Of a stretch of DNA of 64,000 nucleotides, positions 1 to 64,000 are shown piece after piece. Position 1 is the first letter of the stretch; each line of letters opens with the position of its first letter. The notes beneath the pieces are model-generated. The model did not search any database and was not told the origin of the DNA. It saw only the letters and a program-made list of their open reading frames with translations. The translations under genes and the position numbers were made by a program. This DNA comes from an uncultured Nitrososphaerota archaeon (GTDB taxonomy: Archaea; Thermoproteota; Nitrososphaeria; Nitrososphaerales; CADDZS01). The stretch spans positions 1,568,001-1,632,000 of the forward strand of contig CAWCYI010000006.1 of the NCBI GenBank assembly GCA_963799845.1, read 5' to 3'.

Positions 1-226
1 ACTGCCATAAGCATCTTGTGCACGCATGTCTGTTGCCAATGCCAGTACCGACAGTACGACGACCTACTTGTACTGTCCCTGTCACGGCTCCGAGTTTGAT
101 CAAAACGGAAATGTCTTGAGAGGGCCGGCCGCAACTAAATTACCTTCGATTCAACTGAATGTCGATAGCAAAGGAAACATCTTTCCGATAAAAGTCGTCG
201 GCTCCGGACCTTGTGTTTCTGGCTAG
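1..226 (+). CDS. Rieske (2Fe-2S) protein, 5'-truncated by the window, apparent frameshift near 49
   Basis: CTH motif (ILCTHVCC) in frame 1 and YCPCHGSEFD...GPA in frame 2; one extra base separates them. Confidence 0.85.
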
Positions 227-257
227 TTTGAACTAAAACATCAAAAATTTGTTTTTT

Positions 258-653
258 TTAAAGATCCGATCTCTCTTCTCGCGACTCCCGATTATGGGAT
301 GGCTCAGTTGACTTTACATTTCTCTTTGGTCGCACAACAAGAGCAACGAAAAATATAGTCAAAGTTAGAAAGTCCATCACCGAGTTAAAGAGCTCGCCGC
401 TCAAGTTAGAGAATGGTAGTGTTTCTGCAACTTGTTTTACAAAAAACGTCAGGAATCCGAAAGAAACTATCAGCAGCGTTGGCTGCCTCCCTCTTTTAGC
501 CCAGGCATATAGTGTGATCGCGAACAATAGAAAAGAAAATACGCCAGTTGCTAAATCCAAGCCGAATTCTATCGGTCCCTCGTTTCCAAACAAGTCTCCA
601 AATTGGAGTACTGAGGCCACCCCTTGGATACTAATAACCGATTCTGGGATCAT
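258..653 (-). CDS. small multi-pass membrane protein
   Basis: 131-aa ORF with 3 hydrophobic segments, downstream of the wHTH gene. Confidence 0.65.
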   Translation of the reverse strand: MIPESVISIQGVASVLQFGDLFGNEGPIEFGLDLATGVFSFLLFAITLYAWAKRGRQPTLLIVSFGFLTFFVKQVAETLPFSNLSGELFNSVMDFLTLTIFFVALVVRPKRNVKSTEPSHNRESREERSDL

Positions 654-695
654 TTTTTCTCACTCTTTATTCTATCCGTTTTCTTGAATTTTCCC

Positions 696-1286
696 TTACT
701 TGTCGTCTTCTTTTCCCTCACGCTCAACTTCGTCAGGGTCCAAATCTCTTTCTTCGTCTCCTAGGGACGATGCTGAGACCTCGTTTATCGCATTCGCGAA
801 CCTGTCGACCCATTTCTGCCATGAACTCGGATGATACCTTCTAACTAGGTTGATTATTTCAGTTGGATCGCCTATCACTTCGTACTTCACGAATTGAGCT
901 TCATGCCTGACCAGTACGAGCTTGGAACCAACTAGTCGCTTCATGTGCCAGTTTACCGTTCCCGGGGACATTCGGGCGAATTCTGAAAGCTCCTTCTGAC
1001 CGGAACCGGGATTTTGAATAAGATAGAGAAGCAAATCTCTTTCCGTCTCTTGTGAGAGCACGTCCAGAATTTCTTGTTGGTGTTCGCCGAAGACAAGCGA
1101 GAGATAAAATCGCTTGTATAGCCCACCTCTTCGCGAAATAATTTTTCTTTCCCTTTCAAGAGTATAGAGATGATACTGGGTCACTCCCATAGATATGTTG
1201 AGGTCTCGCTTGATCTGGCGAAGATGTGCGCCGGGATGTGCCTTGATGTATTGAAGAACCTGTTCTCTTGTCTCGACCGCGGTCGA
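696..1286 (-). CDS. tandem winged helix-turn-helix transcriptional regulator
   Basis: Two wHTH units (HPGAHLRQIKRDLNISMGVTQYHL; NPGSGQKELSEFARMSPGTVNWH); frame is open upstream of the 1190 ATG; true start uncertain. Confidence 0.8.
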   Translation of the reverse strand, partial: STAVETREQVLQYIKAHPGAHLRQIKRDLNISMGVTQYHLYTLERERKIISRRGGLYKRFYLSLVFGEHQQEILDVLSQETERDLLLYLIQNPGSGQKELSEFARMSPGTVNWHMKRLVGSKLVLVRHEAQFVKYEVIGDPTEIINLVRRYHPSSWQKWVDRFANAINEVSASSLGDEERDLDPDEVEREGKEDDK

Positions 1287-1407
1287 CTAAATTCCGCTCC
1301 GGGCAATATGCGTCTTGTATTTTTGCGGAGATAACGCTTTCCCATTTCATCTTGAATTGATCACAACATATTTCAAAATTAACTGCTAATGGAAACAAAG
1401 CTGCGGC

Positions 1408-1499
1408 TATTCATCGATTTTGGTACATTTGTGAAAATGGGAAAATTAGATTCCCGGGTAAAATCGTGCGCAGCTCTTTTCGCAATATTCATCGATTTT
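1408..1499. promoter_or_regulatory. 14-bp direct repeat TATTCATCGATTTT, candidate operator
   Basis: Exact copies at 1408-1421 and 1486-1499 in a divergent intergenic region. Confidence 0.4.
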
Positions 1500-1618
1500 A
1501 CGTCCTCAATCCGCGGAAGCATACCGAGAATTCCGATTCGGTTTTGACAACTGTACTAGAATGGATAAATCATTCGGGACCTTTCTGTGATAAAATATCT
1601 TAAAATTTAGGTGAAAAA

Positions 1619-2920
1619 ATGAATTCAAAAACGAGAGTAACAATAATCTTTGGTACGTCGTTGTCAGCGATATTTCTCTTGTCTTCAGGAATATTCGTAG
1701 TTGCAGGTGCAACGAGCCTTCCGACTTTTGCTCCAGCTTTCAATCTGAGTAATGATGGTTTTAGGGCGACAGATCCGAATGTTCAAAACAGTGGATCTAA
1801 TGTTTATGTGGTTTGGACAGAAGGCCCTCACGGAATATACTTCAGGGCAAGCTCTGATGACGGAACAACATGGAATCCACCCACATCTTCTTCCGCCTTG
1901 AAGATAAGCAGTTCTAGAGGAAACACTAATGCTCCATTAATGACGGATTCCGGAAACTATGTTTACATAGTCTGGCCGCAAAGTTCTCAAATCTATTTTG
2001 CGGTGAGCACGAATAATGGAGCATCATTTTCTGCACCATTAGTAGTCAGCACTTCTGGCGTCACTTCTCTTACTCCAGTAATTGCGGCGTACGGTAGTGA
2101 TGTGTACGTTGCGTATGATGGGGGCGGACATTCTTACGTAACAGCCAGTTCTAACAATGGAGCAACTTGGACAAAACCATTCCTGTATGGCTCGGGGCCA
2201 GAACCACAGGTTGCCGCGTGGAGTACGAATGCATATGCAATCGCAGACAGTTCGAGCAGAGCCACTACTGCAATAGCTGTAACCCATAACAATGGGGTTA
2301 GCTGGACTAAGACAGGATCAAGCGGAGGTTCAGAACCGTGGATCGCGGCTCAAGGGACAAACGTGATCGCTGCCTGGGAAACAAAAGGTAGCACAAGCAA
2401 AGTGTACGTCATCACAAGTACAAACTCTGGCACCACATTCACAAAGCCGTTCTTGTTATCCTCGACTGTACCTGATTCTTGGGCACCAATGGTAAACGTC
2501 ACAGGAAATACGGAATACGTCGCCTGGAGATCTCATCCCGGAGGTTCACTTTCACAGGAATATGTTTCAACTTCACCCAATGCCGGAGTAGCGTGGTCTT
2601 CTCCGACCGCTATCGGCATCTCTGGTCATGACAATGAATGGCCATTCACCATCGCGGCTTCTGGAAGCAATGCGTTCATCATGTGGAGTGAAAAGACAAA
2701 CACGCTATCGTCGTCCGGTGATTGGCAGACGCAGGTATCTTACAGCGGTGACAGTGGTTCGACATGGACACTGCTGCCATCATTGACCACAAGTCCATCT
2801 TCTGGTGCATCTCCCGAACAAGATATTGCTACAGGTGCGATCAGCGCCTCCTCGACGAGTGCATTCGCGGTCTGGGAGAATAACGCAACAACTCCTCAGA
2901 TCTATTTCAGTTTGTCGTAG
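1619..2920 (+). CDS. secreted BNR/Asp-box repeat (sialidase-like beta-propeller) protein
   Basis: Signal peptide; repeated SxDxGxTW/STNNGASF motifs. Confidence 0.85.
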   Translation: MNSKTRVTIIFGTSLSAIFLLSSGIFVVAGATSLPTFAPAFNLSNDGFRATDPNVQNSGSNVYVVWTEGPHGIYFRASSDDGTTWNPPTSSSALKISSSRGNTNAPLMTDSGNYVYIVWPQSSQIYFAVSTNNGASFSAPLVVSTSGVTSLTPVIAAYGSDVYVAYDGGGHSYVTASSNNGATWTKPFLYGSGPEPQVAAWSTNAYAIADSSSRATTAIAVTHNNGVSWTKTGSSGGSEPWIAAQGTNVIAAWETKGSTSKVYVITSTNSGTTFTKPFLLSSTVPDSWAPMVNVTGNTEYVAWRSHPGGSLSQEYVSTSPNAGVAWSSPTAIGISGHDNEWPFTIAASGSNAFIMWSEKTNTLSSSGDWQTQVSYSGDSGSTWTLLPSLTTSPSSGASPEQDIATGAISASSTSAFAVWENNATTPQIYFSLS

Positions 2921-3040
2921 CTTGAATAGCAGAGAAATTTAAGTCGGAAGCGAGTATATCGGGTCTATTTCGAATGTCTGCGAAATTCCAGTTTGAAGAT
3001 CTACCTTAATAATTAGGCGTACTCCACAGATTGCTTTCAA

Positions 3041-3133
3041 TCAGCTCGTTTCGAGCCCTGTAGCTCAGGAGAGCTCGTTTCATGCCTGTTTACTACGACC
3101 ATCTTTCTTTAAACTGATATTGTGATATTACAG
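3041..3133. repeat. ~95-bp imperfect direct repeat, copy 1
   Basis: TCAGCTCGTTTCGAGC..AGCTCAGGA.AGCTCGTTTCATGCC..TGTTTACT shared with 4646-4740. Confidence 0.8.
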
Positions 3134-3517
3134 TGGCTTACAGCAACTTTGAAAATGAAAGCTTCCTATGGCCGACCGAAAATTTCGGCTTCCTCTTTGT
3201 CGCTCATGAAAGACCACCCCCAAGCAAAATGCGATGGAGAGTATCTGTTCTTGCAATTTTTCACCATGAAATCAAATGGCCTCATTCAATGAAACGGGAC
3301 TACGAAATTGCAAGCGTAGCCTTTCCCCAAGCCTGTTCAGTTCTTCGTGCGTTTTCTTTACTCATTCTAATGGCGGCCATTACATAACCTCGCTGCATAG
3401 GGTTCACTTTTTAGCTTGCGCTTTCCAACTGTCCAGAAAGTATCCGTTCATCTTCGTGCTCCGAAAGGTTGTCGAAATTCTAAACGTTTATTTGTTTGTT
3501 TACATTCATGTGGACAT

Positions 3518-3748
3518 ATGAGTAGTGCGGTTGTGTCTACGCGGATAAGCAAGAAGGATAGAGATACTTTGAGAGACGCGGGAATCGATGTTTCTGCTGA
3601 GTCGAGAAAGCACTTGGAACAAGTTGCGGCGAATATCAGACGGAGAAAGGGGATTGAACGGCTTCACAAAACGATCGATAAGTTGATGCCTCCAGCCGCA
3701 CAGGGTTACGCCAGCAGGAGTGTAAGGGAAGACCGTGAGAGTAATTGA
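3518..3748 (+). CDS. vapB: VapB-type antitoxin
   Basis: MSSAVVSTRISK N-terminus and SVREDRES C-terminus typical of archaeal antitoxins; overlaps the PIN gene. Confidence 0.75.
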   Translation: MSSAVVSTRISKKDRDTLRDAGIDVSAESRKHLEQVAANIRRRKGIERLHKTIDKLMPPAAQGYASRSVREDRESN

Positions 3749-4157
3749 TTCTTCCAGCCTGGGTAAGTATGTGAACAAGGAACAGAGGTGGGAAGAAGTT
3801 GAAGCAAAGCTTGCTGCCAAGGAGACTTCCACGCTGGATTTTGCCATGCACGAAGTGGGAAATAGCGTCTGGAAGAGAGTTTTGAAGAAAGAGGTGTCGA
3901 ACCAAGATGCGCTGGCTACGTACAAAGATTTTGTACGCGCAGTATTCGAAGATGGTCTAGTTATACTAGTGCAAGCGAATTCAGATTTGCTCAACGCTTC
4001 ACTAGAACTGGCCATTCAAGAAAAAACCGCGACATACGACAGCGCTTTCATTGAATTGGCTCACAAGAACAAATGTGAGCTGATTACATCGGATGAGAGA
4101 CAGCATTTCATTTCAAAGAAACATTATCCTACGATGCATGTCACATACATAAGATAG
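3735..4157 (+). CDS. vapC: VapC PIN-domain toxin
   Basis: VIDSS...EVGN...YDSAFIELA...LITSD PIN acidic motifs. Confidence 0.9.
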   Translation: MRVIDSSSLGKYVNKEQRWEEVEAKLAAKETSTLDFAMHEVGNSVWKRVLKKEVSNQDALATYKDFVRAVFEDGLVILVQANSDLLNASLELAIQEKTATYDSAFIELAHKNKCELITSDERQHFISKKHYPTMHVTYIR

Positions 4158-4645
4158 ACATATTCGCGAGAGATCGATTTACTTAACTTTTGAGGGGAGG
4201 CTCCATTCGTCGAAGCCATCGCACAGGATCGTGAAAAAGCGTGATCAATTGCATCGAGGTTTTAATGGTAGCTGATCTAACCAATTCTCCGAGGATTGGA
4301 ACCTGTTCTGACCTAGTCCGAGTTACGATTCTTGGAATCCCAAAATCTCACTACATCGAGGTTCCGCTACTAATCAACTCTACTTCGTAAATGGTCGAAA
4401 ATAAGAGAACATTCCAATTGATTTTTCCAGAGAAAATCAATGAGCAAGATGAGATCACTGAATAAACTGACACGTTGGATCTAAATTTTGCTGGTCTGTC
4501 CGTGAACTCCAGAAGCTTCCGAATAGCCTCTTTTTCCGTTCGTATACTAGTTACCATTGATTCGTTAAGAAAAAAATTTTCTGCGTTTCTACACACGTGA
4601 GCACTTTTTGGCCGAATAGCTACGTTCGAGCTCTGTTCAATGCGT

Positions 4646-4740
4646 TCAGCTCGTTTCGAGCTCTGTAAGCTCAGGACAGCTCGTTTCATGCCCTGTTTAC
4701 TGCGGATATCTTTTTCTTGACTGTTACTCTAATAGTATAA
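4646..4740. repeat. ~95-bp imperfect direct repeat, copy 2
   Basis: Matches 3041-3133. Confidence 0.8.
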
Positions 4741-4756
4741 TGTAACTGTAACTGAA

Positions 4757-5068
4757 CTAGGTATCTTCATTTCTTAATTTATCAAGCAATTTTTTCATGT
4801 CTGCAACCGACCGTTCTTTGGCGGCCGACCCTGCTGCATTATAGAGCGAGAGCTTTGGCATTTGGATTCTCGATGTCATTCTAGCTCCTATCCTTACTTT
4901 TTTTGGAAGTGGTGGTACCGACTCTATCATAATATCTCGAAGATCAATACGAAGTTTAGCCAGCGTAGTGGACAACGAATCGAGACTGTCTGCTTCGGCA
5001 ATCTTCTTACCATCCTTGATGGCTAGATACAATCTCTTAGGACTGGCCCGGCGAGTTTTAGAATCCAC
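4757..5068 (-). CDS. hypothetical protein (DUF5678-like N-part, antitoxin-like tail; possibly chimeric)
   Basis: YLAIKDGKKIAEADSL motif; tail LYNAAGS...LLDKLRNED. Confidence 0.45.
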   Translation of the reverse strand: MDSKTRRASPKRLYLAIKDGKKIAEADSLDSLSTTLAKLRIDLRDIMIESVPPLPKKVRIGARMTSRIQMPKLSLYNAAGSAAKERSVADMKKLLDKLRNEDT

Positions 5069-5128
5069 TATTCAACTCAGCTCTCACCCCTCTTCAACGC
5101 TACCCGATAAAGATTTCAAAAATTGGCT

Positions 5129-5440
5129 TCATACATCAGTGAAGAATCTCTTCAGGAACGAAGTAATCACATCATTCTCTTTGGGATTCAGAGAAACCTG
5201 CAATCCATAAGACGTCTGTTTTGGAATAATCCAGCCGTGCTTAATCAGATCCTTGGCTAGTTTTTCCACACGCTTTGCACCATGCTTGCCGAGGTCTGTC
5301 TCCTTGAACCCCTTTTGGAGATTATCGAAAGCGGTATGGCTAGCTCCCCAGTTTCCTCTCCTGTGCAACTTGAGAATAATTAGCGCTTTGATTTCATCGT
5401 CAGAAAGCATGAGTTCACTTTTGATACTTTTGAAGTGCAT
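5129..5440 (-). CDS. small winged-helix-like hypothetical protein
   Basis: Compact ORF with helix-wing pattern (KDLIKHGWIIPKQTSYG). Confidence 0.65.
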   Translation of the reverse strand: MHFKSIKSELMLSDDEIKALIILKLHRRGNWGASHTAFDNLQKGFKETDLGKHGAKRVEKLAKDLIKHGWIIPKQTSYGLQVSLNPKENDVITSFLKRFFTDV

Positions 5441-5474
5441 ATTTAAATACTTGTAAATCCTTACAGAGGATTCG

Positions 5475-5825
5475 ATGAGCTACAAATCCGACGAGACACT
5501 ATTGCTCAAGTACCTCGGCGCAAGCCCGACTTTGCGGATAGTGGACTTTTTTCTGGACAACCCACTCTCAGACTATTCAAAGAACGAGATTGTGAATAAC
5601 CTTGCGATGAGCAGGATGACGTTCTTCAAGTACTGGAGGGAACTGGAAAAATCCAGCGCCGTAAAGCCCACAAGGCAGATCGGAAGGGCCACGATGTACC
5701 AACTCGACAGGACTAACGATGTCGTGAAACAATTGATCAAGCTGGATATGACTCTCGCAAGCAAGACCATGCGGAAAGCTGTCGAAAAATATGAGAAACC
5801 GATTGAAGTGAAGTCTAGAAGCTAA
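5475..5825 (+). CDS. wHTH transcriptional regulator
   Basis: YSKNEIVNNLAMSRMTF HTH; TRQIGRATMYQL wing. Confidence 0.8.
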   Translation: MSYKSDETLLLKYLGASPTLRIVDFFLDNPLSDYSKNEIVNNLAMSRMTFFKYWRELEKSSAVKPTRQIGRATMYQLDRTNDVVKQLIKLDMTLASKTMRKAVEKYEKPIEVKSRS

Positions 5826-5900
5826 TACATAACAAGGGACATTCGGGGACTTCGCTAATCTAATTAATTCTCCTCGGAAGAGACACCTCGTTTACAAAAA

Positions 5901-6791
5901 ATGAAATTTGGCGTTTGCGTTCCAAACTACGGAGAATCCCTCTCGGTCGAGGGAATGCGCGCTGTCGGCTTGGAAGCGGAAAAGTTGGGTTACGATTCTA
6001 TCTGGACTACGGATCACATCCTGATGCCGAAAAACAGCGGCACTCCCTACGAGCAGATTTTCGATTCCATCGCGAGCCTTGCATACCTCGCTCCGCAGAC
6101 AAATAGAGTCAAACTGGGAATCTCCTCTTTGATAATCGGAATGCGAAATCCTGTCGTGGCAGCAAAGCAGCTCGCTTCAATAGACACTTTCTCGGGCGGT
6201 CGAGTCCTTGTCGCGATGGCGTCCGGATGGAATGAGACAGAGTTTTCATTCTTGGGGGCTGATTATCACAGACGCGGAAAAAAACTCGATGAATCGATTA
6301 AGCTCTTCAGAGAACTGTGGGAGGGCGAAACAAAATTTCACGGGAGCGCGCTCTCAGTAAATTTTGAGAACGCCGTTTTCGAGCCGAGACCTTCGAGGCC
6401 GCATCTTTCGATTCTCATAGGTGGCCAGAGCGGGGCTGCAATGAAGCGAGCCGTAGCTTTGGGGGACGGTTGGCACCCGAACGTCTTCCCGCTTGATACA
6501 TTCAGAAAACTCGTCGATCAATTCAGGAAGATTTCGCCGATGGCAAAAGACAAAGAGATCTGTGTCCGAATAGGGCTGAATACCATGGCGAAGGAGTCGG
6601 AATACATCGGAGCTACCGGAGAAAAGAGGATACTATTTTCCGGCGACATGTCGAAAAATCACCAGCTCCTCTCCGAGCTCGAGAGTCTAGGGGTCTCGTC
6701 GGCGGTTCTCGTTCCAAACACGGATGGAAAGATCTCGACTGAAAACCAGCTGCAGAGCATAAGGGATTTTGCCAAAGAATTCTTGAAGTAA
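5901..6791 (+). CDS. LLM-class (probable F420-dependent) oxidoreductase
   Basis: MKFG...AEKLGYDSIWTTDH, SGGR, GW..EF motifs. Confidence 0.9.
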   Translation: MKFGVCVPNYGESLSVEGMRAVGLEAEKLGYDSIWTTDHILMPKNSGTPYEQIFDSIASLAYLAPQTNRVKLGISSLIIGMRNPVVAAKQLASIDTFSGGRVLVAMASGWNETEFSFLGADYHRRGKKLDESIKLFRELWEGETKFHGSALSVNFENAVFEPRPSRPHLSILIGGQSGAAMKRAVALGDGWHPNVFPLDTFRKLVDQFRKISPMAKDKEICVRIGLNTMAKESEYIGATGEKRILFSGDMSKNHQLLSELESLGVSSAVLVPNTDGKISTENQLQSIRDFAKEFLK

Positions 6792-6846
6792 AAATCAAGA
6801 AATTATCGTTCCGGATTTTTCTCTAACAGATCGCAACCGCTAAAAT

Positions 6847-7161
6847 TCAGTTCTTGCCCTGCGGGGGAATGTTTTGGGGCCCGACAGGTTCCTCCGTCTT
6901 TGCGATTCCGGGAGGCGGAGCCATTTTAGGCTCGTCTTTTCTGATCTTGATATTCTTAACGAGAATGTTGCCGTTGAAGTTTACTCCAAAGGCAATGATC
7001 GTGGCAATTATCTCGGCTGATTCGTACCAGATCTTGAAATCTTGAACGAAAAAGTAAAGCAGCCCCCAGTTTACCACCGCTCCGACCGCACCAACAAGCA
7101 CGAACTTGAAGGCCTTCCTGCCGTAATCCCCAAGGTCAAGCATGATCGAGTCTATACTCAA
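6847..7161 (-). CDS. GtrA-family membrane protein
   Basis: FKFVLVGAVGAVVN motif; short form with 2 TM segments. Confidence 0.7.
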   Translation of the reverse strand: MSIDSIMLDLGDYGRKAFKFVLVGAVGAVVNWGLLYFFVQDFKIWYESAEIIATIIAFGVNFNGNILVKNIKIRKDEPKMAPPPGIAKTEEPVGPQNIPPQGKN

Positions 7162-7643
7162 AAGGCCTATTTCAAACTACCCAGTATTTCCATTCGCAGG
7201 AACCGTTCCAAACGGCAGAACGCGCGCAAGGATATTCGCTTCTGTCAGGTTTACGGCACTCTTGAACTCATTTCAAAGAGTCGGCACACTTGATTGACTG
7301 CCAGCTGGGAAGATTACCATGCTTCAGTACCCTTCAAGTCAGCGACCTAAGACAAATCAATTCTACTACTTAGGAAACTTTCAACCCGTCATCAAATGTT
7401 ACCGTTGACGCTTTTCCGGGGGAGATAACACTTGAAGCTCGTCAAACGAAAATCGAGGGCGCGGTAGTACTTTTTTCGTTTTGATGTAGCTGAATTTTTC
7501 ATTTTAGAATCTCCGCAAATAACTTAAACCCGCAATGGATCTTCGGTGCAAGACCTGGCAATTTAGTTAGGTCATGCTAGATTTTACGAAATTTTTTTGG
7601 GTGAATGATTTTTCTTGTTCGGACCTGGGAGCTCGGATGCAGA

Positions 7644-8574
7644 TTGAGCAATCGCACCAACCTGTACGGGTATCTTGCGGTAGTTGTGACCAGTTTCCTC
7701 CTGGGTCTGTTCCCGACCGTATCCAAGCCGGTCATCGCAACTACGAACCCGCTATTCTTTACCTCAATCTGCGCTCTCGCCCCGTTTTTCGTTTTCACTC
7801 CTCTGTCGATCACCTCCTCCCGAAGAAACAAGGGGAAGATTCAGACTCCCGTGAAGGGGAGGAGGATCTATGGCATCGTAATGATCAGCGCATTTGTGGG
7901 GGGCATAGTAGGGCCTGTGGTTTATTTCTTTGGTCTGCAGACGACTGCCGCGTCAGACGCTTCTCTGCTGGCGAACGCCGAGATGGTGTTCACGATCGTC
8001 ATCGCTTCAATTGCTTTCCGAGAAAAATTAAGTCGGACAGGTCTCTTGGCGGTGATCCTGGTTTCAATCGGAGTTGTCGTCGTTACCACCAACCTGCAAT
8101 TTTCAAATTCCCTCTTCGATTTTGTGAGCCCAGGTCACCTGTTGATCCTCATGTCCGGCTTGTGCTGGGGGCTGGACAATAATATCATCACATACGCCTC
8201 GGAGAGAATCGACGTCGTGAAGTTTATCCAGTTAAGATCCAGCCTTACCGGGCAGGTACCTGCTGTTGCTGTCCTATCTCTCCTCCGTCTTCCCGCCAAA
8301 CGCTTCAGGACTCGGAAAGATATTCCTGATCGGCCTGCTCGTATTCGGAGGATCTCTTTACTTCAACTTCCTGGCGCTGAAGTGGCTGGGCGCGATCAGA
8401 TCGACCCTGATTTTCCCGATATCCTCGGTATTCGGGCTGATTGCCGCGTACATTATCCTAGATGAAACGATTGGAATCTATCAGATAGTCTCGGTGGGCG
8501 TGATCTTTGTCGGGATCTATCTCATGACGAGAACCGAAAGCGTGAGACGGGAGGCTAGCTACGATCTGCCGTAA
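7644..8574 (+). CDS. EamA/DMT family transporter, frameshifted near 8255
   Basis: Two EamA halves split over ORFs 7605-8465 and 8266-8574. Confidence 0.85.
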
Positions 8575-8587
8575 AGTCGCAGGTTAT

Positions 8588-9682
8588 TTACTGTACGTCG
8601 CGTTTTGAGATCTTCGAAAGGGCACCTGAAAGTGCATCGAGTCCCTGTCGCGTCTGTGCAGGAGACCTAGTGAGGCACAATCGAAAATGCCCGGGATAAT
8701 CGAAAAACTCGCCCGGGCTGACCAACACCCCGAATTCGTCGATGAGAATCTTGCCCAGTTCAATCGAGGAAATATGCAACTTTACCTTCGGAAACCCGAA
8801 AGGAGCTCCGTCGGGCTCTACCCATTCCACGAACTCCGAGTTGTTTTTGATGAACTCCCGTCCGAGCGACATGCTTTGCCTAGTCATCGTCTTTGTTCTC
8901 TCATCGAACAATTTTTTCTTTTCCAGAACTTCGATCGCAATCATGCAGCTAAAGCGCGCGATCTCTATGCTTACCCACTTGTTCAGGGCCCTTACCCTTT
9001 CCATGACTTTCTTTTCCGCAATCAGCCAGCCTACTCTGATGTCTCCCAGCCCGTAGTACTTTGTCATGCTGCTGGCAACGATGACATTGTCCCCAAAGGA
9101 CCTCGCCATCGGTGAAGGATCATCGGCAAACTCCCTGAAAGTCTCGTCAACAAAAACAGGCAAATCCCTCTTCGCAGCGAAGCGCGCGATCTCCTCCAGA
9201 TCTTTTCCGGAAATCTTCAAGCCGGATGGATTGTTCGAGTTTGTGAGAATGACGAGTCTGGTATTCCTGGAAATAGCATTCAGGACGGATTCGACATTCA
9301 ATCGAAAACCATTCTCGTAGCTGGTACTCACTTCATGCACGCTCGCCCCGAGAATGCGGGGAACTTTGTATTCCGGGGGATAGTTCGGCATTGGTATTAC
9401 GACTTCGTCGCCAGATTTTACGATTGAGGAGATTGCCAGGAATATCGACATCGTGCTCCCGCTGCACGCCATGATTTCATTAGCGGGAACGCCATACACG
9501 CGCCCTAACGATTCCTCCAGCTTCACAGTTCGCAGAGCGGAAAGAGAAATTGGGTCTGTCTCGATTCCGAACTCGTCCAGATTCGGAGCTTCGACCCCGC
9601 TGGAGGCGAGGTTATACTTGGCCCTCTCAACATTCTCATTCAGCCAGTCCAATAGTTCAAAATCTTCGTGCCTGAAAGACAA
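8588..9682 (-). CDS. PLP-dependent aminotransferase class I/II
   Basis: NSNNPSG, VDETF, SMTKYYGLGDIRVGW motifs. Confidence 0.92.
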   Translation of the reverse strand: MSFRHEDFELLDWLNENVERAKYNLASSGVEAPNLDEFGIETDPISLSALRTVKLEESLGRVYGVPANEIMACSGSTMSIFLAISSIVKSGDEVVIPMPNYPPEYKVPRILGASVHEVSTSYENGFRLNVESVLNAISRNTRLVILTNSNNPSGLKISGKDLEEIARFAAKRDLPVFVDETFREFADDPSPMARSFGDNVIVASSMTKYYGLGDIRVGWLIAEKKVMERVRALNKWVSIEIARFSCMIAIEVLEKKKLFDERTKTMTRQSMSLGREFIKNNSEFVEWVEPDGAPFGFPKVKLHISSIELGKILIDEFGVLVSPGEFFDYPGHFRLCLTRSPAQTRQGLDALSGALSKISKRDVQ

Positions 9683-9889
9683 ATGGATCTGCTCTCTTAC
9701 TGGAGGATAAAAGGTGATTTTCGTTGTTCGATGCTGTCATGTTTCCAGCCCCGTCGGAAGGTTGTAGATGAACTGCCGTTGCTTCACTGTGTATTCGGCG
9801 AATGAGTCAAGATCTGCCTTATGCAGAACGCGTCAATTGGATTTCAGTCAAAATGCTATATAGGTTACTGTAATATTACAGAACATACG

Positions 9890-10153
9890 ATGCCTGATTT
9901 ATTCGGAAGATCGAAGCTCAAAGAAGAACTAGATGCCTGGCAAAAATATTCCGACTCACTGCTCCCTGACGACAGGGCGGCTTTAGAGAGGACAATCCAG
10001 AACGCGATGCAGTACGGGGAGTTCGTCGAGGATGCTCCCAGGGGGCACGAGACTGAAGCGTTTCTCCTTAGCATCCTTCTCTCCCAGCAAAAGAAGATTG
10101 AGGAGCTAAAGCGAGCGTTTGCAAACCAGAAAAAAGATTGGGCGAATCGATAG
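9890..10153 (+). CDS. small helical hypothetical protein
   Basis: ATG at 9890; coiled-coil C-terminus; resembles small proteins usually encoded beside archaeal PolB2 (recollection, unverified). Confidence 0.55.
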   Translation: MPDLFGRSKLKEELDAWQKYSDSLLPDDRAALERTIQNAMQYGEFVEDAPRGHETEAFLLSILLSQQKKIEELKRAFANQKKDWANR

Positions 10154-10568
10154 ACGGGTCTGCAGGTCTATCTGTCCGCAGCACCTCTCACCGTGTGAGA
10201 ATAGTCACAATAAGAACGATGAATTACATGAGCACATAACGCTCAACGGAAATCTGTGCATGTGGGGGTAGTTCCAACTTCGGGTCGTTTTCCAATTCTC
10301 ATGCAACGGCTTGATTTGCGATTCGAGTTGCGATGAGGGTACTCTCATGTTGTGAAAATTAGAGCATTCATTCACATTCGTTTTTCCTAATCCTCGGAAC
10401 CAATTGTTGAGTAATGTGTCAGTTTCCTTGGCCAGGCCAGCTTGTTAGATTGAGACGCCCGAATATCTCGCTTTGCGATTTAAGCATGGATTGGTCACAC
10501 GCCCTCTGGGCCAACACTCCGGAGGCCGAAACCGTCTACCTTAGATACTACTACCCAGGAAGCGAAGA

Positions 10569-10760
10569 TTGAAATTGAACATCGGAATCAATTACATGCT
10601 TCTTCTGGTCATTTCCGGCGCGATTTCGAGCGGCCTTCTGAGCTCGGGCCATTTTGTCCCATCGCTGATCTTGATGGGACTCACGGCGGCGGCACTTTTT
10701 TACTTCGAGCGAAAAGAAAAGAAATCGCAGCAGATCTTGCGAGACAAACCAGTTTATTAG
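10569..10760 (+). CDS. small membrane protein
   Basis: 2 TM segments and a basic tail. Confidence 0.45.
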   Translation: MKLNIGINYMLLLVISGAISSGLLSSGHFVPSLILMGLTAAALFYFERKEKKSQQILRDKPVY

Positions 10761-10766
10761 CGACTG

Positions 10767-11636
10767 TTAGGGCAGCACGTTAAAGTGCAACAGCACTAGA
10801 TCGCCCCACTCGTCTCCGCCCGCGACCGTGTACGTCCCGGTCTCAAACGGGATAGATCCGAACGTGAAACACGTGCAGTTATCAGGCCCCGGAAGATCCC
10901 GGCAGCAGTATCCGCTCAACGGTATTGCTCTTTCCGCGTCTCCGAGCGGGTTATTATCGCGGGTGGTTTCTGTCACCGTCAGGGTCGCGGTCGAGCTCGT
11001 AAGAAATGATACAGAAGATTGAGGGACAGAGATCATCCTGACGTAGGTACTCTTCGGATCAAAAACAAAGTAAGCCGGCGAAACATAAACCGGGCAAGAT
11101 GTCGGGGCAAACAGAGACAGCGGCACTCCACTCGTTATGTTAGACCTCGTGTAATATCCCTTCAACACTGCTATTCCGAATGGTTCGTTAAACGCAGAAC
11201 ATGCTCCCGGCGAAAGACCAGGCAGCGGCCAGTCCTGGGGCGCTGTAAGATTGTTGTTTATCTGCAGAGTGTTGAAAAGAGAAACCACGATCAGGATTGC
11301 TCCCGACTCGTTCGACATGTTAGGATGCGAGAATATCTCGCTCGCATTGGTCGCGAGCTCAAGCTCGAGGCCCGTGGAGTAGTTGAGCGAATCAACTTCA
11401 ATCGGAGCGAGCAAGATACTGCTCGTACTCGTTATAGTCTGAACCAAAATCTCGGTCGTCGTTGTGGGCGCGATTGCGGTGACGGTCTCCTGAGTCATCT
11501 GCGTTATCGTCGTAGGAGGTAGAGTCGTGATGCTCTTTGGCACAAAAAGGTAGTAAGTACTTGCGGCCGAGCCCAGTATGGAAACGAAGACGATCATAGC
11601 GATCGCCGCCAGGATCACCCCGCGAGAAATTCGCAA
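10767..11636 (-). CDS. membrane-anchored surface protein with Thr-rich stalk
   Basis: N-terminal TM, Thr-rich linker, Cys pairs, GTYTVAGGDEWG end. Confidence 0.8.
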   Translation of the reverse strand: MRISRGVILAAIAMIVFVSILGSAASTYYLFVPKSITTLPPTTITQMTQETVTAIAPTTTTEILVQTITSTSSILLAPIEVDSLNYSTGLELELATNASEIFSHPNMSNESGAILIVVSLFNTLQINNNLTAPQDWPLPGLSPGACSAFNEPFGIAVLKGYYTRSNITSGVPLSLFAPTSCPVYVSPAYFVFDPKSTYVRMISVPQSSVSFLTSSTATLTVTETTRDNNPLGDAERAIPLSGYCCRDLPGPDNCTCFTFGSIPFETGTYTVAGGDEWGDLVLLHFNVLP

Positions 11637-12003
11637 ACCCCAAAGCCTATTCAGAATAGAAGAACTCCAGTTATTTTTAGGTTATGCAGGATTAGATAGC
11701 ATGATCGTGAGAGAAATGTGAATGGGAAGCGCCGTCATAAGACAACGGGGTTTTGTTGCAGTGACTCGGAGGGAAACAGCTCATCGTAACGGTCGCAGTC
11801 ATCTGTCTTCTCAGTTGTTTATGTCCTATCGCAAATTAAAGTCGCGAGACTTCATCCGAGAAATGTTTAAACCAAATTCTATGCATACCCAACATATCGA
11901 AATGAGTCTCGAGAAACCTCTATCACGTAAAGAGATAGAAGAGTTGGACCAGCTGCTGAATTCTAAAGAAAAATTCGAGAAACGCAGCCGTGGAGCTACC
12001 GAT

Positions 12004-12429
12004 TTAACTCCCCAACGAGAATGATCGCCACGATACGCTTTCGGGCTCGACTTCAATTATCACCTCCATTGGCATTGCCCGGACAGTTGCGGCCATCTTT
12101 CTCAGTGTCTCGGGGTCAAGGTACTTCAGAGCTATCTTGCGCATATAGTCCTCAAATTTCCGATCTTTGCTGATCTTGGCTTTCCCCCTGATTCTGACGT
12201 AGGTTCCAAGCAGGTTGTCCTCGAAGGCGACGATTGTTACACGCCCATCCCTCTTGACGTTTTTGGCCTTGACAGAGTTCACATTGGTTGAAACGAAAAG
12301 TTTCCCATCCTCAAGAATAAACGACACGGGAGAAACGTTCGCCGTACCATCTTTGTTTATGCTCGCGAAAGCGGCAAGATGCGGTTGATTCAGAAAATCA
12401 ATTTCCTTTTGGGTTAGAGTGACATTCAT
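12004..12429 (-). CDS. PPOX-class (pyridoxamine 5'-phosphate oxidase-like) F420-dependent protein
   Basis: ASINKDGTANVSPV, KAKNVKRDGRV, VRIRGKA motifs. Confidence 0.88.
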   Translation of the reverse strand: MNVTLTQKEIDFLNQPHLAAFASINKDGTANVSPVSFILEDGKLFVSTNVNSVKAKNVKRDGRVTIVAFEDNLLGTYVRIRGKAKISKDRKFEDYMRKIALKYLDPETLRKMAATVRAMPMEVIIEVEPESVSWRSFSLGS

Positions 12430-12896
12430 TCCTATTTTTTCCTCTCCCCACTGAGAATCGAGAGCCTCACTGAAATGGTTGTCGACGTCGTTGCTGCAGC
12501 CGTCTGAGATCACAAGACCATAATTGTCGAGAACGTCAAAGTTGCCAAGCCACTCTGCGTTGAAATCGAGCCGTTGTTGACAGTGCCATAATTTGCAAAA
12601 CCGAGAGAGTTATTGCTAAGCAAAAGAGTAACGCGGGAAAATCACGCGTGCGGTATAAGGTCTCACATGCTCAGCGGTTTGAATGGGATTGGGCCTGCGG
12701 ATGTTACCTGGATGGCTCGAAGAAAATGGAGTTCTAGGCAATTAACTACGGAGAGAGGGAAATTCAATCAAGGTCGTTCGATACCTCATGCCCTAAACCG
12801 GACTGACGACGGAAAGTCCCCAAATTGTTCTATCGAATGATTTGGGGTTCTGCCTTTAACAGCTTCTTTCCGTGAATAGTAAACCTCATGTTTAAA

Positions 12897-14074
12897 CAGT
12901 AGATGCGAATGAATTCAAGCGTTTTCGGCCGTAATTATTATGGCCAGCGTGCCTTAGGGCTTCTTTCCGACATTCATTGAAGGTCAATTCAAGAAGCTGC
13001 ATGAATTCGTGAAGAAAAGTATCTCAGGATTGCTAACATACGACCTCAAGGAGAGAGCCATTTACTCAAAAGCCGATCACCTAAAACTGCTTATTTCTGC
13101 AAGCTTGGTGAATGGGTTTGCAGAAGGTGTTTCAAAGTCTCTAGACGAATCACCGACAGCAGAAACTCTTCTTTCGTACATCAAATCACAAAGAGAAGAG
13201 AGGCTCAAACGAATCTTCGATGATTTGGTAGACATGAATGTAAAGAAGCTCCGAAAACGACGGAAATTACGACTTCCAGTCCCCGTAGCGGTGGATCTGC
13301 ACGATGTCATGTATTACGGCGATCATGAAGAAACACCGATGGTCATCGGAACCATGCACCGAGATGGAAGCAATTATGCGTTCAAGTATCTTACAGCTTC
13401 TGTTCTGGTAGATGGGGAAAGACTGATCGTAGCTGTTACAGGGTTAGAATCAGCTGCGGAACTTGCTTCATCTGCCGAACAAATTGTGCGAAAACTGCGA
13501 GAAGAGCTGGAAATCAGAATTCGATACTTGGTGTTTGACGGTGGATTCCTTAGCACAGGCTTCCTGAGATTTCTTGAGGAATCTGGACTCAAGTACATCG
13601 TCCGAATGGCTCCGACCTACAGCACAAAGAAAATGAGGCTCTGGAATGGCAGGAGATTCACATACACGACTAGTGGACACAGGAGAAGAAAGTCCGAACA
13701 AACGTCATTTGATGTGGTCGTGGTCTACGACAAATCAAAGGATTACAAGTACCTGTTTGCAACCAATCTTCCCTACAAAGCTGAGACAGTATTGAGATTG
13801 TTCAAGAATCGTTGGGGCATAGAGACGAGCTACCGGATGTCAAATCAGTTCCTGGTAAAAACAACATCAAGGAACTATGTTGTAAGGTTATTTTACTATC
13901 TCTTTGCATGTCTTGTATACAACGCGTGGGTCATGTACAATGCCGATCGAGAGATACTCCATCCGAATGACTATGTATCGATCAAAGTAATCCAAATGAA
14001 ACTCTATCTCATCGGTCTAATAATGAACGGGTCATTTGACATGAGAGGAAAGCATACTTGATTCGCATCTACTG
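12897..14074 (+). mobile_element. ISH3/IS4-type insertion sequence, 1178 bp
   Basis: 14-bp perfect TIR CAGTAGATGCGAAT; TSD TAAA at 12893-12896 and 14075-14078. Confidence 0.92.
13009..14061 (+). CDS. DDE transposase (ISH3/IS4 superfamily)
   Basis: AVDLH, FDGGF, RWGIETSYR motifs. Confidence 0.92.
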   Translation: MKKSISGLLTYDLKERAIYSKADHLKLLISASLVNGFAEGVSKSLDESPTAETLLSYIKSQREERLKRIFDDLVDMNVKKLRKRRKLRLPVPVAVDLHDVMYYGDHEETPMVIGTMHRDGSNYAFKYLTASVLVDGERLIVAVTGLESAAELASSAEQIVRKLREELEIRIRYLVFDGGFLSTGFLRFLEESGLKYIVRMAPTYSTKKMRLWNGRRFTYTTSGHRRRKSEQTSFDVVVVYDKSKDYKYLFATNLPYKAETVLRLFKNRWGIETSYRMSNQFLVKTTSRNYVVRLFYYLFACLVYNAWVMYNADREILHPNDYVSIKVIQMKLYLIGLIMNGSFDMRGKHT

Positions 14075-14842
14075 TAAAGCGCCGGGAACAATCCTGCATT
14101 CTGTCATGCTCATACCGTAGGCCGCGCATAATCCTTTCCAGTATTCGGTAATGAATGCCAAGAACTCTTCGGAGTATGGACTTATCATATGAAGCGAAAC
14201 GGATTGATGATCCCCCTCGAGAGTCTTTGCCGTAGTAATGTCGTTCTCGATGAAATGTAGCTTGCCACTTGTGAACGATTTCTCAAGTTGGTTAGCCAGT
14301 TGCCACAGATTTTCAATGGTTGGAAAGCACATCTGCAGATAAACTCCAAAATTAAAGCCAGCTTTATACCACATTTTCGCAAACCTCTCCCTATCAAAAT
14401 TCGCAAAATCCCGCGCGAACTCTTCAAGGAGATCCCTTCCCATGAACTGAAACACTCCTATATCCTTTCCAATGCGGTTCATAATCCAAGCACCGTAAAT
14501 TTCGTCAGGTCGGCCACCTTTTTCGCAAATTCTCAGAGCTTCACGGAGACATTCGTTGGCCATGGCGTAGGATGTCTTATCCTCTTTTTCCGCAATCTTC
14601 GACAGTTGCGAGGCTATTTCATCACTAACTGCTATGCTGGATCTTCCCATTTGACCGTCGAACATTGCCAAGCCGGACTCTGATTTAGGTTTTCAGATGA
14701 TTCTAGGATTCTGGTAAGTTCTGTCCATTCTCCGTCGGATTTCCAGAATTTTCTCCGTGTCTAAAATCGTCGGATCTGCAAATTAGTTGGTTAGAGTTTA
14801 TTAGAGAATGACTTGACCATTGTCAAGAACCTGCGAGAGATT

Positions 14843-15255
14843 ATGAAACGGGAATCCAATGTGCATGAAGGATTTCTTTCAGGGGCAGGGTTCTTTGGAG
14901 CAGTCTCAATAACGGCTCTAGTTCTAGTTCTTTCGTTTCCATCTACATTCCAAGTTAATGGCTGGTACTTTAGCAGTCTTCTCTCTTTGTTAGCAATAGC
15001 AAGCTCAACTCTGTAATTGCTACATTTTCTTCTATCGTAGTCTGGGGTAGGGAGTCTTATGGCGAAGAATTTAGGGAAGGCATAAGGAAATTTACAGCTG
15101 TAACTCTGGCAATTTCCATGTGTGCCTTGTTGATAGTCATACCGATGATCCTAGCTCCGGTTTCGTCTTTCGCCATGATCGTCGCTGCCCTCTTTGAGGG
15201 CATATCCCTTCTTGTGTATCTTTGGACAGCCCTGAAGTTTCGTCCCCATAAGTGA
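14843..15255 (+). pseudogene. 4-TM membrane protein, frameshifted near 15010
   Basis: Hydrophobic ORF continues in another frame (VIATFSSIV...ALKFRPHK*). Confidence 0.55.
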
Positions 15256-15443
15256 TCGGCCTCAAGCATCTGGAGGCTTTCGTTAATTTTTGGACTTCCA
15301 ACCGTCGAATTTAGACGGCCGCAAGTTTCATACCTGACCGCCAAAGATTAGACAGAACTGATCGGCGATAAGTTCATGTTCTTTTGCTTAGCAGAATCGA
15401 TTCTAGACGTTTGTAGACAACTATCTATGCTTGAACACTCCAG

Positions 15444-15818
15444 ATGAAATATTTGATCGCACGGAACATACCGAAATGGGAAGTTTTCCGATTGAATAAG
15501 ATTGATGAGGCGTTCAAGAAAGCGGTCTCGGAATCAATCGAGGCGGTCCTGGGTACTTCAGGCGAGAAGATCCTGTATTCGATTCTCAAAAGAGACTATG
15601 GAGTGAGCAAAGATGACGTTGCTGAAAATCCAGAATTGCTGGTTAAGGCGCTCGAGAATTTGTTGGGGCCAGCGGGGAAAGATTTGTTGGTAAGGCTGGT
15701 CTCGGACCAACTCACTAAGGATTTGCGCCTGAAAGAAGGCTTTGGAAGCAAATCTATACCGGAAATCTTGAACCAAGCACGCCAGAAGTTTTTCAACGAG
15801 AGCCAAGCTGTAGAATGA
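15444..15818 (+). CDS. DUF3227/NitrOD5-like small domain protein
   Basis: AVSESIEAVLG...ILYSIL...ENPELLVKALENLLG pattern; likely start TTG 15492. Confidence 0.7.
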   Translation: MKYLIARNIPKWEVFRLNKIDEAFKKAVSESIEAVLGTSGEKILYSILKRDYGVSKDDVAENPELLVKALENLLGPAGKDLLVRLVSDQLTKDLRLKEGFGSKSIPEILNQARQKFFNESQAVE

Positions 15819-16620
15819 GCAATGAATACTTTACAAGATATTTGTCGATAACTAAGCCAAGGGGGGCCACATTTTCGAGTTCTTGGTTTACGGAATCTAT
15901 AAGCCTGGAACTTTCATAAAAATTGCAGAGGTGTATTCGAGGCACGGCATTGATATCAGGTCAATATTCGCATAGCCGGATCAAGGAGACGAGAGTTTCT
16001 TTGTGTCCACTGCTTTTTGTGATATGTCGAAGGCAGACTGCACGACGGATATCATTGTCTCCGAGCTCCGAAGTTTGTCTTTTGTAAGGAAAGTCCTCTT
16101 TGCTGACATGAAGGGAAGGCTCTTTGACAGATTCCTGTTCCCGACCATGATCATGAACAAGAATCGCGTAATTCTGATGCGCGTAGAAGCGCTTCTCAAG
16201 ATAGAAAAATTCTTGATGGATGAGATTGGCTCCGGCGGTGCCGGAATGATGTTTAACGAAGGAAAAATCTATGGTGGAGAGGTGGTGAAGCAGTATCGAC
16301 TAGCTCTCCCTAATTCCACCACCGAGGTTCTTGTAGAGAATATCCTAGATGGGCTCAGGGCAACTGGCTGGGGACTATTCCAGTTCAGAAAGGTGGAAGA
16401 TGGGTTTGAGGTGACGGTTAATGACGCACCCATCCTTGACGCTGATAGCAACTACAGGGAAAATCGCTTTTACTACGGCGCCGGAGCAAAAATACTTGAA
16501 GACCTGTACGGTAAGCAGCTTGTTCTGGAAAAGTCCAGCTTTGATCTAAAAAACAAAAAACTGACGTTCAAGCTCAGGCAGGCAGGTCTCGGTCCTGGTA
16601 ATATTATTGGTGGATCGTAG
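15815..16620 (+). pseudogene. ACT + V4R-like domain protein, disrupted
   Basis: ATGA overlap start; frameshift in G-run ~15861-15866; in-frame TAG 15973-15975; ACT-like (KPG...HGIDI) then ATGWG V4R-like region. Confidence 0.7.
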
Positions 16621-16664
16621 AAAGTTGTAAATGCAGAATTCCCTTTCCATCAGAATACGTACTC

Positions 16665-17195
16665 ATGAGCAAAAAGCCCGATAGGTCTACTACGAGGTCG
16701 TTCCGAGTCAATGACGCGGCCCTAAAAGTTATCGAGAAAGAAGCAGAAAGCCAGGGAGTTTCCGTAAACACGTTCGTGAATCAGTTATTCACGAAATATG
16801 CGAAAGTTCAGAGGTTCCTTGCCAAAGAAAGATGGTTCCAGCTTCCTGAACCAGTTTTGAAAGACGTTTTCGCTCTACTTACGGAAGACGAGATTGCGGA
16901 AGTAGGAAAGAAACACGGTAAGACGACTGGATTCCAAAACCTTCTTCGCGCAATGACAGGAGGAACCTCACCTGCAAACTTTATTCTTTTCTTGAAAATG
17001 ATCTGCGACACTAACTCGATAAATTACACCGATGTCGAAGATGGCCGAACAAGACGTTTTGCAGTTATGCATGAAGTGAATAAGCAATTTTCAATTTACC
17101 TTGCAAACCAGGCTTCAACGACCCTTGAAAATTACGGCATTTTCCCAAAGATCATTTTAGACGATAGAGTAGTAGTCATCGAATTCGAAACTTGA
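16665..17195 (+). CDS. RHH-domain regulator
   Basis: TTRSFRV...EAESQGVSVNTFVNQ ribbon-helix-helix. Confidence 0.75.
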   Translation: MSKKPDRSTTRSFRVNDAALKVIEKEAESQGVSVNTFVNQLFTKYAKVQRFLAKERWFQLPEPVLKDVFALLTEDEIAEVGKKHGKTTGFQNLLRAMTGGTSPANFILFLKMICDTNSINYTDVEDGRTRRFAVMHEVNKQFSIYLANQASTTLENYGIFPKIILDDRVVVIEFET

Positions 17196-17308
17196 TCTGC
17201 AATCTTAGATCGTCTCAGCGGTTGTAAAAGGTTGCACTTGGTTGCAACAAATACGTGTCGAAAATATAGTTCCACTGCGTTCCAAGACTCTTGAGGTAAT
17301 AACTCAAA

Positions 17309-17824
17309 ATGACAGAAATGGTATTATTAGCTTTCGACGGAGTAGAGACAGCAGACAAGGCAAAGAACAGATTGGTTGGCCTAGACAGTCAATACCTGAT
17401 TGACTTGGACCAGGTGATCGAAGTAGTCAGGAAACCCGATGGTCAGGTCAAGATCAAAGAAGAGCCAAGACTGACCAGCGTAGGGGCTCTGGGAGGTGGC
17501 TTCTGGGGATTCCTGGTTGGCTTGATCTTCTTGGTTCCTGCGGCAGGATTCCTAATTGGTACGGCGACCGGCGCAATAGCAGGACACTTTGCAAAATACG
17601 GAATCACAAAAGAGTACATGCAACAAATCAACGAAGCGATTCAGCCCGGACAGTCGGCCCTCTTTGCCCTCGCCGAAGATGTAAAGGTCGACAAAGTGGT
17701 TCCGATGCTCACAGAGTTTCACCCCCGAGTTCTCAGGACGTCGCTAACGACTGAGCAGGAAACGAAACTGAAAGAGGCATTCGGTACTTCCACTGCAACA
17801 GTCAGCGTACCTGCGAGCGTGTAA
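17309..17824 (+). CDS. DUF1269 family membrane protein (type A, copy 1)
   Basis: Glycine-zipper GALGGGFWGFLVG, PGQSALF, VLRTSL. Confidence 0.88.
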   Translation: MTEMVLLAFDGVETADKAKNRLVGLDSQYLIDLDQVIEVVRKPDGQVKIKEEPRLTSVGALGGGFWGFLVGLIFLVPAAGFLIGTATGAIAGHFAKYGITKEYMQQINEAIQPGQSALFALAEDVKVDKVVPMLTEFHPRVLRTSLTTEQETKLKEAFGTSTATVSVPASV

Positions 17825-17835
17825 AAAAAGAGGAG

Positions 17836-18132
17836 ATGTCTAGGAATATGCAGACAAACGACTATCCCACGGAAGAAGAGCTGGTGAGCGACGAGAAGAC
17901 TCTCGAAGGAGCTCTCCCATTCGACGAGTATGGGAAGGATCAAGAAAAGCTTCGGGGGCAGATTGATCGACTGGAGAAAGAGTACGACGGAAGGGAGAAA
18001 GTCATAGGGAGGATCATGGAATACGGCACCGGGATCGAGACGGAAAAGGCTCTTCGCATGTATCCGACGCCAGTCCTGGAAAAGTGGGAAGAGAGTCTCG
18101 AAACCTACAGGGCTTCCCAGCTGAAGAAGTAA
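17836..18132 (+). CDS. novel small acidic protein (copy 1)
   Basis: Highly similar paralog at 19568-19861. Confidence 0.8.
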   Translation: MSRNMQTNDYPTEEELVSDEKTLEGALPFDEYGKDQEKLRGQIDRLEKEYDGREKVIGRIMEYGTGIETEKALRMYPTPVLEKWEESLETYRASQLKK

Positions 18133-18192
18133 GCAAACTCCCCGCGCTGTAACCAGGTCCCCAAACAAAAAGAGCAAGAGGTGAGAGCCGAA

Positions 18193-18678
18193 ATGTCGCA
18201 ATATGCCTTTGATGTAAGAGAGGGTATCATCACCAACAAGAAGCTTGGGCTGCGGAGTTTCGTTTTAGGCGCACGACAGTGGAACTCTCTAGTGGAGAAG
18301 ATGTATGACAATTTCGGCTCTGCGGCAGAAGTCATATTGTTTGATGCGGGCAAGCCATACGGCCGCTCGGTCCTGGAAACAGAACGAGAAAGAGATTCAA
18401 GCGCAAAGGCAGCAATATATCTTCTTTCACACGAAGCACAAGCAGCGGGTTGGGGGCAGATTACCGTCTCTAGGGACTCTCCAAGAGAAATTAATGTGAG
18501 GGTGCGGAAATGCGTATTCTGCGCTGATGCGCGCAACCCCGATCAAAGAAAGGTCGGGTGCTATTTTTTGAGAGGCGTCATCTCAGACTACGCAAGCATC
18601 CTATTCAATCAACAAAACCATGTCGATGAAACCCATTGTGGAAACGACTATTGCGAATTTAGGGTGAAACTATCCTGA
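18193..18678 (+). CDS. V4R domain protein
   Basis: AGWG, CVFC, CYFLRG, ETHC...CEF motifs. Confidence 0.85.
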   Translation: MSQYAFDVREGIITNKKLGLRSFVLGARQWNSLVEKMYDNFGSAAEVILFDAGKPYGRSVLETERERDSSAKAAIYLLSHEAQAAGWGQITVSRDSPREINVRVRKCVFCADARNPDQRKVGCYFLRGVISDYASILFNQQNHVDETHCGNDYCEFRVKLS

Positions 18679-19008
18679 AAACTCGTCTGCTCTAAGCGGA
18701 TTTGGAATTATCTTCAAAGAACCAGCCTTCGTACTCAAAATCATGCCGAGCGCCGTCTGACTAATAAACAAAGGAAGATAGCGATCCGACAACCTACGAC
18801 CATTGCCCATCTGACCGGCGACTGGTTAGCAGGGCTAAAAGGCAGAGATTCTTGTCACAATCCGGAAATTTGGCACGGAGTTGGTGGACGGAGTTGTCTG
18901 GCAGATCTGGACGATTGTCCTTTATCCAAGCTGCGAATTCCCAACTTTGAGAATTGTCTGCATAGCTTATATGGTCCTCTATAGGCCTTCTCATTGAAGG
19001 GAATCATA

Positions 19009-19527
19009 ATGACAGACATGGTAGTACTAGCGTTCGACGGAATAGATACAGCAGACACAGTAAGGAACAAGCTGATTGACCTAAACAATCAGTACCTGCT
19101 CAATCTGGGGCAGGTCGTAGAAGTCGTCCGAAAGGAGGACGGCCAGGTGAAAATCAAAGATGAGCATAGACTGACGAGTATAGGAGCGCTCGGTGGAGCC
19201 TTCTGGGGTCTCTTGGTCGGCCTGATCTTTCTGGTACCGGCAGCGGGCTTTGTTGTCGGCACGGTATCGGGAGCAATCGCGGGTCACTTTACCAAATACG
19301 GAATCAGCAAAGAGTACATGAACCAAATTAACGCAGCTATCCAGCCAGGACAGTCAGCGCTGTTCATCCTTGCAGATAACGTCAAAATGGACCGAGTCAT
19401 TCCGATGCTTACGGAATTCCACCCGAAAGTGCTCAGGACATCGCTGACGACGGACCAGGAAGCGAAATTGAGAGAGGCGTTTGGAGGAGCGGGTAGCGCA
19501 CCAATGAGTGTGCCTGCCACCGCCTAA
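19009..19527 (+). CDS. DUF1269 family membrane protein (type A, copy 2)
   Basis: Closely similar to 17309-17824. Confidence 0.88.
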   Translation: MTDMVVLAFDGIDTADTVRNKLIDLNNQYLLNLGQVVEVVRKEDGQVKIKDEHRLTSIGALGGAFWGLLVGLIFLVPAAGFVVGTVSGAIAGHFTKYGISKEYMNQINAAIQPGQSALFILADNVKMDRVIPMLTEFHPKVLRTSLTTDQEAKLREAFGGAGSAPMSVPATA

Positions 19528-19567
19528 ACTTGTTGCCTGGAAGAAAAAGAGAAGGGGAAAATCAAGC

Positions 19568-19861
19568 ATGGAATCTCCACAGAACGACGATCATCCACCA
19601 GAAGAACAAATGGTCACTGAGGAGGAAACGCTCGAAGGAGCGCTTCCCTTCGATGATTATGGAAAAGATACCGAACAGCTGAGAGGGCAGATCGAACGAC
19701 TCGAGAAGGAGTACGACGAAAGGGAAAAGGTGATCGATCGTATAATGGAGTACGGAACCGGTATCGAGAACGAGAAAGCTCTCAGAATGTACTCTACTCC
19801 CGCTTTGAAAAAATGGGAAGAGAGTCTAGAAAGTTATCGCGCGAGCAAGCTGAAGAAGTAA
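19568..19861 (+). CDS. novel small acidic protein (copy 2)
   Basis: TLEGALPFD..GKD...RIMEYGTGIE..KALRMY shared with copy 1. Confidence 0.8.
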   Translation: MESPQNDDHPPEEQMVTEEETLEGALPFDDYGKDTEQLRGQIERLEKEYDEREKVIDRIMEYGTGIENEKALRMYSTPALKKWEESLESYRASKLKK

Positions 19862-19894
19862 ACTCAATCTTCTCTCAAACACAGTGAATGCAAA

Positions 19895-20660
19895 ATGGAA
19901 AGAATGTTAGTGGCCGTCTTCGACGACGAATCAAAGGCAGACGCGGCCGCACAGGCGCTAACTGACCTCGATGCCTCTGGCGATATTTCTGTCTACGCAG
20001 AGGCTGTTGTAAGTAAGAGAGCCGATGGCTCAGTTTCCATAGAACAATCAAGTAACGTATTTCCCGTCGGTACTGTTGGCGGGACTGCGATCGGCGCTCT
20101 CGTGGGTCTGCTCGGAGACGTTCCTGTCGTGGGCGCTGCTGGCGGGGCAATCGCCGGTAGCATGATCGACATGGATCGGGCTGGAGTGAACGCGGAATTT
20201 CTTAGCGAAGTTTCCGGAAAGTTAACTCCGGGAAAGTGGGCTCTGGTCTCGGATCTCAGTGAGGAAGTCACTACTCCGGTGGATAGCCAGATGAAAGCTC
20301 TCGGTGGCCACGTGTTCCGCGAAGACTGGCAAAACGTGGAGGATGAACAGGACGCGAAGGAAGAAGCGGCTCTTCAAGCCGACATCAAGCTACTCAACAA
20401 AGAAGAGAAGGAAGAGTCGCGGGCAGAGAAAAAGGCCGAGCTTCACGCGAAAGCCGAAGCATTGCATGACAAGCTCCACAACAAATTAGAGCAATCGAAG
20501 ATAAGGTCCGAAGAACGGAAGAAGGAAGTGGAAGCTGAAAATCAAGTACCTGCAACAGAAACTTGCAAATGCACGGGGTAACGCAAAGACCGCGATCGAA
20601 TCCAGGGTTAAAGATCTTCGAAAGAAGCTGAGCCGGCGCAAAAAGTCGAGGTCCAGACCG
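19895..20660 (+). CDS. DUF1269 protein with C-terminal coiled coil (type B, copy 1), frameshift ~20540; end approximate
   Basis: MLVAVFDDE, glycine zipper, LTPGKWALV, helical tail. Confidence 0.75.
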
Positions 20661-20679
20661 CTTGAGGGGAGAGAAAGGT

Positions 20680-21024
20680 TTGCCCCAACTTGTGGCGTTG
20701 GCTTTTCCGGTCCTCTCCGGAAACGAGGGAAAGGCACGGGACTTTGTGAGTGCGGTCAAAGACAGGCGGAAAGAATTCGAGAAGAGCTCCAGAAACCGGA
20801 AAGTGAAAAGGGAAGCGTGGTTCATCCAGCAGCTCCCCGGGAGCAGCACGCTGATTTCGTTCATCGAAGCAGACGACGTGGAAAAAGCGATCTCCGACTT
20901 TGCCCGCTCGACCGACCCCTTCGATGTCTGGCTGAAAGTCCAGGCAAAAGCGATCACAGGAATGGACCTTGGTCAGCCGCCGAAGGATCCAATTCCAGAG
21001 ACTCTGCTCTCGTACGGATTTTAG
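20680..21024 (+). CDS. hypothetical protein, probable dimeric alpha/beta barrel
   Basis: AFPVLSG...REAWFIQ...STDPFDVW pattern. Confidence 0.7.
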   Translation: MPQLVALAFPVLSGNEGKARDFVSAVKDRRKEFEKSSRNRKVKREAWFIQQLPGSSTLISFIEADDVEKAISDFARSTDPFDVWLKVQAKAITGMDLGQPPKDPIPETLLSYGF

Positions 21025-21047
21025 AAAGTAAGTACAATTCAATTCAG

Positions 21048-21098
21048 TGGGAAGATAGTCTGGAAAGTTACCGGAAAGCGCAGCTCGCAAAGAAGTAG
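21048..21098 (+). pseudogene. 3' remnant of the small acidic protein (third copy)
   Basis: WEDSLESYRKAQLAKK* matches WEESLESYRASKLKK*. Confidence 0.7.
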
Positions 21099-21129
21099 GT
21101 ATCGACAACACAGGAGTTGAAAAAGAAAG

Positions 21130-21921
21130 ATGCAAAAAATGTTAGTTGTAGTCTTCGATGATGAGACAAAAGCCTACCAAGGATCTAGTGCACTAAAAGA
21201 CCTTGATAGCGACGGTAGCATATCCGTGCACGCGCTCGCGGTCGCAAAGAAAAATCCTGATGGGTCGCTCACGACAAAAGATATCGACGACGATTATCCA
21301 ATTACAACCCTGGAAGGAACTGCCATAGGCGCTCTGATTGGTGTGTTAGGAGGACCTGTAGGGCTCGCACTCGGAGCATCGAGCGGCTTATTGGCTGGGT
21401 CAATTCTCGATCTCGACAGAGCAGATGTAAACGCGGACTATGTCGACCAGGTGACAACAAAGCTCGACTCCCGGCAGGTGGGCTGTGGTTGCAGACATCA
21501 GCGAAGAGTGGGAAACTCTAGTCGATACAAAGATGTCGGCGCTTGGTGGAACCGTCTTTAGAGCAAATCGCGTTTCCGTTGAGGATGAAAAGGATGCAAG
21601 GGAGCAAGCCGCTACGAAAGCTGAAATTGCTCATCTGAAGGAAGAGCAGTCCACAGCTGAGGCAAGAAGACAAGGCAAAGATCCAAAAGAAAATCGACAC
21701 GTTGAACGCAAAGCTGCAATCAAAGCAGCAGCAAGCTGAAGCAACGATCAGATCAGCGAAAGATAGAGGCGGAAGCAAAACTCCACGCCTTGGAAGAGAA
21801 GTCAAAGAAATCTTCAGGCGAAAACAAGGCGAAAATCGAGGCTAGAATAGCCTCCTTGTGCGAGTGGCTCAATCAACCTGTGGGGGGCCACGCGCAGACG
21901 CAACAAGTTCAATCCGCGTGA
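21130..21921 (+). pseudogene. DUF1269 + coiled coil (type B, copy 2), several frameshifts
   Basis: Paralog of the 19895 gene split across frames (~21470, ~21660, ~21765). Confidence 0.75.
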
Positions 21922-22092
21922 GAAAAAAAGGAAATAAGTACGGACACAGCAGTCTTCAAAAGAGGGAGAAATGGGGACATGCTCAGTAACGTGAGCGACA
22001 CGTAGTCCCCTTTACAACTGTTCTTGGATTGCTGTTGTTGTTCGTCTTCTTTTTTTTACATTTCTTCCAGAATGAAAGCTAGTTGATCAATA

Positions 22093-22797
22093 TTGTCAGA
22101 TAACTTTCCAGTCTACCGCCAGCACGGTACCATTCTGTTTGTCATAATGTCAGCAATCCTCGCTCTCGTGCTGGTTTACCTATTTCTCGGAGTCACTGAA
22201 TCCGCCTTTGAGGCAATCGGATTCACTAGGGCCGAATTCGCTCTGATACTGATTGCGACTTTCCTCGGGAGTGCCGTCAACATCCCTATCACACGGGTAT
22301 CGGGCAATGAACCGGTGATAGGATATCGTGAAGTCAAGTACTATGGTCTGACCTACCGAGTACCGGTCGTAGCGCGACAGAGAGTCTCAACATTGGTTTG
22401 CATAAATGTTGGTGGCGCAATTGTTCCGATATGCGTCTCGATTTATCTCTTGATCACTCATGCTTCTATTGTACTTGATTGTTTCGTAGGCGTAATTGTT
22501 ACCTCTGTTTTTGTCCACCTCATGGCGAAAAAAGTTCCAGGAGAAGGAATAGAAACTCCTGCCTTACTACCACCGTTGGTAGCTGCCATAATTTCGATCT
22601 TGATACAGCCTGGCGCAGGAGTAGCGATGATCGCATACGTTTCAGGTTCAATGGGTGCGCTCATTGGAGCTGATCTGACCAACCTGAAAGGGATTACGGA
22701 TCTCGGGGCGCCGGTAGCGAGCATCGGCGGGGCGGGCACTATGGATGGTGTCTTTCTGACAGGAATACTTGCAGTCATTCTGGTTTCGATCTTCTGA
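22093..22797 (+). CDS. DUF1614 family membrane protein
   Basis: NVGGAIVP, LIGADL, SIGGAGT.DGVFLTG motifs. Confidence 0.88.
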   Translation: MSDNFPVYRQHGTILFVIMSAILALVLVYLFLGVTESAFEAIGFTRAEFALILIATFLGSAVNIPITRVSGNEPVIGYREVKYYGLTYRVPVVARQRVSTLVCINVGGAIVPICVSIYLLITHASIVLDCFVGVIVTSVFVHLMAKKVPGEGIETPALLPPLVAAIISILIQPGAGVAMIAYVSGSMGALIGADLTNLKGITDLGAPVASIGGAGTMDGVFLTGILAVILVSIF

Positions 22798-23372
22798 TCA
22801 GTAACATCGAACTATCGGGACGATGCTTGCTTGGGCCCTGTTTCAATTTCACATTCCAAATTCACAACCAGAGTGGACTCCCAAGAGAAATGAGTCGAGT
22901 GCAGATCAAATTGTATTAGAGCACGGTCGAAGAAAATTTTGCCCTGCGAAATGGTGGAAGATTATGCATTGTACTGCCCAGCGATGATGAAAGCGGTGTT
23001 AGTGGTATGATGATCTTCCCGATGGACGCAGGCGAGACACGAAAAATTATGATGAGGATCCGTCAGTGAAGGCGGGAATCTATGCGTGTGATATTCATTT
23101 GTGCTTGGTTTCCCCGGAGATAGTCTTGCCAAATGATCAATCCTATGAACATGAATGCTGAATTCGATTTGAAACTCGTTCATATGTGAAATCATTCATG
23201 TTCAAAAATAACCCAACTCTTCTTCGATTTCTAACAAGCCGATCCGAACACTTTTGACTTCAAACTCAACTTGGATCTGTTATTAGATTAGATTACTTCT
23301 ATCAAAAAGTGTAGGATGCCTTGTTAGATTCGAACCCACTTGGAGACTCGATTGTTTTTACTAGTAAATTGG

Positions 23373-23404
23373 TGCGAGGGTCCCACATTTCGCACTCGGG
23401 ATTT
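23373..23404 (+). repeat. inverted repeat, left copy
   Basis: GGGTCCCACATTTCGCACTCGGGATTT (23378-23404) is the exact reverse complement of 25476-25502. Confidence 0.9.
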
Positions 23405-23693
23405 ACTAGTAAAATCATCTCCAAATTTCTGGAATGCTTCCAAGTGAAAAATTTCAAATGAATGAATTGATCAAGCGTGGATATTTGTGAGTCCATACTT
23501 CTCGTTTACGAGATGGGGATAGCTGAAATATATTGCCTCTGGTTTGAGCGTGAGTATCTACTTATTTGAGATATCTCGTTACAAAGGAAAGGATTCCTTG
23601 TCGGAAGGATATTCACAGAAATGAAAAAATACTTGATTTCTATAGAATAGACGCGGTAAGATTGTAATAGATCTTGATGAACCTGAGCGAAGT

Positions 23694-24047
23694 ATGACCG
23701 TAGAATTGACGCTTAGCGAGAAAAGACTTGAACTGAAAGTCGAGTCTGAATTTCTATGTCCGCTTTGCAAGTCTCTTCTATATTTTGGAATTCAGAATCA
23801 ATTAGAAATCTGTCCGAACAGTACCTGTAGCAACAACCCAAAGGACTATCGATTCGCCGACAAATCGAAAGGAGATCTACGGCAATTCGAGAACGAATCA
23901 GAAGGTCAATTTCAGAATCTCCTTCGGAGAATTGAAGCCCTTGACAGGCATATCTTAACGGAATATGTCTATGACAAACGAAAGGCATTGATTAATGCAT
24001 ACTTTGATCCCAGAGAGGACTCTACGATCTGGAACTCTTTTTCTTAG
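23694..24047 (+). pseudogene. Zn-ribbon-containing protein, probably 3'-truncated
   Basis: CPLC...CPNSTC; runs into the convergent gene. Confidence 0.45.
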
Positions 24048-24540
24048 TGGACCTTAATTCTTGTTGGTTCTTTCTTGGAATAGTACTGGAAGTTCCGCTC
24101 CACCTATCGTACATGTAGCCAATAACTATTCCAAGAGCGAGGAACCTTGGCACGTTTATTCCTGCGCCGATCAAAAGGTAGACAGAGGAATTTCTGAGAT
24201 TAAGAAGAGCCGTAAAGGTTTCGATGATGAGTAAGGCAACAAAGCTGAGGATCACGGATTTTAGAATTGGATTCTTTGTTGGGATCTTTTCAAAAAAACG
24301 AAGCAAGAAATAGCCGACGCAAAATCCGATAACCAGACCACCGAGCAAAGATTCAGCGAGAACCATTGGAAGATAGGAAATTGAAAGAGCAGCTCTATAC
24401 TTGGCGGCGATGGGAGTCAGGGAAATTAGAAAGTTAGTCACCCAGAATGCTACTCCTCCGGCGACAGCCAGTCCTAGCGCCCTCTTGTAGAATGGAGTTC
24501 GGCTTTCTTGCTTAGTGGCAGTCATTTCATTTCCGGTCAT
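24022..24540 (-). CDS. 4-TM membrane protein
   Basis: Hydrophobic ORF with a 4-bp overlap with the DUF4386 gene. Confidence 0.75.
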   Translation of the reverse strand: MTGNEMTATKQESRTPFYKRALGLAVAGGVAFWVTNFLISLTPIAAKYRAALSISYLPMVLAESLLGGLVIGFCVGYFLLRFFEKIPTKNPILKSVILSFVALLIIETFTALLNLRNSSVYLLIGAGINVPRFLALGIVIGYMYDRWSGTSSTIPRKNQQELRSTKKKSSRS

Positions 24541-25280
24541 CGGCTATCACCAACCAAAAGTGGTTTCTGATCCTTTACAGCCATAATCAAGAGCCACAAA
24601 CTGAGTGATACTTCCGCGATGAAGCTAGCCGCGAGACCCGGATAACTCAGAATTCCGTAGCTGGGCAAAAAGAAGAACTGGAAAAACCAGCTAAGAATGC
24701 CAAAAAAGTCAATGATCAGGAGTATGCCCAAAATTCTAGGGACCAAGCGCGACTTGTATAGCAAATAACCAAGAGGAAGTACCCAAGTGCCATAAAATAT
24801 CTGGGCGATCATAATCCCATTTGAGTATGAATTGAGGAATGACATTGCCAGGGCTTGCAGTTGGTCTGGCTGGAATACTTTCAAGTAATCAGCGCCAGTC
24901 AAAAGTGTCAGTGGAGCAAATAGATTTAGCATATTGACACTCTCTATGATGACACCGCCCAAGTTCAGTAACAGGAAGAGTAGAGCGAAGTTTCTGTTAA
25001 CCGGTCTTAACAACACGTACAAAGCCCAAGCTGCTAGAAAGAAGAACACGGCAGAGATCAGCTCGCTCATAAAACCGATCCGGAATAGCGCCTGAGAGGA
25101 CACAATATTATTGGCTGTGGCTGCGGCATCTCCGGATATAATTATTGTTGAGCGAATATAGGATGCAAAGGCAAATGTCAATATGAAAATGAGATAAAAA
25201 AGCCCTGCCATTCTTGCGATCCTCCGTGGCGATGGATCTGCAATCTCACCCGGAGTTTTAGCTTGAGAGAGCGATGTCAT
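24537..25280 (-). CDS. DUF4386 family membrane protein
   Basis: ARMAGLFYL, GDAAATANNI, YKSRLVPRILG motifs. Confidence 0.88.
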   Translation of the reverse strand: MTSLSQAKTPGEIADPSPRRIARMAGLFYLIFILTFAFASYIRSTIIISGDAAATANNIVSSQALFRIGFMSELISAVFFFLAAWALYVLLRPVNRNFALLFLLLNLGGVIIESVNMLNLFAPLTLLTGADYLKVFQPDQLQALAMSFLNSYSNGIMIAQIFYGTWVLPLGYLLYKSRLVPRILGILLIIDFFGILSWFFQFFFLPSYGILSYPGLAASFIAEVSLSLWLLIMAVKDQKPLLVGDSR

Positions 25281-25475
25281 TCCTTATTTTACGTCCTACG
25301 TGGAGAAAAGACATGCGTCAGCCCGTTATAAGATTGGATTACGATTACCAGTATTGATAATCTTCTACCCCGTTGAATCGCTACTTCCTCATTTTTCGGA
25401 AAGGCAGATTCAATTGATTCTCAATTTCAAGTCATTCTGCCTTTCTTACTGATTTGTTAAGTCTCGGCCTCGCTG

Positions 25476-25507
25476 AAATCCCGAGTGCGAAATGTGGGAC
25501 CCCCGCA
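25476..25507 (-). repeat. inverted repeat, right copy
   Basis: Partner of 23373-23404 (31 of 32 bp match). Confidence 0.9.
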
Positions 25508-25630
25508 AACAGAGACATGGCCCTAACCAGCAGAGTTAGTCTAAAACACGGAATCTCCAAATTCAGGCAATTTTCCGACAGCAAACAGCCCTAAGCCGAT
25601 TTAGGTTGTAATTTTTCCATTATTTCATCG

Positions 25631-25664
25631 CTGGGAGAGATAAATTTGTCCATCCTACCAGGCT
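25631..25664 (-). repeat. dispersed 11-6-11 palindromic site, copy C
   Basis: Minus strand AGCCTG-GTAGGATGGAC-AAATTT-ATCTCTCCCAG. Confidence 0.8.
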
Positions 25665-25771
25665 CCGCGGACTTAAAGCGGATGTGGATTTGAGCACGAA
25701 TTTACTATGTGGTGTGTGCTCCTTGGACCGATCGACTGTCTGCGGCTGAATCGAACTGACTGCATCATAGC

Positions 25772-26545
25772 TTAGCTTACTACTTTCCTGAACTGGTAGA
25801 GGGTTACGACAAACGTAGCGACGGCTATGATCGCCGTCAAAACATAGCCCTCGACCAGCGTGTTGAAATTTAGTCCACCAGAGACGAGCTCTCGTATTAC
25901 ATTCGAGATGTAGGTGACCGGGTTGTAATTGGAAAAGGTCTGTGCCCATCCGGGGAGAAATGAAACTGGAAACATTGCTGTGCTGAGGAAGATTAATGGC
26001 AGGTATAGAAAACCAGAAATTGCTGAGAGCGTCTCCGTCTTCTTGGTGGCAATGCCTATCGCTAGGAAGAGACCAGAAAAGGCCATCTCGAAAAATGCAA
26101 CGGTCAACAAAATCAACATCACTCCGGGTAAGCCGGATGAAATGGTCACGCCCATCACGATTGCGGCAACGATCGTGATGATGGTCTCCGCCACCACAAG
26201 CGAAATATCGGTCAACAACCTGCCCAACAGGATTGCTGATCTTGACGACTGGGTCAGTAAGGTCTTCGAGAGAAATCCAGAGTTTATGTCGTTCACAATC
26301 GAGACACCGCTCTGGGGGGAAGTTATTAGAGCACAAAAGACCAGAATTCCAGGTGTAAGATAAGCGATATAGCCCCCCGTGTGACTGGGTAAGAAAAGAG
26401 CCAGCTTTGTGAACATCTGAGAAAAGAGCACTAGGAAGGCAATAGGCTCTACTAGGTACGTAACGAGTAGAGTTGGATTCCTGCCCATTTTTATCAGGCC
26501 TCTCTGGAATAGAGATTCTGTGTCGTAGAGTAGTGTCAAACCCAA
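25772..26545 (-). CDS. ABC-2 type transporter permease
   Basis: 6 TM segments; PGI, FLSTAMFP...LPGW...NPVTY. Confidence 0.92.
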   Translation of the reverse strand: MGLTLLYDTESLFQRGLIKMGRNPTLLVTYLVEPIAFLVLFSQMFTKLALFLPSHTGGYIAYLTPGILVFCALITSPQSGVSIVNDINSGFLSKTLLTQSSRSAILLGRLLTDISLVVAETIITIVAAIVMGVTISSGLPGVMLILLTVAFFEMAFSGLFLAIGIATKKTETLSAISGFLYLPLIFLSTAMFPVSFLPGWAQTFSNYNPVTYISNVIRELVSGGLNFNTLVEGYVLTAIIAVATFVVTLYQFRKVVS

Positions 26546-26549
26546 CTCC

Positions 26550-27542
26550 TCACATCAGGAACGGTTCGGTCTCCTTTCTTTTCAGCTCCTCTGACCTTAT
26601 TCGTCGACCGGTGTGCTTCAAGAACACGTCGTCCAAGGTTGGCGAAGAAATGCTGAGAAACGAAGGGTGGATACCGTTCCTGTCAAGCGTCGTGACGACA
26701 TCGATGACCTTCTCACCCCCGTTTTCGGCGCAAACCATGACTCCGTCATTCGAGTCGAGGACGTCCGAGATTCCCTTGACTGTCTTGAGGATCTCCTTTG
26801 TCTTCGCTCTGACGGAAGGGTCGAGCGTCAATGCGATTGTATCACCACCCATGGCCTCTTTGAGTTCTAAAGGGCTGCCGTTTGCAATCAATTTACCATG
26901 ATCTATAATCGAGAGCTGGCGGCAGAGCCGATCGGCCTCCTCGAGGTATTGGGTCGTAAGGAAAATCGTTTTCCCCTCTTTTCTGTTCAAATCTTCGAGA
27001 TATTCCCAGATTGCCGTCCGAGATTGAGCGTCGAGCCCCGTGGTCGGCTCGTCAAGGAAGAGAAGCCTTGGATTGTGAATCAGAGCGGACGCGAGGTCAA
27101 GCCTCTTCCTCATTCCACCCGAATAGCGGCCCGCCGGCTTGTTTGCAACCTCTTGCAGCTGCACCAGCTTCAGTAATTCTTCGATTCTGTCTGTAAGAGC
27201 TTGGCCGTGAAGCTGCTGCAAACGGCCTTGGAGGCGAAGGTTCTCCCAACCTGTCAGGTCGACGTCGGCGCTTGTCTCTTGTGTAAGGACTCCTATGGAC
27301 TTTCGGATCTCCTTGGGCGACTTGTCAATGTCGAAGCCCGCGACCATGACGCGCCCTGAAGTCTTTCTAAGCAGTGTAGTGAGAGTCTTGATGGTCGTGC
27401 TTTTTCCGGCTCCATTTGGACCCAAGAATCCGAAGAACTCGCCCCCCTTAACTGAGAACGAAATGTCCTCGACCGCGCGCGTCCCGTCTTCGTAGACAAC
27501 CACGAGGTGATCTACGGAGATGATCTCTTGCATATTTTTCAT
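26550..27542 (-). CDS. ABC transporter ATP-binding protein (DrrA-like)
   Basis: GPNGAGKST, YSGGM, LDEPTTGLD; C-terminal PTLDDVFL..TGR. Confidence 0.95.
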   Translation of the reverse strand: MKNMQEIISVDHLVVVYEDGTRAVEDISFSVKGGEFFGFLGPNGAGKSTTIKTLTTLLRKTSGRVMVAGFDIDKSPKEIRKSIGVLTQETSADVDLTGWENLRLQGRLQQLHGQALTDRIEELLKLVQLQEVANKPAGRYSGGMRKRLDLASALIHNPRLLFLDEPTTGLDAQSRTAIWEYLEDLNRKEGKTIFLTTQYLEEADRLCRQLSIIDHGKLIANGSPLELKEAMGGDTIALTLDPSVRAKTKEILKTVKGISDVLDSNDGVMVCAENGGEKVIDVVTTLDRNGIHPSFLSISSPTLDDVFLKHTGRRIRSEELKRKETEPFLM

Positions 27543-27752
27543 TCCCTAAGTTCGGGTGAGATTCATCATTGCAGGGCGCTATGCTCACTTCATCTAAAGG
27601 CGTATAAAAAACGGCCACACATTTCTCAATCCTGAGAATTGAGAAATAAAGAGAAAATTCCTCATCTGGCAACGAATGAATGTTAGGAGAAAGAGTTTAG
27701 CCTGACTGACTTGGAAATAAACCCCTATTCTTGGATTCGATTTGCTTTGAGA

Positions 27753-27872
27753 ATGATGCTTGCCACTTGCGAAAGATGCAATAAGCCAATTTTTGACGAT
27801 GAACATTACACAAGTCTTCCCGGGCATCCGCCTAGAGGCATTCATAAAGAATGCCCGAAAACCGCTTTCTAA
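27753..27872 (+). CDS. 39-aa putative zinc-finger microprotein
   Basis: MMLATCERCNKPI...GIHKECPKTAF*; CxxC and HxxC; below the ORF-track cutoff. Confidence 0.5.
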   Translation: MMLATCERCNKPIFDDEHYTSLPGHPPRGIHKECPKTAF

Positions 27873-28100
27873 CCAAGTTAATCCCTGACTGGAAATAATA
27901 ATTGACGGAAAAAAACAGGGAGAAGTAACTGGCGATATCGACACAGAACCGCGTAGGATTCGAATCTAAGCTACTGACATGTAGAATTTTGATAACTCAG
28001 ATGATTAGTGCAGGGAGAAATTTACTGGAGGAAGAATTTCTGATATCAAAATTGATAGATGTGTGGATATGGAGATGACTCTTAACCCCCAAAGTGCAGT

Positions 28101-28117
28101 GAATCCCATCCCCTCCA
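28101..28117 (+). other. tRNA 3'-end-like remnant, candidate att site
   Basis: GAATCCCATCCCCTCCA resembles T-loop end, T-stem, acceptor strand and discriminator; 65 bp upstream of the integrase; no partner copy seen. Confidence 0.4.
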
Positions 28118-28182
28118 CACCGTTCTCCGGTTCTGAAGGGGAGCGCTTAAATGAGTGCTGAGCCTTCCATTTGATGTAATCT

Positions 28183-29586
28183 TTGAGTTTCAAGTCATAC
28201 AGGAAGAAGGAGTACGAGCGGCTGCTCGACGATCCTGTCGTCAAACGGTGGTTCGACAATTCTGCCAAATCGAGTCGAGCCCACGCCGACATTAACCTCA
28301 GGATCCTCGGAAGGTTCTGCGACAAGATAAAAATGACCCCGTCGAAGTACGCGATGCTACCTCTTTCAAAGATGCAAGACCTGGCAGAGGATTATATTAC
28401 TCATCTGGAGAATGCCAAGAAGCCTGACGGGACACCGTACTCTCCAAGTTATGTGGAAAACTGCCTGACGGCCATCAAGGGCTGGGCTAGACGTAACGAC
28501 AAACCATTCAACAGAAAAATAGCCATCAAGAACGCTAACGCCACTCCAACGCTGGAACAAGAAAGGATTCCCACCAGGGAAGAATTGAAGCGGGTTCTGT
28601 ATCTGGGAACGACCCCGCTGAGGACGCGGGCGGGCATTGCAATAATGGCATTCAGCGGTTGCAGGCCCGAAGTCCAAGGCGACGATCTGGGGTTGGATGG
28701 TCTGAAGATCAAAGACTTGCCCGAACTTAAGGTGAGCGAAACAGAGGTTGTTTTCACAAAGATCCCTGCTCTCGTGATCGTCCGGGATAACCTGTCAAAA
28801 ACTGGATTTTGGTACCCCACATTTTTGGCGGAAGAAGGCTGTCAAATAATCGTTGAGCTGCTAAACAAACGAATCAGGGATGGGGAGAAGCTTGGTCTAT
28901 CCTCGGGAATCATCGTTACCAGCCGCGAACAAGCAAGACGGAGCAAAAGTTTCGAGAAGATCGGAATCAAGGACGAGTCTCCCTTTTTGCGCACGACAAA
29001 AATCTCGGACAACGTGAGACAGGCTATGCGAACAGCCGGTCTGCCGTGGAGACCCTACGTTTTCCGCAGTTATTTCGACACCCTCATGCTACTGGCGGAG
29101 AACGAGGGCAAAATTTCCCACGCGTACATGCAATGCTGGGCCGGCCATGCTGGCGACATCGAGGTCGTCTACACGACGAGGAAACACGTTCTTCCTCCCG
29201 AGCTTCTGGAAAATATGAGAGAGGCATACAAGAGATCGAGCGGCCTGCTTCAAACCATCGAATACAAACCCACTGCATCTGAAGATCTGGAAAAGTTCAA
29301 GCAATGGCTGCTGCTCACGGCGGGATACCCGCGCGATCAGGTTAACTCAATGAACGTCGGAGAAATGAGCGATGATGAAGTCGCAGAAAAGCTGGACAAA
29401 AAAAAGGCAAACAACGGAGGCAAGAAGCAGAAGCTCATTCCACTCGAGAACCTGGATGATTACCTATCCCGCGGTTGCGAGTGCGACAAAATAATAGAAA
29501 GCCGCGGTCAAGCTATAGTAAAGTTGCCCTTTGATTGGAACCCCCAGGATTCGAAAAATATCATAGACGACTCGATTCCGGCCTAG
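28183..29586 (+). CDS. tyrosine recombinase / site-specific integrase
   Basis: SGCRPE (R), YVFRSYF, WAGH, VYT (Y) catalytic motifs. Confidence 0.9.
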   Translation: MSFKSYRKKEYERLLDDPVVKRWFDNSAKSSRAHADINLRILGRFCDKIKMTPSKYAMLPLSKMQDLAEDYITHLENAKKPDGTPYSPSYVENCLTAIKGWARRNDKPFNRKIAIKNANATPTLEQERIPTREELKRVLYLGTTPLRTRAGIAIMAFSGCRPEVQGDDLGLDGLKIKDLPELKVSETEVVFTKIPALVIVRDNLSKTGFWYPTFLAEEGCQIIVELLNKRIRDGEKLGLSSGIIVTSREQARRSKSFEKIGIKDESPFLRTTKISDNVRQAMRTAGLPWRPYVFRSYFDTLMLLAENEGKISHAYMQCWAGHAGDIEVVYTTRKHVLPPELLENMREAYKRSSGLLQTIEYKPTASEDLEKFKQWLLLTAGYPRDQVNSMNVGEMSDDEVAEKLDKKKANNGGKKQKLIPLENLDDYLSRGCECDKIIESRGQAIVKLPFDWNPQDSKNIIDDSIPA

Positions 29587-29943
29587 TTATGCGGCCTCAG
29601 AGGCATGTTAAGTCGCGCAACTTTTTCGGTTGTGTTCGCACAGTACTTCTCGTTGACTTCTACAAGATTCTTCGTAGAAGTGCCATGCTAAGATATCCCA
29701 CGCCGTATGAAACATTGCCGTAGCTCTCGCCTTCTATGGGTTCTGAATCCTCTTTTGCTGACTGGAATACGCGTTGTCTCGAAGCTGATTTTCGTCCTAA
29801 ATTCCGCGAGATTGATTAGATAAAATCAACTAGCACGATTCCAAGTCGTACCAACTGATAAAATAAATAAGAAAAAGTGAAGAAAAGATTGATGCCAAGG
29901 GATTCTGTTGACTCTTTTCCGGTTTTAAACGTGGATATTTCTT

Positions 29944-31089
29944 TTATCTCGATTTCTTCTTTTTCTTCGGCTGGAAAAGAGGTTCAGGAACTCCCATGTA
30001 AGCAGCAAGGGTGGGATTTTGCTGATTTTTGGCTCGATAATAATCTTGTAGCGTGTTTCTGGCCTGTAAGAAGTCTGCTGTCTTTATGTCGTCAATTCTA
30101 GATTCAACCCAACATTTTCGAAGCTCCGAACCAAGATTCTCTTCCTGTCTTGATTTTGCCTTAATTTTGAAGGCTCCATTTAGTTTCTCGTCTGGCTCGA
30201 TAAATTTGATTTTTAGACCTTCATCGATAATAGCTTGAATAAGGTCTTTTTTTTCTTTGGAATCCAAGGTTGGAAGGTAACTATCGACTCGTTGACGGAG
30301 TATCTGGGTCAAAACCAGATATGGATTCTTAACCAAATTCCTAGAACGTATCAGGAGATTCACTTTAGAAAACATGTGGCTTTGTGGAAAAACGCCGTAC
30401 ACGTTGACAGCCGATGCTAATCCATCCTCGCCCAACACGCGATTAAGTTCTTTATCACGATGAACCCTTCCTTCGAACTTTTCATCTGAGGGCCGAAAAA
30501 GTGACAGCCTAAATTTATCAATATCAGCTTGCCAAAGTATGATCTTCCTATTGGTTTGTTTGATATGGTGATTCACTTCACCCGCTACATAGGGAGTAAC
30601 AGCAAGAACATATTCTAGGATAGGATTAGTTTTTAGTCCGAGTAAGTCCTTCACTTGATCTAAGTTTTTCTCTACGTATTCGATTTTCTTATCAATATCT
30701 GCAAGTTCACTAGGGATATTTGACATAGCAATTCGCGATTTACCTTCACCGAAAATTGCAATTGGATTGTCGCTTTGTCGCTTCGCAATCAAGAAGTCAA
30801 AGATTGGAGGCTTATTGTCCGTATTTTTGTAGAAAGGGTCTGCGACTTGGAAGGCGTAGCCAAGTTGCCTAGTAGGCATGCTAGTTTCTTCGAAAATATG
30901 AATGCAGAGATCAATCATATCATCATGATTTTGAGCAGTCTCAATCTCTTGAGATAAATTATCTCGAAGATTGCCTGCTTCCTTTCTGTAATATTTGGTT
31001 TTTTCTTTTTTGAGATTCTTTAGATCTCCTTTGTAAAGGGCCTGAAGTTGAGGTTGGATAGTCTGTTCAAATCCATCATCATCCACCAA
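29944..31089 (-). CDS. putative PD-(D/E)XK nuclease
   Basis: FDFLIA...IFGEGKS resembles the D...ExK motif. Confidence 0.6.
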   Translation of the reverse strand: MVDDDGFEQTIQPQLQALYKGDLKNLKKEKTKYYRKEAGNLRDNLSQEIETAQNHDDMIDLCIHIFEETSMPTRQLGYAFQVADPFYKNTDNKPPIFDFLIAKRQSDNPIAIFGEGKSRIAMSNIPSELADIDKKIEYVEKNLDQVKDLLGLKTNPILEYVLAVTPYVAGEVNHHIKQTNRKIILWQADIDKFRLSLFRPSDEKFEGRVHRDKELNRVLGEDGLASAVNVYGVFPQSHMFSKVNLLIRSRNLVKNPYLVLTQILRQRVDSYLPTLDSKEKKDLIQAIIDEGLKIKFIEPDEKLNGAFKIKAKSRQEENLGSELRKCWVESRIDDIKTADFLQARNTLQDYYRAKNQQNPTLAAYMGVPEPLFQPKKKKKSR

Positions 31090-31094
31090 AAAAA

Positions 31095-32219
31095 CTAGGC
31101 ACCGAAAGTATTCAATGTCGCTGTATCGTCAACTTCTTCGAGAATCTGACGATAGAAATCTAGAAAGCTTTCAAAAGTACATTCTTTTGTGTGTGGTATT
31201 AGAGCAATTTCGCTCTCATTCGAAGAGATACCAAAGATACTTTCTTTTTCACGATCCATGGCGGTCGCAATCCAATGAAATGAACCTTTATCTTGCTTCT
31301 TATCAAGAAATTCGAATCTCCTGCTGTCAGCAAATTCGAACCTCCTATGGATCGACATGAATTCTTTGACAGTATTATCATCTAATTTTTTGGCGTTTAG
31401 CCTAATTTTTCCAGATGTTAGAGCTGGAATCTTCATCTTACCAGTTTCAGAAACAATGGTTTCAAAATCTCTTTTCAAAAGTTGAGATGTGGCAGTCAAT
31501 TTTGCTTCCTTATCTTTGATGTAACTTAATGCGTAATCAAATGCATTGAACATTTCTTTGGTTTGGCTACGAACTGTGAATAGACCATCGTTGGTGAATT
31601 GTATCTCCCCACCTTTCATTCGAAGAGCCACAGAAGTTGGTCTTATTCCGTAAGTCGCTCTTAATTCCAAAAGTGTCTCATAACTATCTCTGGCTCTCCA
31701 AAACACTTTGCGACTCACATCACGTTTTGTTTTTTCTGGAAAAGTGTCATCTTCTGCACGATTCGCTCTGAACCACCTCATTGTCGGATGAAATTTGTCC
31801 ATAACGTGAAAGAGCAAATCCTCAAAAAGCCTAGGCCCTATCCACATCTTTCCGAAACCAGATGTTGTTTTGACAAAATAATCCAAAGTATTGGAATATT
31901 CCTTTCCTGTTGAAGAGCTGTAAAAAAGTAAAAGCTTTGGACTAAATCTAGTCACAAAGAAGTCAGTTCGTGAATTTTCGTTAGAAAAATCTGGAATTCT
32001 AACATGCCAAAAGTCGCCTAGATCTCGCACACGGTATTTCAGGAGCTTTAACTCCAACATATTCTCACGAGTTCTTACGGCATGAATTTTTATCCACTTG
32101 TACTTCTTTCCCTGAGAGAATAAAGTAGCTTTATCTCTATTCTTGATCATACACTCATGAAAGGTTTCAATCGTGTACTTTCCGTCAGGAATTTGAAACT
32201 CTTGCTCGGTAGAAGACAA
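31095..32219 (-). CDS. hypothetical protein, co-transcribed with the nuclease
   Basis: 374-aa AT-rich ORF, 5 bp from the next gene. Confidence 0.8.
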   Translation of the reverse strand: MSSTEQEFQIPDGKYTIETFHECMIKNRDKATLFSQGKKYKWIKIHAVRTRENMLELKLLKYRVRDLGDFWHVRIPDFSNENSRTDFFVTRFSPKLLLFYSSSTGKEYSNTLDYFVKTTSGFGKMWIGPRLFEDLLFHVMDKFHPTMRWFRANRAEDDTFPEKTKRDVSRKVFWRARDSYETLLELRATYGIRPTSVALRMKGGEIQFTNDGLFTVRSQTKEMFNAFDYALSYIKDKEAKLTATSQLLKRDFETIVSETGKMKIPALTSGKIRLNAKKLDDNTVKEFMSIHRRFEFADSRRFEFLDKKQDKGSFHWIATAMDREKESIFGISSNESEIALIPHTKECTFESFLDFYRQILEEVDDTATLNTFGA

Positions 32220-32309
32220 AGCGCACGTATTTTCTCTTGGGGTTGCTCCCCTCTTTAAGAGATTTGCTGTTTGAAATCCAGATTGGTAATTGGCATATAA
32301 TACATAGAA

Positions 32310-32570
32310 AGTCAGCCTTGAGATTTTTCTTGAGCTTTTGTTTCCACTCTTCCTGAGTGATGACTCTTTTCCTCAAGAAGCTCCGCTAGATTGGTGATCA
32401 TAGTCTCGAGTACATCGGTATCTTCACTTTCTTTGTTCCTTCTTTTCATTAGCACTTTTTCCACCTTTATCCAAGTATCCTTTTCGCTCAAGTAAGCTAG
32501 GACGATCGCTCTAATTATGTCACTATATCCTCATCCCAGCTCTCCCACCAGTTCGGAATTGATCTGGTAA
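32310..32570 (-). pseudogene. degraded CopG/RHH-like gene and small partner
   Basis: ELVGELG*GYSDIIRAIVLAYLSEK followed by LAELLEE/VITQEEW with a frameshift. Confidence 0.5.
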
Positions 32571-32587
32571 TGCAACTAGAGCTTTTT

Positions 32588-32775
32588 TCATTCTTTTCTA
32601 GCCAGCTGCAAAGCTTCGATTGCACTTCCTTCGGGATTTGTCCACAGTTGCAAGGTTTCGTTCTGTGTGGCATTCTCGATTAGCTGTTTCCAAACTTTGA
32701 TTTCAATTCCAGCTCGTAGAGCTGGAGTTTTGCCCTTGAAGCTCATGTGAGGGCGGATGTAGTTGTAATATGTCG
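32588..32775 (-). pseudogene. C-terminal remnant of a DDE (rve/IS6-like) transposase
   Basis: YYNYIRPHMSFKGKTPALRAGI motif. Confidence 0.7.
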
Positions 32776-32951
32776 TGTCTCTCTCAAGGATTAGTCTAGC
32801 ACAATCTTGGTTCTTTGAATCCCCCGGTGATTCGGCATTTTTCTTGATCCTCTGGTGGCAGTCCAGGCAGAGAATCGAATTCGTTTGACTATCCTTTCTA
32901 TCGACGGGCGCTCTCGCTAGTTCCATGAGTCTTCCTGAAGCAACTTGGCAG

Positions 32952-33308
32952 CTACACTTGCAGGGCGGTCGAAGGATTTCGCAGAAGTTGAACATCATCA
33001 TTGATCAAACTTTGGTTCGATATCAAGACGTTAGACGTCTCTACTAATAGGCGAGCCACGACTTTTCCCTTCGGGGTCAATTTCACAAACATGCGTCGAG
33101 CTACCCTGTCATCAATGTCAAACTCCTTTGTATCCTCGATTTCCATTAACCCATTTACCCACAATGATTTTTTCTCCTTGCTCCAGGTTGAACTGCTGAT
33201 ATTGCTTAGAATTGTGATCTCATGGCAGGTGAGTGTTCCTTTAGGGCAAAACAGAAGCTCGTTTAGTATTCTGCACTCGATTTCGCTGAGAACTGGTACA
33301 TCGAGCAA
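32952..33308 (-). CDS. MarR-like wHTH protein
   Basis: HTH and RRMFVKLTPKG wing. Confidence 0.6.
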   Translation of the reverse strand: MLDVPVLSEIECRILNELLFCPKGTLTCHEITILSNISSSTWSKEKKSLWVNGLMEIEDTKEFDIDDRVARRMFVKLTPKGKVVARLLVETSNVLISNQSLINDDVQLLRNPSTALQV

Positions 33309-33415
33309 CTCTAAGCGATGGCTGCAACAGCGTAGGAATAGAAAACCAATTCGATTTAGTCTTTCTGAGGATCTTCGGGTTATTTTCTTCGTAGATTTGC
33401 AGGTTAGCTCGACGG

Positions 33416-33775
33416 TTGAATGATAGCAAGCTATTGATCACCGAATATCTCGAAGCCTTCTCCTACGTCTGGCAGATGGAAAGAATGTCTCACAAAATCT
33501 GCAGAAATCATCGAGGAATGAAAGTCGCATATGATCCGGAAAAGTATCGGCAGTGCCTACTTTGTTCAAGAGAACGAGAATTGGATCTATTCATTTCGGC
33601 AATGCAGGGAATGTTGGAGTACGGAACATTGCATGGCAAGCAAATGGATTTGATGTTCAATAACGCTTCAGATGCGCAACGTAGAGAACTATCTGCACAA
33701 AGCGACGACATAGTTCAAAAGATCCTAAAAGACTTGAAGGATGCAACAGACATAAGGAAAGCAACCTACGGGTGA
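33416..33775 (+). CDS. hypothetical protein (CxxH/CxxC)
   Basis: ORF with CRNH...CLLC. Confidence 0.5.
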   Translation: MNDSKLLITEYLEAFSYVWQMERMSHKICRNHRGMKVAYDPEKYRQCLLCSRERELDLFISAMQGMLEYGTLHGKQMDLMFNNASDAQRRELSAQSDDIVQKILKDLKDATDIRKATYG

Positions 33776-33852
33776 GCGTGCCCAAACAAATCCTTAGGAA
33801 GACTGGTTTGGCATAGTCCCAATCTTCTTACGATTCTTCTTCCCCTTTGCGG

Positions 33853-34161
33853 CTAGGTCTTGCTGAAATATTTTGACATCCTCATTAGGTCTAAGCGTTT
33901 CGCCGCCAGCCAAGAGAAGACGAAACCCAGAGCAAAGTAATTCGCCGAGATTGCTTGGTCTAAGTCCTCCGCACTGCCTGAATGGCCGAGCTCGTGAGCT
34001 CGTGTTGTCAACCAGTGGAAGGATTCCCGAGGATCTGGCTGATCAATCACTCTCTTGGCGAATTCCTCTATCAGTCTCTCGGCCTTGCCTGATTTTTCGT
34101 TTGTTGACATGACTTTCAGAATTTCTTCCCTCATGTTTTCGAGTTCTTTGTCTTGTGACAT
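33853..34161 (-). CDS. hypothetical helical protein
   Basis: ATG-started 102-aa ORF. Confidence 0.6.
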   Translation of the reverse strand: MSQDKELENMREEILKVMSTNEKSGKAERLIEEFAKRVIDQPDPRESFHWLTTRAHELGHSGSAEDLDQAISANYFALGFVFSWLAAKRLDLMRMSKYFSKT

Positions 34162-34682
34162 GATTCATCAGACTGAATCCTGAATCCGAGAAAATGAAAA
34201 CACTTCAACCAACGAACAGCGGATCACTAGATCTTTTGGTTCCCATCTTTCGGAGAGTATCTATGCTGGGTACGTGTGCTTGACTGTAGCTTTACTCTCC
34301 TTTAATGAGGTAGATTATGTCACCAACCCCGAACTACCCAGCAAGAGAAGTGCTTTTCTTTCGCCTTCGAATGACATACTTTGCGATAATAACGATCATT
34401 GAACCGACGCATCAAACTGATCCGGTGAAATAAGCTCATAATCTTGAGCTTCTTGGCCAGATCCTCAGCGCTCGTATCACACAGTTTCAGCCTCTTTCGA
34501 TACTCGTCGAAGAAGAATTTACTGTACGACATTCGGTCCAAAGTGCACCACTTTGCAGCATCGTACATCAAGCGAATGTATTCCATGCCTGATTCCTTCG
34601 GAAAACCGTCACGGCAAATGAAGTCGATAAAGATCCGATCCGGCAACCATTTTTCGATACTTCCAGAAAACTTTCTCTTTGT

Positions 34683-36181
34683 GTAAGAGGTTACCGTTCT
34701 GAAGCTGAATTCAGGTAGTCGAGCGCGTAATCATAGAAGTTAAGTTTTCTCAGATTGCAAGTCTCTCTGACACTCATCAGCACCTTGTGGGCATCGGCTC
34801 CGTTAGTCGATTGGTTGCCATAGGTTATTTTTCTAATCACTACACTCGGTCTTACCGCTCTCTCAGCTGCGTTGTTGTTCCAATCAACTCCCTTTTCTTC
34901 GAGAAAGGTGAAGAGCATATCCTTCTCTCGATTGAGGCGCTTCAAGAACCTCTTGCAGTTCTTTTCTCCAGTGGATGAGTACGCTTCGACGAGTGTCTCC
35001 ATCCTCCTTTCGAGCCTCTTCTTTGTATTTAGGCGATCGCTCTTCACATTTACTCTCCTTCCCACCTTTATCGCGTCGTTCAGTATGCGTTTGAGCTTCT
35101 TTGCAAATGCAAGAAATTCTATCCCGGGACTCTTGTAGGTGAGAGTGTCATCCACGTCTCTTCGGTAGTGCTGCAGGCACCTCTGGTGCTTTTTACCGAC
35201 GTAGTTCCACGCCGGCCACGAATCGCTTATCACGGTTCCAGGATAGTCACTCCCGAGAATCTCGAGTGGTACATCCCTGCCCCTTGAATTTGCTATCTCG
35301 TAGACGACAGACCATTTTCCTACGAACGCCCACAGCCAGTGGTTCTTTCCCTTGATCCTCCAGCTCGTTTCATCTCCGTTGAGACTCTTCTCCCTTCTGA
35401 TATCAGAAATGAGCTGATCGTACACCGGACCAAAAGCTTCTGCGACCTTGGATACGGAGTGTTCTATCGCCGCATCAGTCATCTCCAGATTGAAGAGCAG
35501 CTTGAAGAGTGAACTAATCTTTGCGTATGACAACCCGAGCAGTTTCAGTGAAACTACGAGGAGCATGAGACGCAGACCGAATCTTTCATTGCTTCCTCCA
35601 CCAATCACGTTTGGAATGGCGGGAGAGACCTGCCCTCCACACCTCTTGCAGTACCGCCTCTTGATAACGTACTCAGTTGCAACGAGTCTCGCAGGAACAA
35701 TGTCCTCGACCACCCTGGTGTATTCATCCGTTGGATCTTCAGAGAGATGCCCGCCGCACTTCGGACAGGTTGTCTGGTCAAGCTCGATTCTTGCGTCAAT
35801 GTGCAGAGGCCTCCTTCTGCTCTTCCCCTCATGGCCGTTCTTCCTGCCTGGTGGTCTCGTCTTCTTGTGATTGGAGGAGGAGTCTGCCTTTGCTCCTATT
35901 CCTCTTGCAACAACGGCTGATACCGTTGTCTTGAGCGAGGAGAGCTCTTCATGCAGCTGTTTGTTTTCTTCGACGACGAGTTTGTACTTCTCTTCGAAGC
36001 CGGATAACTTTTCCTTCAGCTCTTTGTTTTCCTCTTTGAGTCTGGAAAGCTCCTTCCTGAGCTTGTCATTCTCGACATCAATCTCCTCCTCAACGGTCGG
36101 CAAGAGTCTTGCGGTACAAATGAAAACAAGACTCGGCCAAATGTCTTTCGGCCTAGGAGCTTCAAAACACTAAATGCTTAC
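34683..36181 (-). mobile_element. IS66-family (single-ORF, ISBst12-like) element, 1499 bp
   Basis: GTAAG...TGAAGCT imperfect 24-bp TIRs; 8-bp TSD CTCTTTGT at 34675-34682 and 36182-36189. Confidence 0.93.
34691..36103 (-). CDS. IS66 transposase
   Basis: Coiled coil, GHEG, CPKC/CKRC, DETSW, SD, QRCLQH, NNAAERAVR. Confidence 0.95.
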   Translation of the reverse strand: MPTVEEEIDVENDKLRKELSRLKEENKELKEKLSGFEEKYKLVVEENKQLHEELSSLKTTVSAVVARGIGAKADSSSNHKKTRPPGRKNGHEGKSRRRPLHIDARIELDQTTCPKCGGHLSEDPTDEYTRVVEDIVPARLVATEYVIKRRYCKRCGGQVSPAIPNVIGGGSNERFGLRLMLLVVSLKLLGLSYAKISSLFKLLFNLEMTDAAIEHSVSKVAEAFGPVYDQLISDIRREKSLNGDETSWRIKGKNHWLWAFVGKWSVVYEIANSRGRDVPLEILGSDYPGTVISDSWPAWNYVGKKHQRCLQHYRRDVDDTLTYKSPGIEFLAFAKKLKRILNDAIKVGRRVNVKSDRLNTKKRLERRMETLVEAYSSTGEKNCKRFLKRLNREKDMLFTFLEEKGVDWNNNAAERAVRPSVVIRKITYGNQSTNGADAHKVLMSVRETCNLRKLNFYDYALDYLNSASER

Positions 36182-37179
36182 CTCTTTGTTAGGATCATCC
36201 ATGCGTTATAAAATTCATCTCTGGTTCTCCACCACCTTTCCCTTTCGATTTCGTCACGCTGGCTTACTAGGTAGTCATATGACTTCATCAGAATGGAAGC
36301 CCGAATTTCGTACAATAGATACATTAGTATCTTAGTAGGATCCTTCGCTCCCTTCAACGCATTTCTGGAAATATGTTCTAGTATTCCAGACTTTGCTCTT
36401 GGTGAACTCAGCTCAGAAACGGAGGAGGCTCCCAACATTTCGTCAGCAGAATCCAAGAGGGCATGACCCAGCCAATTCCTGAATATAACAACCGACCTAT
36501 CGCCCATCTTCGGTTGATTCTCCATTCTCATCTCTAAAATCATCTTTTCGATATGCTGGGCGATGGAACATTGAGTCTTGAACCAGGCTGGCAGAAGCAC
36601 TTTCTGCGACGGGCGAATATTCTTGCTCCCGACGGCGTCGGTGTAACTCAGCTTCCCGTCAGCCAGAATCTTGTTTATGACGATTGGATTGGGTGTAACT
36701 ATCTTCTTTTGTTTCCCTTTAGGAATTATGATGACCGCGCCGGCCTTCTCAAAGAGGTGCAAAGTTTTGAGAAACCATTCCTTTCCGGTATTGCTATCGT
36801 AGAGTTGATTCTCGGTTTTGCCGGAAGGGTTGGCAAGAGATTTTCGTAGAATAGTTTCCATTCTATCGTCGATTGGAATTTCCACGACGGCCGCGCCTTC
36901 GTTCACTTCCATTACGGGGAGCTGTTGGCGGACCCCTTCGGATTCTTCCGTCATAATCTATAGGCGATCGCGCTGAAGATCGCGTTTGTATTTAGCATTA
37001 GGCAAATTTGCCGCCCCCAAAGCTATTGCAGACCAATAGACCTGGTCATGTCCTTGGATGGAAACTAGGACGGTCGAAGATCGGCCGCAACGAAAGACAC
37101 GGACAGGATAAAGGCCTAACGCGCGCAGACCGGTCTCTGACTGGTTCGTTAAGTCATATGTTTTTCCTACGGCAGAGCC

Positions 37180-37437
37180 ATGGTTGAATTTAGGATCAAA
37201 GTCAACAAAGAGCAACGTACGGGTTATTTTCCAAAACAGGTCTTGGAAGCACTCGGTTGTCAACTTGCTCTGAGAACCGATGGTTGCGCGGCTGTCCTGT
37301 ATTCACAAGAAATGAGTGATGAAGATGTTTTGAGCAGTCTGCGGATCATTGCGGAAGACATCAAGCTTCACAAACAATTCCAAGAATTGGGGAATCAAAA
37401 GAAAGCAGTGAGAAATTCACTTAGGGCGCACGAGTGA
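37180..37437 (+). CDS. AbrB/SpoVT-like DNA-binding protein
   Basis: FRIKV...GYFPKQVLEALG pattern. Confidence 0.65.
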   Translation: MVEFRIKVNKEQRTGYFPKQVLEALGCQLALRTDGCAAVLYSQEMSDEDVLSSLRIIAEDIKLHKQFQELGNQKKAVRNSLRAHE

Positions 37438-37445
37438 GCTTTGGA

Positions 37446-37628
37446 ATGAAAGTACACATCGGAGAGCTCAAGAGAAACGTGGCGAGTCTCCCCAATAACT
37501 ACACAATCCGCGATCCGATCCTCGCGGAACCCGATGAAATTGAATTTGACGAATTTGTTGTAAAGGCAAAAGTTTGGCTGAAAGTCTTGAGCTCGGATGT
37601 AAAGAAGACCAGGAGCCGGGATAATTAG
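37446..37628 (+). CDS. small hypothetical protein
   Basis: Co-oriented ORF within the operon. Confidence 0.5.
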   Translation: MKVHIGELKRNVASLPNNYTIRDPILAEPDEIEFDEFVVKAKVWLKVLSSDVKKTRSRDN

Positions 37629-37759
37629 TCGAGGAGGATGACACTTGCAATTTAGAAAGAGCCAGGCCCGGCAGATGAATCCACCAAGCACGAGCTGCCG
37701 AGCCGACGTCCTCTCGTTACTCCCAATGTTGGCACGCTGGAAATCGGAGAGCAGACTCG

Positions 37760-37957
37760 ATGAGCATTAATCCAGTTAATAACCAGAAGGGTCGTGACGA
37801 CGGAAAAGTAGCTTACCGTTGCGACCAGTGCGACTTTTCGACGAATAATTTTGAAGAATTTCGCATTCATAGACGACACCGCCTAGCTATTGAAAATCGA
37901 AAGGCGGGAACGAGATTGCTCGATGAAGATCCCGAGCCAGAAGAGCCCCAGTGGTGA
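37760..37957 (+). CDS. C2H2 zinc-finger protein
   Basis: YRCDQCDF...FRIHRRH. Confidence 0.65.
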   Translation: MSINPVNNQKGRDDGKVAYRCDQCDFSTNNFEEFRIHRRHRLAIENRKAGTRLLDEDPEPEEPQW

Positions 37958-37969
37958 AAAGGAAGAAGA

Positions 37970-38416
37970 ATGTCTTCCCTTACGTTGCCAAACAAATCAA
38001 TAACGACCTTGAATTTTCAAGATTTTTCGTTCTGCTTGGACGAATGTCTCGCGATTGTCTGGATTGACTACATGCACGGAGGCGGGGAATACGATCCGGT
38101 AATGCGGTACCGCCTAAGCTGCACCGACCTACCTACTATGGCTCTGAGAGCGTCGTACTGGTACGTCAGGGAATTCCCACGGGGACCATCTGAAAGCGAT
38201 TCAGATTATCGCAAACGCAACGCCGATTTCCGGACGAGCTTTTCAGGATTCTATGAACAAAATCAAACGAAAATCGAGCCTCTCGCGAAGGCTCTGGCGA
38301 TCAGTAAGGCCGAGGCAATCAATGATCTAATCTCTGATTTCAGAACCCAGGTTAGAATCGGTAGGGGCTTGATAGATTTTCCTAGAAATGTAACTTTCGC
38401 TGACGAGGTCGGTTGA
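37970..38416 (+). CDS. hypothetical protein
   Basis: ORF 9 bp upstream of the helicase. Confidence 0.6.
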   Translation: MSSLTLPNKSITTLNFQDFSFCLDECLAIVWIDYMHGGGEYDPVMRYRLSCTDLPTMALRASYWYVREFPRGPSESDSDYRKRNADFRTSFSGFYEQNQTKIEPLAKALAISKAEAINDLISDFRTQVRIGRGLIDFPRNVTFADEVG

Positions 38417-38425
38417 AAAAATCAC

Positions 38426-40120
38426 ATGCAAAAGTCGGAACCTGTCCAGGCTGCTGCTGAAAAGGAGAAACTGGAGCTCTTCAAGGAAATCGGCCATGCG
38501 AGGACGCACATCGCCTCGACTCTGGGACTTTCTTCAAGGGATATGCAGACCCGCGAGAAGTACAATCAGGTAACGAGGATTACGTACAATCACCTCCTTG
38601 CGAACGGTCGATTCTACTTTGACAAGAGCAAGAGGGAGGGTTACTGGTTTGACAGTGATTCGAAGCAACTTTGGAAACTTGAGTCTGAAAAATTCTCGTC
38701 GTTCCTATCATGCCGGCTGGACGTGAACCAGAAGGATGCTGCTTTCGATTGGATCATGAGCGGGACAAGGGACAGAGTAGCTCAGGGCGCCGCGAAGGTC
38801 GAACCTCAGACGTTCAGTTACTTCGACGAGACCACATCAGTCCTCTACATCAATAACAAACCAGGGCGAATGCTGCGCATTGGATCAGACACCATCCAGG
38901 AAACAGACAATGGGGACGGCGCGCTGTTTCTCTGGGATGATGATTGGGAGGAGTTTGAATATTCTGGGAGTATCACTTCAAGGAAGACTCTAAAGCAGTT
39001 GATTTACGAGAGACACAGTCTTGACATTTCCGAGACCAGGAATCTCACGACGGAAGATCTCGGCTATCTTCTCAATACTTACATCCAATCAATTTTGTTC
39101 CGGACAATTGTTTTGCATCGTCCACTCCTGGCTTACATAGGACCCTTCGGCTGCGGAAAAACAGAGATGCAGCGTCTTATCGGGATCACTCTGTTCGGGC
39201 GGAATTACGACGTATTGGGACTTGAGGAACAAAAACAGGACGCAGCGATTGCATATGTTACCAATTCGGTTTTTGGAACGTTCGACAATGCGGACGAAAG
39301 ACTCAAGTGGTTACCTGACCTTCTAGCGCGGGTCGTTACTAGGGCAAAAATCCCGAGACGAAAATTGTACACGACGAACGAGCTTGTCAAATATCAGGTC
39401 GATTGTCTCCTTGGCATTACTGCAAGATCTACTCCCTGGGCGAGGCCCGACATAATCAGCAGACTCCTGATCGTTAGGTTCAAGCAGCCGGAGTTTCATG
39501 TCAATGAAAAGAAAGCAAGGCAAGACGTTATAGATCACAGAGTCGAACTCATGGCTGAGATTATCGAAAATGCCAGGAGGGCCATCAAAAAGCTAGGGGA
39601 AACTGAAAGCGAGACTTTCGACTCCCCCAGCAGACTCGCGGGGTTTTACTCCTTCGGCATGCGGATTTCCGACGATCGCGAGAGATTCGACGAAGCATTC
39701 TGCAAAGTGATGCAGCTTCAAGATTATCTTGCTGCGGACGAGGAAGAAACGCTGGTCGCCGTTCTGAAAGCTTGGGTTCGATCGCAATCAGGGGAGAAGG
39801 ATGTGCAGGGGCAGGAAAAGGAGTGGAGCGATGTCAGGACGACCAGCCAGCTCTTGGGAGAGTTAGTCCAGGTGGGGAAGAACAACGGGATGGAGTTCCA
39901 CGTCAAGACTACGAGTTCATTGACGAGGAGGATCAAAGAGAATACGACGATGCTAAAGTCGCAGAAAATCATCTTCCGCGTTGACCATGGCGAGAATGGT
40001 ACCGAATGGCAGTTTAAACTGTACAAAAAAGAAATTCCCAAAGATCCGTCAGATGTGTCAGTTCCGTCAGGACAGACCAAATTTGAGCACGATCCACCCC
40101 CGAAAAGTCCTGACAGATAG
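38426..40120 (+). CDS. P-loop NTPase, probable SF3-like replicative helicase of a mobile element
   Basis: Walker A GPFGCGKT, Walker B FDNAD, RRKLYT, DIISR, C-terminal wHTH-like region. Confidence 0.75.
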   Translation: MQKSEPVQAAAEKEKLELFKEIGHARTHIASTLGLSSRDMQTREKYNQVTRITYNHLLANGRFYFDKSKREGYWFDSDSKQLWKLESEKFSSFLSCRLDVNQKDAAFDWIMSGTRDRVAQGAAKVEPQTFSYFDETTSVLYINNKPGRMLRIGSDTIQETDNGDGALFLWDDDWEEFEYSGSITSRKTLKQLIYERHSLDISETRNLTTEDLGYLLNTYIQSILFRTIVLHRPLLAYIGPFGCGKTEMQRLIGITLFGRNYDVLGLEEQKQDAAIAYVTNSVFGTFDNADERLKWLPDLLARVVTRAKIPRRKLYTTNELVKYQVDCLLGITARSTPWARPDIISRLLIVRFKQPEFHVNEKKARQDVIDHRVELMAEIIENARRAIKKLGETESETFDSPSRLAGFYSFGMRISDDRERFDEAFCKVMQLQDYLAADEEETLVAVLKAWVRSQSGEKDVQGQEKEWSDVRTTSQLLGELVQVGKNNGMEFHVKTTSSLTRRIKENTTMLKSQKIIFRVDHGENGTEWQFKLYKKEIPKDPSDVSVPSGQTKFEHDPPPKSPDR

Positions 40121-40201
40121 CCTGACAGATCAGAAAATTCTGTCAGTCATTCTGTCAGCCAAATCCGTGCTCAAACTGATGGAACTGACGGAACTGATAG
40201 A
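40045..40201. repeat. symmetric iteron-like array, candidate origin of replication
   Basis: GTCAG x3 (9-bp period), CTGACAG x2, CTGTCAG x2, CTGA x3 (9-bp period). Confidence 0.7.
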
Positions 40202-40937
40202 TTTTCAGCAACTTCTCCAATTGTGCAAATTGAGGGATCCACTTGGAAATTCACCATAAAGGGGCGTTATCTTTCCCCGTCACGAAGTCGGCAAGTCCGG
40301 CAAGTTTTTCATAAGCCAGATTTTGCCGGAGTTGCCTTTGCCGCCCTCAAAAAAGATACCCCCCTATTTTTGATGAAATTGCGGGTATCAACGTGAATCA
40401 GATGGAGCACAAATTAGCAACGCACCGATCGGGAAAGAAGCACAAGACAATATTGGAGGGAATTTTGGATCGACAGAATTAAGCAGATTCCGGTCCTTTC
40501 AACGAGAATTGAGTCAGCCATGGCCAAAGCGGCAATCACAGCACCGACAACGATGTTCAGGTGGACTGGCACGGACGTGGCCATAACGTCCTGTTAGAAT
40601 CAGTGCAGGGCCTTTGCGTCGAACCAATTTCCGAGATGGAGCTAGCCCAATAAATTAGCGACTCTAGAAGAAGAATACCAAAGTGATGACTAACCCGGAA
40701 TTTGAGATCAAGGATGGACTGTGCGAAGTTAGAGGCGCGTTTTACGGCACGACAACTTACTACTTTAACGATGGAAGCTGACGGAAGATTGTCATTCTGC
40801 GCCCTAAAACGAATATTTTCTTCTGCCACATACTTACGGGCTATCTAGATGAATTTGTTTCCAGAGCGCCCCGATATAAGGAAATTCGATCGAAACAACC
40901 TTCGTTCAGAGGTGAACATACAGCAGGGGAAAGAGAG

Positions 40938-41354
40938 CTACTTCTTGCCCTTTGCCTTCTTCCGGGGTTTCCAGTCCAGTTTGGCGAGTATCTTGGACAC
41001 GTAGACTTCTTGTTTTTTCACTGCATCGACGCTTTCCTTCGAGATAAAACTCTTCAACGAGATCACTTCGCTGTGCATCTGCGAAACCTGCTTTTCTAGC
41101 CTCTTTGCTGAAACCTCGTTGTTCTTCCTGAAGCTCGAAAGATCTTTCGAGATAGCACCAACGTTCTCGCTTAGGCTCAGCAGAGGCGCTCTTCTCCCGC
41201 TAGTCCCAGCCTTCGGCTTTTTAGTAGTTGTTGCAGCGGGTTCGGCTGAGCTTTCTGTAGGCTGTCTAGCACCAAGAGAGGCAGCCAACCCCATGGCGGT
41301 ATTCTCTTCCTCGGTACTTCTCTTGACAGTACTAACGTTGGTGTCTGAGATCAT
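40938..41354 (-). CDS. hypothetical Lys-rich coiled-coil protein
   Basis: ORF composition. Confidence 0.55.
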   Translation of the reverse strand: MISDTNVSTVKRSTEEENTAMGLAASLGARQPTESSAEPAATTTKKPKAGTSGRRAPLLSLSENVGAISKDLSSFRKNNEVSAKRLEKQVSQMHSEVISLKSFISKESVDAVKKQEVYVSKILAKLDWKPRKKAKGKK

Positions 41355-41539
41355 TGGGCTTTCCTCACTCTACAGGCAGAAGCGTCATTGCTAGATAAGA
41401 ATTGTTTGTTCGTGAAAAAGTAAATTTCGAAAGATTAGCTCTACCCGGGTCTCTATTAGGGCAAATCTTCACCTTGTATCGCATGGGCTACAACGAAATA
41501 GAAGCTAAGAACAACTGTACTTTAATTCGATGCGATTAA

Positions 41540-41773
41540 TCACCCCACAACAACCATTGTAAGGGTCGATTTGATGCTTGGGAGTGCTCTGATTTGGTAA
41601 GTAATCGTTTCTTTCAGCTTGTCCTGAGTTTCGGCCTCTACTATTACGATAACATCGTAGACGCCATCACTAAGATGAGTCTCCTTGACGTTTTGAATTG
41701 ACTTCAATTTCTTGAGTAAATTTCTTTCGTCGCCAAGCTCTGCGCTAATCAAAAGCAACGCCTTGGCAGTCAA
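41540..41773 (-). CDS. Lrp/AsnC ligand-binding domain protein
   Basis: GVYDVIVIVEA...IRALPSIKSTLT. Confidence 0.85.
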   Translation of the reverse strand: MTAKALLLISAELGDERNLLKKLKSIQNVKETHLSDGVYDVIVIVEAETQDKLKETITYQIRALPSIKSTLTMVVVG

Positions 41774-42262
41774 TTTGATCTTCGAATGGAGGAGCAGAGC
41801 TTTGGTTAAAGGCTTTCGTTGAATCGGAGATTGATCTACGATTAGGGGTCCTTGATGCTTCGTCTTTAGCGCGGATAACCACTTATTGAAACCCCTACGC
41901 AAGTCTGTTTTTTCGGCCAAGTCAATGAGGAATGACTCCTGAAACACAGGCTCGAAGGTGGGCCTGCAATAGTTTTCCTTAGTCTCGAGGTACTTTCTCT
42001 CCACTACTTTCAGCTCGTCGTGTATTTTCCCCGCGATAGTATTAGGACGGACAGAACGCCAATGTGGAGCGCCTACTGAGCTCGAAAGCCGACGGACGAT
42101 CTCAGCCCCTCTCGGAGAAGATCGATGACTTGGACAATCGCCTGACTGGAAAAATAGATGAGCAGGGAACCCGTCCAAGCGAAAACGACAAGCGGCTCTC
42201 TAAGAAAATTGACAACCTAGACAAGCGACTCGACATCGTGCAGAGACTTGCCGTAGTCGAAG

Positions 42263-42899
42263 CTAAACTGAGAGATCAGGAGCAGGCGAGAAGGTAAGAA
42301 TTTCCCAGCTGTTGCTGCCGAGCTTTTCTTCAGACTCGCGCAATTCATCCTGCTGAATTCTGTTTATCAACACCGGAAAAATACGATCGTCCTCTTCTTT
42401 TATGTGGGCAGAGACGATTCTGTCAAGTTCCTCGATGCTAGACCAGCGGCTCTCTGCCATTGAATGTGTTGAGTCATGAAGATCCTTAAACGCTGCAGTG
42501 ATCAATTTGTGCTGCCGAAACTCAGCAGCTATAGCTTCGTCTGATAATTTTTCTCCTCCAGAAATCTCAGTAAATACCACCAGCTTGGACTCCTCGTCAT
42601 AAATGTGCTTCTTTACAAAAGCTTCTCAGCTCGATCGCGCGGTTTCTTGCTGTTTCGTAGTCCTGCCAGTCTTTCCTCGAGTCTAGCATGCGCAATATCC
42701 AGAGCTGTCGCTTAATTTCGTTGTGATCGCTTCTTAGGGTAGAAATGAGATTTTTGGCTTCGTACATCTTCTGATTATTTCCAACGATAACTTTCAAGCG
42801 TGAAGTTCGCTGGTCAGGCTGCTTTTGGAGTTGGACGGTTTCTGAACCATTTCTTCGATCGAAGAGATTCATCTGGTATTCAACATGTGTAATAGACAT
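42263..42899 (-). pseudogene. hemerythrin-domain protein, frameshift ~42620
   Basis: LRSDH, HIYDEE, QH, HIKEED motifs across two frames. Confidence 0.75.
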
Positions 42900-43314
42900 T
42901 ACGTTCTATATACGCCTATGTCGAGTATGGCAAAGCCATAAACATGGGAACTTGGCTCTCCGAATCTCTATCATTCTTGATCAAACTTCGATACTGACCG
43001 AATGGGGGAAAGCGACTGTGACCTGGTGGGCGCACAAAATCAAAGGCTTGCACCACAATGACTTCATTATGGTGGCCAAATCGGATCAAGTGCTGCTGAG
43101 CATCAAATGATGTCGCCGCAAAAGAGCGCACTAAACTTAAAGTCATATGCTCGGTGACCACATAACTAATGATCTTGCTCTTTCGTGAAAATTCTCTGAT
43201 GGTTCGGAATCGGAAATGATTCATTTTCTCAAGGATCAGTAGGGCAAAACGTCGAGGCTTTCCGGCGAAGCACAAGCAATAAGACATCTCAAATCAGTTA
43301 GCTTTTGAATCTGA

Positions 43315-43572
43315 GTGAGCACGTTCAAGATAGAAAAGGTCCGAGTCAACGATGAGAATAAGAGAGTAGAGGGAGCAGGTGTGCTCACGTTGGGCCCAAG
43401 AGAACGAGACTGGGTAAGAAGTTGGGCTAAAGCCAAGAAGGCAAACCTCAAGATCAATGGTTCCGAAGTTGAACTCTCTGGTAATATCACGGCAGACGAC
43501 GTCAAGAATCTGAAGTCTTTACTAAAGGATTACAGAAAGAGTTCTAACATCGGGTTCGTTGATAGCATATGA
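43315..43572 (+). CDS. small hypothetical protein
   Basis: 85-aa ORF with protein-like composition. Confidence 0.5.
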   Translation: MSTFKIEKVRVNDENKRVEGAGVLTLGPRERDWVRSWAKAKKANLKINGSEVELSGNITADDVKNLKSLLKDYRKSSNIGFVDSI

Positions 43573-43624
43573 AACTAGTTGCTGTAGTCCGTTCACATTC
43601 TATGTTCTCCAGTCATCCATGCAA

Positions 43625-45193
43625 TCAGCGAACGATCTCGAGTCTGAAGCCGCGCTCTGTTATCGCGTAGAACCTCTTTTGGTACTTCTCGAATTCTTCC
43701 TCTGTCGTTAGTATAACATGCTCTGGCTCTATGCCAGTCCCGTGGTGCATCAGCCTCCCAAACCTCTGGGATTCCTGCATCCTGCTCCCGTACAGCGATG
43801 ACACCTCGATCACCCTCTCCAGCTCGGGAACTGAGATCCCTTCATCACCCACCCTCGATACGACCGAGACGTCGGACTGCCTTATGATCTCAAGCCTCTC
43901 GCCCTCCCTCGTGTCTCCGTAGACAAACGGTATCGCAAATTTCTGGGCGATCTTTTGCCCAAAGTCTATCGAGTCGCAGAACACCACGGTCTTCAACGGC
44001 AGTTTCAAAAGCTGCTCAAGCTTTGAGATCTTCTCGCTCTCGTTATTCAACAAATAGAGTTTGAACGAGGGCTGCCTGACAACGCTCAGGTTCAGAAGCT
44101 CGTCCCAGGAGATGCCAATTGGAAATCCGGTCAATGCAAAGATGTAGCTCTCCCTCCGGTCCTCCCTGAACGGGCTTGCCGATAGTCCCAGCCTGTACTT
44201 TGTCTTGAGCGTAGCTAGGCGTACGAACGTGTTTGCAGGAAGGTGGTGAACCTCATCGAATACGACGAGCGTATACTCCCTGCCTCTCAGCTTCTCGTAG
44301 CCCTGATATGTTTGGACTGTTATCTCCTGTTGCGAAGAAGAGGGAATGTACTTTTTGATCCTTTCAAGCCACTGCTCCTTTAGCGTGAGAGTTGGTACAA
44401 CCACGAGCTTCCTTCCCTTGATGCGGGAAAGCGCGAATACTCCGAACAAACTCTTCCCGCTCCCGAAAGGCCAGAATAGACCGCAAGCTCCCTTGCTCAG
44501 GAATTCCTCCCACGCTTTTCTCTGGTAGCTCCTGAGCTCGAGTGGCTCAGCGCCTGATTGATTTTCTTCTTCTCTCAGGTCGGAAGGTTCGACGGGGCGA
44601 GGAATGAATGGAATTATTCCATCCTCTACGAGTCTTGAGATCAGCTTGAACTCGTACCCCTTCCTTATTCTTAATCGGCCATCTCCTTCCTTCGAGTGTA
44701 TGAACTGCCTGTACCTCTGAAATGTGTCTTCCTGGTGCTCCTTGCCTGTCCAAAGCACACCATCGGCAACGATCTTGAGCTGAGGAAGTTCGGTGGGAAA
44801 CTTGAGCTTCTGTCTTAGGGCGTCGGGTATCGGCGAGATCCACTGGACGTAGCGGTTTACAACGAAGATGTTGTAAGATTTTGTTTGTCTCTCGAGCCAT
44901 CCAATTTGAAAGTTGAGCCACCTTGGGGCTATGACGTAGAATTCGTTTTCCTTCTTTGGAATTATCAGGTATGGCTCCTTGAGGAAGTTGTCGAGCTCTT
45001 CCTGCTGTTGTTCCGTAACGGTGGTGTATCTTGTCAGAGCGAGCTCCTCTATTCTCTTTTCGATGGTCGATCTGATCTTTTCCTTTTCAAGCTTGAGCGA
45101 TTCTATTAGAAGGTCTATCTTTGCAAGTGATTCGTCTACTGATCTGCGAATCGAGGAGATGTCTGTGGTAGTAGTAGAGGAGGATGGTTCCAT
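43625..45193 (-). CDS. XPB/Rad25-like SF2 helicase
   Basis: LRSYQ, GSGKS, DEVH, GLSAS, QRFGRL. Confidence 0.88.
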   Translation of the reverse strand: MEPSSSTTTTDISSIRRSVDESLAKIDLLIESLKLEKEKIRSTIEKRIEELALTRYTTVTEQQQEELDNFLKEPYLIIPKKENEFYVIAPRWLNFQIGWLERQTKSYNIFVVNRYVQWISPIPDALRQKLKFPTELPQLKIVADGVLWTGKEHQEDTFQRYRQFIHSKEGDGRLRIRKGYEFKLISRLVEDGIIPFIPRPVEPSDLREEENQSGAEPLELRSYQRKAWEEFLSKGACGLFWPFGSGKSLFGVFALSRIKGRKLVVVPTLTLKEQWLERIKKYIPSSSQQEITVQTYQGYEKLRGREYTLVVFDEVHHLPANTFVRLATLKTKYRLGLSASPFREDRRESYIFALTGFPIGISWDELLNLSVVRQPSFKLYLLNNESEKISKLEQLLKLPLKTVVFCDSIDFGQKIAQKFAIPFVYGDTREGERLEIIRQSDVSVVSRVGDEGISVPELERVIEVSSLYGSRMQESQRFGRLMHHGTGIEPEHVILTTEEEFEKYQKRFYAITERGFRLEIVR

Positions 45194-45616
45194 TCGATTA
45201 CAGCCACCACCTATGTCTATGTATGAATGCCTAAAAGCTCATTGAGCTTCTGTGTCTTATTTGATGAGTAAATCCTTTTCAACAATTCTCCTCGATGTTG
45301 CTGCAAAAGGTCAATGAAGACAAACAAGCGCTTCAAGCTTTCCGCCCGTGTAAGCAGTTCAAATCCTCAGGCCATCAGGCCTGTTCTTGAAAGCTGTTCA
45401 AGAAGCAGGCAAAGGATGATCGGGTGTTGATGATTGTTTATTCGATTTTTTGGACCGGCTAATGGCGTCTTTCTATTTGTGAGCGGTTAGCTCGATATGA
45501 AGTGGTAGAAGCATAGTGAGAATTTTTCCGCGAATGCTTCTTATTTTCGATGTATTTGGAGAACGAACAATTTAAAGTGAAACCACAAATAATGGGTCCT
45601 TCGATCATCAGAAAGC

Positions 45617-47020
45617 ATGGCCGAAGGCGACCACTTGAAGCTGATGAACCGGATTGTTGAAGCGATTACTATCTACTACAATTACTTCATTCCGGTTCAT
45701 GAAGACGGAAAGACCGTGGCTGAGTTTATGGGATTCGACCCACCGGTCTGGCTCTCTGCACTCGTGGCAGCAGGCAGAGAAAAGGAATTGCCATTCCGCG
45801 AGACAAAAATGATTATGGAGGATCCCTCTCACTTCAACGGCGTGCTAGTCTCAACTATTGCTCAGGAAATCCTTGGGCAAGGTCCAGATGCAACAACAGC
45901 AAAGAAGAGCAATAGGGCCAAAGTTGTGATGCAGATTATGGAAGAGCTGGACAGGGAGAAGGGGAGGAGGGAAGAGCTGAATAATGCGGAACGCGATGCC
46001 TACGGTCGCCATTACAGGAGCTACACTCGCAGAGAGTCAGAGATAGAGGAAGAAACTGGATTACTTGAAGCAAAAGATTCTGGGGCAGAGGAAACTGTAT
46101 GGGAGGGAGAAGATGACGAAGGGGAATCGCCTACGATCAGGATACCATTCGTTACCCTCTACAGAATCGAGAAGAACAAGAAAAACAGGGTGAGGGTGCT
46201 GCTTCAGAGTTACAAGAATGGCAGCATTACCGTACACTTTTTCGGGGATGAATTTACGATCGAGCTGGATCAGAAGGAAGAGCAGAGGCAAGATGAAACG
46301 ACTACTGCCATCATCACCTTTGCTGCATACTGTCATCCTACAAAGAACAGCAATGTACCTCAGGTCGGAACAAGGCTCGGAGCCATAAACTTGTATCGAG
46401 ATTGCATCGAACTCTCGAGCATAGTGGAGGAGCGGCATAGGGCGTTACGCGACTTTGTCGCCAAGCTCGTCGGAGAGAAGAATCTTCATTTGCTCAGAGA
46501 GATAGAAGATGCGGTCGTAGATCCTGAGACCGGCGAGGCCAAAACGGAGTGGATGATTGTGGAAGAAGAGGCGGATGAGATGGTACGTGACCGAAAGGGA
46601 GAAGAGCTTCTCGCGGATGGGATCGAAGCGTGCATGGCCGCTGGGATAGTAACTACAAACCCAGATGGCAAGGAGAAAGAAGGTAGGCCTGAAATCTCGC
46701 GTAGTTTCATGGAAAAAGTGCTAGAGTCTTACGAGAAGAACCTAGGCAGTGGTTCGAAGTCTGAAGCAATAATGGACGCTATTACCAACACTGTGGTGAG
46801 TTACCTGATGGATTCTGAAGAAGAGGAAGGCACCCGCAACTTGTACTATGAGACGGGCGCTGCTGTTATGTCAATAATTTTCATGATACAGGCACGGGCA
46901 GAAAAAGAGGGCGTAAAACATGTTCTAACAACTTTGAATAGGATGATAAATCAAGAACCGGTATCGGATGGATATTTGGCCGTGTTGGTCAATTACTTTC
47001 AGAAGCTCTCGCACTTCTGA
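45617..47020 (+). CDS. hypothetical acidic protein
   Basis: 467-aa ORF with TATA-like TTTAAAG upstream. Confidence 0.8.
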   Translation: MAEGDHLKLMNRIVEAITIYYNYFIPVHEDGKTVAEFMGFDPPVWLSALVAAGREKELPFRETKMIMEDPSHFNGVLVSTIAQEILGQGPDATTAKKSNRAKVVMQIMEELDREKGRREELNNAERDAYGRHYRSYTRRESEIEEETGLLEAKDSGAEETVWEGEDDEGESPTIRIPFVTLYRIEKNKKNRVRVLLQSYKNGSITVHFFGDEFTIELDQKEEQRQDETTTAIITFAAYCHPTKNSNVPQVGTRLGAINLYRDCIELSSIVEERHRALRDFVAKLVGEKNLHLLREIEDAVVDPETGEAKTEWMIVEEEADEMVRDRKGEELLADGIEACMAAGIVTTNPDGKEKEGRPEISRSFMEKVLESYEKNLGSGSKSEAIMDAITNTVVSYLMDSEEEEGTRNLYYETGAAVMSIIFMIQARAEKEGVKHVLTTLNRMINQEPVSDGYLAVLVNYFQKLSHF

Positions 47021-47052
47021 ACTGTAGTGCAAACATGCCAAGTATGACGCTC

Positions 47053-49332
47053 TCAAAGTGTTTGTATCACTTTCCTGACCTTTACGCACAGAACGTCATT
47101 CGTGTGATACAGTTCGCATAACGCCCTAAACTTGCTTCTCTTTTTGATTAGCTGCCTCGGACCAACGTAATCTGATGCGTGCAGTCTTGCGTGCCACCTC
47201 TGGTCGACCAGCACTACTGCTTGCCCCTGCATCACTTTCTCTATTTCGACTTCCATCAACTTGGAACCTGAAATCTCCTTGGTGGTCGATAGAGTCACAA
47301 CTCGTTGTTGTCCCTTTTTTCCCGTCTTTTGATCTTGCTCGTAATCTCTCGTTCTTCTCCCAATCTTGTCACCCTTGCTATCATCACCACCGCTACTCGA
47401 AAGGTAATTTCTCTTTACAAGCCTGTGAAGAGCGGCCTTTACTACGCTTGCCTGAAATCCTTCATCCCGCTCCAGTAGCTCAGCGTATAGTGTGTCTTCA
47501 TCAAGTCCGACCATTCCAGATTCTAGGATTCTCATGTAGATCGCGCGCTCGGCACGCGACACCATCCTGCCAAAGGCTTTGACCCGCTCGTAAGTGTTTT
47601 CTTCCAGCGTCTCTTCACGTGAACTGATCCCCTGCATACTTGAGCTGAGTTTATCGAGCTGAAGAAGTTCCTCTCGGGTCATGGGATTGAGTGGGGGTCT
47701 CGGTCGCAATCCAAGTACGGGCTTTAGGAACTTCTGGTTGAGCGTCTCAGTAATCTTCCTCATCCTTTCCGTCCTTCGCTCCGAAGCATGCAAGTAGACT
47801 ATGTCGTTTGTATTCCTTGCAGCCAGAATGATGACCCTACCAACAGATCTTCTTCCAGTTCTGCCTCTCCTCTGGATGTACCTGATCTCCGATGGGATTG
47901 GTTCGTAGAATATTACCAGATCAACTTCCGGGATGTCGAGTCCTTCCTCCGCGATGGACGTTGAACAAAGCGTGTTGATGTACCCCTTCCTGAAATCGTC
48001 TATCCGTGACGCCTGCTCATCCTGACTCAAGCCCTTGTCGCGAATCTTGGATGCCTGTCCCACGAACCTTTCCGCTCTAACTCCCTTTACCTTGTTCAGT
48101 TCTTCAACAAGGTGAGTAGTCGTGTCCCTGTACTGGGCGAACACGAGCAACCTGGACTTTGGGTTTGAGCTGATTTGCGTCGAAACTATTTTCTTGAGCT
48201 CTTCGAGCTTTGGGTGCTCGACGTAACACTGACCCCGCTTTTCGTCCAGAAGAGTCCTGAGACTTGCGTACGGTTCCTCGCCTATTATCACTGAGTGTCC
48301 CTTCTTACCCTCGCCGTTCTCCTCAATCCTTTGCATGAAGCATCTAAGGGTGTACGCCCCTTGCGTGTCAAGGAGCTCGATCATGTGGAATAACGTGAGC
48401 GCCTGCGACTGGAGCGAAATCGCGTAATACAGTGGCCCCCTTTCCTCTTCTATGCTCATCTCCGCACGATACCTGAGCTCGGAGCCGAGGTCGATAAGAT
48501 CCATTCGCGATACAAACGCTGAGCTCTTCTTCAGATAGCCGCGCGCTTTGATCGTGCCGATCCTGCGGTCGAGCATTCCTCGGAGTATTCCTCTCACAGG
48601 CTCGTAAGCCAAAGGCAGATCAACTTCCCTGCCCTCGACAGTTATGGGGTTGATGAATGGTTTCACATCAGGATCTTCGTCAGTGCGGTGTTCAACGTGC
48701 TCAATGTGAAGTGAGTTGCACACCATCATTATTTTTCTGATGTCAGAGCCCGGAGATGCTGTCATTCCCAAGATCAGGGGAAACTGGGAACTATTTGCGT
48801 ACGTTTCTGCCACTTCCGTGTAGGCGTATTCTTTTACTGACCGGTGACACTCGTCAAACACGACCAGGCCGAAATCTTTCAAGCTGGAAAGCTTTCCCTC
48901 GCGAAGATCGTTTCTAACAACCTGGGGAGTTGCGAATACTAGCCTCTGTTGCGGAGACGACCACACACCAGCTCTGTAATCTGCAGGCGTCTTACCCGTC
49001 AACAACACAAATTTCTCTTCAGGGAGCCTGATCAAGCTCTGGAAACTTCTCTTGTGCTGCATCACAAGAGGTCTCGTCGGCGCCATGATCAGCACTCGTG
49101 AATCCCTGTAATTCAGGAGAGTATCGACTGCAACAAGGGCTGAAATTACAGTCTTTCCCAGCGAGGTAGGTAAGATTACCAGAGTGTTTTTGTCGAGAGC
49201 GGTCTTTGCTATGTAGGTCTGATACAACCTTTCCTCAACGGTATGAGGATATATGAGAGGGTGGGATACGAATTCTTTCGGATTCTTCTCGATGTGCCCA
49301 AGCTCCTCCTGCTGTGGCTGCTCCGTTGTCAA
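47053..49332 (-). CDS. Hef/FANCM-like SF2 helicase without ERCC4 nuclease domain
   Basis: HPLI, RLYQ, PTSLGKT, DECH, TASPG, EEGLDIP, QRRGRTGR. Confidence 0.9.
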   Translation of the reverse strand: MTTEQPQQEELGHIEKNPKEFVSHPLIYPHTVEERLYQTYIAKTALDKNTLVILPTSLGKTVISALVAVDTLLNYRDSRVLIMAPTRPLVMQHKRSFQSLIRLPEEKFVLLTGKTPADYRAGVWSSPQQRLVFATPQVVRNDLREGKLSSLKDFGLVVFDECHRSVKEYAYTEVAETYANSSQFPLILGMTASPGSDIRKIMMVCNSLHIEHVEHRTDEDPDVKPFINPITVEGREVDLPLAYEPVRGILRGMLDRRIGTIKARGYLKKSSAFVSRMDLIDLGSELRYRAEMSIEEERGPLYYAISLQSQALTLFHMIELLDTQGAYTLRCFMQRIEENGEGKKGHSVIIGEEPYASLRTLLDEKRGQCYVEHPKLEELKKIVSTQISSNPKSRLLVFAQYRDTTTHLVEELNKVKGVRAERFVGQASKIRDKGLSQDEQASRIDDFRKGYINTLCSTSIAEEGLDIPEVDLVIFYEPIPSEIRYIQRRGRTGRRSVGRVIILAARNTNDIVYLHASERRTERMRKITETLNQKFLKPVLGLRPRPPLNPMTREELLQLDKLSSSMQGISSREETLEENTYERVKAFGRMVSRAERAIYMRILESGMVGLDEDTLYAELLERDEGFQASVVKAALHRLVKRNYLSSSGGDDSKGDKIGRRTRDYEQDQKTGKKGQQRVVTLSTTKEISGSKLMEVEIEKVMQGQAVVLVDQRWHARLHASDYVGPRQLIKKRSKFRALCELYHTNDVLCVKVRKVIQTL

Positions 49333-49434
49333 AGCATGGGCACCGCGTATCTATCCGTCGACAACTTCGTATCTGCCCAACCGCTCACAATTTGAAAGGC
49401 GCCCACTAGTACCAAAAATCTAACAAGCAATCAA

Positions 49435-49809
49435 TCAGATTTCTAACACGTCTTCGCCTTGCTTTGCTCCCGTAGATCTCGAGGCAGTTTTCGGGTTTAC
49501 GCTATCCACTCCCTGAAGTAGCGGAGTAAGCTTGTCAAACTGGAAGAGTTCTCTAAATTCTTCGAGCTCCTCCTTGGACCTCAGGACTAACCCTCTCTTC
49601 TTCGTTGCTGCACCCGAACCGTCAACGGGATTCAGTTCTACCGCGAGTCTGGTCGGGATGCTCTTGTACGCGGGCATCTTTAGGACAAACACGCCTGGCA
49701 CGGAAGTCTTGAACCTACCCCAATCGGGGCCAGTCTTCAGGAATGAGGCCAGTTTTTCTTCAAATGATGATGAGGACGACAATTTGCTTTTTCGATCACT
49801 CGCACACAA
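49435..49809 (-). CDS. small conserved-looking hypothetical protein
   Basis: FLKTGPDWGRFKTSVPGVFVLK...ELNPVD. Confidence 0.7.
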   Translation of the reverse strand: MCASDRKSKLSSSSSFEEKLASFLKTGPDWGRFKTSVPGVFVLKMPAYKSIPTRLAVELNPVDGSGAATKKRGLVLRSKEELEEFRELFQFDKLTPLLQGVDSVNPKTASRSTGAKQGEDVLEI

Positions 49810-49897
49810 TTTGGCTTTTCACTCTGGTTTGTTAATAAATATTCAAGTGCTAGATCTTCGCCGAGTACTCAACGCTCTTGGGGTTGAACAGCGTTTT

Positions 49898-50203
49898 TTG
49901 AACAAAGATATTACAAAGGTTCTTGTTGTCTTTCCAGAAGCGTGGAGTCGCTCTAAGAGACAGTATGTCAGGCTCACTTCCAAGCCTACTGCAGACAACA
50001 AATCAACCAGTACAGACTGGTTAGGGCACAAATATGATTTTTCACATAACCGCAACAAGGCGAAGATAGAGTACGGTGAGGACGACGTTAGAAAACTTGA
50101 GACTGCTGCTGATTCCTCGATTCTCCGAGTCAGGAGTGATCGAGGCGAATACAAATTTGAGAAGACAAATGGAAAGTGGGTTCAAATGGTTGAAGAAATC
50201 TGA
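49898..50203 (+). CDS. hypothetical protein
   Basis: 3' part of ORF 49532-50203, TTG start. Confidence 0.5.
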   Translation: MNKDITKVLVVFPEAWSRSKRQYVRLTSKPTADNKSTSTDWLGHKYDFSHNRNKAKIEYGEDDVRKLETAADSSILRVRSDRGEYKFEKTNGKWVQMVEEI

Positions 50204-50305
50204 ATGATGACTTTCGATCCGGCCAAGTGATTGTTGCCAGATGATGAAAGAGCTGCGAAATCGACGGATCAGCCTCTCCGTCTTAGCGATGTATCCACCA
50301 GCTAA

Positions 50306-50527
50306 CTAAACTGTGATGGTGAATCCCACCCTTATCGCGCAATCGATGTGGTAGTATCGCGCCCCCACCTTCGATCCCTTGCTCATTGCGTACTTTGTTT
50401 CAATGGAACGATCGCAGTACTTGCACTTCGGTCGATTTTCCCTGCCGCGTTTTCGCACCCGGAGGTCGACTATTTTTATGCTCCTGGTTGGGCTCACAAG
50501 CACTGGCTTTCTTTCCTCATTCATCAC
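50306..50527 (-). CDS. small zinc-finger protein
   Basis: CKYC...YYHIDCA. Confidence 0.6.
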   Translation of the reverse strand: MMNEERKPVLVSPTRSIKIVDLRVRKRGRENRPKCKYCDRSIETKYAMSKGSKVGARYYHIDCAIRVGFTITV

Positions 50528-50777
50528 TGGATTCCTTCTGGAAGTTCTGCTGCGCGATAAAAACTCTACCGATGAATTAAGGATCGCTTGATTGTGTAAC
50601 TATACTCTCATTTCACTCGGACTGATTCAAGTGTGTGCAACTGAGATACAATATTTCTCGTCTATGTAAGGGGGATTATTTCCGACTTACATACAATCTT
50701 TTTGAAATCCGTCGATATTGAGACAAGCGAGATCATCGTAATTAGCCAAACTTGAAATAGAAAAACATCAAAATTTA

Positions 50778-52634
50778 TTGGAGAGGAAATTGTCCAACAG
50801 ACCATTCGTCAAGCGCATCTCGGCAGTTTCACTTGTTGTTGGCGTTCTTGCCATAGCAGTCATAATTCTCATAGCCGTGTTGGGAGCTCTGTCTTACCAG
50901 TACGCTTCAGAAATTTCTTCGACCAGAACCTCTACAACCACAGTAACAGGGACGCCAACGGTCGAATCCACAACTCAAACCGTAGTGACATTTACACCCA
51001 TTCAGGGTACCGTTACGAGCACAGTCACTACAACGCTTACATCCAGCATCTACCAGACGTCGACTAGCACTAGCGTTACTCCAAGTACGCAGATCCTTTC
51101 CTCTCTTAACCAAAGCCACGCATTTCAATTCGTAGATGCCAGCACGATTAATGAAACGGGTGGTTTGGTAGGGATAAACGCCACGTTCAGGAATAATATG
51201 GCAACGTCTCAAGACATCTTGATCGTCGGTGTCGCGTACACGGCGAGCATAGCAAACGAATCTGTATTGGGCGGTGCGATATGCTGCCCAGTTGCTCGGG
51301 GTTATTTTACGAATAATTCGTCTACGGCGACTGCTGGATTGAGCGCAAATGCAGACTCACAGTTTTCCGCAAACCTCGCATTCGATTCACTAAAGGACGG
51401 CGCATATCTCGTCGAACTCTACGTTGCCTCGCTCGATGGGACAGTACAGTCACCCGTCTCGAGCATGTTCCTCGAGGTTTCTTCATCAGGCGGCGCATCT
51501 TGCGGAGGGCAAGAGGGCGCAAGTTCCACCTTCGTCGATCCTGACAACGGAATGATCTATGTAGCCAATTCGGGTATCGACAGCGTGTCAGTGATCAATA
51601 GTTCTACAGGCAGAGTTGTTGCAACCATTTCTCTCCCTGATCTGATCGGGTCGTTTGGCTTTTACACGTACGATCACGACAATGGCGTGCTTTATGTTGG
51701 AAGCGAAGAGTCAAACCTGATCTTCGCGATAAACACTACGACCAATTTTCTTGTCAGTCAGCCAAATCTATCCACGGGATCGATTTTGCTTGATCCTTCA
51801 AACGGCGAAATATTTCAGTTTAGCAACGACCTGATATCAGTAACAAACGGCACGACGGACAGGATAATTGCCAACATAACTGGTATTCAATGGCTTTCGT
51901 ACGACTGGCTTTCTTACGATCCAGTAAACGAAGAGATCTACGTACAAGCTTCCAACTATAGCATCTTCGCGATAAGTGGCAACGACGACAGAATAGCTGC
52001 GGAAATCCAGATGCCGACTAGCGGATACTCGGATCCTCTTTTCGATCAAGATAATGGGTTGTTCTACGCGATTGCGAATGGAAGCGTTCTTGTGATCAAT
52101 TCATCGACGAACAAATTGTTGCCAACTACGATACCGCTTCCAAGTAGTACCGGAATGGGTTACACTCCTGTCCTGTACGATCCTTCAAACAATGAGATCT
52201 ACTTGTACGGGGCGGAACAATTCGAAAACTCATCAGGAAATCCGGATATATTAATTGCGATAGACGGGGCGAATAACAGCGTGGTTGCTACGATTCCAGT
52301 GGCAGGCCTCTTTGCAGGACTGGTCGATGAAAGCCCATCTTTCTTCTACGATTCATCCAACGGCGATCTCTATGCGACGTCTGACCTGAACCTCCAGAAC
52401 GGCACAACGGGATTGCTGCAAATAAGTCAGACGAACAAAATAATTGCGCAAACCGTTTTGCCTCAGTGGCCATTCGGCCAGGAGGTTGGGGGTCTAACTT
52501 TCGATTCAATCAACAATATGGTATATGGAACGACCGGCGGCACAACCGTTTCCGTCTTCTCGATAAACAACCCTGCTACATTGGTCTCCACTATTCAACT
52601 CGGCAATTGCCCGGTTGGTTATCTGCTTCCATGA
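50778..52634 (+). CDS. membrane-anchored YncE/YVTN beta-propeller surface protein
   Basis: TM, Thr stalk, repeated YDPxNxxIYV and VSVIN...VVATI. Confidence 0.88.
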   Translation: MERKLSNRPFVKRISAVSLVVGVLAIAVIILIAVLGALSYQYASEISSTRTSTTTVTGTPTVESTTQTVVTFTPIQGTVTSTVTTTLTSSIYQTSTSTSVTPSTQILSSLNQSHAFQFVDASTINETGGLVGINATFRNNMATSQDILIVGVAYTASIANESVLGGAICCPVARGYFTNNSSTATAGLSANADSQFSANLAFDSLKDGAYLVELYVASLDGTVQSPVSSMFLEVSSSGGASCGGQEGASSTFVDPDNGMIYVANSGIDSVSVINSSTGRVVATISLPDLIGSFGFYTYDHDNGVLYVGSEESNLIFAINTTTNFLVSQPNLSTGSILLDPSNGEIFQFSNDLISVTNGTTDRIIANITGIQWLSYDWLSYDPVNEEIYVQASNYSIFAISGNDDRIAAEIQMPTSGYSDPLFDQDNGLFYAIANGSVLVINSSTNKLLPTTIPLPSSTGMGYTPVLYDPSNNEIYLYGAEQFENSSGNPDILIAIDGANNSVVATIPVAGLFAGLVDESPSFFYDSSNGDLYATSDLNLQNGTTGLLQISQTNKIIAQTVLPQWPFGQEVGGLTFDSINNMVYGTTGGTTVSVFSINNPATLVSTIQLGNCPVGYLLP

Positions 52635-52696
52635 TTAAGGTCTGGTAGCATGGAGTCCCGATTTTTCAGCGGAGACATTACCACATCTTCCAGAAG

Positions 52697-52918
52697 GTGA
52701 CCAAGCCTTCGAGCTTCTTGTCGATGGGGAAATTGAAGGCAGTACCTCTTTACGATCTGGCGGCCCGGCAGCTGAATGTGATCGAAACTAAGCAAGAGAC
52801 AAAAATTATTGAAAGAGAAGTGGTGAAGATTCCCTGCAAATACTGCGGAACGCTTGTCGACCCAGTCAGAAATGAAAAGTGCCCGAACTGCGGTGCGCGA
52901 CTTTATTTGAACAGATAG
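52697..52918 (+). pseudogene. zinc-ribbon C-terminal fragment
   Basis: IIEREVVKIPCKYCG...CPNCGA. Confidence 0.5.
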
Positions 52919-53076
52919 ATTCTCTACAATCTCTCTTTCGGCGTTAATCCCTGGGATCTGCTTAACGTTTTATACGAAAGGGTTTTTCCCTGCGAGTGGG
53001 AATACACCTGGCCCCGTTTTCATGCTAAATCGAGGCTTACTGCGTGGGTGTCGCAACCAAGAAGTAGCTCGTCAAG

Positions 53077-53364
53077 TTGAAACAGACTAAAATTCTAACG
53101 CTCGAGAGATGCAGCTGCGGAGCTTATCGCTACATCCTAGCTCGGGATCAGGACCGAGTTATCACGTTTTACATACAGCACTTGCTAAAGAATTCTGAAA
53201 AACGAGAATCTAAACTCATCCAGTTATTCCGGGTGAAGAAGGCCCTGCTCAATTTCCACGATTCCAGTATAACCAGAGCTAGACATGCGGCTTGCGCGGA
53301 TCCCCGTGAGCATGAAACTCTATCAGAGATCATCGCAGTTATCACGAAATCGAAATCAAAGTAA
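53077..53364 (+). CDS. small hypothetical protein
   Basis: 95-aa ORF with CSCG. Confidence 0.4.
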   Translation: MKQTKILTLERCSCGAYRYILARDQDRVITFYIQHLLKNSEKRESKLIQLFRVKKALLNFHDSSITRARHAACADPREHETLSEIIAVITKSKSK

Positions 53365-53416
53365 GAATTGTGAGCACACGCCTCTGAAGAAGAATTATCT
53401 GTTCACAGGCGCTCGC

Positions 53417-54343
53417 TCAGGCGGTGGTTGAAGATGTGGACGACGATGTGACTGTGCTACTGCAGTACTGTGGGGAGGAAGTGCTGTTGCTTGTTTGAAG
53501 CAGCATGGAAGGAAGACTGTAACCGGTTGGAGTACGCAAGATATCTGCCGAGATGTAGTCGGTCACGTTCTGAAGATTACCGCAGTACAAGAATAGCTGA
53601 TCTGTAAAATGGTAGAATGCTACGCCCACGTCGAAGGTGTTGTAGCTCGATCCGCAGAAAGAGCCATTCGGATTGGTAAAGTTCTTTCCATTCTCAAGAG
53701 CGATGAACTCTGGGTTTGCCGTCACAAGAGTTTCTAGCTGATAGTTGATTGTACTGTTGAACTCCCTCGGGCATGGAGAAGACGCATTGAAGTTTGGATC
53801 CAAGCAGCAGTAGGGCTGGATACGGACGACCGCCTCGCTCCCTCCGGGCCAATCATAACTTTCCGTGGTGGCATTTCCGTCCGCAAATATAGCTGTCACG
53901 AGGAAGACGTTGCTCACGTTGGTGACTTCGGAGTTGCCATCGAATCCCATGATCGAGTCTCCAGCCAAAAGCGGGAAGGCCGGTGTTGACGCGGCGCTGG
54001 CGGACCATGTCGGTCCCAAGAAGAGGTTGCCAAAGGACATATTGACTCCAGTAATTGGAGTTGAGCCAGTATTGCTAATTACGATGGAAACATTACCGCA
54101 GAGGGAGCAGCCTGAAACTGGTGCAAAAAACAGGCGTACAGAGGAGATGGCGAATCGGTCGCTGCTGTTCAGAATGCCCATGGTCTGATTTACTTTCGAA
54201 GTCAAGGTTGTCGTAGCCGTGGAGTAAACGATTGTTGAGCGGGTCTTGGGAGCTGGAACGCTATTGATTCCCGTAAAGTAGCCAGCAAGGCCGGTTAAGA
54301 CGATCACAACAATAACAGTCGTTGCAAGGATCCAACTTTTCAA
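53417..54343 (-). CDS. membrane-anchored Cys-containing surface protein
   Basis: N-terminal TM, Ser/Thr-rich, many NxS/T sequons. Confidence 0.8.
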   Translation of the reverse strand: MKSWILATTVIVVIVLTGLAGYFTGINSVPAPKTRSTIVYSTATTTLTSKVNQTMGILNSSDRFAISSVRLFFAPVSGCSLCGNVSIVISNTGSTPITGVNMSFGNLFLGPTWSASAASTPAFPLLAGDSIMGFDGNSEVTNVSNVFLVTAIFADGNATTESYDWPGGSEAVVRIQPYCCLDPNFNASSPCPREFNSTINYQLETLVTANPEFIALENGKNFTNPNGSFCGSSYNTFDVGVAFYHFTDQLFLYCGNLQNVTDYISADILRTPTGYSLPSMLLQTSNSTSSPQYCSSTVTSSSTSSTTA

Positions 54344-54568
54344 TGCTTGCCCGTTCAGTACGAGGGCAGTTCTTTAAAGCTACTTTCCAGAACAGCCTGT
54401 TAAGCAGTTCGATGCTTTTTTCCAACAGTCGTGCCCCCTTGGTACACCTTTCAAGCCATAACGGAAGCAGTCATTTCAACCGTCCAGGAATTCGACGACC
54501 GATCTCTCGGGATTTTAGTAACTTAGGAAATAACCTTGAGTGTTAGTAGTTTTAGCGTATGGTCGCCT

Positions 54569-54602
54569 AGCCTGGTAGGATGGAGAAATTTATCCCGCCT
54601 AC
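54569..54602 (+). repeat. dispersed 11-6-11 palindromic site, copy A
   Basis: AGCCTG-GTAGGATGGAG-AAATTT-ATCCCGCCTAC. Confidence 0.8.
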
Positions 54603-54684
54603 TACTTATGTTATCGACATCTGACGCTGTTCAAACCCAAAAACGGCCTTATTCTGCTCTGTATAAGATAATCCTCCTCAAAAC

Positions 54685-55488
54685 CTACTTAGATGGAGCT
54701 TGGTGACCTGAGGTCGCGTGATTCACGACACTCTCATTTGACTTTTCCTGAGTGACTCCAACGTCTGTGGACGACTTTGGAAGAAACATTGCCCCGATAC
54801 AAGCGAAGGCGAGCACCTTCGAGATGCCGTTCAGGGCGAAGGAGAGAAGAGTGGTCGGAGAAGAAAAGCCATCCAGTGCCCACAGACCCCAAACAAACAT
54901 CATGGCGGCAAACATGTAGACCGCATTTGTCGTTAGAGCGATCCTTCGCGATAAAAGCAGCAAAGATAAGGTCGTGATTCCAATTATGAATATCGGTACG
55001 AGAGATATGATTAGAGAGATAGGCGGTATGTTGAGCGCGCGCGCGTTGAGTGGAATTATGATTAGCACGAACGGCAGTTCGAATAGCATTGCTCCCGCGA
55101 TAAATCCGAGGAAACCGTTTCCGAGAGACAGAGGTCCACCGCGACGAGTCACATAAGCCGCATAACAGAAAGTGCCGACTGCCGAGAGAATCGTTATGGG
55201 AAAAACGGGACCGAGCGCGAGGTTTCCCGCAGCGTTCATCCTGACGAAGAGTAATATGGAAAGAGCCCAAATGACGATCACGATTGCCCCGACATCTTTT
55301 CCCATTTTGGGAAGCTTGATCGGTCGTCCTTTCATTCTCCGCGCCTCCAAAAAGAGTCCCGCACTTATCAGAAATAGGATCAGAGAAAGCTCTATCGCGC
55401 TCAATCCCGTGTAAAGGGCCAGATTGGTGCTCTCTGAGCAAGCGGACCCATAGTTCCAAATATTATTGTTAGCTAATTTAAGAATCAT
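54685..55488 (-). CDS. multi-pass membrane protein
   Basis: About 7 TM segments. Confidence 0.8.
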   Translation of the reverse strand: MILKLANNNIWNYGSACSESTNLALYTGLSAIELSLILFLISAGLFLEARRMKGRPIKLPKMGKDVGAIVIVIWALSILLFVRMNAAGNLALGPVFPITILSAVGTFCYAAYVTRRGGPLSLGNGFLGFIAGAMLFELPFVLIIIPLNARALNIPPISLIISLVPIFIIGITTLSLLLLSRRIALTTNAVYMFAAMMFVWGLWALDGFSSPTTLLSFALNGISKVLAFACIGAMFLPKSSTDVGVTQEKSNESVVNHATSGHQAPSK

Positions 55489-55846
55489 GCCGACAAATTG
55501 GTCTTACCACATGGAGACGAATGCATCCTCACAAGAAGTGAAAGTTTTTTCTTCTGTAACCAAAAAGATATTCTTTGACGATCTTGTCCGAGACGAGATA
55601 TGCTTCGTCTCTCCCGTCTGCGGGTGAGTAACACTCTATAGATTGGGTTATTCCCAAGGGGAACTCTGCGTAAATGCAACGAACCTGGATTCACAGCAGA
55701 ACCTCACATTAACCCTCTAAGTTCTTGGCACAAGCAAGAGCACCAACGCTTCCGATCCAACCGTGAGCGATTGCGCTACATTGGGGCTTAACCAATCCTT
55801 ATCTTGAAAAGGGGAAGGAAAAAGTCCTACAAGTTTACGTCCGCCG

Positions 55847-55880
55847 AGCCTGGTAGGAAGGACAAATTTATCCCTCCTCA
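55847..55880 (+). repeat. dispersed 11-6-11 palindromic site, copy B
   Basis: AGCCTG-GTAGGAAGGAC-AAATTT-ATCCCTCCTCA. Confidence 0.8.
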
Positions 55881-56000
55881 CATGAAAAAAATCAAATCAC
55901 AATATGAATTAGGGCTATTCACATTCCGCCTCACATAGATCACTCCCTCACTTGGCTGGTTAGTTTCTCAGCTTATGGATAATTTGAATGGAAAGCATCC

Positions 56001-56300
56001 TTAAATTTCTCTTTCAATCTGAATGAGATAGATGTCTTTGTCCTTCCATCGTTCGAGCCTGCTGATTCTAACTGCTTTTACACCTGCGTCGAAGAACCTC
56101 GTGTGAGCTCGTACATCTCCAGTAATCAAATCGCAATCATGTTCTAGGCAGTAGAGCGCATTTTCCTTGTCGGTGTTTCTTTGGGGTAATTCGGGATGTT
56201 TGCTCACTTGCAGTACGTTCTGATACGTCTTACGGAGATCGCTCAAGTGCAGATCGCCCCAACCCAAGATGTCTCGGTCCACCACAACTTGTGAAGCCAT
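56001..56300 (-). CDS. PIN-like (DUF5615/Mut7-C-type) domain protein
   Basis: VVVD...TD...LITGD acidic pattern. Confidence 0.55.
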   Translation of the reverse strand: MASQVVVDRDILGWGDLHLSDLRKTYQNVLQVSKHPELPQRNTDKENALYCLEHDCDLITGDVRAHTRFFDAGVKAVRISRLERWKDKDIYLIQIEREI

Positions 56301-56567
56301 TTCCGTATCGACGTTGTATGATATCAAATAGACTGTACGTAATCTCTTCCTTATTTTCATGTCCTAGTGCTTAACTCTGGCAGGGTTTGTCGGATCTTGA
56401 CGACCTTCCTCAGTTCCGCAAATAGGAATGCAACGCCTATCAGAAAGATTGGTAGAGCAACAAAGAGCAACGCGCCAGTAGCAGTGAATTGATAACTCGG
56501 GCTTAATGCGATAGCTGGAGCCAAATAGATTGCAGTGTTCCCGATAGTATATGCGCCCGCGCGCGCG

Positions 56568-57590
56568 CTAGAGGGCGGTCGGGACACCCTTGTAGCAATC
56601 GAAGAACCTGAAACTATCCCTTTCTATCAATTCTGCGGGCGTGGCGGTGAGTCCGATTTCTATGGCGTCAAAGTAGGTGAAAACGTCCTTCCACTTGTTG
56701 TAGATTGATCTGTGGCACTCGTCTGAGATTATTAGATCGAAATCTCCCGGAGAAAAGTCCTGATAGCATTCCATGAAGGTTTGGATGGTAGATGCGTAAA
56801 GCCTCGGAGTCTTGTTCACCCTGGCCGAAAACACTTTCTCCTTCAGCTCATTTGGAAAGAAAACCATGTACCCCTTGCTGTAAGCCTGATCGCGCAACGC
56901 AGTCCTGTCGGCAAGGAACAGCACCTTCTGAGCTCTGTTTGCCCTAAGCAAAACGTCGATCAAAGCCATCGCGACTCGGGTCTTTCCAGTTCCCGTCGCC
57001 TGAACTATCAGGAACTTTCTGTTGCCGCGATCTATACCTTCGAGGACCCTCTTGACTGCTTCAATTTGATAGAGCCTGTCAACTATCTCATTTCTGATCG
57101 GCGTCTCGAAGAAATCCTTCTTGAAGTTGTTTTGAAATCTGATCCTTTCAAGCGCATCCCTTGCGTGAAACCCCTTCACCATCCTCGGATTCTCGAATGG
57201 TCTGTTCCAGAACCAAATTTCGTAACCGTTAGTCAGGAAGAGGAAAACATCTTTCCCAGTTTGTTTCTTTATGTCGTCCGAATAATCCTCTGCCTGCTTC
57301 TGCCCTGAAATTGGATCCCTTGATGTTTTCTTTGCTTCTATTATCGCAAGAGGAGAGCCGTTTGAATCCAGTAGAAGATAATCTGCGTAAGCTTTCTCGT
57401 CCGCGTTTGGGTCGTGGAACGTTTCTTTTACAGTCTTGTAAATTCGCTTTTGAAAGTCAGATTGTTTGGTATCGACTTCTATCAGTACTTTTGAAGAGTC
57501 CTCGACGGACCAGCCAGACGCCCTGAGGAGTACATCGATCTTTTCTTTCCTCGTCCTGTACTCCGAAACGGTCGCCATGTGCTCTCGCAC
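56568..57590 (-). pseudogene. hsdR: type I restriction enzyme R subunit (EcoAI/EcoEI-like), 3'-truncated
   Basis: ADYLL...IEAKK, TNG, ATGTGKT, DECHRS, GLTATP; stops before the second RecA domain. Confidence 0.88.
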
Positions 57591-57604
57591 AATGTCCGAA
57601 ATTA

Positions 57605-57811
57605 CTACCTTAAATCACGTTTCTTTCGGTCTGTACCGTGAAAGTGTTTATGATGTCTGTCGCAAAGGATCTGAAGATTAGAGGCATCGTTCGTCCCGCC
57701 CAGAGATAAAGGCACTTTATGATTGATCGTCAGATTCTTTCGGATATCACAAACCTCACACTTGGCTTTCGCGGCCTTTAAGATTGCCCCTACTGACGGC
57801 CTGTTAGACAT
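57605..57811 (-). CDS. small HNH endonuclease
   Basis: CEVC...HKVPLSLGGTNDASNLQILCDRHH. Confidence 0.8.
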   Translation of the reverse strand: MSNRPSVGAILKAAKAKCEVCDIRKNLTINHKVPLSLGGTNDASNLQILCDRHHKHFHGTDRKKRDLR

Positions 57812-58734
57812 GTTAAACCCACATCCTAGCAAGAATGTAGGCGGATGAACGTTTTTTGGATTATGATTTCGGGATCCGTTCCACATCTTCTAAACTGTAA
57901 CGCTCGGGTGAAATTCCTGGGTCATTTCAGAGAATTCTGATCGTTCTGATTTTACTGACTATGATGAGGGGATCGCTGTTGATTGTGTCGCAGAACGACC
58001 TCTCATCACCTGCCATTTTTTTCAAAGGGGGCCAAAAAAATCATGGAATCCTGGAACATATATCCACTGTGCCGAAAATACCTCACCTAGGGCACTGCTT
58101 TCGGCGATCTGCCAGCTGCCAGACGCACGATCCTGGCAGATTCGATTTGAGTGCCTTTACATAACGATTCGAGCCTCAAATCAGAGGGTCAGGAACTAAA
58201 ATACAGATGGCTTTCAATCCAGTGTTGCTGGAATTCTGTGGGTTGAGAGCCGACGAGCGAGAGTACGAACGAATCGAACCGGAAATCATCCGCTGCTTAC
58301 AATTCTCAGAAGTGAAGATCAGACGCTGCATATCTTTCATCCAGCAGTTTCCCGTCGAAGGAGAGGTCAGCGTGGAGCTCGAGTTGGAAGCCCACCACAT
58401 CTGACAAACGATCTGATAACTGGAACCAGGTCGCTTCATTTGCTAATCCAAAAATGGGGTCCTCGGACCGCCGAGGGGATAAAGAAGGACCGACTCTTCC
58501 TGATGCTCGTCGATGATCCGCTTTCTAGGCTCGGACGTGATGAGATTGAGATCGCTTTAGTCGTTCTGGATGAGTTTCCCTGTGCTTCAAGAAGTTTTAT
58601 GGAAATGGAAGCAGTAAAGTTAGAGAAAGAACTGGGAATTTTAGACGGAGACTTTAAGCTGGGATTGAGATGAGCGTGAGAACCAAAAAACGCTGCAAAT
58701 CAAATATTGCAAAGAACAACTGAGGCTTTCATTC

Positions 58735-59484
58735 TTATTCTTCTTCGTAAGAATCTTCGTCGACCAGGTCGTCGCCAGACTCATTGGGTGCTAGTTCGGT
58801 CTGGTCATTTTCATCGCCCGGTTTATCATCCGCACCGACCTTCAAATCTCCCTCTGACCAAGAATTCTTCTTCCTTTCAGCCAACACTTTAGAATTTACT
58901 TCTTCGAGATCGAATAAACCGATCTTCCCGAGCATCTGAAACCTCTCCACGTCCTTTTGGGTGATCAGCATCAATCTCCCCGAAGGAAGGGGTAGAGTTC
59001 CCCTCTTATCAACAACGTAGTCGAAAATTGCCTCACAAAGTTTTGCTAGTATTACTTCGGTGAGGGGCGGCTCGTTACCACTTCGGAGCTTCTCCCTGTA
59101 ATCTCGAAGATGCGGGTCGAGCTCTTTTAGGAACGGGTGCTTTTTTTCATCTCCATATCTGATCAGATCACGGGCATTGATTAGAGCTTCGTACTTGCCA
59201 TTTCCCAAGTCGTTGGTCTTGATTTCCCCCGCCATCTGAGTTAGACGAGCTCTCAGTTCTTGGGGAGATTCTTCTTTCTGTGGCGCATTGCGTGCATCAT
59301 CATTACGCGCGGAGCTCTCCAAGTCTTTCCTGAGTAGCGACCGCACGTAATCGCTCGGGCTTCGGAACCCCCGTTTTTGCGCCTCTCTTTGCAGGAGATT
59401 AGCCTCTGCCTCGGGCATATGGATGTAAACGCTCTTTCTTTGATTGTTCGCACTCTCGATCTTAGTTGGTGGCTGAGTTACCAT
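58735..59484 (-). CDS. RHH/CopG-domain protein
   Basis: SVYIHM...AQKRGFRSPSDYVRSLL. Confidence 0.7.
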   Translation of the reverse strand: MVTQPPTKIESANNQRKSVYIHMPEAEANLLQREAQKRGFRSPSDYVRSLLRKDLESSARNDDARNAPQKEESPQELRARLTQMAGEIKTNDLGNGKYEALINARDLIRYGDEKKHPFLKELDPHLRDYREKLRSGNEPPLTEVILAKLCEAIFDYVVDKRGTLPLPSGRLMLITQKDVERFQMLGKIGLFDLEEVNSKVLAERKKNSWSEGDLKVGADDKPGDENDQTELAPNESGDDLVDEDSYEEE

Positions 59485-59491
59485 TTTTTAC

Positions 59492-59785
59492 TTACGCCCT
59501 AATTTCTGGCTGCCAACGAAAAAACGGCTGATCCTTTCTTTGAAGTAGAGCTTCGTGTTCAGCGTCGACATAGTTTGCAACATGGGCTTCTTCTTCGCGT
59601 TGAATTTTCAATATCAATGCTTTCGAGATGTAGCACCGCTTTGTCGTCGTTCTCATTACGTTTTGCTTCTCATCATGGTCGAAATAGATAAACTGCCGAC
59701 TAGAATTTTTTCGCTTGCAGATTCGGCGCTTGCCATATTTCCCGCATTTCGGGCAGAGTCTCTCGATGTTCTGGTTGGACAACAA
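59492..59785 (-). CDS. small Zn-binding protein
   Basis: CPKCG...YFDH...RCYI. Confidence 0.6.
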   Translation of the reverse strand: MLSNQNIERLCPKCGKYGKRRICKRKNSSRQFIYFDHDEKQNVMRTTTKRCYISKALILKIQREEEAHVANYVDAEHEALLQRKDQPFFRWQPEIRA

Positions 59786-60194
59786 TCTGCCATCTTCTCA
59801 AAGGGAGTAATTGACTGCTATATTTGTAAAACACTGACAGAAGGTAGATTCCAAATTAAACTGTCCAGTTTTGCAGTTTTGTTCCAACGTCATCTTGGCG
59901 TTTGTTCGCTTTTCTACCAATAACCCCTTTTATCACATACTCGCGAGATTCCTCGCGCCGAATCATTCGGTTGAACGATCTACTTGATCGATTTGCGAAT
60001 GTCGGGGTGGAGCTTGGGAATGTCTAGGATATGCTGCTTGGAAATGTCGGGCATGTTTTCAAAGCCCGAGACTCTTTCTACTTTCTTCTCAGCCTCGGAT
60101 AAACGCGAATACCACCGTGAATAGCCGTCCAGATCGCGGCCTCGGAACACTGGGTGTTGGCGATTCAAAGTGGAATGGACTACCACTTGGCAAC

Positions 60195-61493
60195 TTAGGG
60201 CAGGCATATTCCAGCAGGTAGAAGACTGGCGTTGACGTAGTTCTGTTTGGTGGAACTCGGCAGAAAAACTAGTGAGCTGTTTGCCGTCAGGTAGATCTGC
60301 TGAGTGTTTGAATTGACTAGCTCCCCATAGACGGATCCATTGGTCGAAAGCATGTTGACAATCTCGCCATTCCGCGCATTGATGAACAGAAGAAATTGTG
60401 TACTGTAATATGACACGACTATCTGATTTGTCGAATTGTCGAGGGCAAGCACACCGCCACCCGCACCAACGCAAGACGCACCGATGATGGACGAGTATTG
60501 GATGCTGCTCGAATTCTCGTCGATGGAAACTAGGACTAAGTTAGAGGAATTGGATCCCATCCCATACACGATGTTTCTTTGAGGATCGACAGTTATCCCG
60601 AAATTGAACGCGAGGAAATTCACGAGCGACACATTGGAAACTATCGAGTGGCTCGATCCACTGAACCCGAGAACTTCGTCGCCCGTGCAGGCGAGCGTTA
60701 GCTGCGCACACGCCGCAATGTAGACCGTGTTAGTAATAGGGTTCACGGCGAGGTCAACGGGAGTGGCATCTAGTGAAATGGTAGCCAATAAAGAACCTGT
60801 CTTTGCATTGATAGAATAGAGATTGTCCGAATAGTAACCCCAAAGCGTGTCCGTTTGTGGATTGATGGCAAGAGCGTCGACCGGGATGCGCATCTCGCCC
60901 ATGATTTTATTTTCGCTCCCATTAATCTCTACGATTCCGCCGTTGCTTTCCACATTTGTGTTATTGTCTGATTGGCAGCTATTGCTGACGTTGATCACGT
61001 TAATGCACCCGATCACTGGAACATAAATCATGTTAGATATTGGATCAACGGCGATACCAAACTGGGGAGTACCAGGCAGAGCAATCGTTGCCACGATCTG
61101 GCGAGTATTTGCGTTCACGACTGAAAAATTGTTGGAGAAAAGATCTGACACGTAGATTAGATTGGTATTGGGATTGAATCCAATTTCCGAGGGATATTCT
61201 CCCAGCTTTACGCTTCCCATTTCAACATTGTAAATCGAGGGTACTAACGTAGCGTTGTTCTCGGTCGAAGTTGTAGAGCTACTGGTTTCGGTAGTGGGAG
61301 TGGTTGTTCTGTTCCTGGATTGGGACGATTGGTTGCTGCTGGTGAACGAGCTTTCGGTGCTCGTGGAAGTGGATCGACCAGCCCCAGTGCCATTTTGGCC
61401 GACAAAGTAGACGGCGGTTAAGGAGCTTGCGAGGATAATGATCACGACAACCAGTACAATCGAAACTTGAGAGATACCGACTGATTTCCCCAA
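60195..61493 (-). CDS. membrane-anchored YncE beta-propeller protein
   Basis: TM, Ser/Thr linker, NPNTNLIYV repeats. Confidence 0.88.
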   Translation of the reverse strand: MGKSVGISQVSIVLVVVIIILASSLTAVYFVGQNGTGAGRSTSTSTESSFTSSNQSSQSRNRTTTPTTETSSSTTSTENNATLVPSIYNVEMGSVKLGEYPSEIGFNPNTNLIYVSDLFSNNFSVVNANTRQIVATIALPGTPQFGIAVDPISNMIYVPVIGCINVINVSNSCQSDNNTNVESNGGIVEINGSENKIMGEMRIPVDALAINPQTDTLWGYYSDNLYSINAKTGSLLATISLDATPVDLAVNPITNTVYIAACAQLTLACTGDEVLGFSGSSHSIVSNVSLVNFLAFNFGITVDPQRNIVYGMGSNSSNLVLVSIDENSSSIQYSSIIGASCVGAGGGVLALDNSTNQIVVSYYSTQFLLFINARNGEIVNMLSTNGSVYGELVNSNTQQIYLTANSSLVFLPSSTKQNYVNASLLPAGICLP

Positions 61494-61825
61494 ACCTTTG
61501 TCTCGCTAGTGTTCTATCACCATGCATGAGATATTTGATGGTATTCAATAGAAGTTGTGTTCTGTTTGAGAGAACACCCACTTCGTGAAATGAGCTAATT
61601 GGCAGCAGAAATTCAAAGGTGGCAGAGGTGAGCTTTCTCGATCTCTTTCCGATTCTTCGCTGGACCCAAGCATGGATGGTGGGGAAGTTACTGGTTGCTG
61701 TAGTCGCTAGATAAAGAGGGGCTTTTTCTCCCATGGAGCATGAAATCGTTCTCCCCCGCAGAACGCACCCATTATTGAACACTCTCAAATAGTTCCATCA
61801 GTTCAGAAATGACGCGGGATTAATC

Positions 61826-62554
61826 TTGGAAGTAGGTTCGGAAACAGGTCGATTCGGAGTTTCGAGGGTCGTATCGGCTTTAACAGTCGCCCTCGTTGTG
61901 GTGATAGCGGCAGGGGGTGCGGTTTCTTACCTTTACACGGCGAATAATTCCAGCACTCAGAAAACAGCAGCTATTGAAATTTCAACTGTTACCATAACCT
62001 CGACTACGACCCAAACTGTTGTCATAAAAGCAGCTACCAGCCAGGAGGATCTGCCGACAAATCTCCCAAAGACTTGTGTAACGAATTATCCCAACGGGTT
62101 GAATCTCAACAACAGCAATTACTTCATCATCACCAATTTTACGATGAACTTTGCGCAGGTCTGCATCAAATACACTTACGGGACCAATCCAAACGCTTCT
62201 TCGCAGCTAACGACGGGTGGTACATTCGATGCCATGTTCAACTATTCATCTATGTTCATAACCGACAGCTTCGGCAACGCATCTTCGGGCGGTTCTTATC
62301 CGTACGACATTGTGATTGCAAATCCCCCGAGTTATCTCTTTAACTCAAGCGGCGAGTCCGTCGTCGTGGTCTACACTTTTGAGTGGTCGTTTATCTTTTC
62401 ATACTTCGTTCCACAGTACGCGCGGTGCGGATCAACTCTCGATGGAATTGGAATTGCCCAGACAAACGGCGATGGCTCTTCTGGACTGAACTCTCTTTGT
62501 CCCGCTTTTTCATACGGTAATCTGTTCAATGCCGAGTTGGTCGGCACGAGCTGA
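61826..62554 (+). CDS. membrane-anchored surface protein
   Basis: TM, Thr stalk, Cys pairs. Confidence 0.75.
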   Translation: MEVGSETGRFGVSRVVSALTVALVVVIAAGGAVSYLYTANNSSTQKTAAIEISTVTITSTTTQTVVIKAATSQEDLPTNLPKTCVTNYPNGLNLNNSNYFIITNFTMNFAQVCIKYTYGTNPNASSQLTTGGTFDAMFNYSSMFITDSFGNASSGGSYPYDIVIANPPSYLFNSSGESVVVVYTFEWSFIFSYFVPQYARCGSTLDGIGIAQTNGDGSSGLNSLCPAFSYGNLFNAELVGTS

Positions 62555-62748
62555 CTTGAAGCTCGCTACGGCGTAAGAGAGATTTAAGAAACCGAGATTA
62601 TTCGCGCGGATCATTCCTTCTTGCCGACAAAGGCGCAGTATGTGAATATCTCTCCTGCTTTTCCTCTGTTTTGTTTAATCTTCCGTTTTTCCCAAAAACT
62701 CGCAATCCAGCCAAAAATTGTTTGAAATCCGTTGATATTTTTAGTAAA

Positions 62749-62997
62749 TCAAGCACAATTGAAAACTGCTCCGGGGTCGGGCAAGTAAATCGGTTGTATG
62801 TAGTACGCCTTCGAGCTCGGAGTGTAAAATCCACCATAGTAATAATGGGTGAGATAAGCCATTGAAATTGAAATGTACATGTGAAAATGAGTGTCATCGC
62901 ATCTGTAATAGTACGGAACTACGGGAGCTAGGAAGACAAAAGCCGTAACTGAAATTGTCAGAACGATCGAAATCAGAACTAGGTTTCTTTTCTTCAA
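62749..62997 (-). CDS. small membrane-anchored protein
   Basis: KKR, TM, FLAPVVP. Confidence 0.5.
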   Translation of the reverse strand: MKKRNLVLISIVLTISVTAFVFLAPVVPYYYRCDDTHFHMYISISMAYLTHYYYGGFYTPSSKAYYIQPIYLPDPGAVFNCA

Positions 62998-63127
62998 GCG
63001 TTCACAATCTTAGAAATCCTATCAGCAGCCAAAGTCCTTTATTTCCTTGTACCTTAATTGTTCAGAACAGATATTTTTTACTATGCAGAGAGGGTTCCGG
63101 ACGCCAGTGGGATTTCGCCCATTTTCC

Positions 63128-63868
63128 TCACTCATCATCGACTCCAACCACCTCTGCGAATAATTGACCATGCACCGTAGAAGGATCGTTGCTTGTCCAT
63201 TCGATGCAACCGCCAATTATTTTCGAGGCATAGTCAGGTATCCCGTTGCCGACAATGAGAGGGAACTCTACGGCGCAGACTTCTGGAAAAAGATAGTTCA
63301 CTCCAAGCGCGTATGTGCCACTAGAATTTGGACCAGAATGGATTTCGTAAGCTACAATCGATCCTTCACTCAGGTTATTTGATCCCCCAATGACAACTGG
63401 ATGGTTTGGAAAGATTTGATTTATGGTGAAATTGGGATTGCTTGTCGACACATCTGCGGAGTAGTTTCCACCCCAGATGTAGATCATGCTTGAGTTCGAC
63501 GAGGAAATTGTTGTTGTGCTAGAGTTGTAGAAGTAATACCGAACAAAAACAACAAACGATGAATTCTCGGTAAAATGGAATGTCGTTCCGATGGGAAGAT
63601 AGGAAAGCGCAGCGGTAAGCGAGGTAGCAGTAACAGTTTGTGTACTGTGGTATGTTGTAGTTCTAAGCGATGTAACAGTCTGCGTGCTGGTTTGAGTTAT
63701 GGGCGCAATCTCAGTTACTATTCCAGAAGTATCTGTAATCGTAACTGTCGTCGACACAGTATGTGTGGATGACGAATTGATCATGGAATAACTAGAAAGT
63801 AGCGTGGCAACCAAAGCAGCTCCCAGGAGAATAGAAAGCAAACTCAGAGCTAATACCGCACGAGTCAA
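63128..63868 (-). CDS. membrane-anchored surface protein
   Basis: TM, Thr stalk; shares motifs with the 61826 gene. Confidence 0.75.
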   Translation of the reverse strand: MTRAVLALSLLSILLGAALVATLLSSYSMINSSSTHTVSTTVTITDTSGIVTEIAPITQTSTQTVTSLRTTTYHSTQTVTATSLTAALSYLPIGTTFHFTENSSFVVFVRYYFYNSSTTTISSSNSSMIYIWGGNYSADVSTSNPNFTINQIFPNHPVVIGGSNNLSEGSIVAYEIHSGPNSSGTYALGVNYLFPEVCAVEFPLIVGNGIPDYASKIIGGCIEWTSNDPSTVHGQLFAEVVGVDDE

Positions 63869-64000
63869 AGTTCAACTCGCCAAGCTGATTATTCGACCTC
63901 AAATTAACGTTAGTTTTGAGTCGGCGGTATCTGTTTTCTGCCAGGTCCGTTCCATACTACGTCGTGATAACACACCGAGCAGAAAACGGAGATTTGAAGT

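Follow-up and report, generated by a model that had tools for sequence, protein, structure and literature searches.

A tRNA-like segment joined to a dyad is the classical substrate of tyrosine integrases, according to reviews of the field (PMC8371274). The same source states that archaeal attachment (att) sites may extend over the D-loop, that pTN3-like integrases target the 5' half of tRNA genes, and that the core-site layout is matched by anticodon stem-loops. PMC6563490 describes a thaumarchaeal element whose recombination partner was the 5' portion of a tRNA-Ser gene and gives a median att length of 17 bp, and both sources describe archaeal tRNA-targeting elements whose re-use of a site makes tandem arrays. 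Here we describe a short motif found in three copies (A, B and C) in the window (the whole 64,000-nt stretch of DNA that was analysed), which belongs to the 4.6-Mb genome of a soil archaeon (G000); G002 and G003 are among its relatives. The motif resembles archaeal attL/attR in its 19-nt segment of tRNA-derived identity, which has a typical thaumarchaeal att length, and in its dyad with an AT-rich centre, its position at the borders of variable blocks, a tRNA hot spot in relatives, and clustered copies. Unlike attL/attR, however, it lies outside an intact tRNA gene, has no acceptor stem, and flanks segments without an integrase; moreover, one copy is inverted, and the orientation to the tRNA-tail partner varies.

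Integron attC sites are imperfect palindromes that separate single-gene cassettes without their own recombinase, and integrons have been reported in archaea. The motif likewise forms imperfect palindromes between recombinase-less single-gene units, but it shows no evident outer attC motifs by eye, occurs in few copies that form no regular array, and has no integron-type integrase or attI beside an array. Enterobacterial REP/BIME elements are mosaic repeats that occur in tens to hundreds of copies and have an associated RAYT gene. They share with the motif a short imperfect intergenic palindrome, often located 3' of genes and forming mosaics with other modules, whereas the motif has 4 copies per genome, no adjoining RAYT-type gene, and tRNA-like content. 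Compared with Xer/dif sites and the pdif modules of Acinetobacter, the motif also has a dyad of about 28 bp that can be read as 11-6-11 and one accessory gene between sites, but its right arm is unconserved and it carries an extra conserved tRNA-like block. In contrast to the plasmid-borne pdif sites of Acinetobacter, A and B are direct, chromosomal, and part of a set of several copies.

Copies and anatomy of the motif

The three sites had been proposed at 54569-54602 (+) for A, 55847-55880 (+) for B, and 25664-25631 (-) for C, and all three were found there. A 26-base pattern derived from A, B, and C, with up to 3 mismatches allowed, was scanned over the window and the whole assembly. It gives exactly three matches in the window, while 0 of 100 dinucleotide-preserving shuffles matched. 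The genome-wide scan that the first-pass annotation had called for returns A, B, and C as the sole matches in the 4.6-Mb assembly, with no match in a backwards control. The three copies are real and non-random. With a profile search included, a fourth, degenerate and weaker copy is found on another contig (C4:1993511-1993548), giving a total of 4 in 4.6 Mb. Pairwise similarity extends over 37 nt at 89% (A/B), 44 nt at 91% (B/C), and 36 nt at 86% (A/C), and the upstream GTCCGC.G that had been noted as common to B and C lies within their 44-nt similarity. The repeat unit is about 90-110 nt long in B and C, not 34 nt, and about 40 nt in A (Table 1). A and B form a direct repeat with a spacing of 1278 nt, and C is inverted relative to both. 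Because A, B, and C differ by 9-14%, any event that involved them would be old.

Table 1. Copies of the motif, associated tRNA-3'-end-like (I3) repeats, and neighbouring genes in the window
Feature	Position	Strand	Remarks
Complete I3 element	23355..23414	+	12-bp perfect palindrome, tRNA-3'-end-like core, same palindrome again
DUF4386 gene and 172-codon gene	24022..25280	-	module on the other side of C
I3-family core (tRNA T-arm/acceptor-like)	25476..25507	-	125 nt downstream of C; inverted partner of 23355-23414
Copy C, long unit form	25563..25672	-	full-length profile match; inverted relative to A and B
Truncated tRNA-3'-end-like repeat (I3 left part)	25678..25710	-	5 nt upstream of C
ABC-2 permease and ABC ATPase	25772..27542	-	module on one side of C
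Divergent tyrosine-recombinase (integrase) gene	28183..29586	+	2.5 kb from C
Degenerate I3 right-end look-alike	54504..54522	+	about 40 nt upstream of A; by eye, weak
Copy A	54558..54606	+	D-arm-like part, then dyad centred on AAA/TTT; about 40 nt common with other copies
Sole gene between A and B	54685..55488	-	polytopic membrane protein, at least 6 hydrophobic segments
Copy B, long unit form	55839..55927	+	D-arm-like part, dyad, A-rich stretch, TTAGGGCT box
Short I3-core look-alike	55920..55930	+	directly after the TTAGGGCT box of B; by eye, weak

The family comprises 12 copies and one truncated copy (K), distributed among two metagenome contigs and four genomes that represent two genera; three relatives of G000 hold the motif in 1 to 4 copies each, counting K. 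A class-wide pattern search of 401 genomes gave no match outside G000, and pattern scans found one locus in genome contigs and none in viral contigs. In 12 of 12 copies, GTC marks a sharp start of similarity, which in B lies at 55839, and a loosely similar T-rich pentamer precedes this 5' end in several copies. The roughly 20 bases after GTC are similar to the D-arm of Ser/Leu tRNAs, and positions 54561-54579, in copy A, are identical (19/19) to the D-arm region of a tRNA-Ser(GCT) gene at C6:655680-655785; the other copies are less like this region (scores 10-14), and the family model weakly picks up tRNA D-arms. After the D-arm-like block comes an imperfect palindrome with an AT centre, and in B the TTAGGGCT box follows at 55909-55916.

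Imperfectly inverted arms in an 11-6-11 arrangement had been described for this palindrome; the dyad is imperfect, with 8 (A), 7 (B), and 6 (C) of 11 positions complementary by eye. We tested the dyad with a 14+14 scan against 500 shuffles per copy. Copy A reaches 11/14, above all 500 shuffles, and B reaches 10/14, a value attained by 1.6% of the shuffles, while C, with 9/14, is indistinguishable from them. Over the family, fewer than 5% of the 500 shuffles matched the score in 4 of the 12 copies (A, B, F1, and M2), and only A beat all. The left arm and the AT centre are conserved among the 12 copies and the right arm varies after ATC; the unit has a sharp left and a fuzzy right boundary. This asymmetric conservation, with a sharp GTC, a kept left arm, and a variable right arm, gives the look of a hybrid site.

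Several other candidates for the nature of the unit were rejected. The similarity of the tail beyond the D-arm to the 29 tRNA genes called by ARAGORN was below the shuffle null, which does not fit a decayed, nearly full tRNA copy. ARAGORN found no tRNA in the window and no split, permuted, or intron-bearing tRNA gene at any copy, where the acceptor strands are also unpaired by eye. A short conserved ORF after the motif was dismissed, the frames differing by eye among B, C, I, and M2, as was a structured RNA of about 110 nt, for which the consensus fold has -6 kcal/mol and no covariation.

Neighbouring genes, resident integrase, and search for rearrangement

All 10 scorable loci are intergenic, with 4 convergent, 6 tandem, and 0 divergent spacers. 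Each of them lies downstream of a stop codon on one strand or the other; the stop is 18-140 nt away in nine loci and 343 nt away in the tenth, D. The distance from the motif to the next start codon ranges from 35 to about 360 nt in variable orientation. In G002, the copies F1 and F2 are 312 nt apart with non-coding DNA between them. As had been described, copy C is flanked by the ABC-2 permease, whose stop lies at 25772, and by the DUF4386 gene, which starts at 25280. The first-pass annotation had A and B bracketing exactly one membrane-protein gene; the gene is there, but so is an additional 69-codon ORF. The membrane protein has no family match. Homologues of this gene, of the ABC genes, and of the DUF4386 genes occur in relatives, and no motif flanks them there. 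The settings of the copies support the conclusion that they sit at the seams of accessory blocks and not at promoters.

Three of the four copies in G000 are clustered in 30 kb of an island that also contains an integrase, IS elements, and a truncated hsdR. The window holds IS66, DDE_Tnp_1, and a 1.9-kb repeat, and the motif model matches only A, B, and C in it. The hsdR truncation was considered as a breakpoint at B and rejected, since the break in the gene is near 56570, at a distance of 700 bp from B. The ORF starting at 28183 is indeed a member of a tyrosine-recombinase family; it has no tblastn match in plasmids or phages, no PDB sequence match, and no Pfam or NCBIfam match. The earlier suggestion that this resident integrase acts on the motif did not gain support: outside G000 the motif occurs on 6 contigs, which are short, and none of them carries a homologue; 8 of 12 relatives have homologues, but off these contigs. 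A search for att repeats of the integrase, comparing 27.4-28.3 kb with 49.3-50.8 kb, gave nothing above chance.

A search for a circle excised by recombination between A and B had been suggested, and contigs of four soil-metagenome runs from one study were compared with 51001-61000, which covers both copies. One contig of 2667 bases runs colinearly from A through the gene to B. The contigs from the four runs showed neither an A x B joint nor the junction of a circle, but such contigs drop rare variants and hide rare forms. The sole joint and the loose ends in 51001-61000 belong to the 1.9-kb repeat, at 57969-58286.

tRNA-3'-end-like repeats and a tRNA hot spot

Of all 12 copies, 7 have either a real tRNA or a clear tRNA-3'-end-like element within 130 nt; they are C, F1, G, H, I, J, and M1. 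With about 39 tRNA-3'-end-like elements in 4.6 Mb, the chance expectation is about 0.003 per site. The unit and the adjacent element point in the same direction in C, M1, H, and I and are inverted in J, G, and F1. In the window, the I3 repeats at 23355-23414 and 25476-25507 bound the DUF4386 module. This two-gene block also has I3-like flanks in G003, in an unrelated context with no further neighbours in common, and its occurrence in both genomes is counted as module mobility. The fusion of copy C with the truncated I3 repeat recurs in a metagenome contig (L070).

Copy J of G002 is located outside a real tRNA gene, 70 nt beyond it. G002 and G000 are colinear on both sides of this tRNA, and their sequences diverge from 13 nt past the tRNA end, leaving a variable segment of 1.7 kb in G002 and 5.8 kb in G000. 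Behind the same tRNA, G003 has a 3.3-kb insert, then a direct copy of about 26 nt of the tRNA 3' end, with copy G following 28 nt later. With regard to the suggestion that breakpoints of gene content may coincide with the motif, the synteny break at J and G lies beside this tRNA, in a comparison of relatives that are only 65-80% identical.

Competing explanations

A rare module of mosaic non-coding intergenic repeats, resembling REP/BIME or a small MITE, spread by a transposase or by copy-paste accident and with no module-joining role, seems rather unlikely. It would account for a REP-sized imperfect palindrome that is intergenic in all scorable loci with no divergent spacer among 10, for the sharp 5' end with its T-rich pentamer in several copies, and for a second repeat family that the motif adjoins in varying order and orientation, as mosaic repeats do; the genome also has two Y1 (IS200/IS605-type) transposase genes. 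However, even a profile search gives only 4 copies per 4.6 Mb, with 1 to 4 in each of three relatives, and a proliferating selfish repeat would not be expected to persist at such low copy number in two genera. The idea that the copies are IS or MITE ends is not borne out: the flanks of the 12 copies show neither terminal inverted repeats nor target duplications, the motif does not form the end of any IS in the window, and the ends of both Y1 elements, whose Y1_Tnp genes lie hundreds of kb from the motif copies, are unlike it. We regard as improbable a hairpin that acts at the RNA level in the 3' UTR of the upstream gene and serves, in either orientation, in transcript stabilisation, termination, or processing. 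The stop codon upstream of each scorable copy on one strand or the other, the 4 convergent spacers, and a hairpin fold that is possible for all copies are consistent with it, as are the best-kept copies (M2, B, I, and J), in which the stem mismatches are all A.C and therefore G.U on the opposite strand. Yet the consensus fold is weak (-6 kcal/mol) without real covariation, and the right arm is not kept. Archaeal termination depends on U-tracts, and most copies have none after the motif on either strand. Rfam gave no match in the window at the gathering score and only chance-level rows around the copies at E up to 10, which also counts against an RNA element, and a hairpin role would leave the tRNA-like 5' block and the tie to tRNA tails unexplained.

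The two remaining alternatives concern protein-binding sites. The first-pass annotation had likened the motif to Xer/dif sites, with the A-B segment as a pdif-like module moved by the host XerA, and this now appears highly improbable. pdif modules are flanked by inverted sites, whereas A and B are direct. Moreover, there are four copies in the genome against the one expected for dif, the right arm is unconserved among the 12 copies, unlike in dif, where each arm binds a recombinase monomer and both are kept, and the conservation extends for 20 nt outside the 28 bp. In its favour, the arms around AAATTT allow an 11-6-11 reading (8, 7, and 6 of 11), a geometry shared by archaeal dif sites according to PMC8371274. 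That the motif serves a dimeric regulator as an operator or promoter element is scarcely credible either; regulator operators had been offered as another alternative. The palindrome has an AT-rich, TATA-like centre and the window contains regulator genes (HTH_24 and Lrp/AsnC), but the motif has no fixed place relative to start codons and varies in orientation towards them, the flanking genes' orthologues in relatives lack it, and 4 of the 10 loci are convergent spacers without promoters. The intergenic position of all 10 loci with none in a divergent spacer argues in the same direction. Whether the sites are active or relics, the dif/Xer and operator readings can be dropped.

We tentatively favour a reading in which module junctions carry an attachment-type site that mimics a tRNA, or a relic of such a site, and in which the motif is its conserved core. 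This reading draws on the 19/19 tRNA match of copy A, the asymmetric conservation, the tie to tRNA tails, the real tRNA hot spot, and the mobility of the DUF4386 module, and the clustering of copies in the G000 island and of F1 and F2 in G002 also counts for it. We infer both that a recombinase acts, or acted, on the motif and which one it would be. In the proposed layout, the sharp GTC junction would be followed by a block of about 20 bases that copies or imitates the D-arm of a tRNA with a long variable arm (Ser/Leu), and the AT-centred dyad would occupy the place of the anticodon stem-loop. A tyrosine integrase could bind both arms of the dyad and exchange strands in the AT-rich centre, which would join whatever lies to the left of the site with whatever lies to its right. 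If this happened repeatedly, in combination with the tRNA-3'-end-like I3 sites, small integrase-less modules of genes would be stacked, with motif sites left at their seams. Several observations count against this attachment-type site: no copy lies within an intact tRNA gene, the 7 bases of the acceptor stem are absent from every copy, and the divergence of 9-14% would make any event old. There is also no classical attL/attR pair, since the 1.28 kb between A and B hold no integrase, C is inverted, and F1 and F2 flank 312 non-coding bases; the variable orientation of unit and tRNA tail is not predicted by a simple lambda-type scheme. Of the original idea of a recombination site, the seam position, the tRNA-like block with its dyad, the tRNA-tail tie, and the synteny break at J speak for it, but the Xer/dif form and the link to the resident integrase do not stand.

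If recombinases use these sites, this would explain how the accessory islands of large-genome soil Thaumarchaeota are built from modules without mobility genes, and it would extend the link between tRNAs and integrases to free-standing tRNA-like sites in which the front half of a tRNA is copied. As mere relics, the sites would still help to recognise old seams of integration in a lineage known from metagenomes alone. A more far-reaching scheme, which we consider quite unlikely, is a chromosomal gene-cassette system based on tRNA mimicry in this soil Nitrososphaerales family, in which tyrosine recombinases acting in trans would shuffle, stack, and invert integrase-less modules, with one kind of site copying the tail of a Leu/Ser tRNA and the other, the motif, copying the D-arm and an anticodon-arm-like dyad. 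Such a system would be an archaeal counterpart of integrons and pdif modules with tRNA-like sites, and C and B, which are inverted relative to each other, would delimit an invertible segment of 30 kb.

Distribution and anatomy of the motif copies

The motif was searched with a 26-base pattern, allowing up to three mismatches. The pattern matches the window only at copies A, B and C, exactly where the first-pass annotation had placed them, and no match occurs across 100 shuffles. These three are also the sole matches in the whole 4.6-Mb assembly of nine contigs. The source genome is that of a Nitrososphaerales-type archaeon with a G+C content of 47%, and the metagenome runs containing the stretch come from soil and peat. 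Repeat finding pairs A with B at 89% over 37 nt, B with C at 91% over 44 nt, and A with C at 86% over 36 nt. A and B are direct repeats spaced 1278 nt apart around one gene, which encodes a polytopic membrane protein, and C is flanked by an ABC-2 exporter on one side and a DUF4386 gene on the other, both arrangements being as that annotation described them. Beyond these, word-7 BLAST and an nhmmer profile recover a single further copy in this genome, the weaker copy D on another contig.

Among the 13 genomes of the family the pattern gives one further match, F1 in the relative G002, and among 401 genomes of the class it has no match outside the source genome. From six copies we built a covariance model that uses sequence alone. 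Across the 13 family genomes it adds two copies in G003 (G and I), one in G002 (J), one in G011 of another genus (H) and a truncated copy, K. F2 was found 312 nt away from F1. Collection scans add two short metagenome contigs carrying M1 (L070) and M2 (L071). The genome_contigs scan gives one locus, in a Thaumarchaeota MAG, and the viral_contigs scan gives no match to the motif. The family thus comprises 12 copies and the truncated K in two genera, with one to four per genome when K is included.

All copies show a sharp start of similarity at GTC. The following ~20 bases look like a D-arm from the long-variable-arm class of tRNAs; in copy A, 19 of 19 bases are identical to the tRNA-Ser(GCT) gene, the top match among the 29 tRNA genes called by ARAGORN. 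An imperfect dyad, centred between AAA and TTT, comes after this block. In B, C, I, J and M2 a weaker similarity extends over another 50-60 bases and includes an A-rich stretch and a TTAGGG box, and the profile match covers 110 positions in C, 97 in B and only ~40 in A and D. On contig C3 of the source genome, the left part of an I3 element (a repeat resembling a tRNA 3' end) is followed ~80 nt on, on the opposite strand, by a degenerate D-arm-like piece and a TTAGGGCT box, which may be a decayed fifth copy of this genome. In addition, paralogous TPR-protein genes (43% identity) adjoin both D and G, and this protein family has many copies in the genome.

Coordinates of the motif copies, partner repeats and other features (window positions unless a contig is named)
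Feature	Position	Strand	Remark
Copy A	54569-54602	+	
Copy B	55847-55880	+	
Copy C	25664-25631	-	
Copy D	C4:1993511-1993548		
I3 left part and possible decayed copy	C3:30747-30890		
TPR-protein genes	L008 5401-9969; L042 3-1478		regions where these genes adjoin D and G
tRNA-Ser(GCT) gene	C6:655680-655785		
Hot-spot tRNA gene	C6:376385-376551		also on G002:C68 and G003:C254
Segment colinear with G002:C68	C6:360570-378500		
I3 copies	23355-23414; 25476-25507		inverted around DUF4386 module
32-nt repeat pair	23373-23404; 25476-25507		inverted
28183 ORF	28183-29586	+	
57-nt intergenic segment	50652-50708		
DDE_Tnp_1 gene, 3' end	13960-14075		
DUF1269 two-gene unit	17304-18132; 19004-19861		tandem duplicate
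Four DUF1269 genes	17309-21561		consecutive
53-nt repeat	45464-45516; 49351-49403		inverted
Type I R subunit gene	56568-57590	-	
HNH gene	57605-57886		
~1.9-kb repeat	57977-59889; C7:5961-7875; C4:42134-43621		

Links to tRNA-tail elements and a tRNA gene

The 32-nt pair detected by repeat finding belongs to the I3 family, which has ~39 BLAST matches in the source genome. In the I3 layout, a core stands between two copies of one perfect 12-bp palindrome; this core can be aligned to the T-arm and acceptor end of Leu/Ser tRNA genes. Contigs C4, C6 and C7 carry clusters of co-oriented elements 1-5 kb apart. Seven of the 12 motif copies (C, F1, G, H, I, J and M1) lie within 130 nt of a real tRNA or of an evident tRNA-tail element: C and M1 have the left part of an I3 element fused to them, 5 nt ahead of GTC, and in H and I a complete tRNA-tail element ends 7-10 nt ahead of GTC. 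Near A, B, D and F2 we found weaker look-alikes, judged by eye. The two-gene DUF4386 block has I3-like flanks in both the source genome and G003, with neighbours otherwise unshared, and orthologues of the ABC genes in G003 and G005 have different neighbours and lack the motif.

In G002, a real tRNA gene with introns ends 70 nt from copy J, which lies past the tRNA 3' end on the opposite strand. This contig is colinear with the source genome on both sides, and divergence starts 13 nt past the tRNA end: the stretch that follows measures 1.7 kb in G002, with a dehydrogenase gene and J, and 5.8 kb of other DNA in the source genome. At the same tRNA, G003 has a 3.3-kb insert followed by a direct copy of the last ~26 tRNA bases, and copy G lies 28 nt beyond that direct copy. 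The G003 arrangement is what integration at the 3' end of a tRNA classically looks like, with the motif first beyond the site. The tRNA gene is of type II and has introns; its anticodon loop reads as Leu(TAA) by eye, and ARAGORN calls it differently. It is a hot spot of integration: three different segments occupy this place in the three genomes, beginning 11-13 nt after the 3' end.

Candidate function and rival readings

We tentatively read the motif as an attachment-type recombination site, or the relic of one, a reading that is plausible and still short of probable. The order of a tRNA-like block and then an AT-centred dyad fits it, as do the sharp left and fuzzy right boundaries, the few copies that are yet maintained across genera, the junction positions, and the tight tie to tRNA-tail sites and to a real tRNA hot spot; taken as a whole, these features suit it better than its rivals. 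Against it, no copy lies within a tRNA gene and the acceptor stem is absent, no integrase is encoded in the flanked pieces, the orientations are not uniform, and the copies differ by 9-14%; recombination activity is putative. A rival reading is a passive REP/BIME-like repeat, which we consider rather unlikely. With 11 of 14 Watson-Crick pairs the dyad is good in A and M2, and with 10 of 14 it is fair in B and F1; in the remaining eight copies it is no better than shuffles, and the left arm is conserved between copies whereas the right arm is not. Further rivals are a hairpin at an RNA 3' end, which we judge improbable, and a Xer/dif site, for which the chances appear slight.

Among ten loci scorable for gene context, four lie in convergent spacers (F, G, H and J), six in same-strand spacers (A, B, C, D, I and K) and none in a divergent spacer. 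Orientation and distance to the next start codon differ among loci, which counts against an operator by the test that the first-pass annotation had set; an operator is very unlikely. No IS of the window has the motif as its end. The 28183 ORF, a divergent tyrosine-recombinase gene 2.5 kb from C, has no match in Pfam, NCBIfam, PDB, plasmids or phages; it matches PHROG 1 (integrase; E = 2e-5) and has 224 relatives in the protein collection, some named integrase by their source and some with PF00589. Homologues are present in 8 of 12 relatives and on none of the six motif-bearing contigs outside the source genome, and no att-like repeats were found at the ends of the putative element around the ORF. 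Contigs from four soil-metagenome runs of one study span the A-B region colinearly, with no A x B joint seen in them; rare forms are invisible in such contigs, and this absence is not counted as evidence. A 57-nt intergenic segment of the window shares 82% identity with DNA that lies 300 nt downstream of an integrase homologue on G003:C52, and could serve that integrase family as an attachment site.

Published reviews describe tRNA stem-loops that match integrase core sites, archaeal att sites that can extend to the D-loop, and pTN3-like integrases that target the 5' half of tRNA genes (PMC8371274); one thaumarchaeal element is reported to have used the 5' part of a tRNA-Ser gene, and att sites in Thaumarchaeota are short, their median length being 17 bp (PMC6563490). 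Arrays arise by re-use of sites (PMC8371274, PMC6563490). A narrow search of the literature on Thaumarchaeota integrated elements, att sites and tRNA returned no description of such a site, which does not establish its absence from print. The present analysis adds a second, rarer type of putative site, which lies beside the tRNA-tail sites and imitates a tRNA's front half.

Other repeats and genes in the window

The ~1.9-kb repeat has two more copies at 94-97% identity and loose ends at 57969 in metagenome contigs; it looks like an insertion sequence, and its four ORFs match no Pfam family. In the type I restriction R subunit (EcoAI family), only positions 2-325 of the 768 in the profile are covered; the gene is truncated near 56570 with an HNH gene adjoining, and has no orthologue among the 12 relatives. 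A piece of some 75-115 nt from the 3' end of the DDE_Tnp_1 gene is found again at no fewer than ten places in the genome. Two of these lie directly upstream of the two Y1 (IS200/IS605-type) transposase genes, whose 1.8-kb elements are 98% alike. The two DUF1269 units share ~73% identity. The 53-nt inverted repeat (77%) encloses a gene of unknown function (467 codons) and a DEAD/ResIII helicase gene (759 codons).
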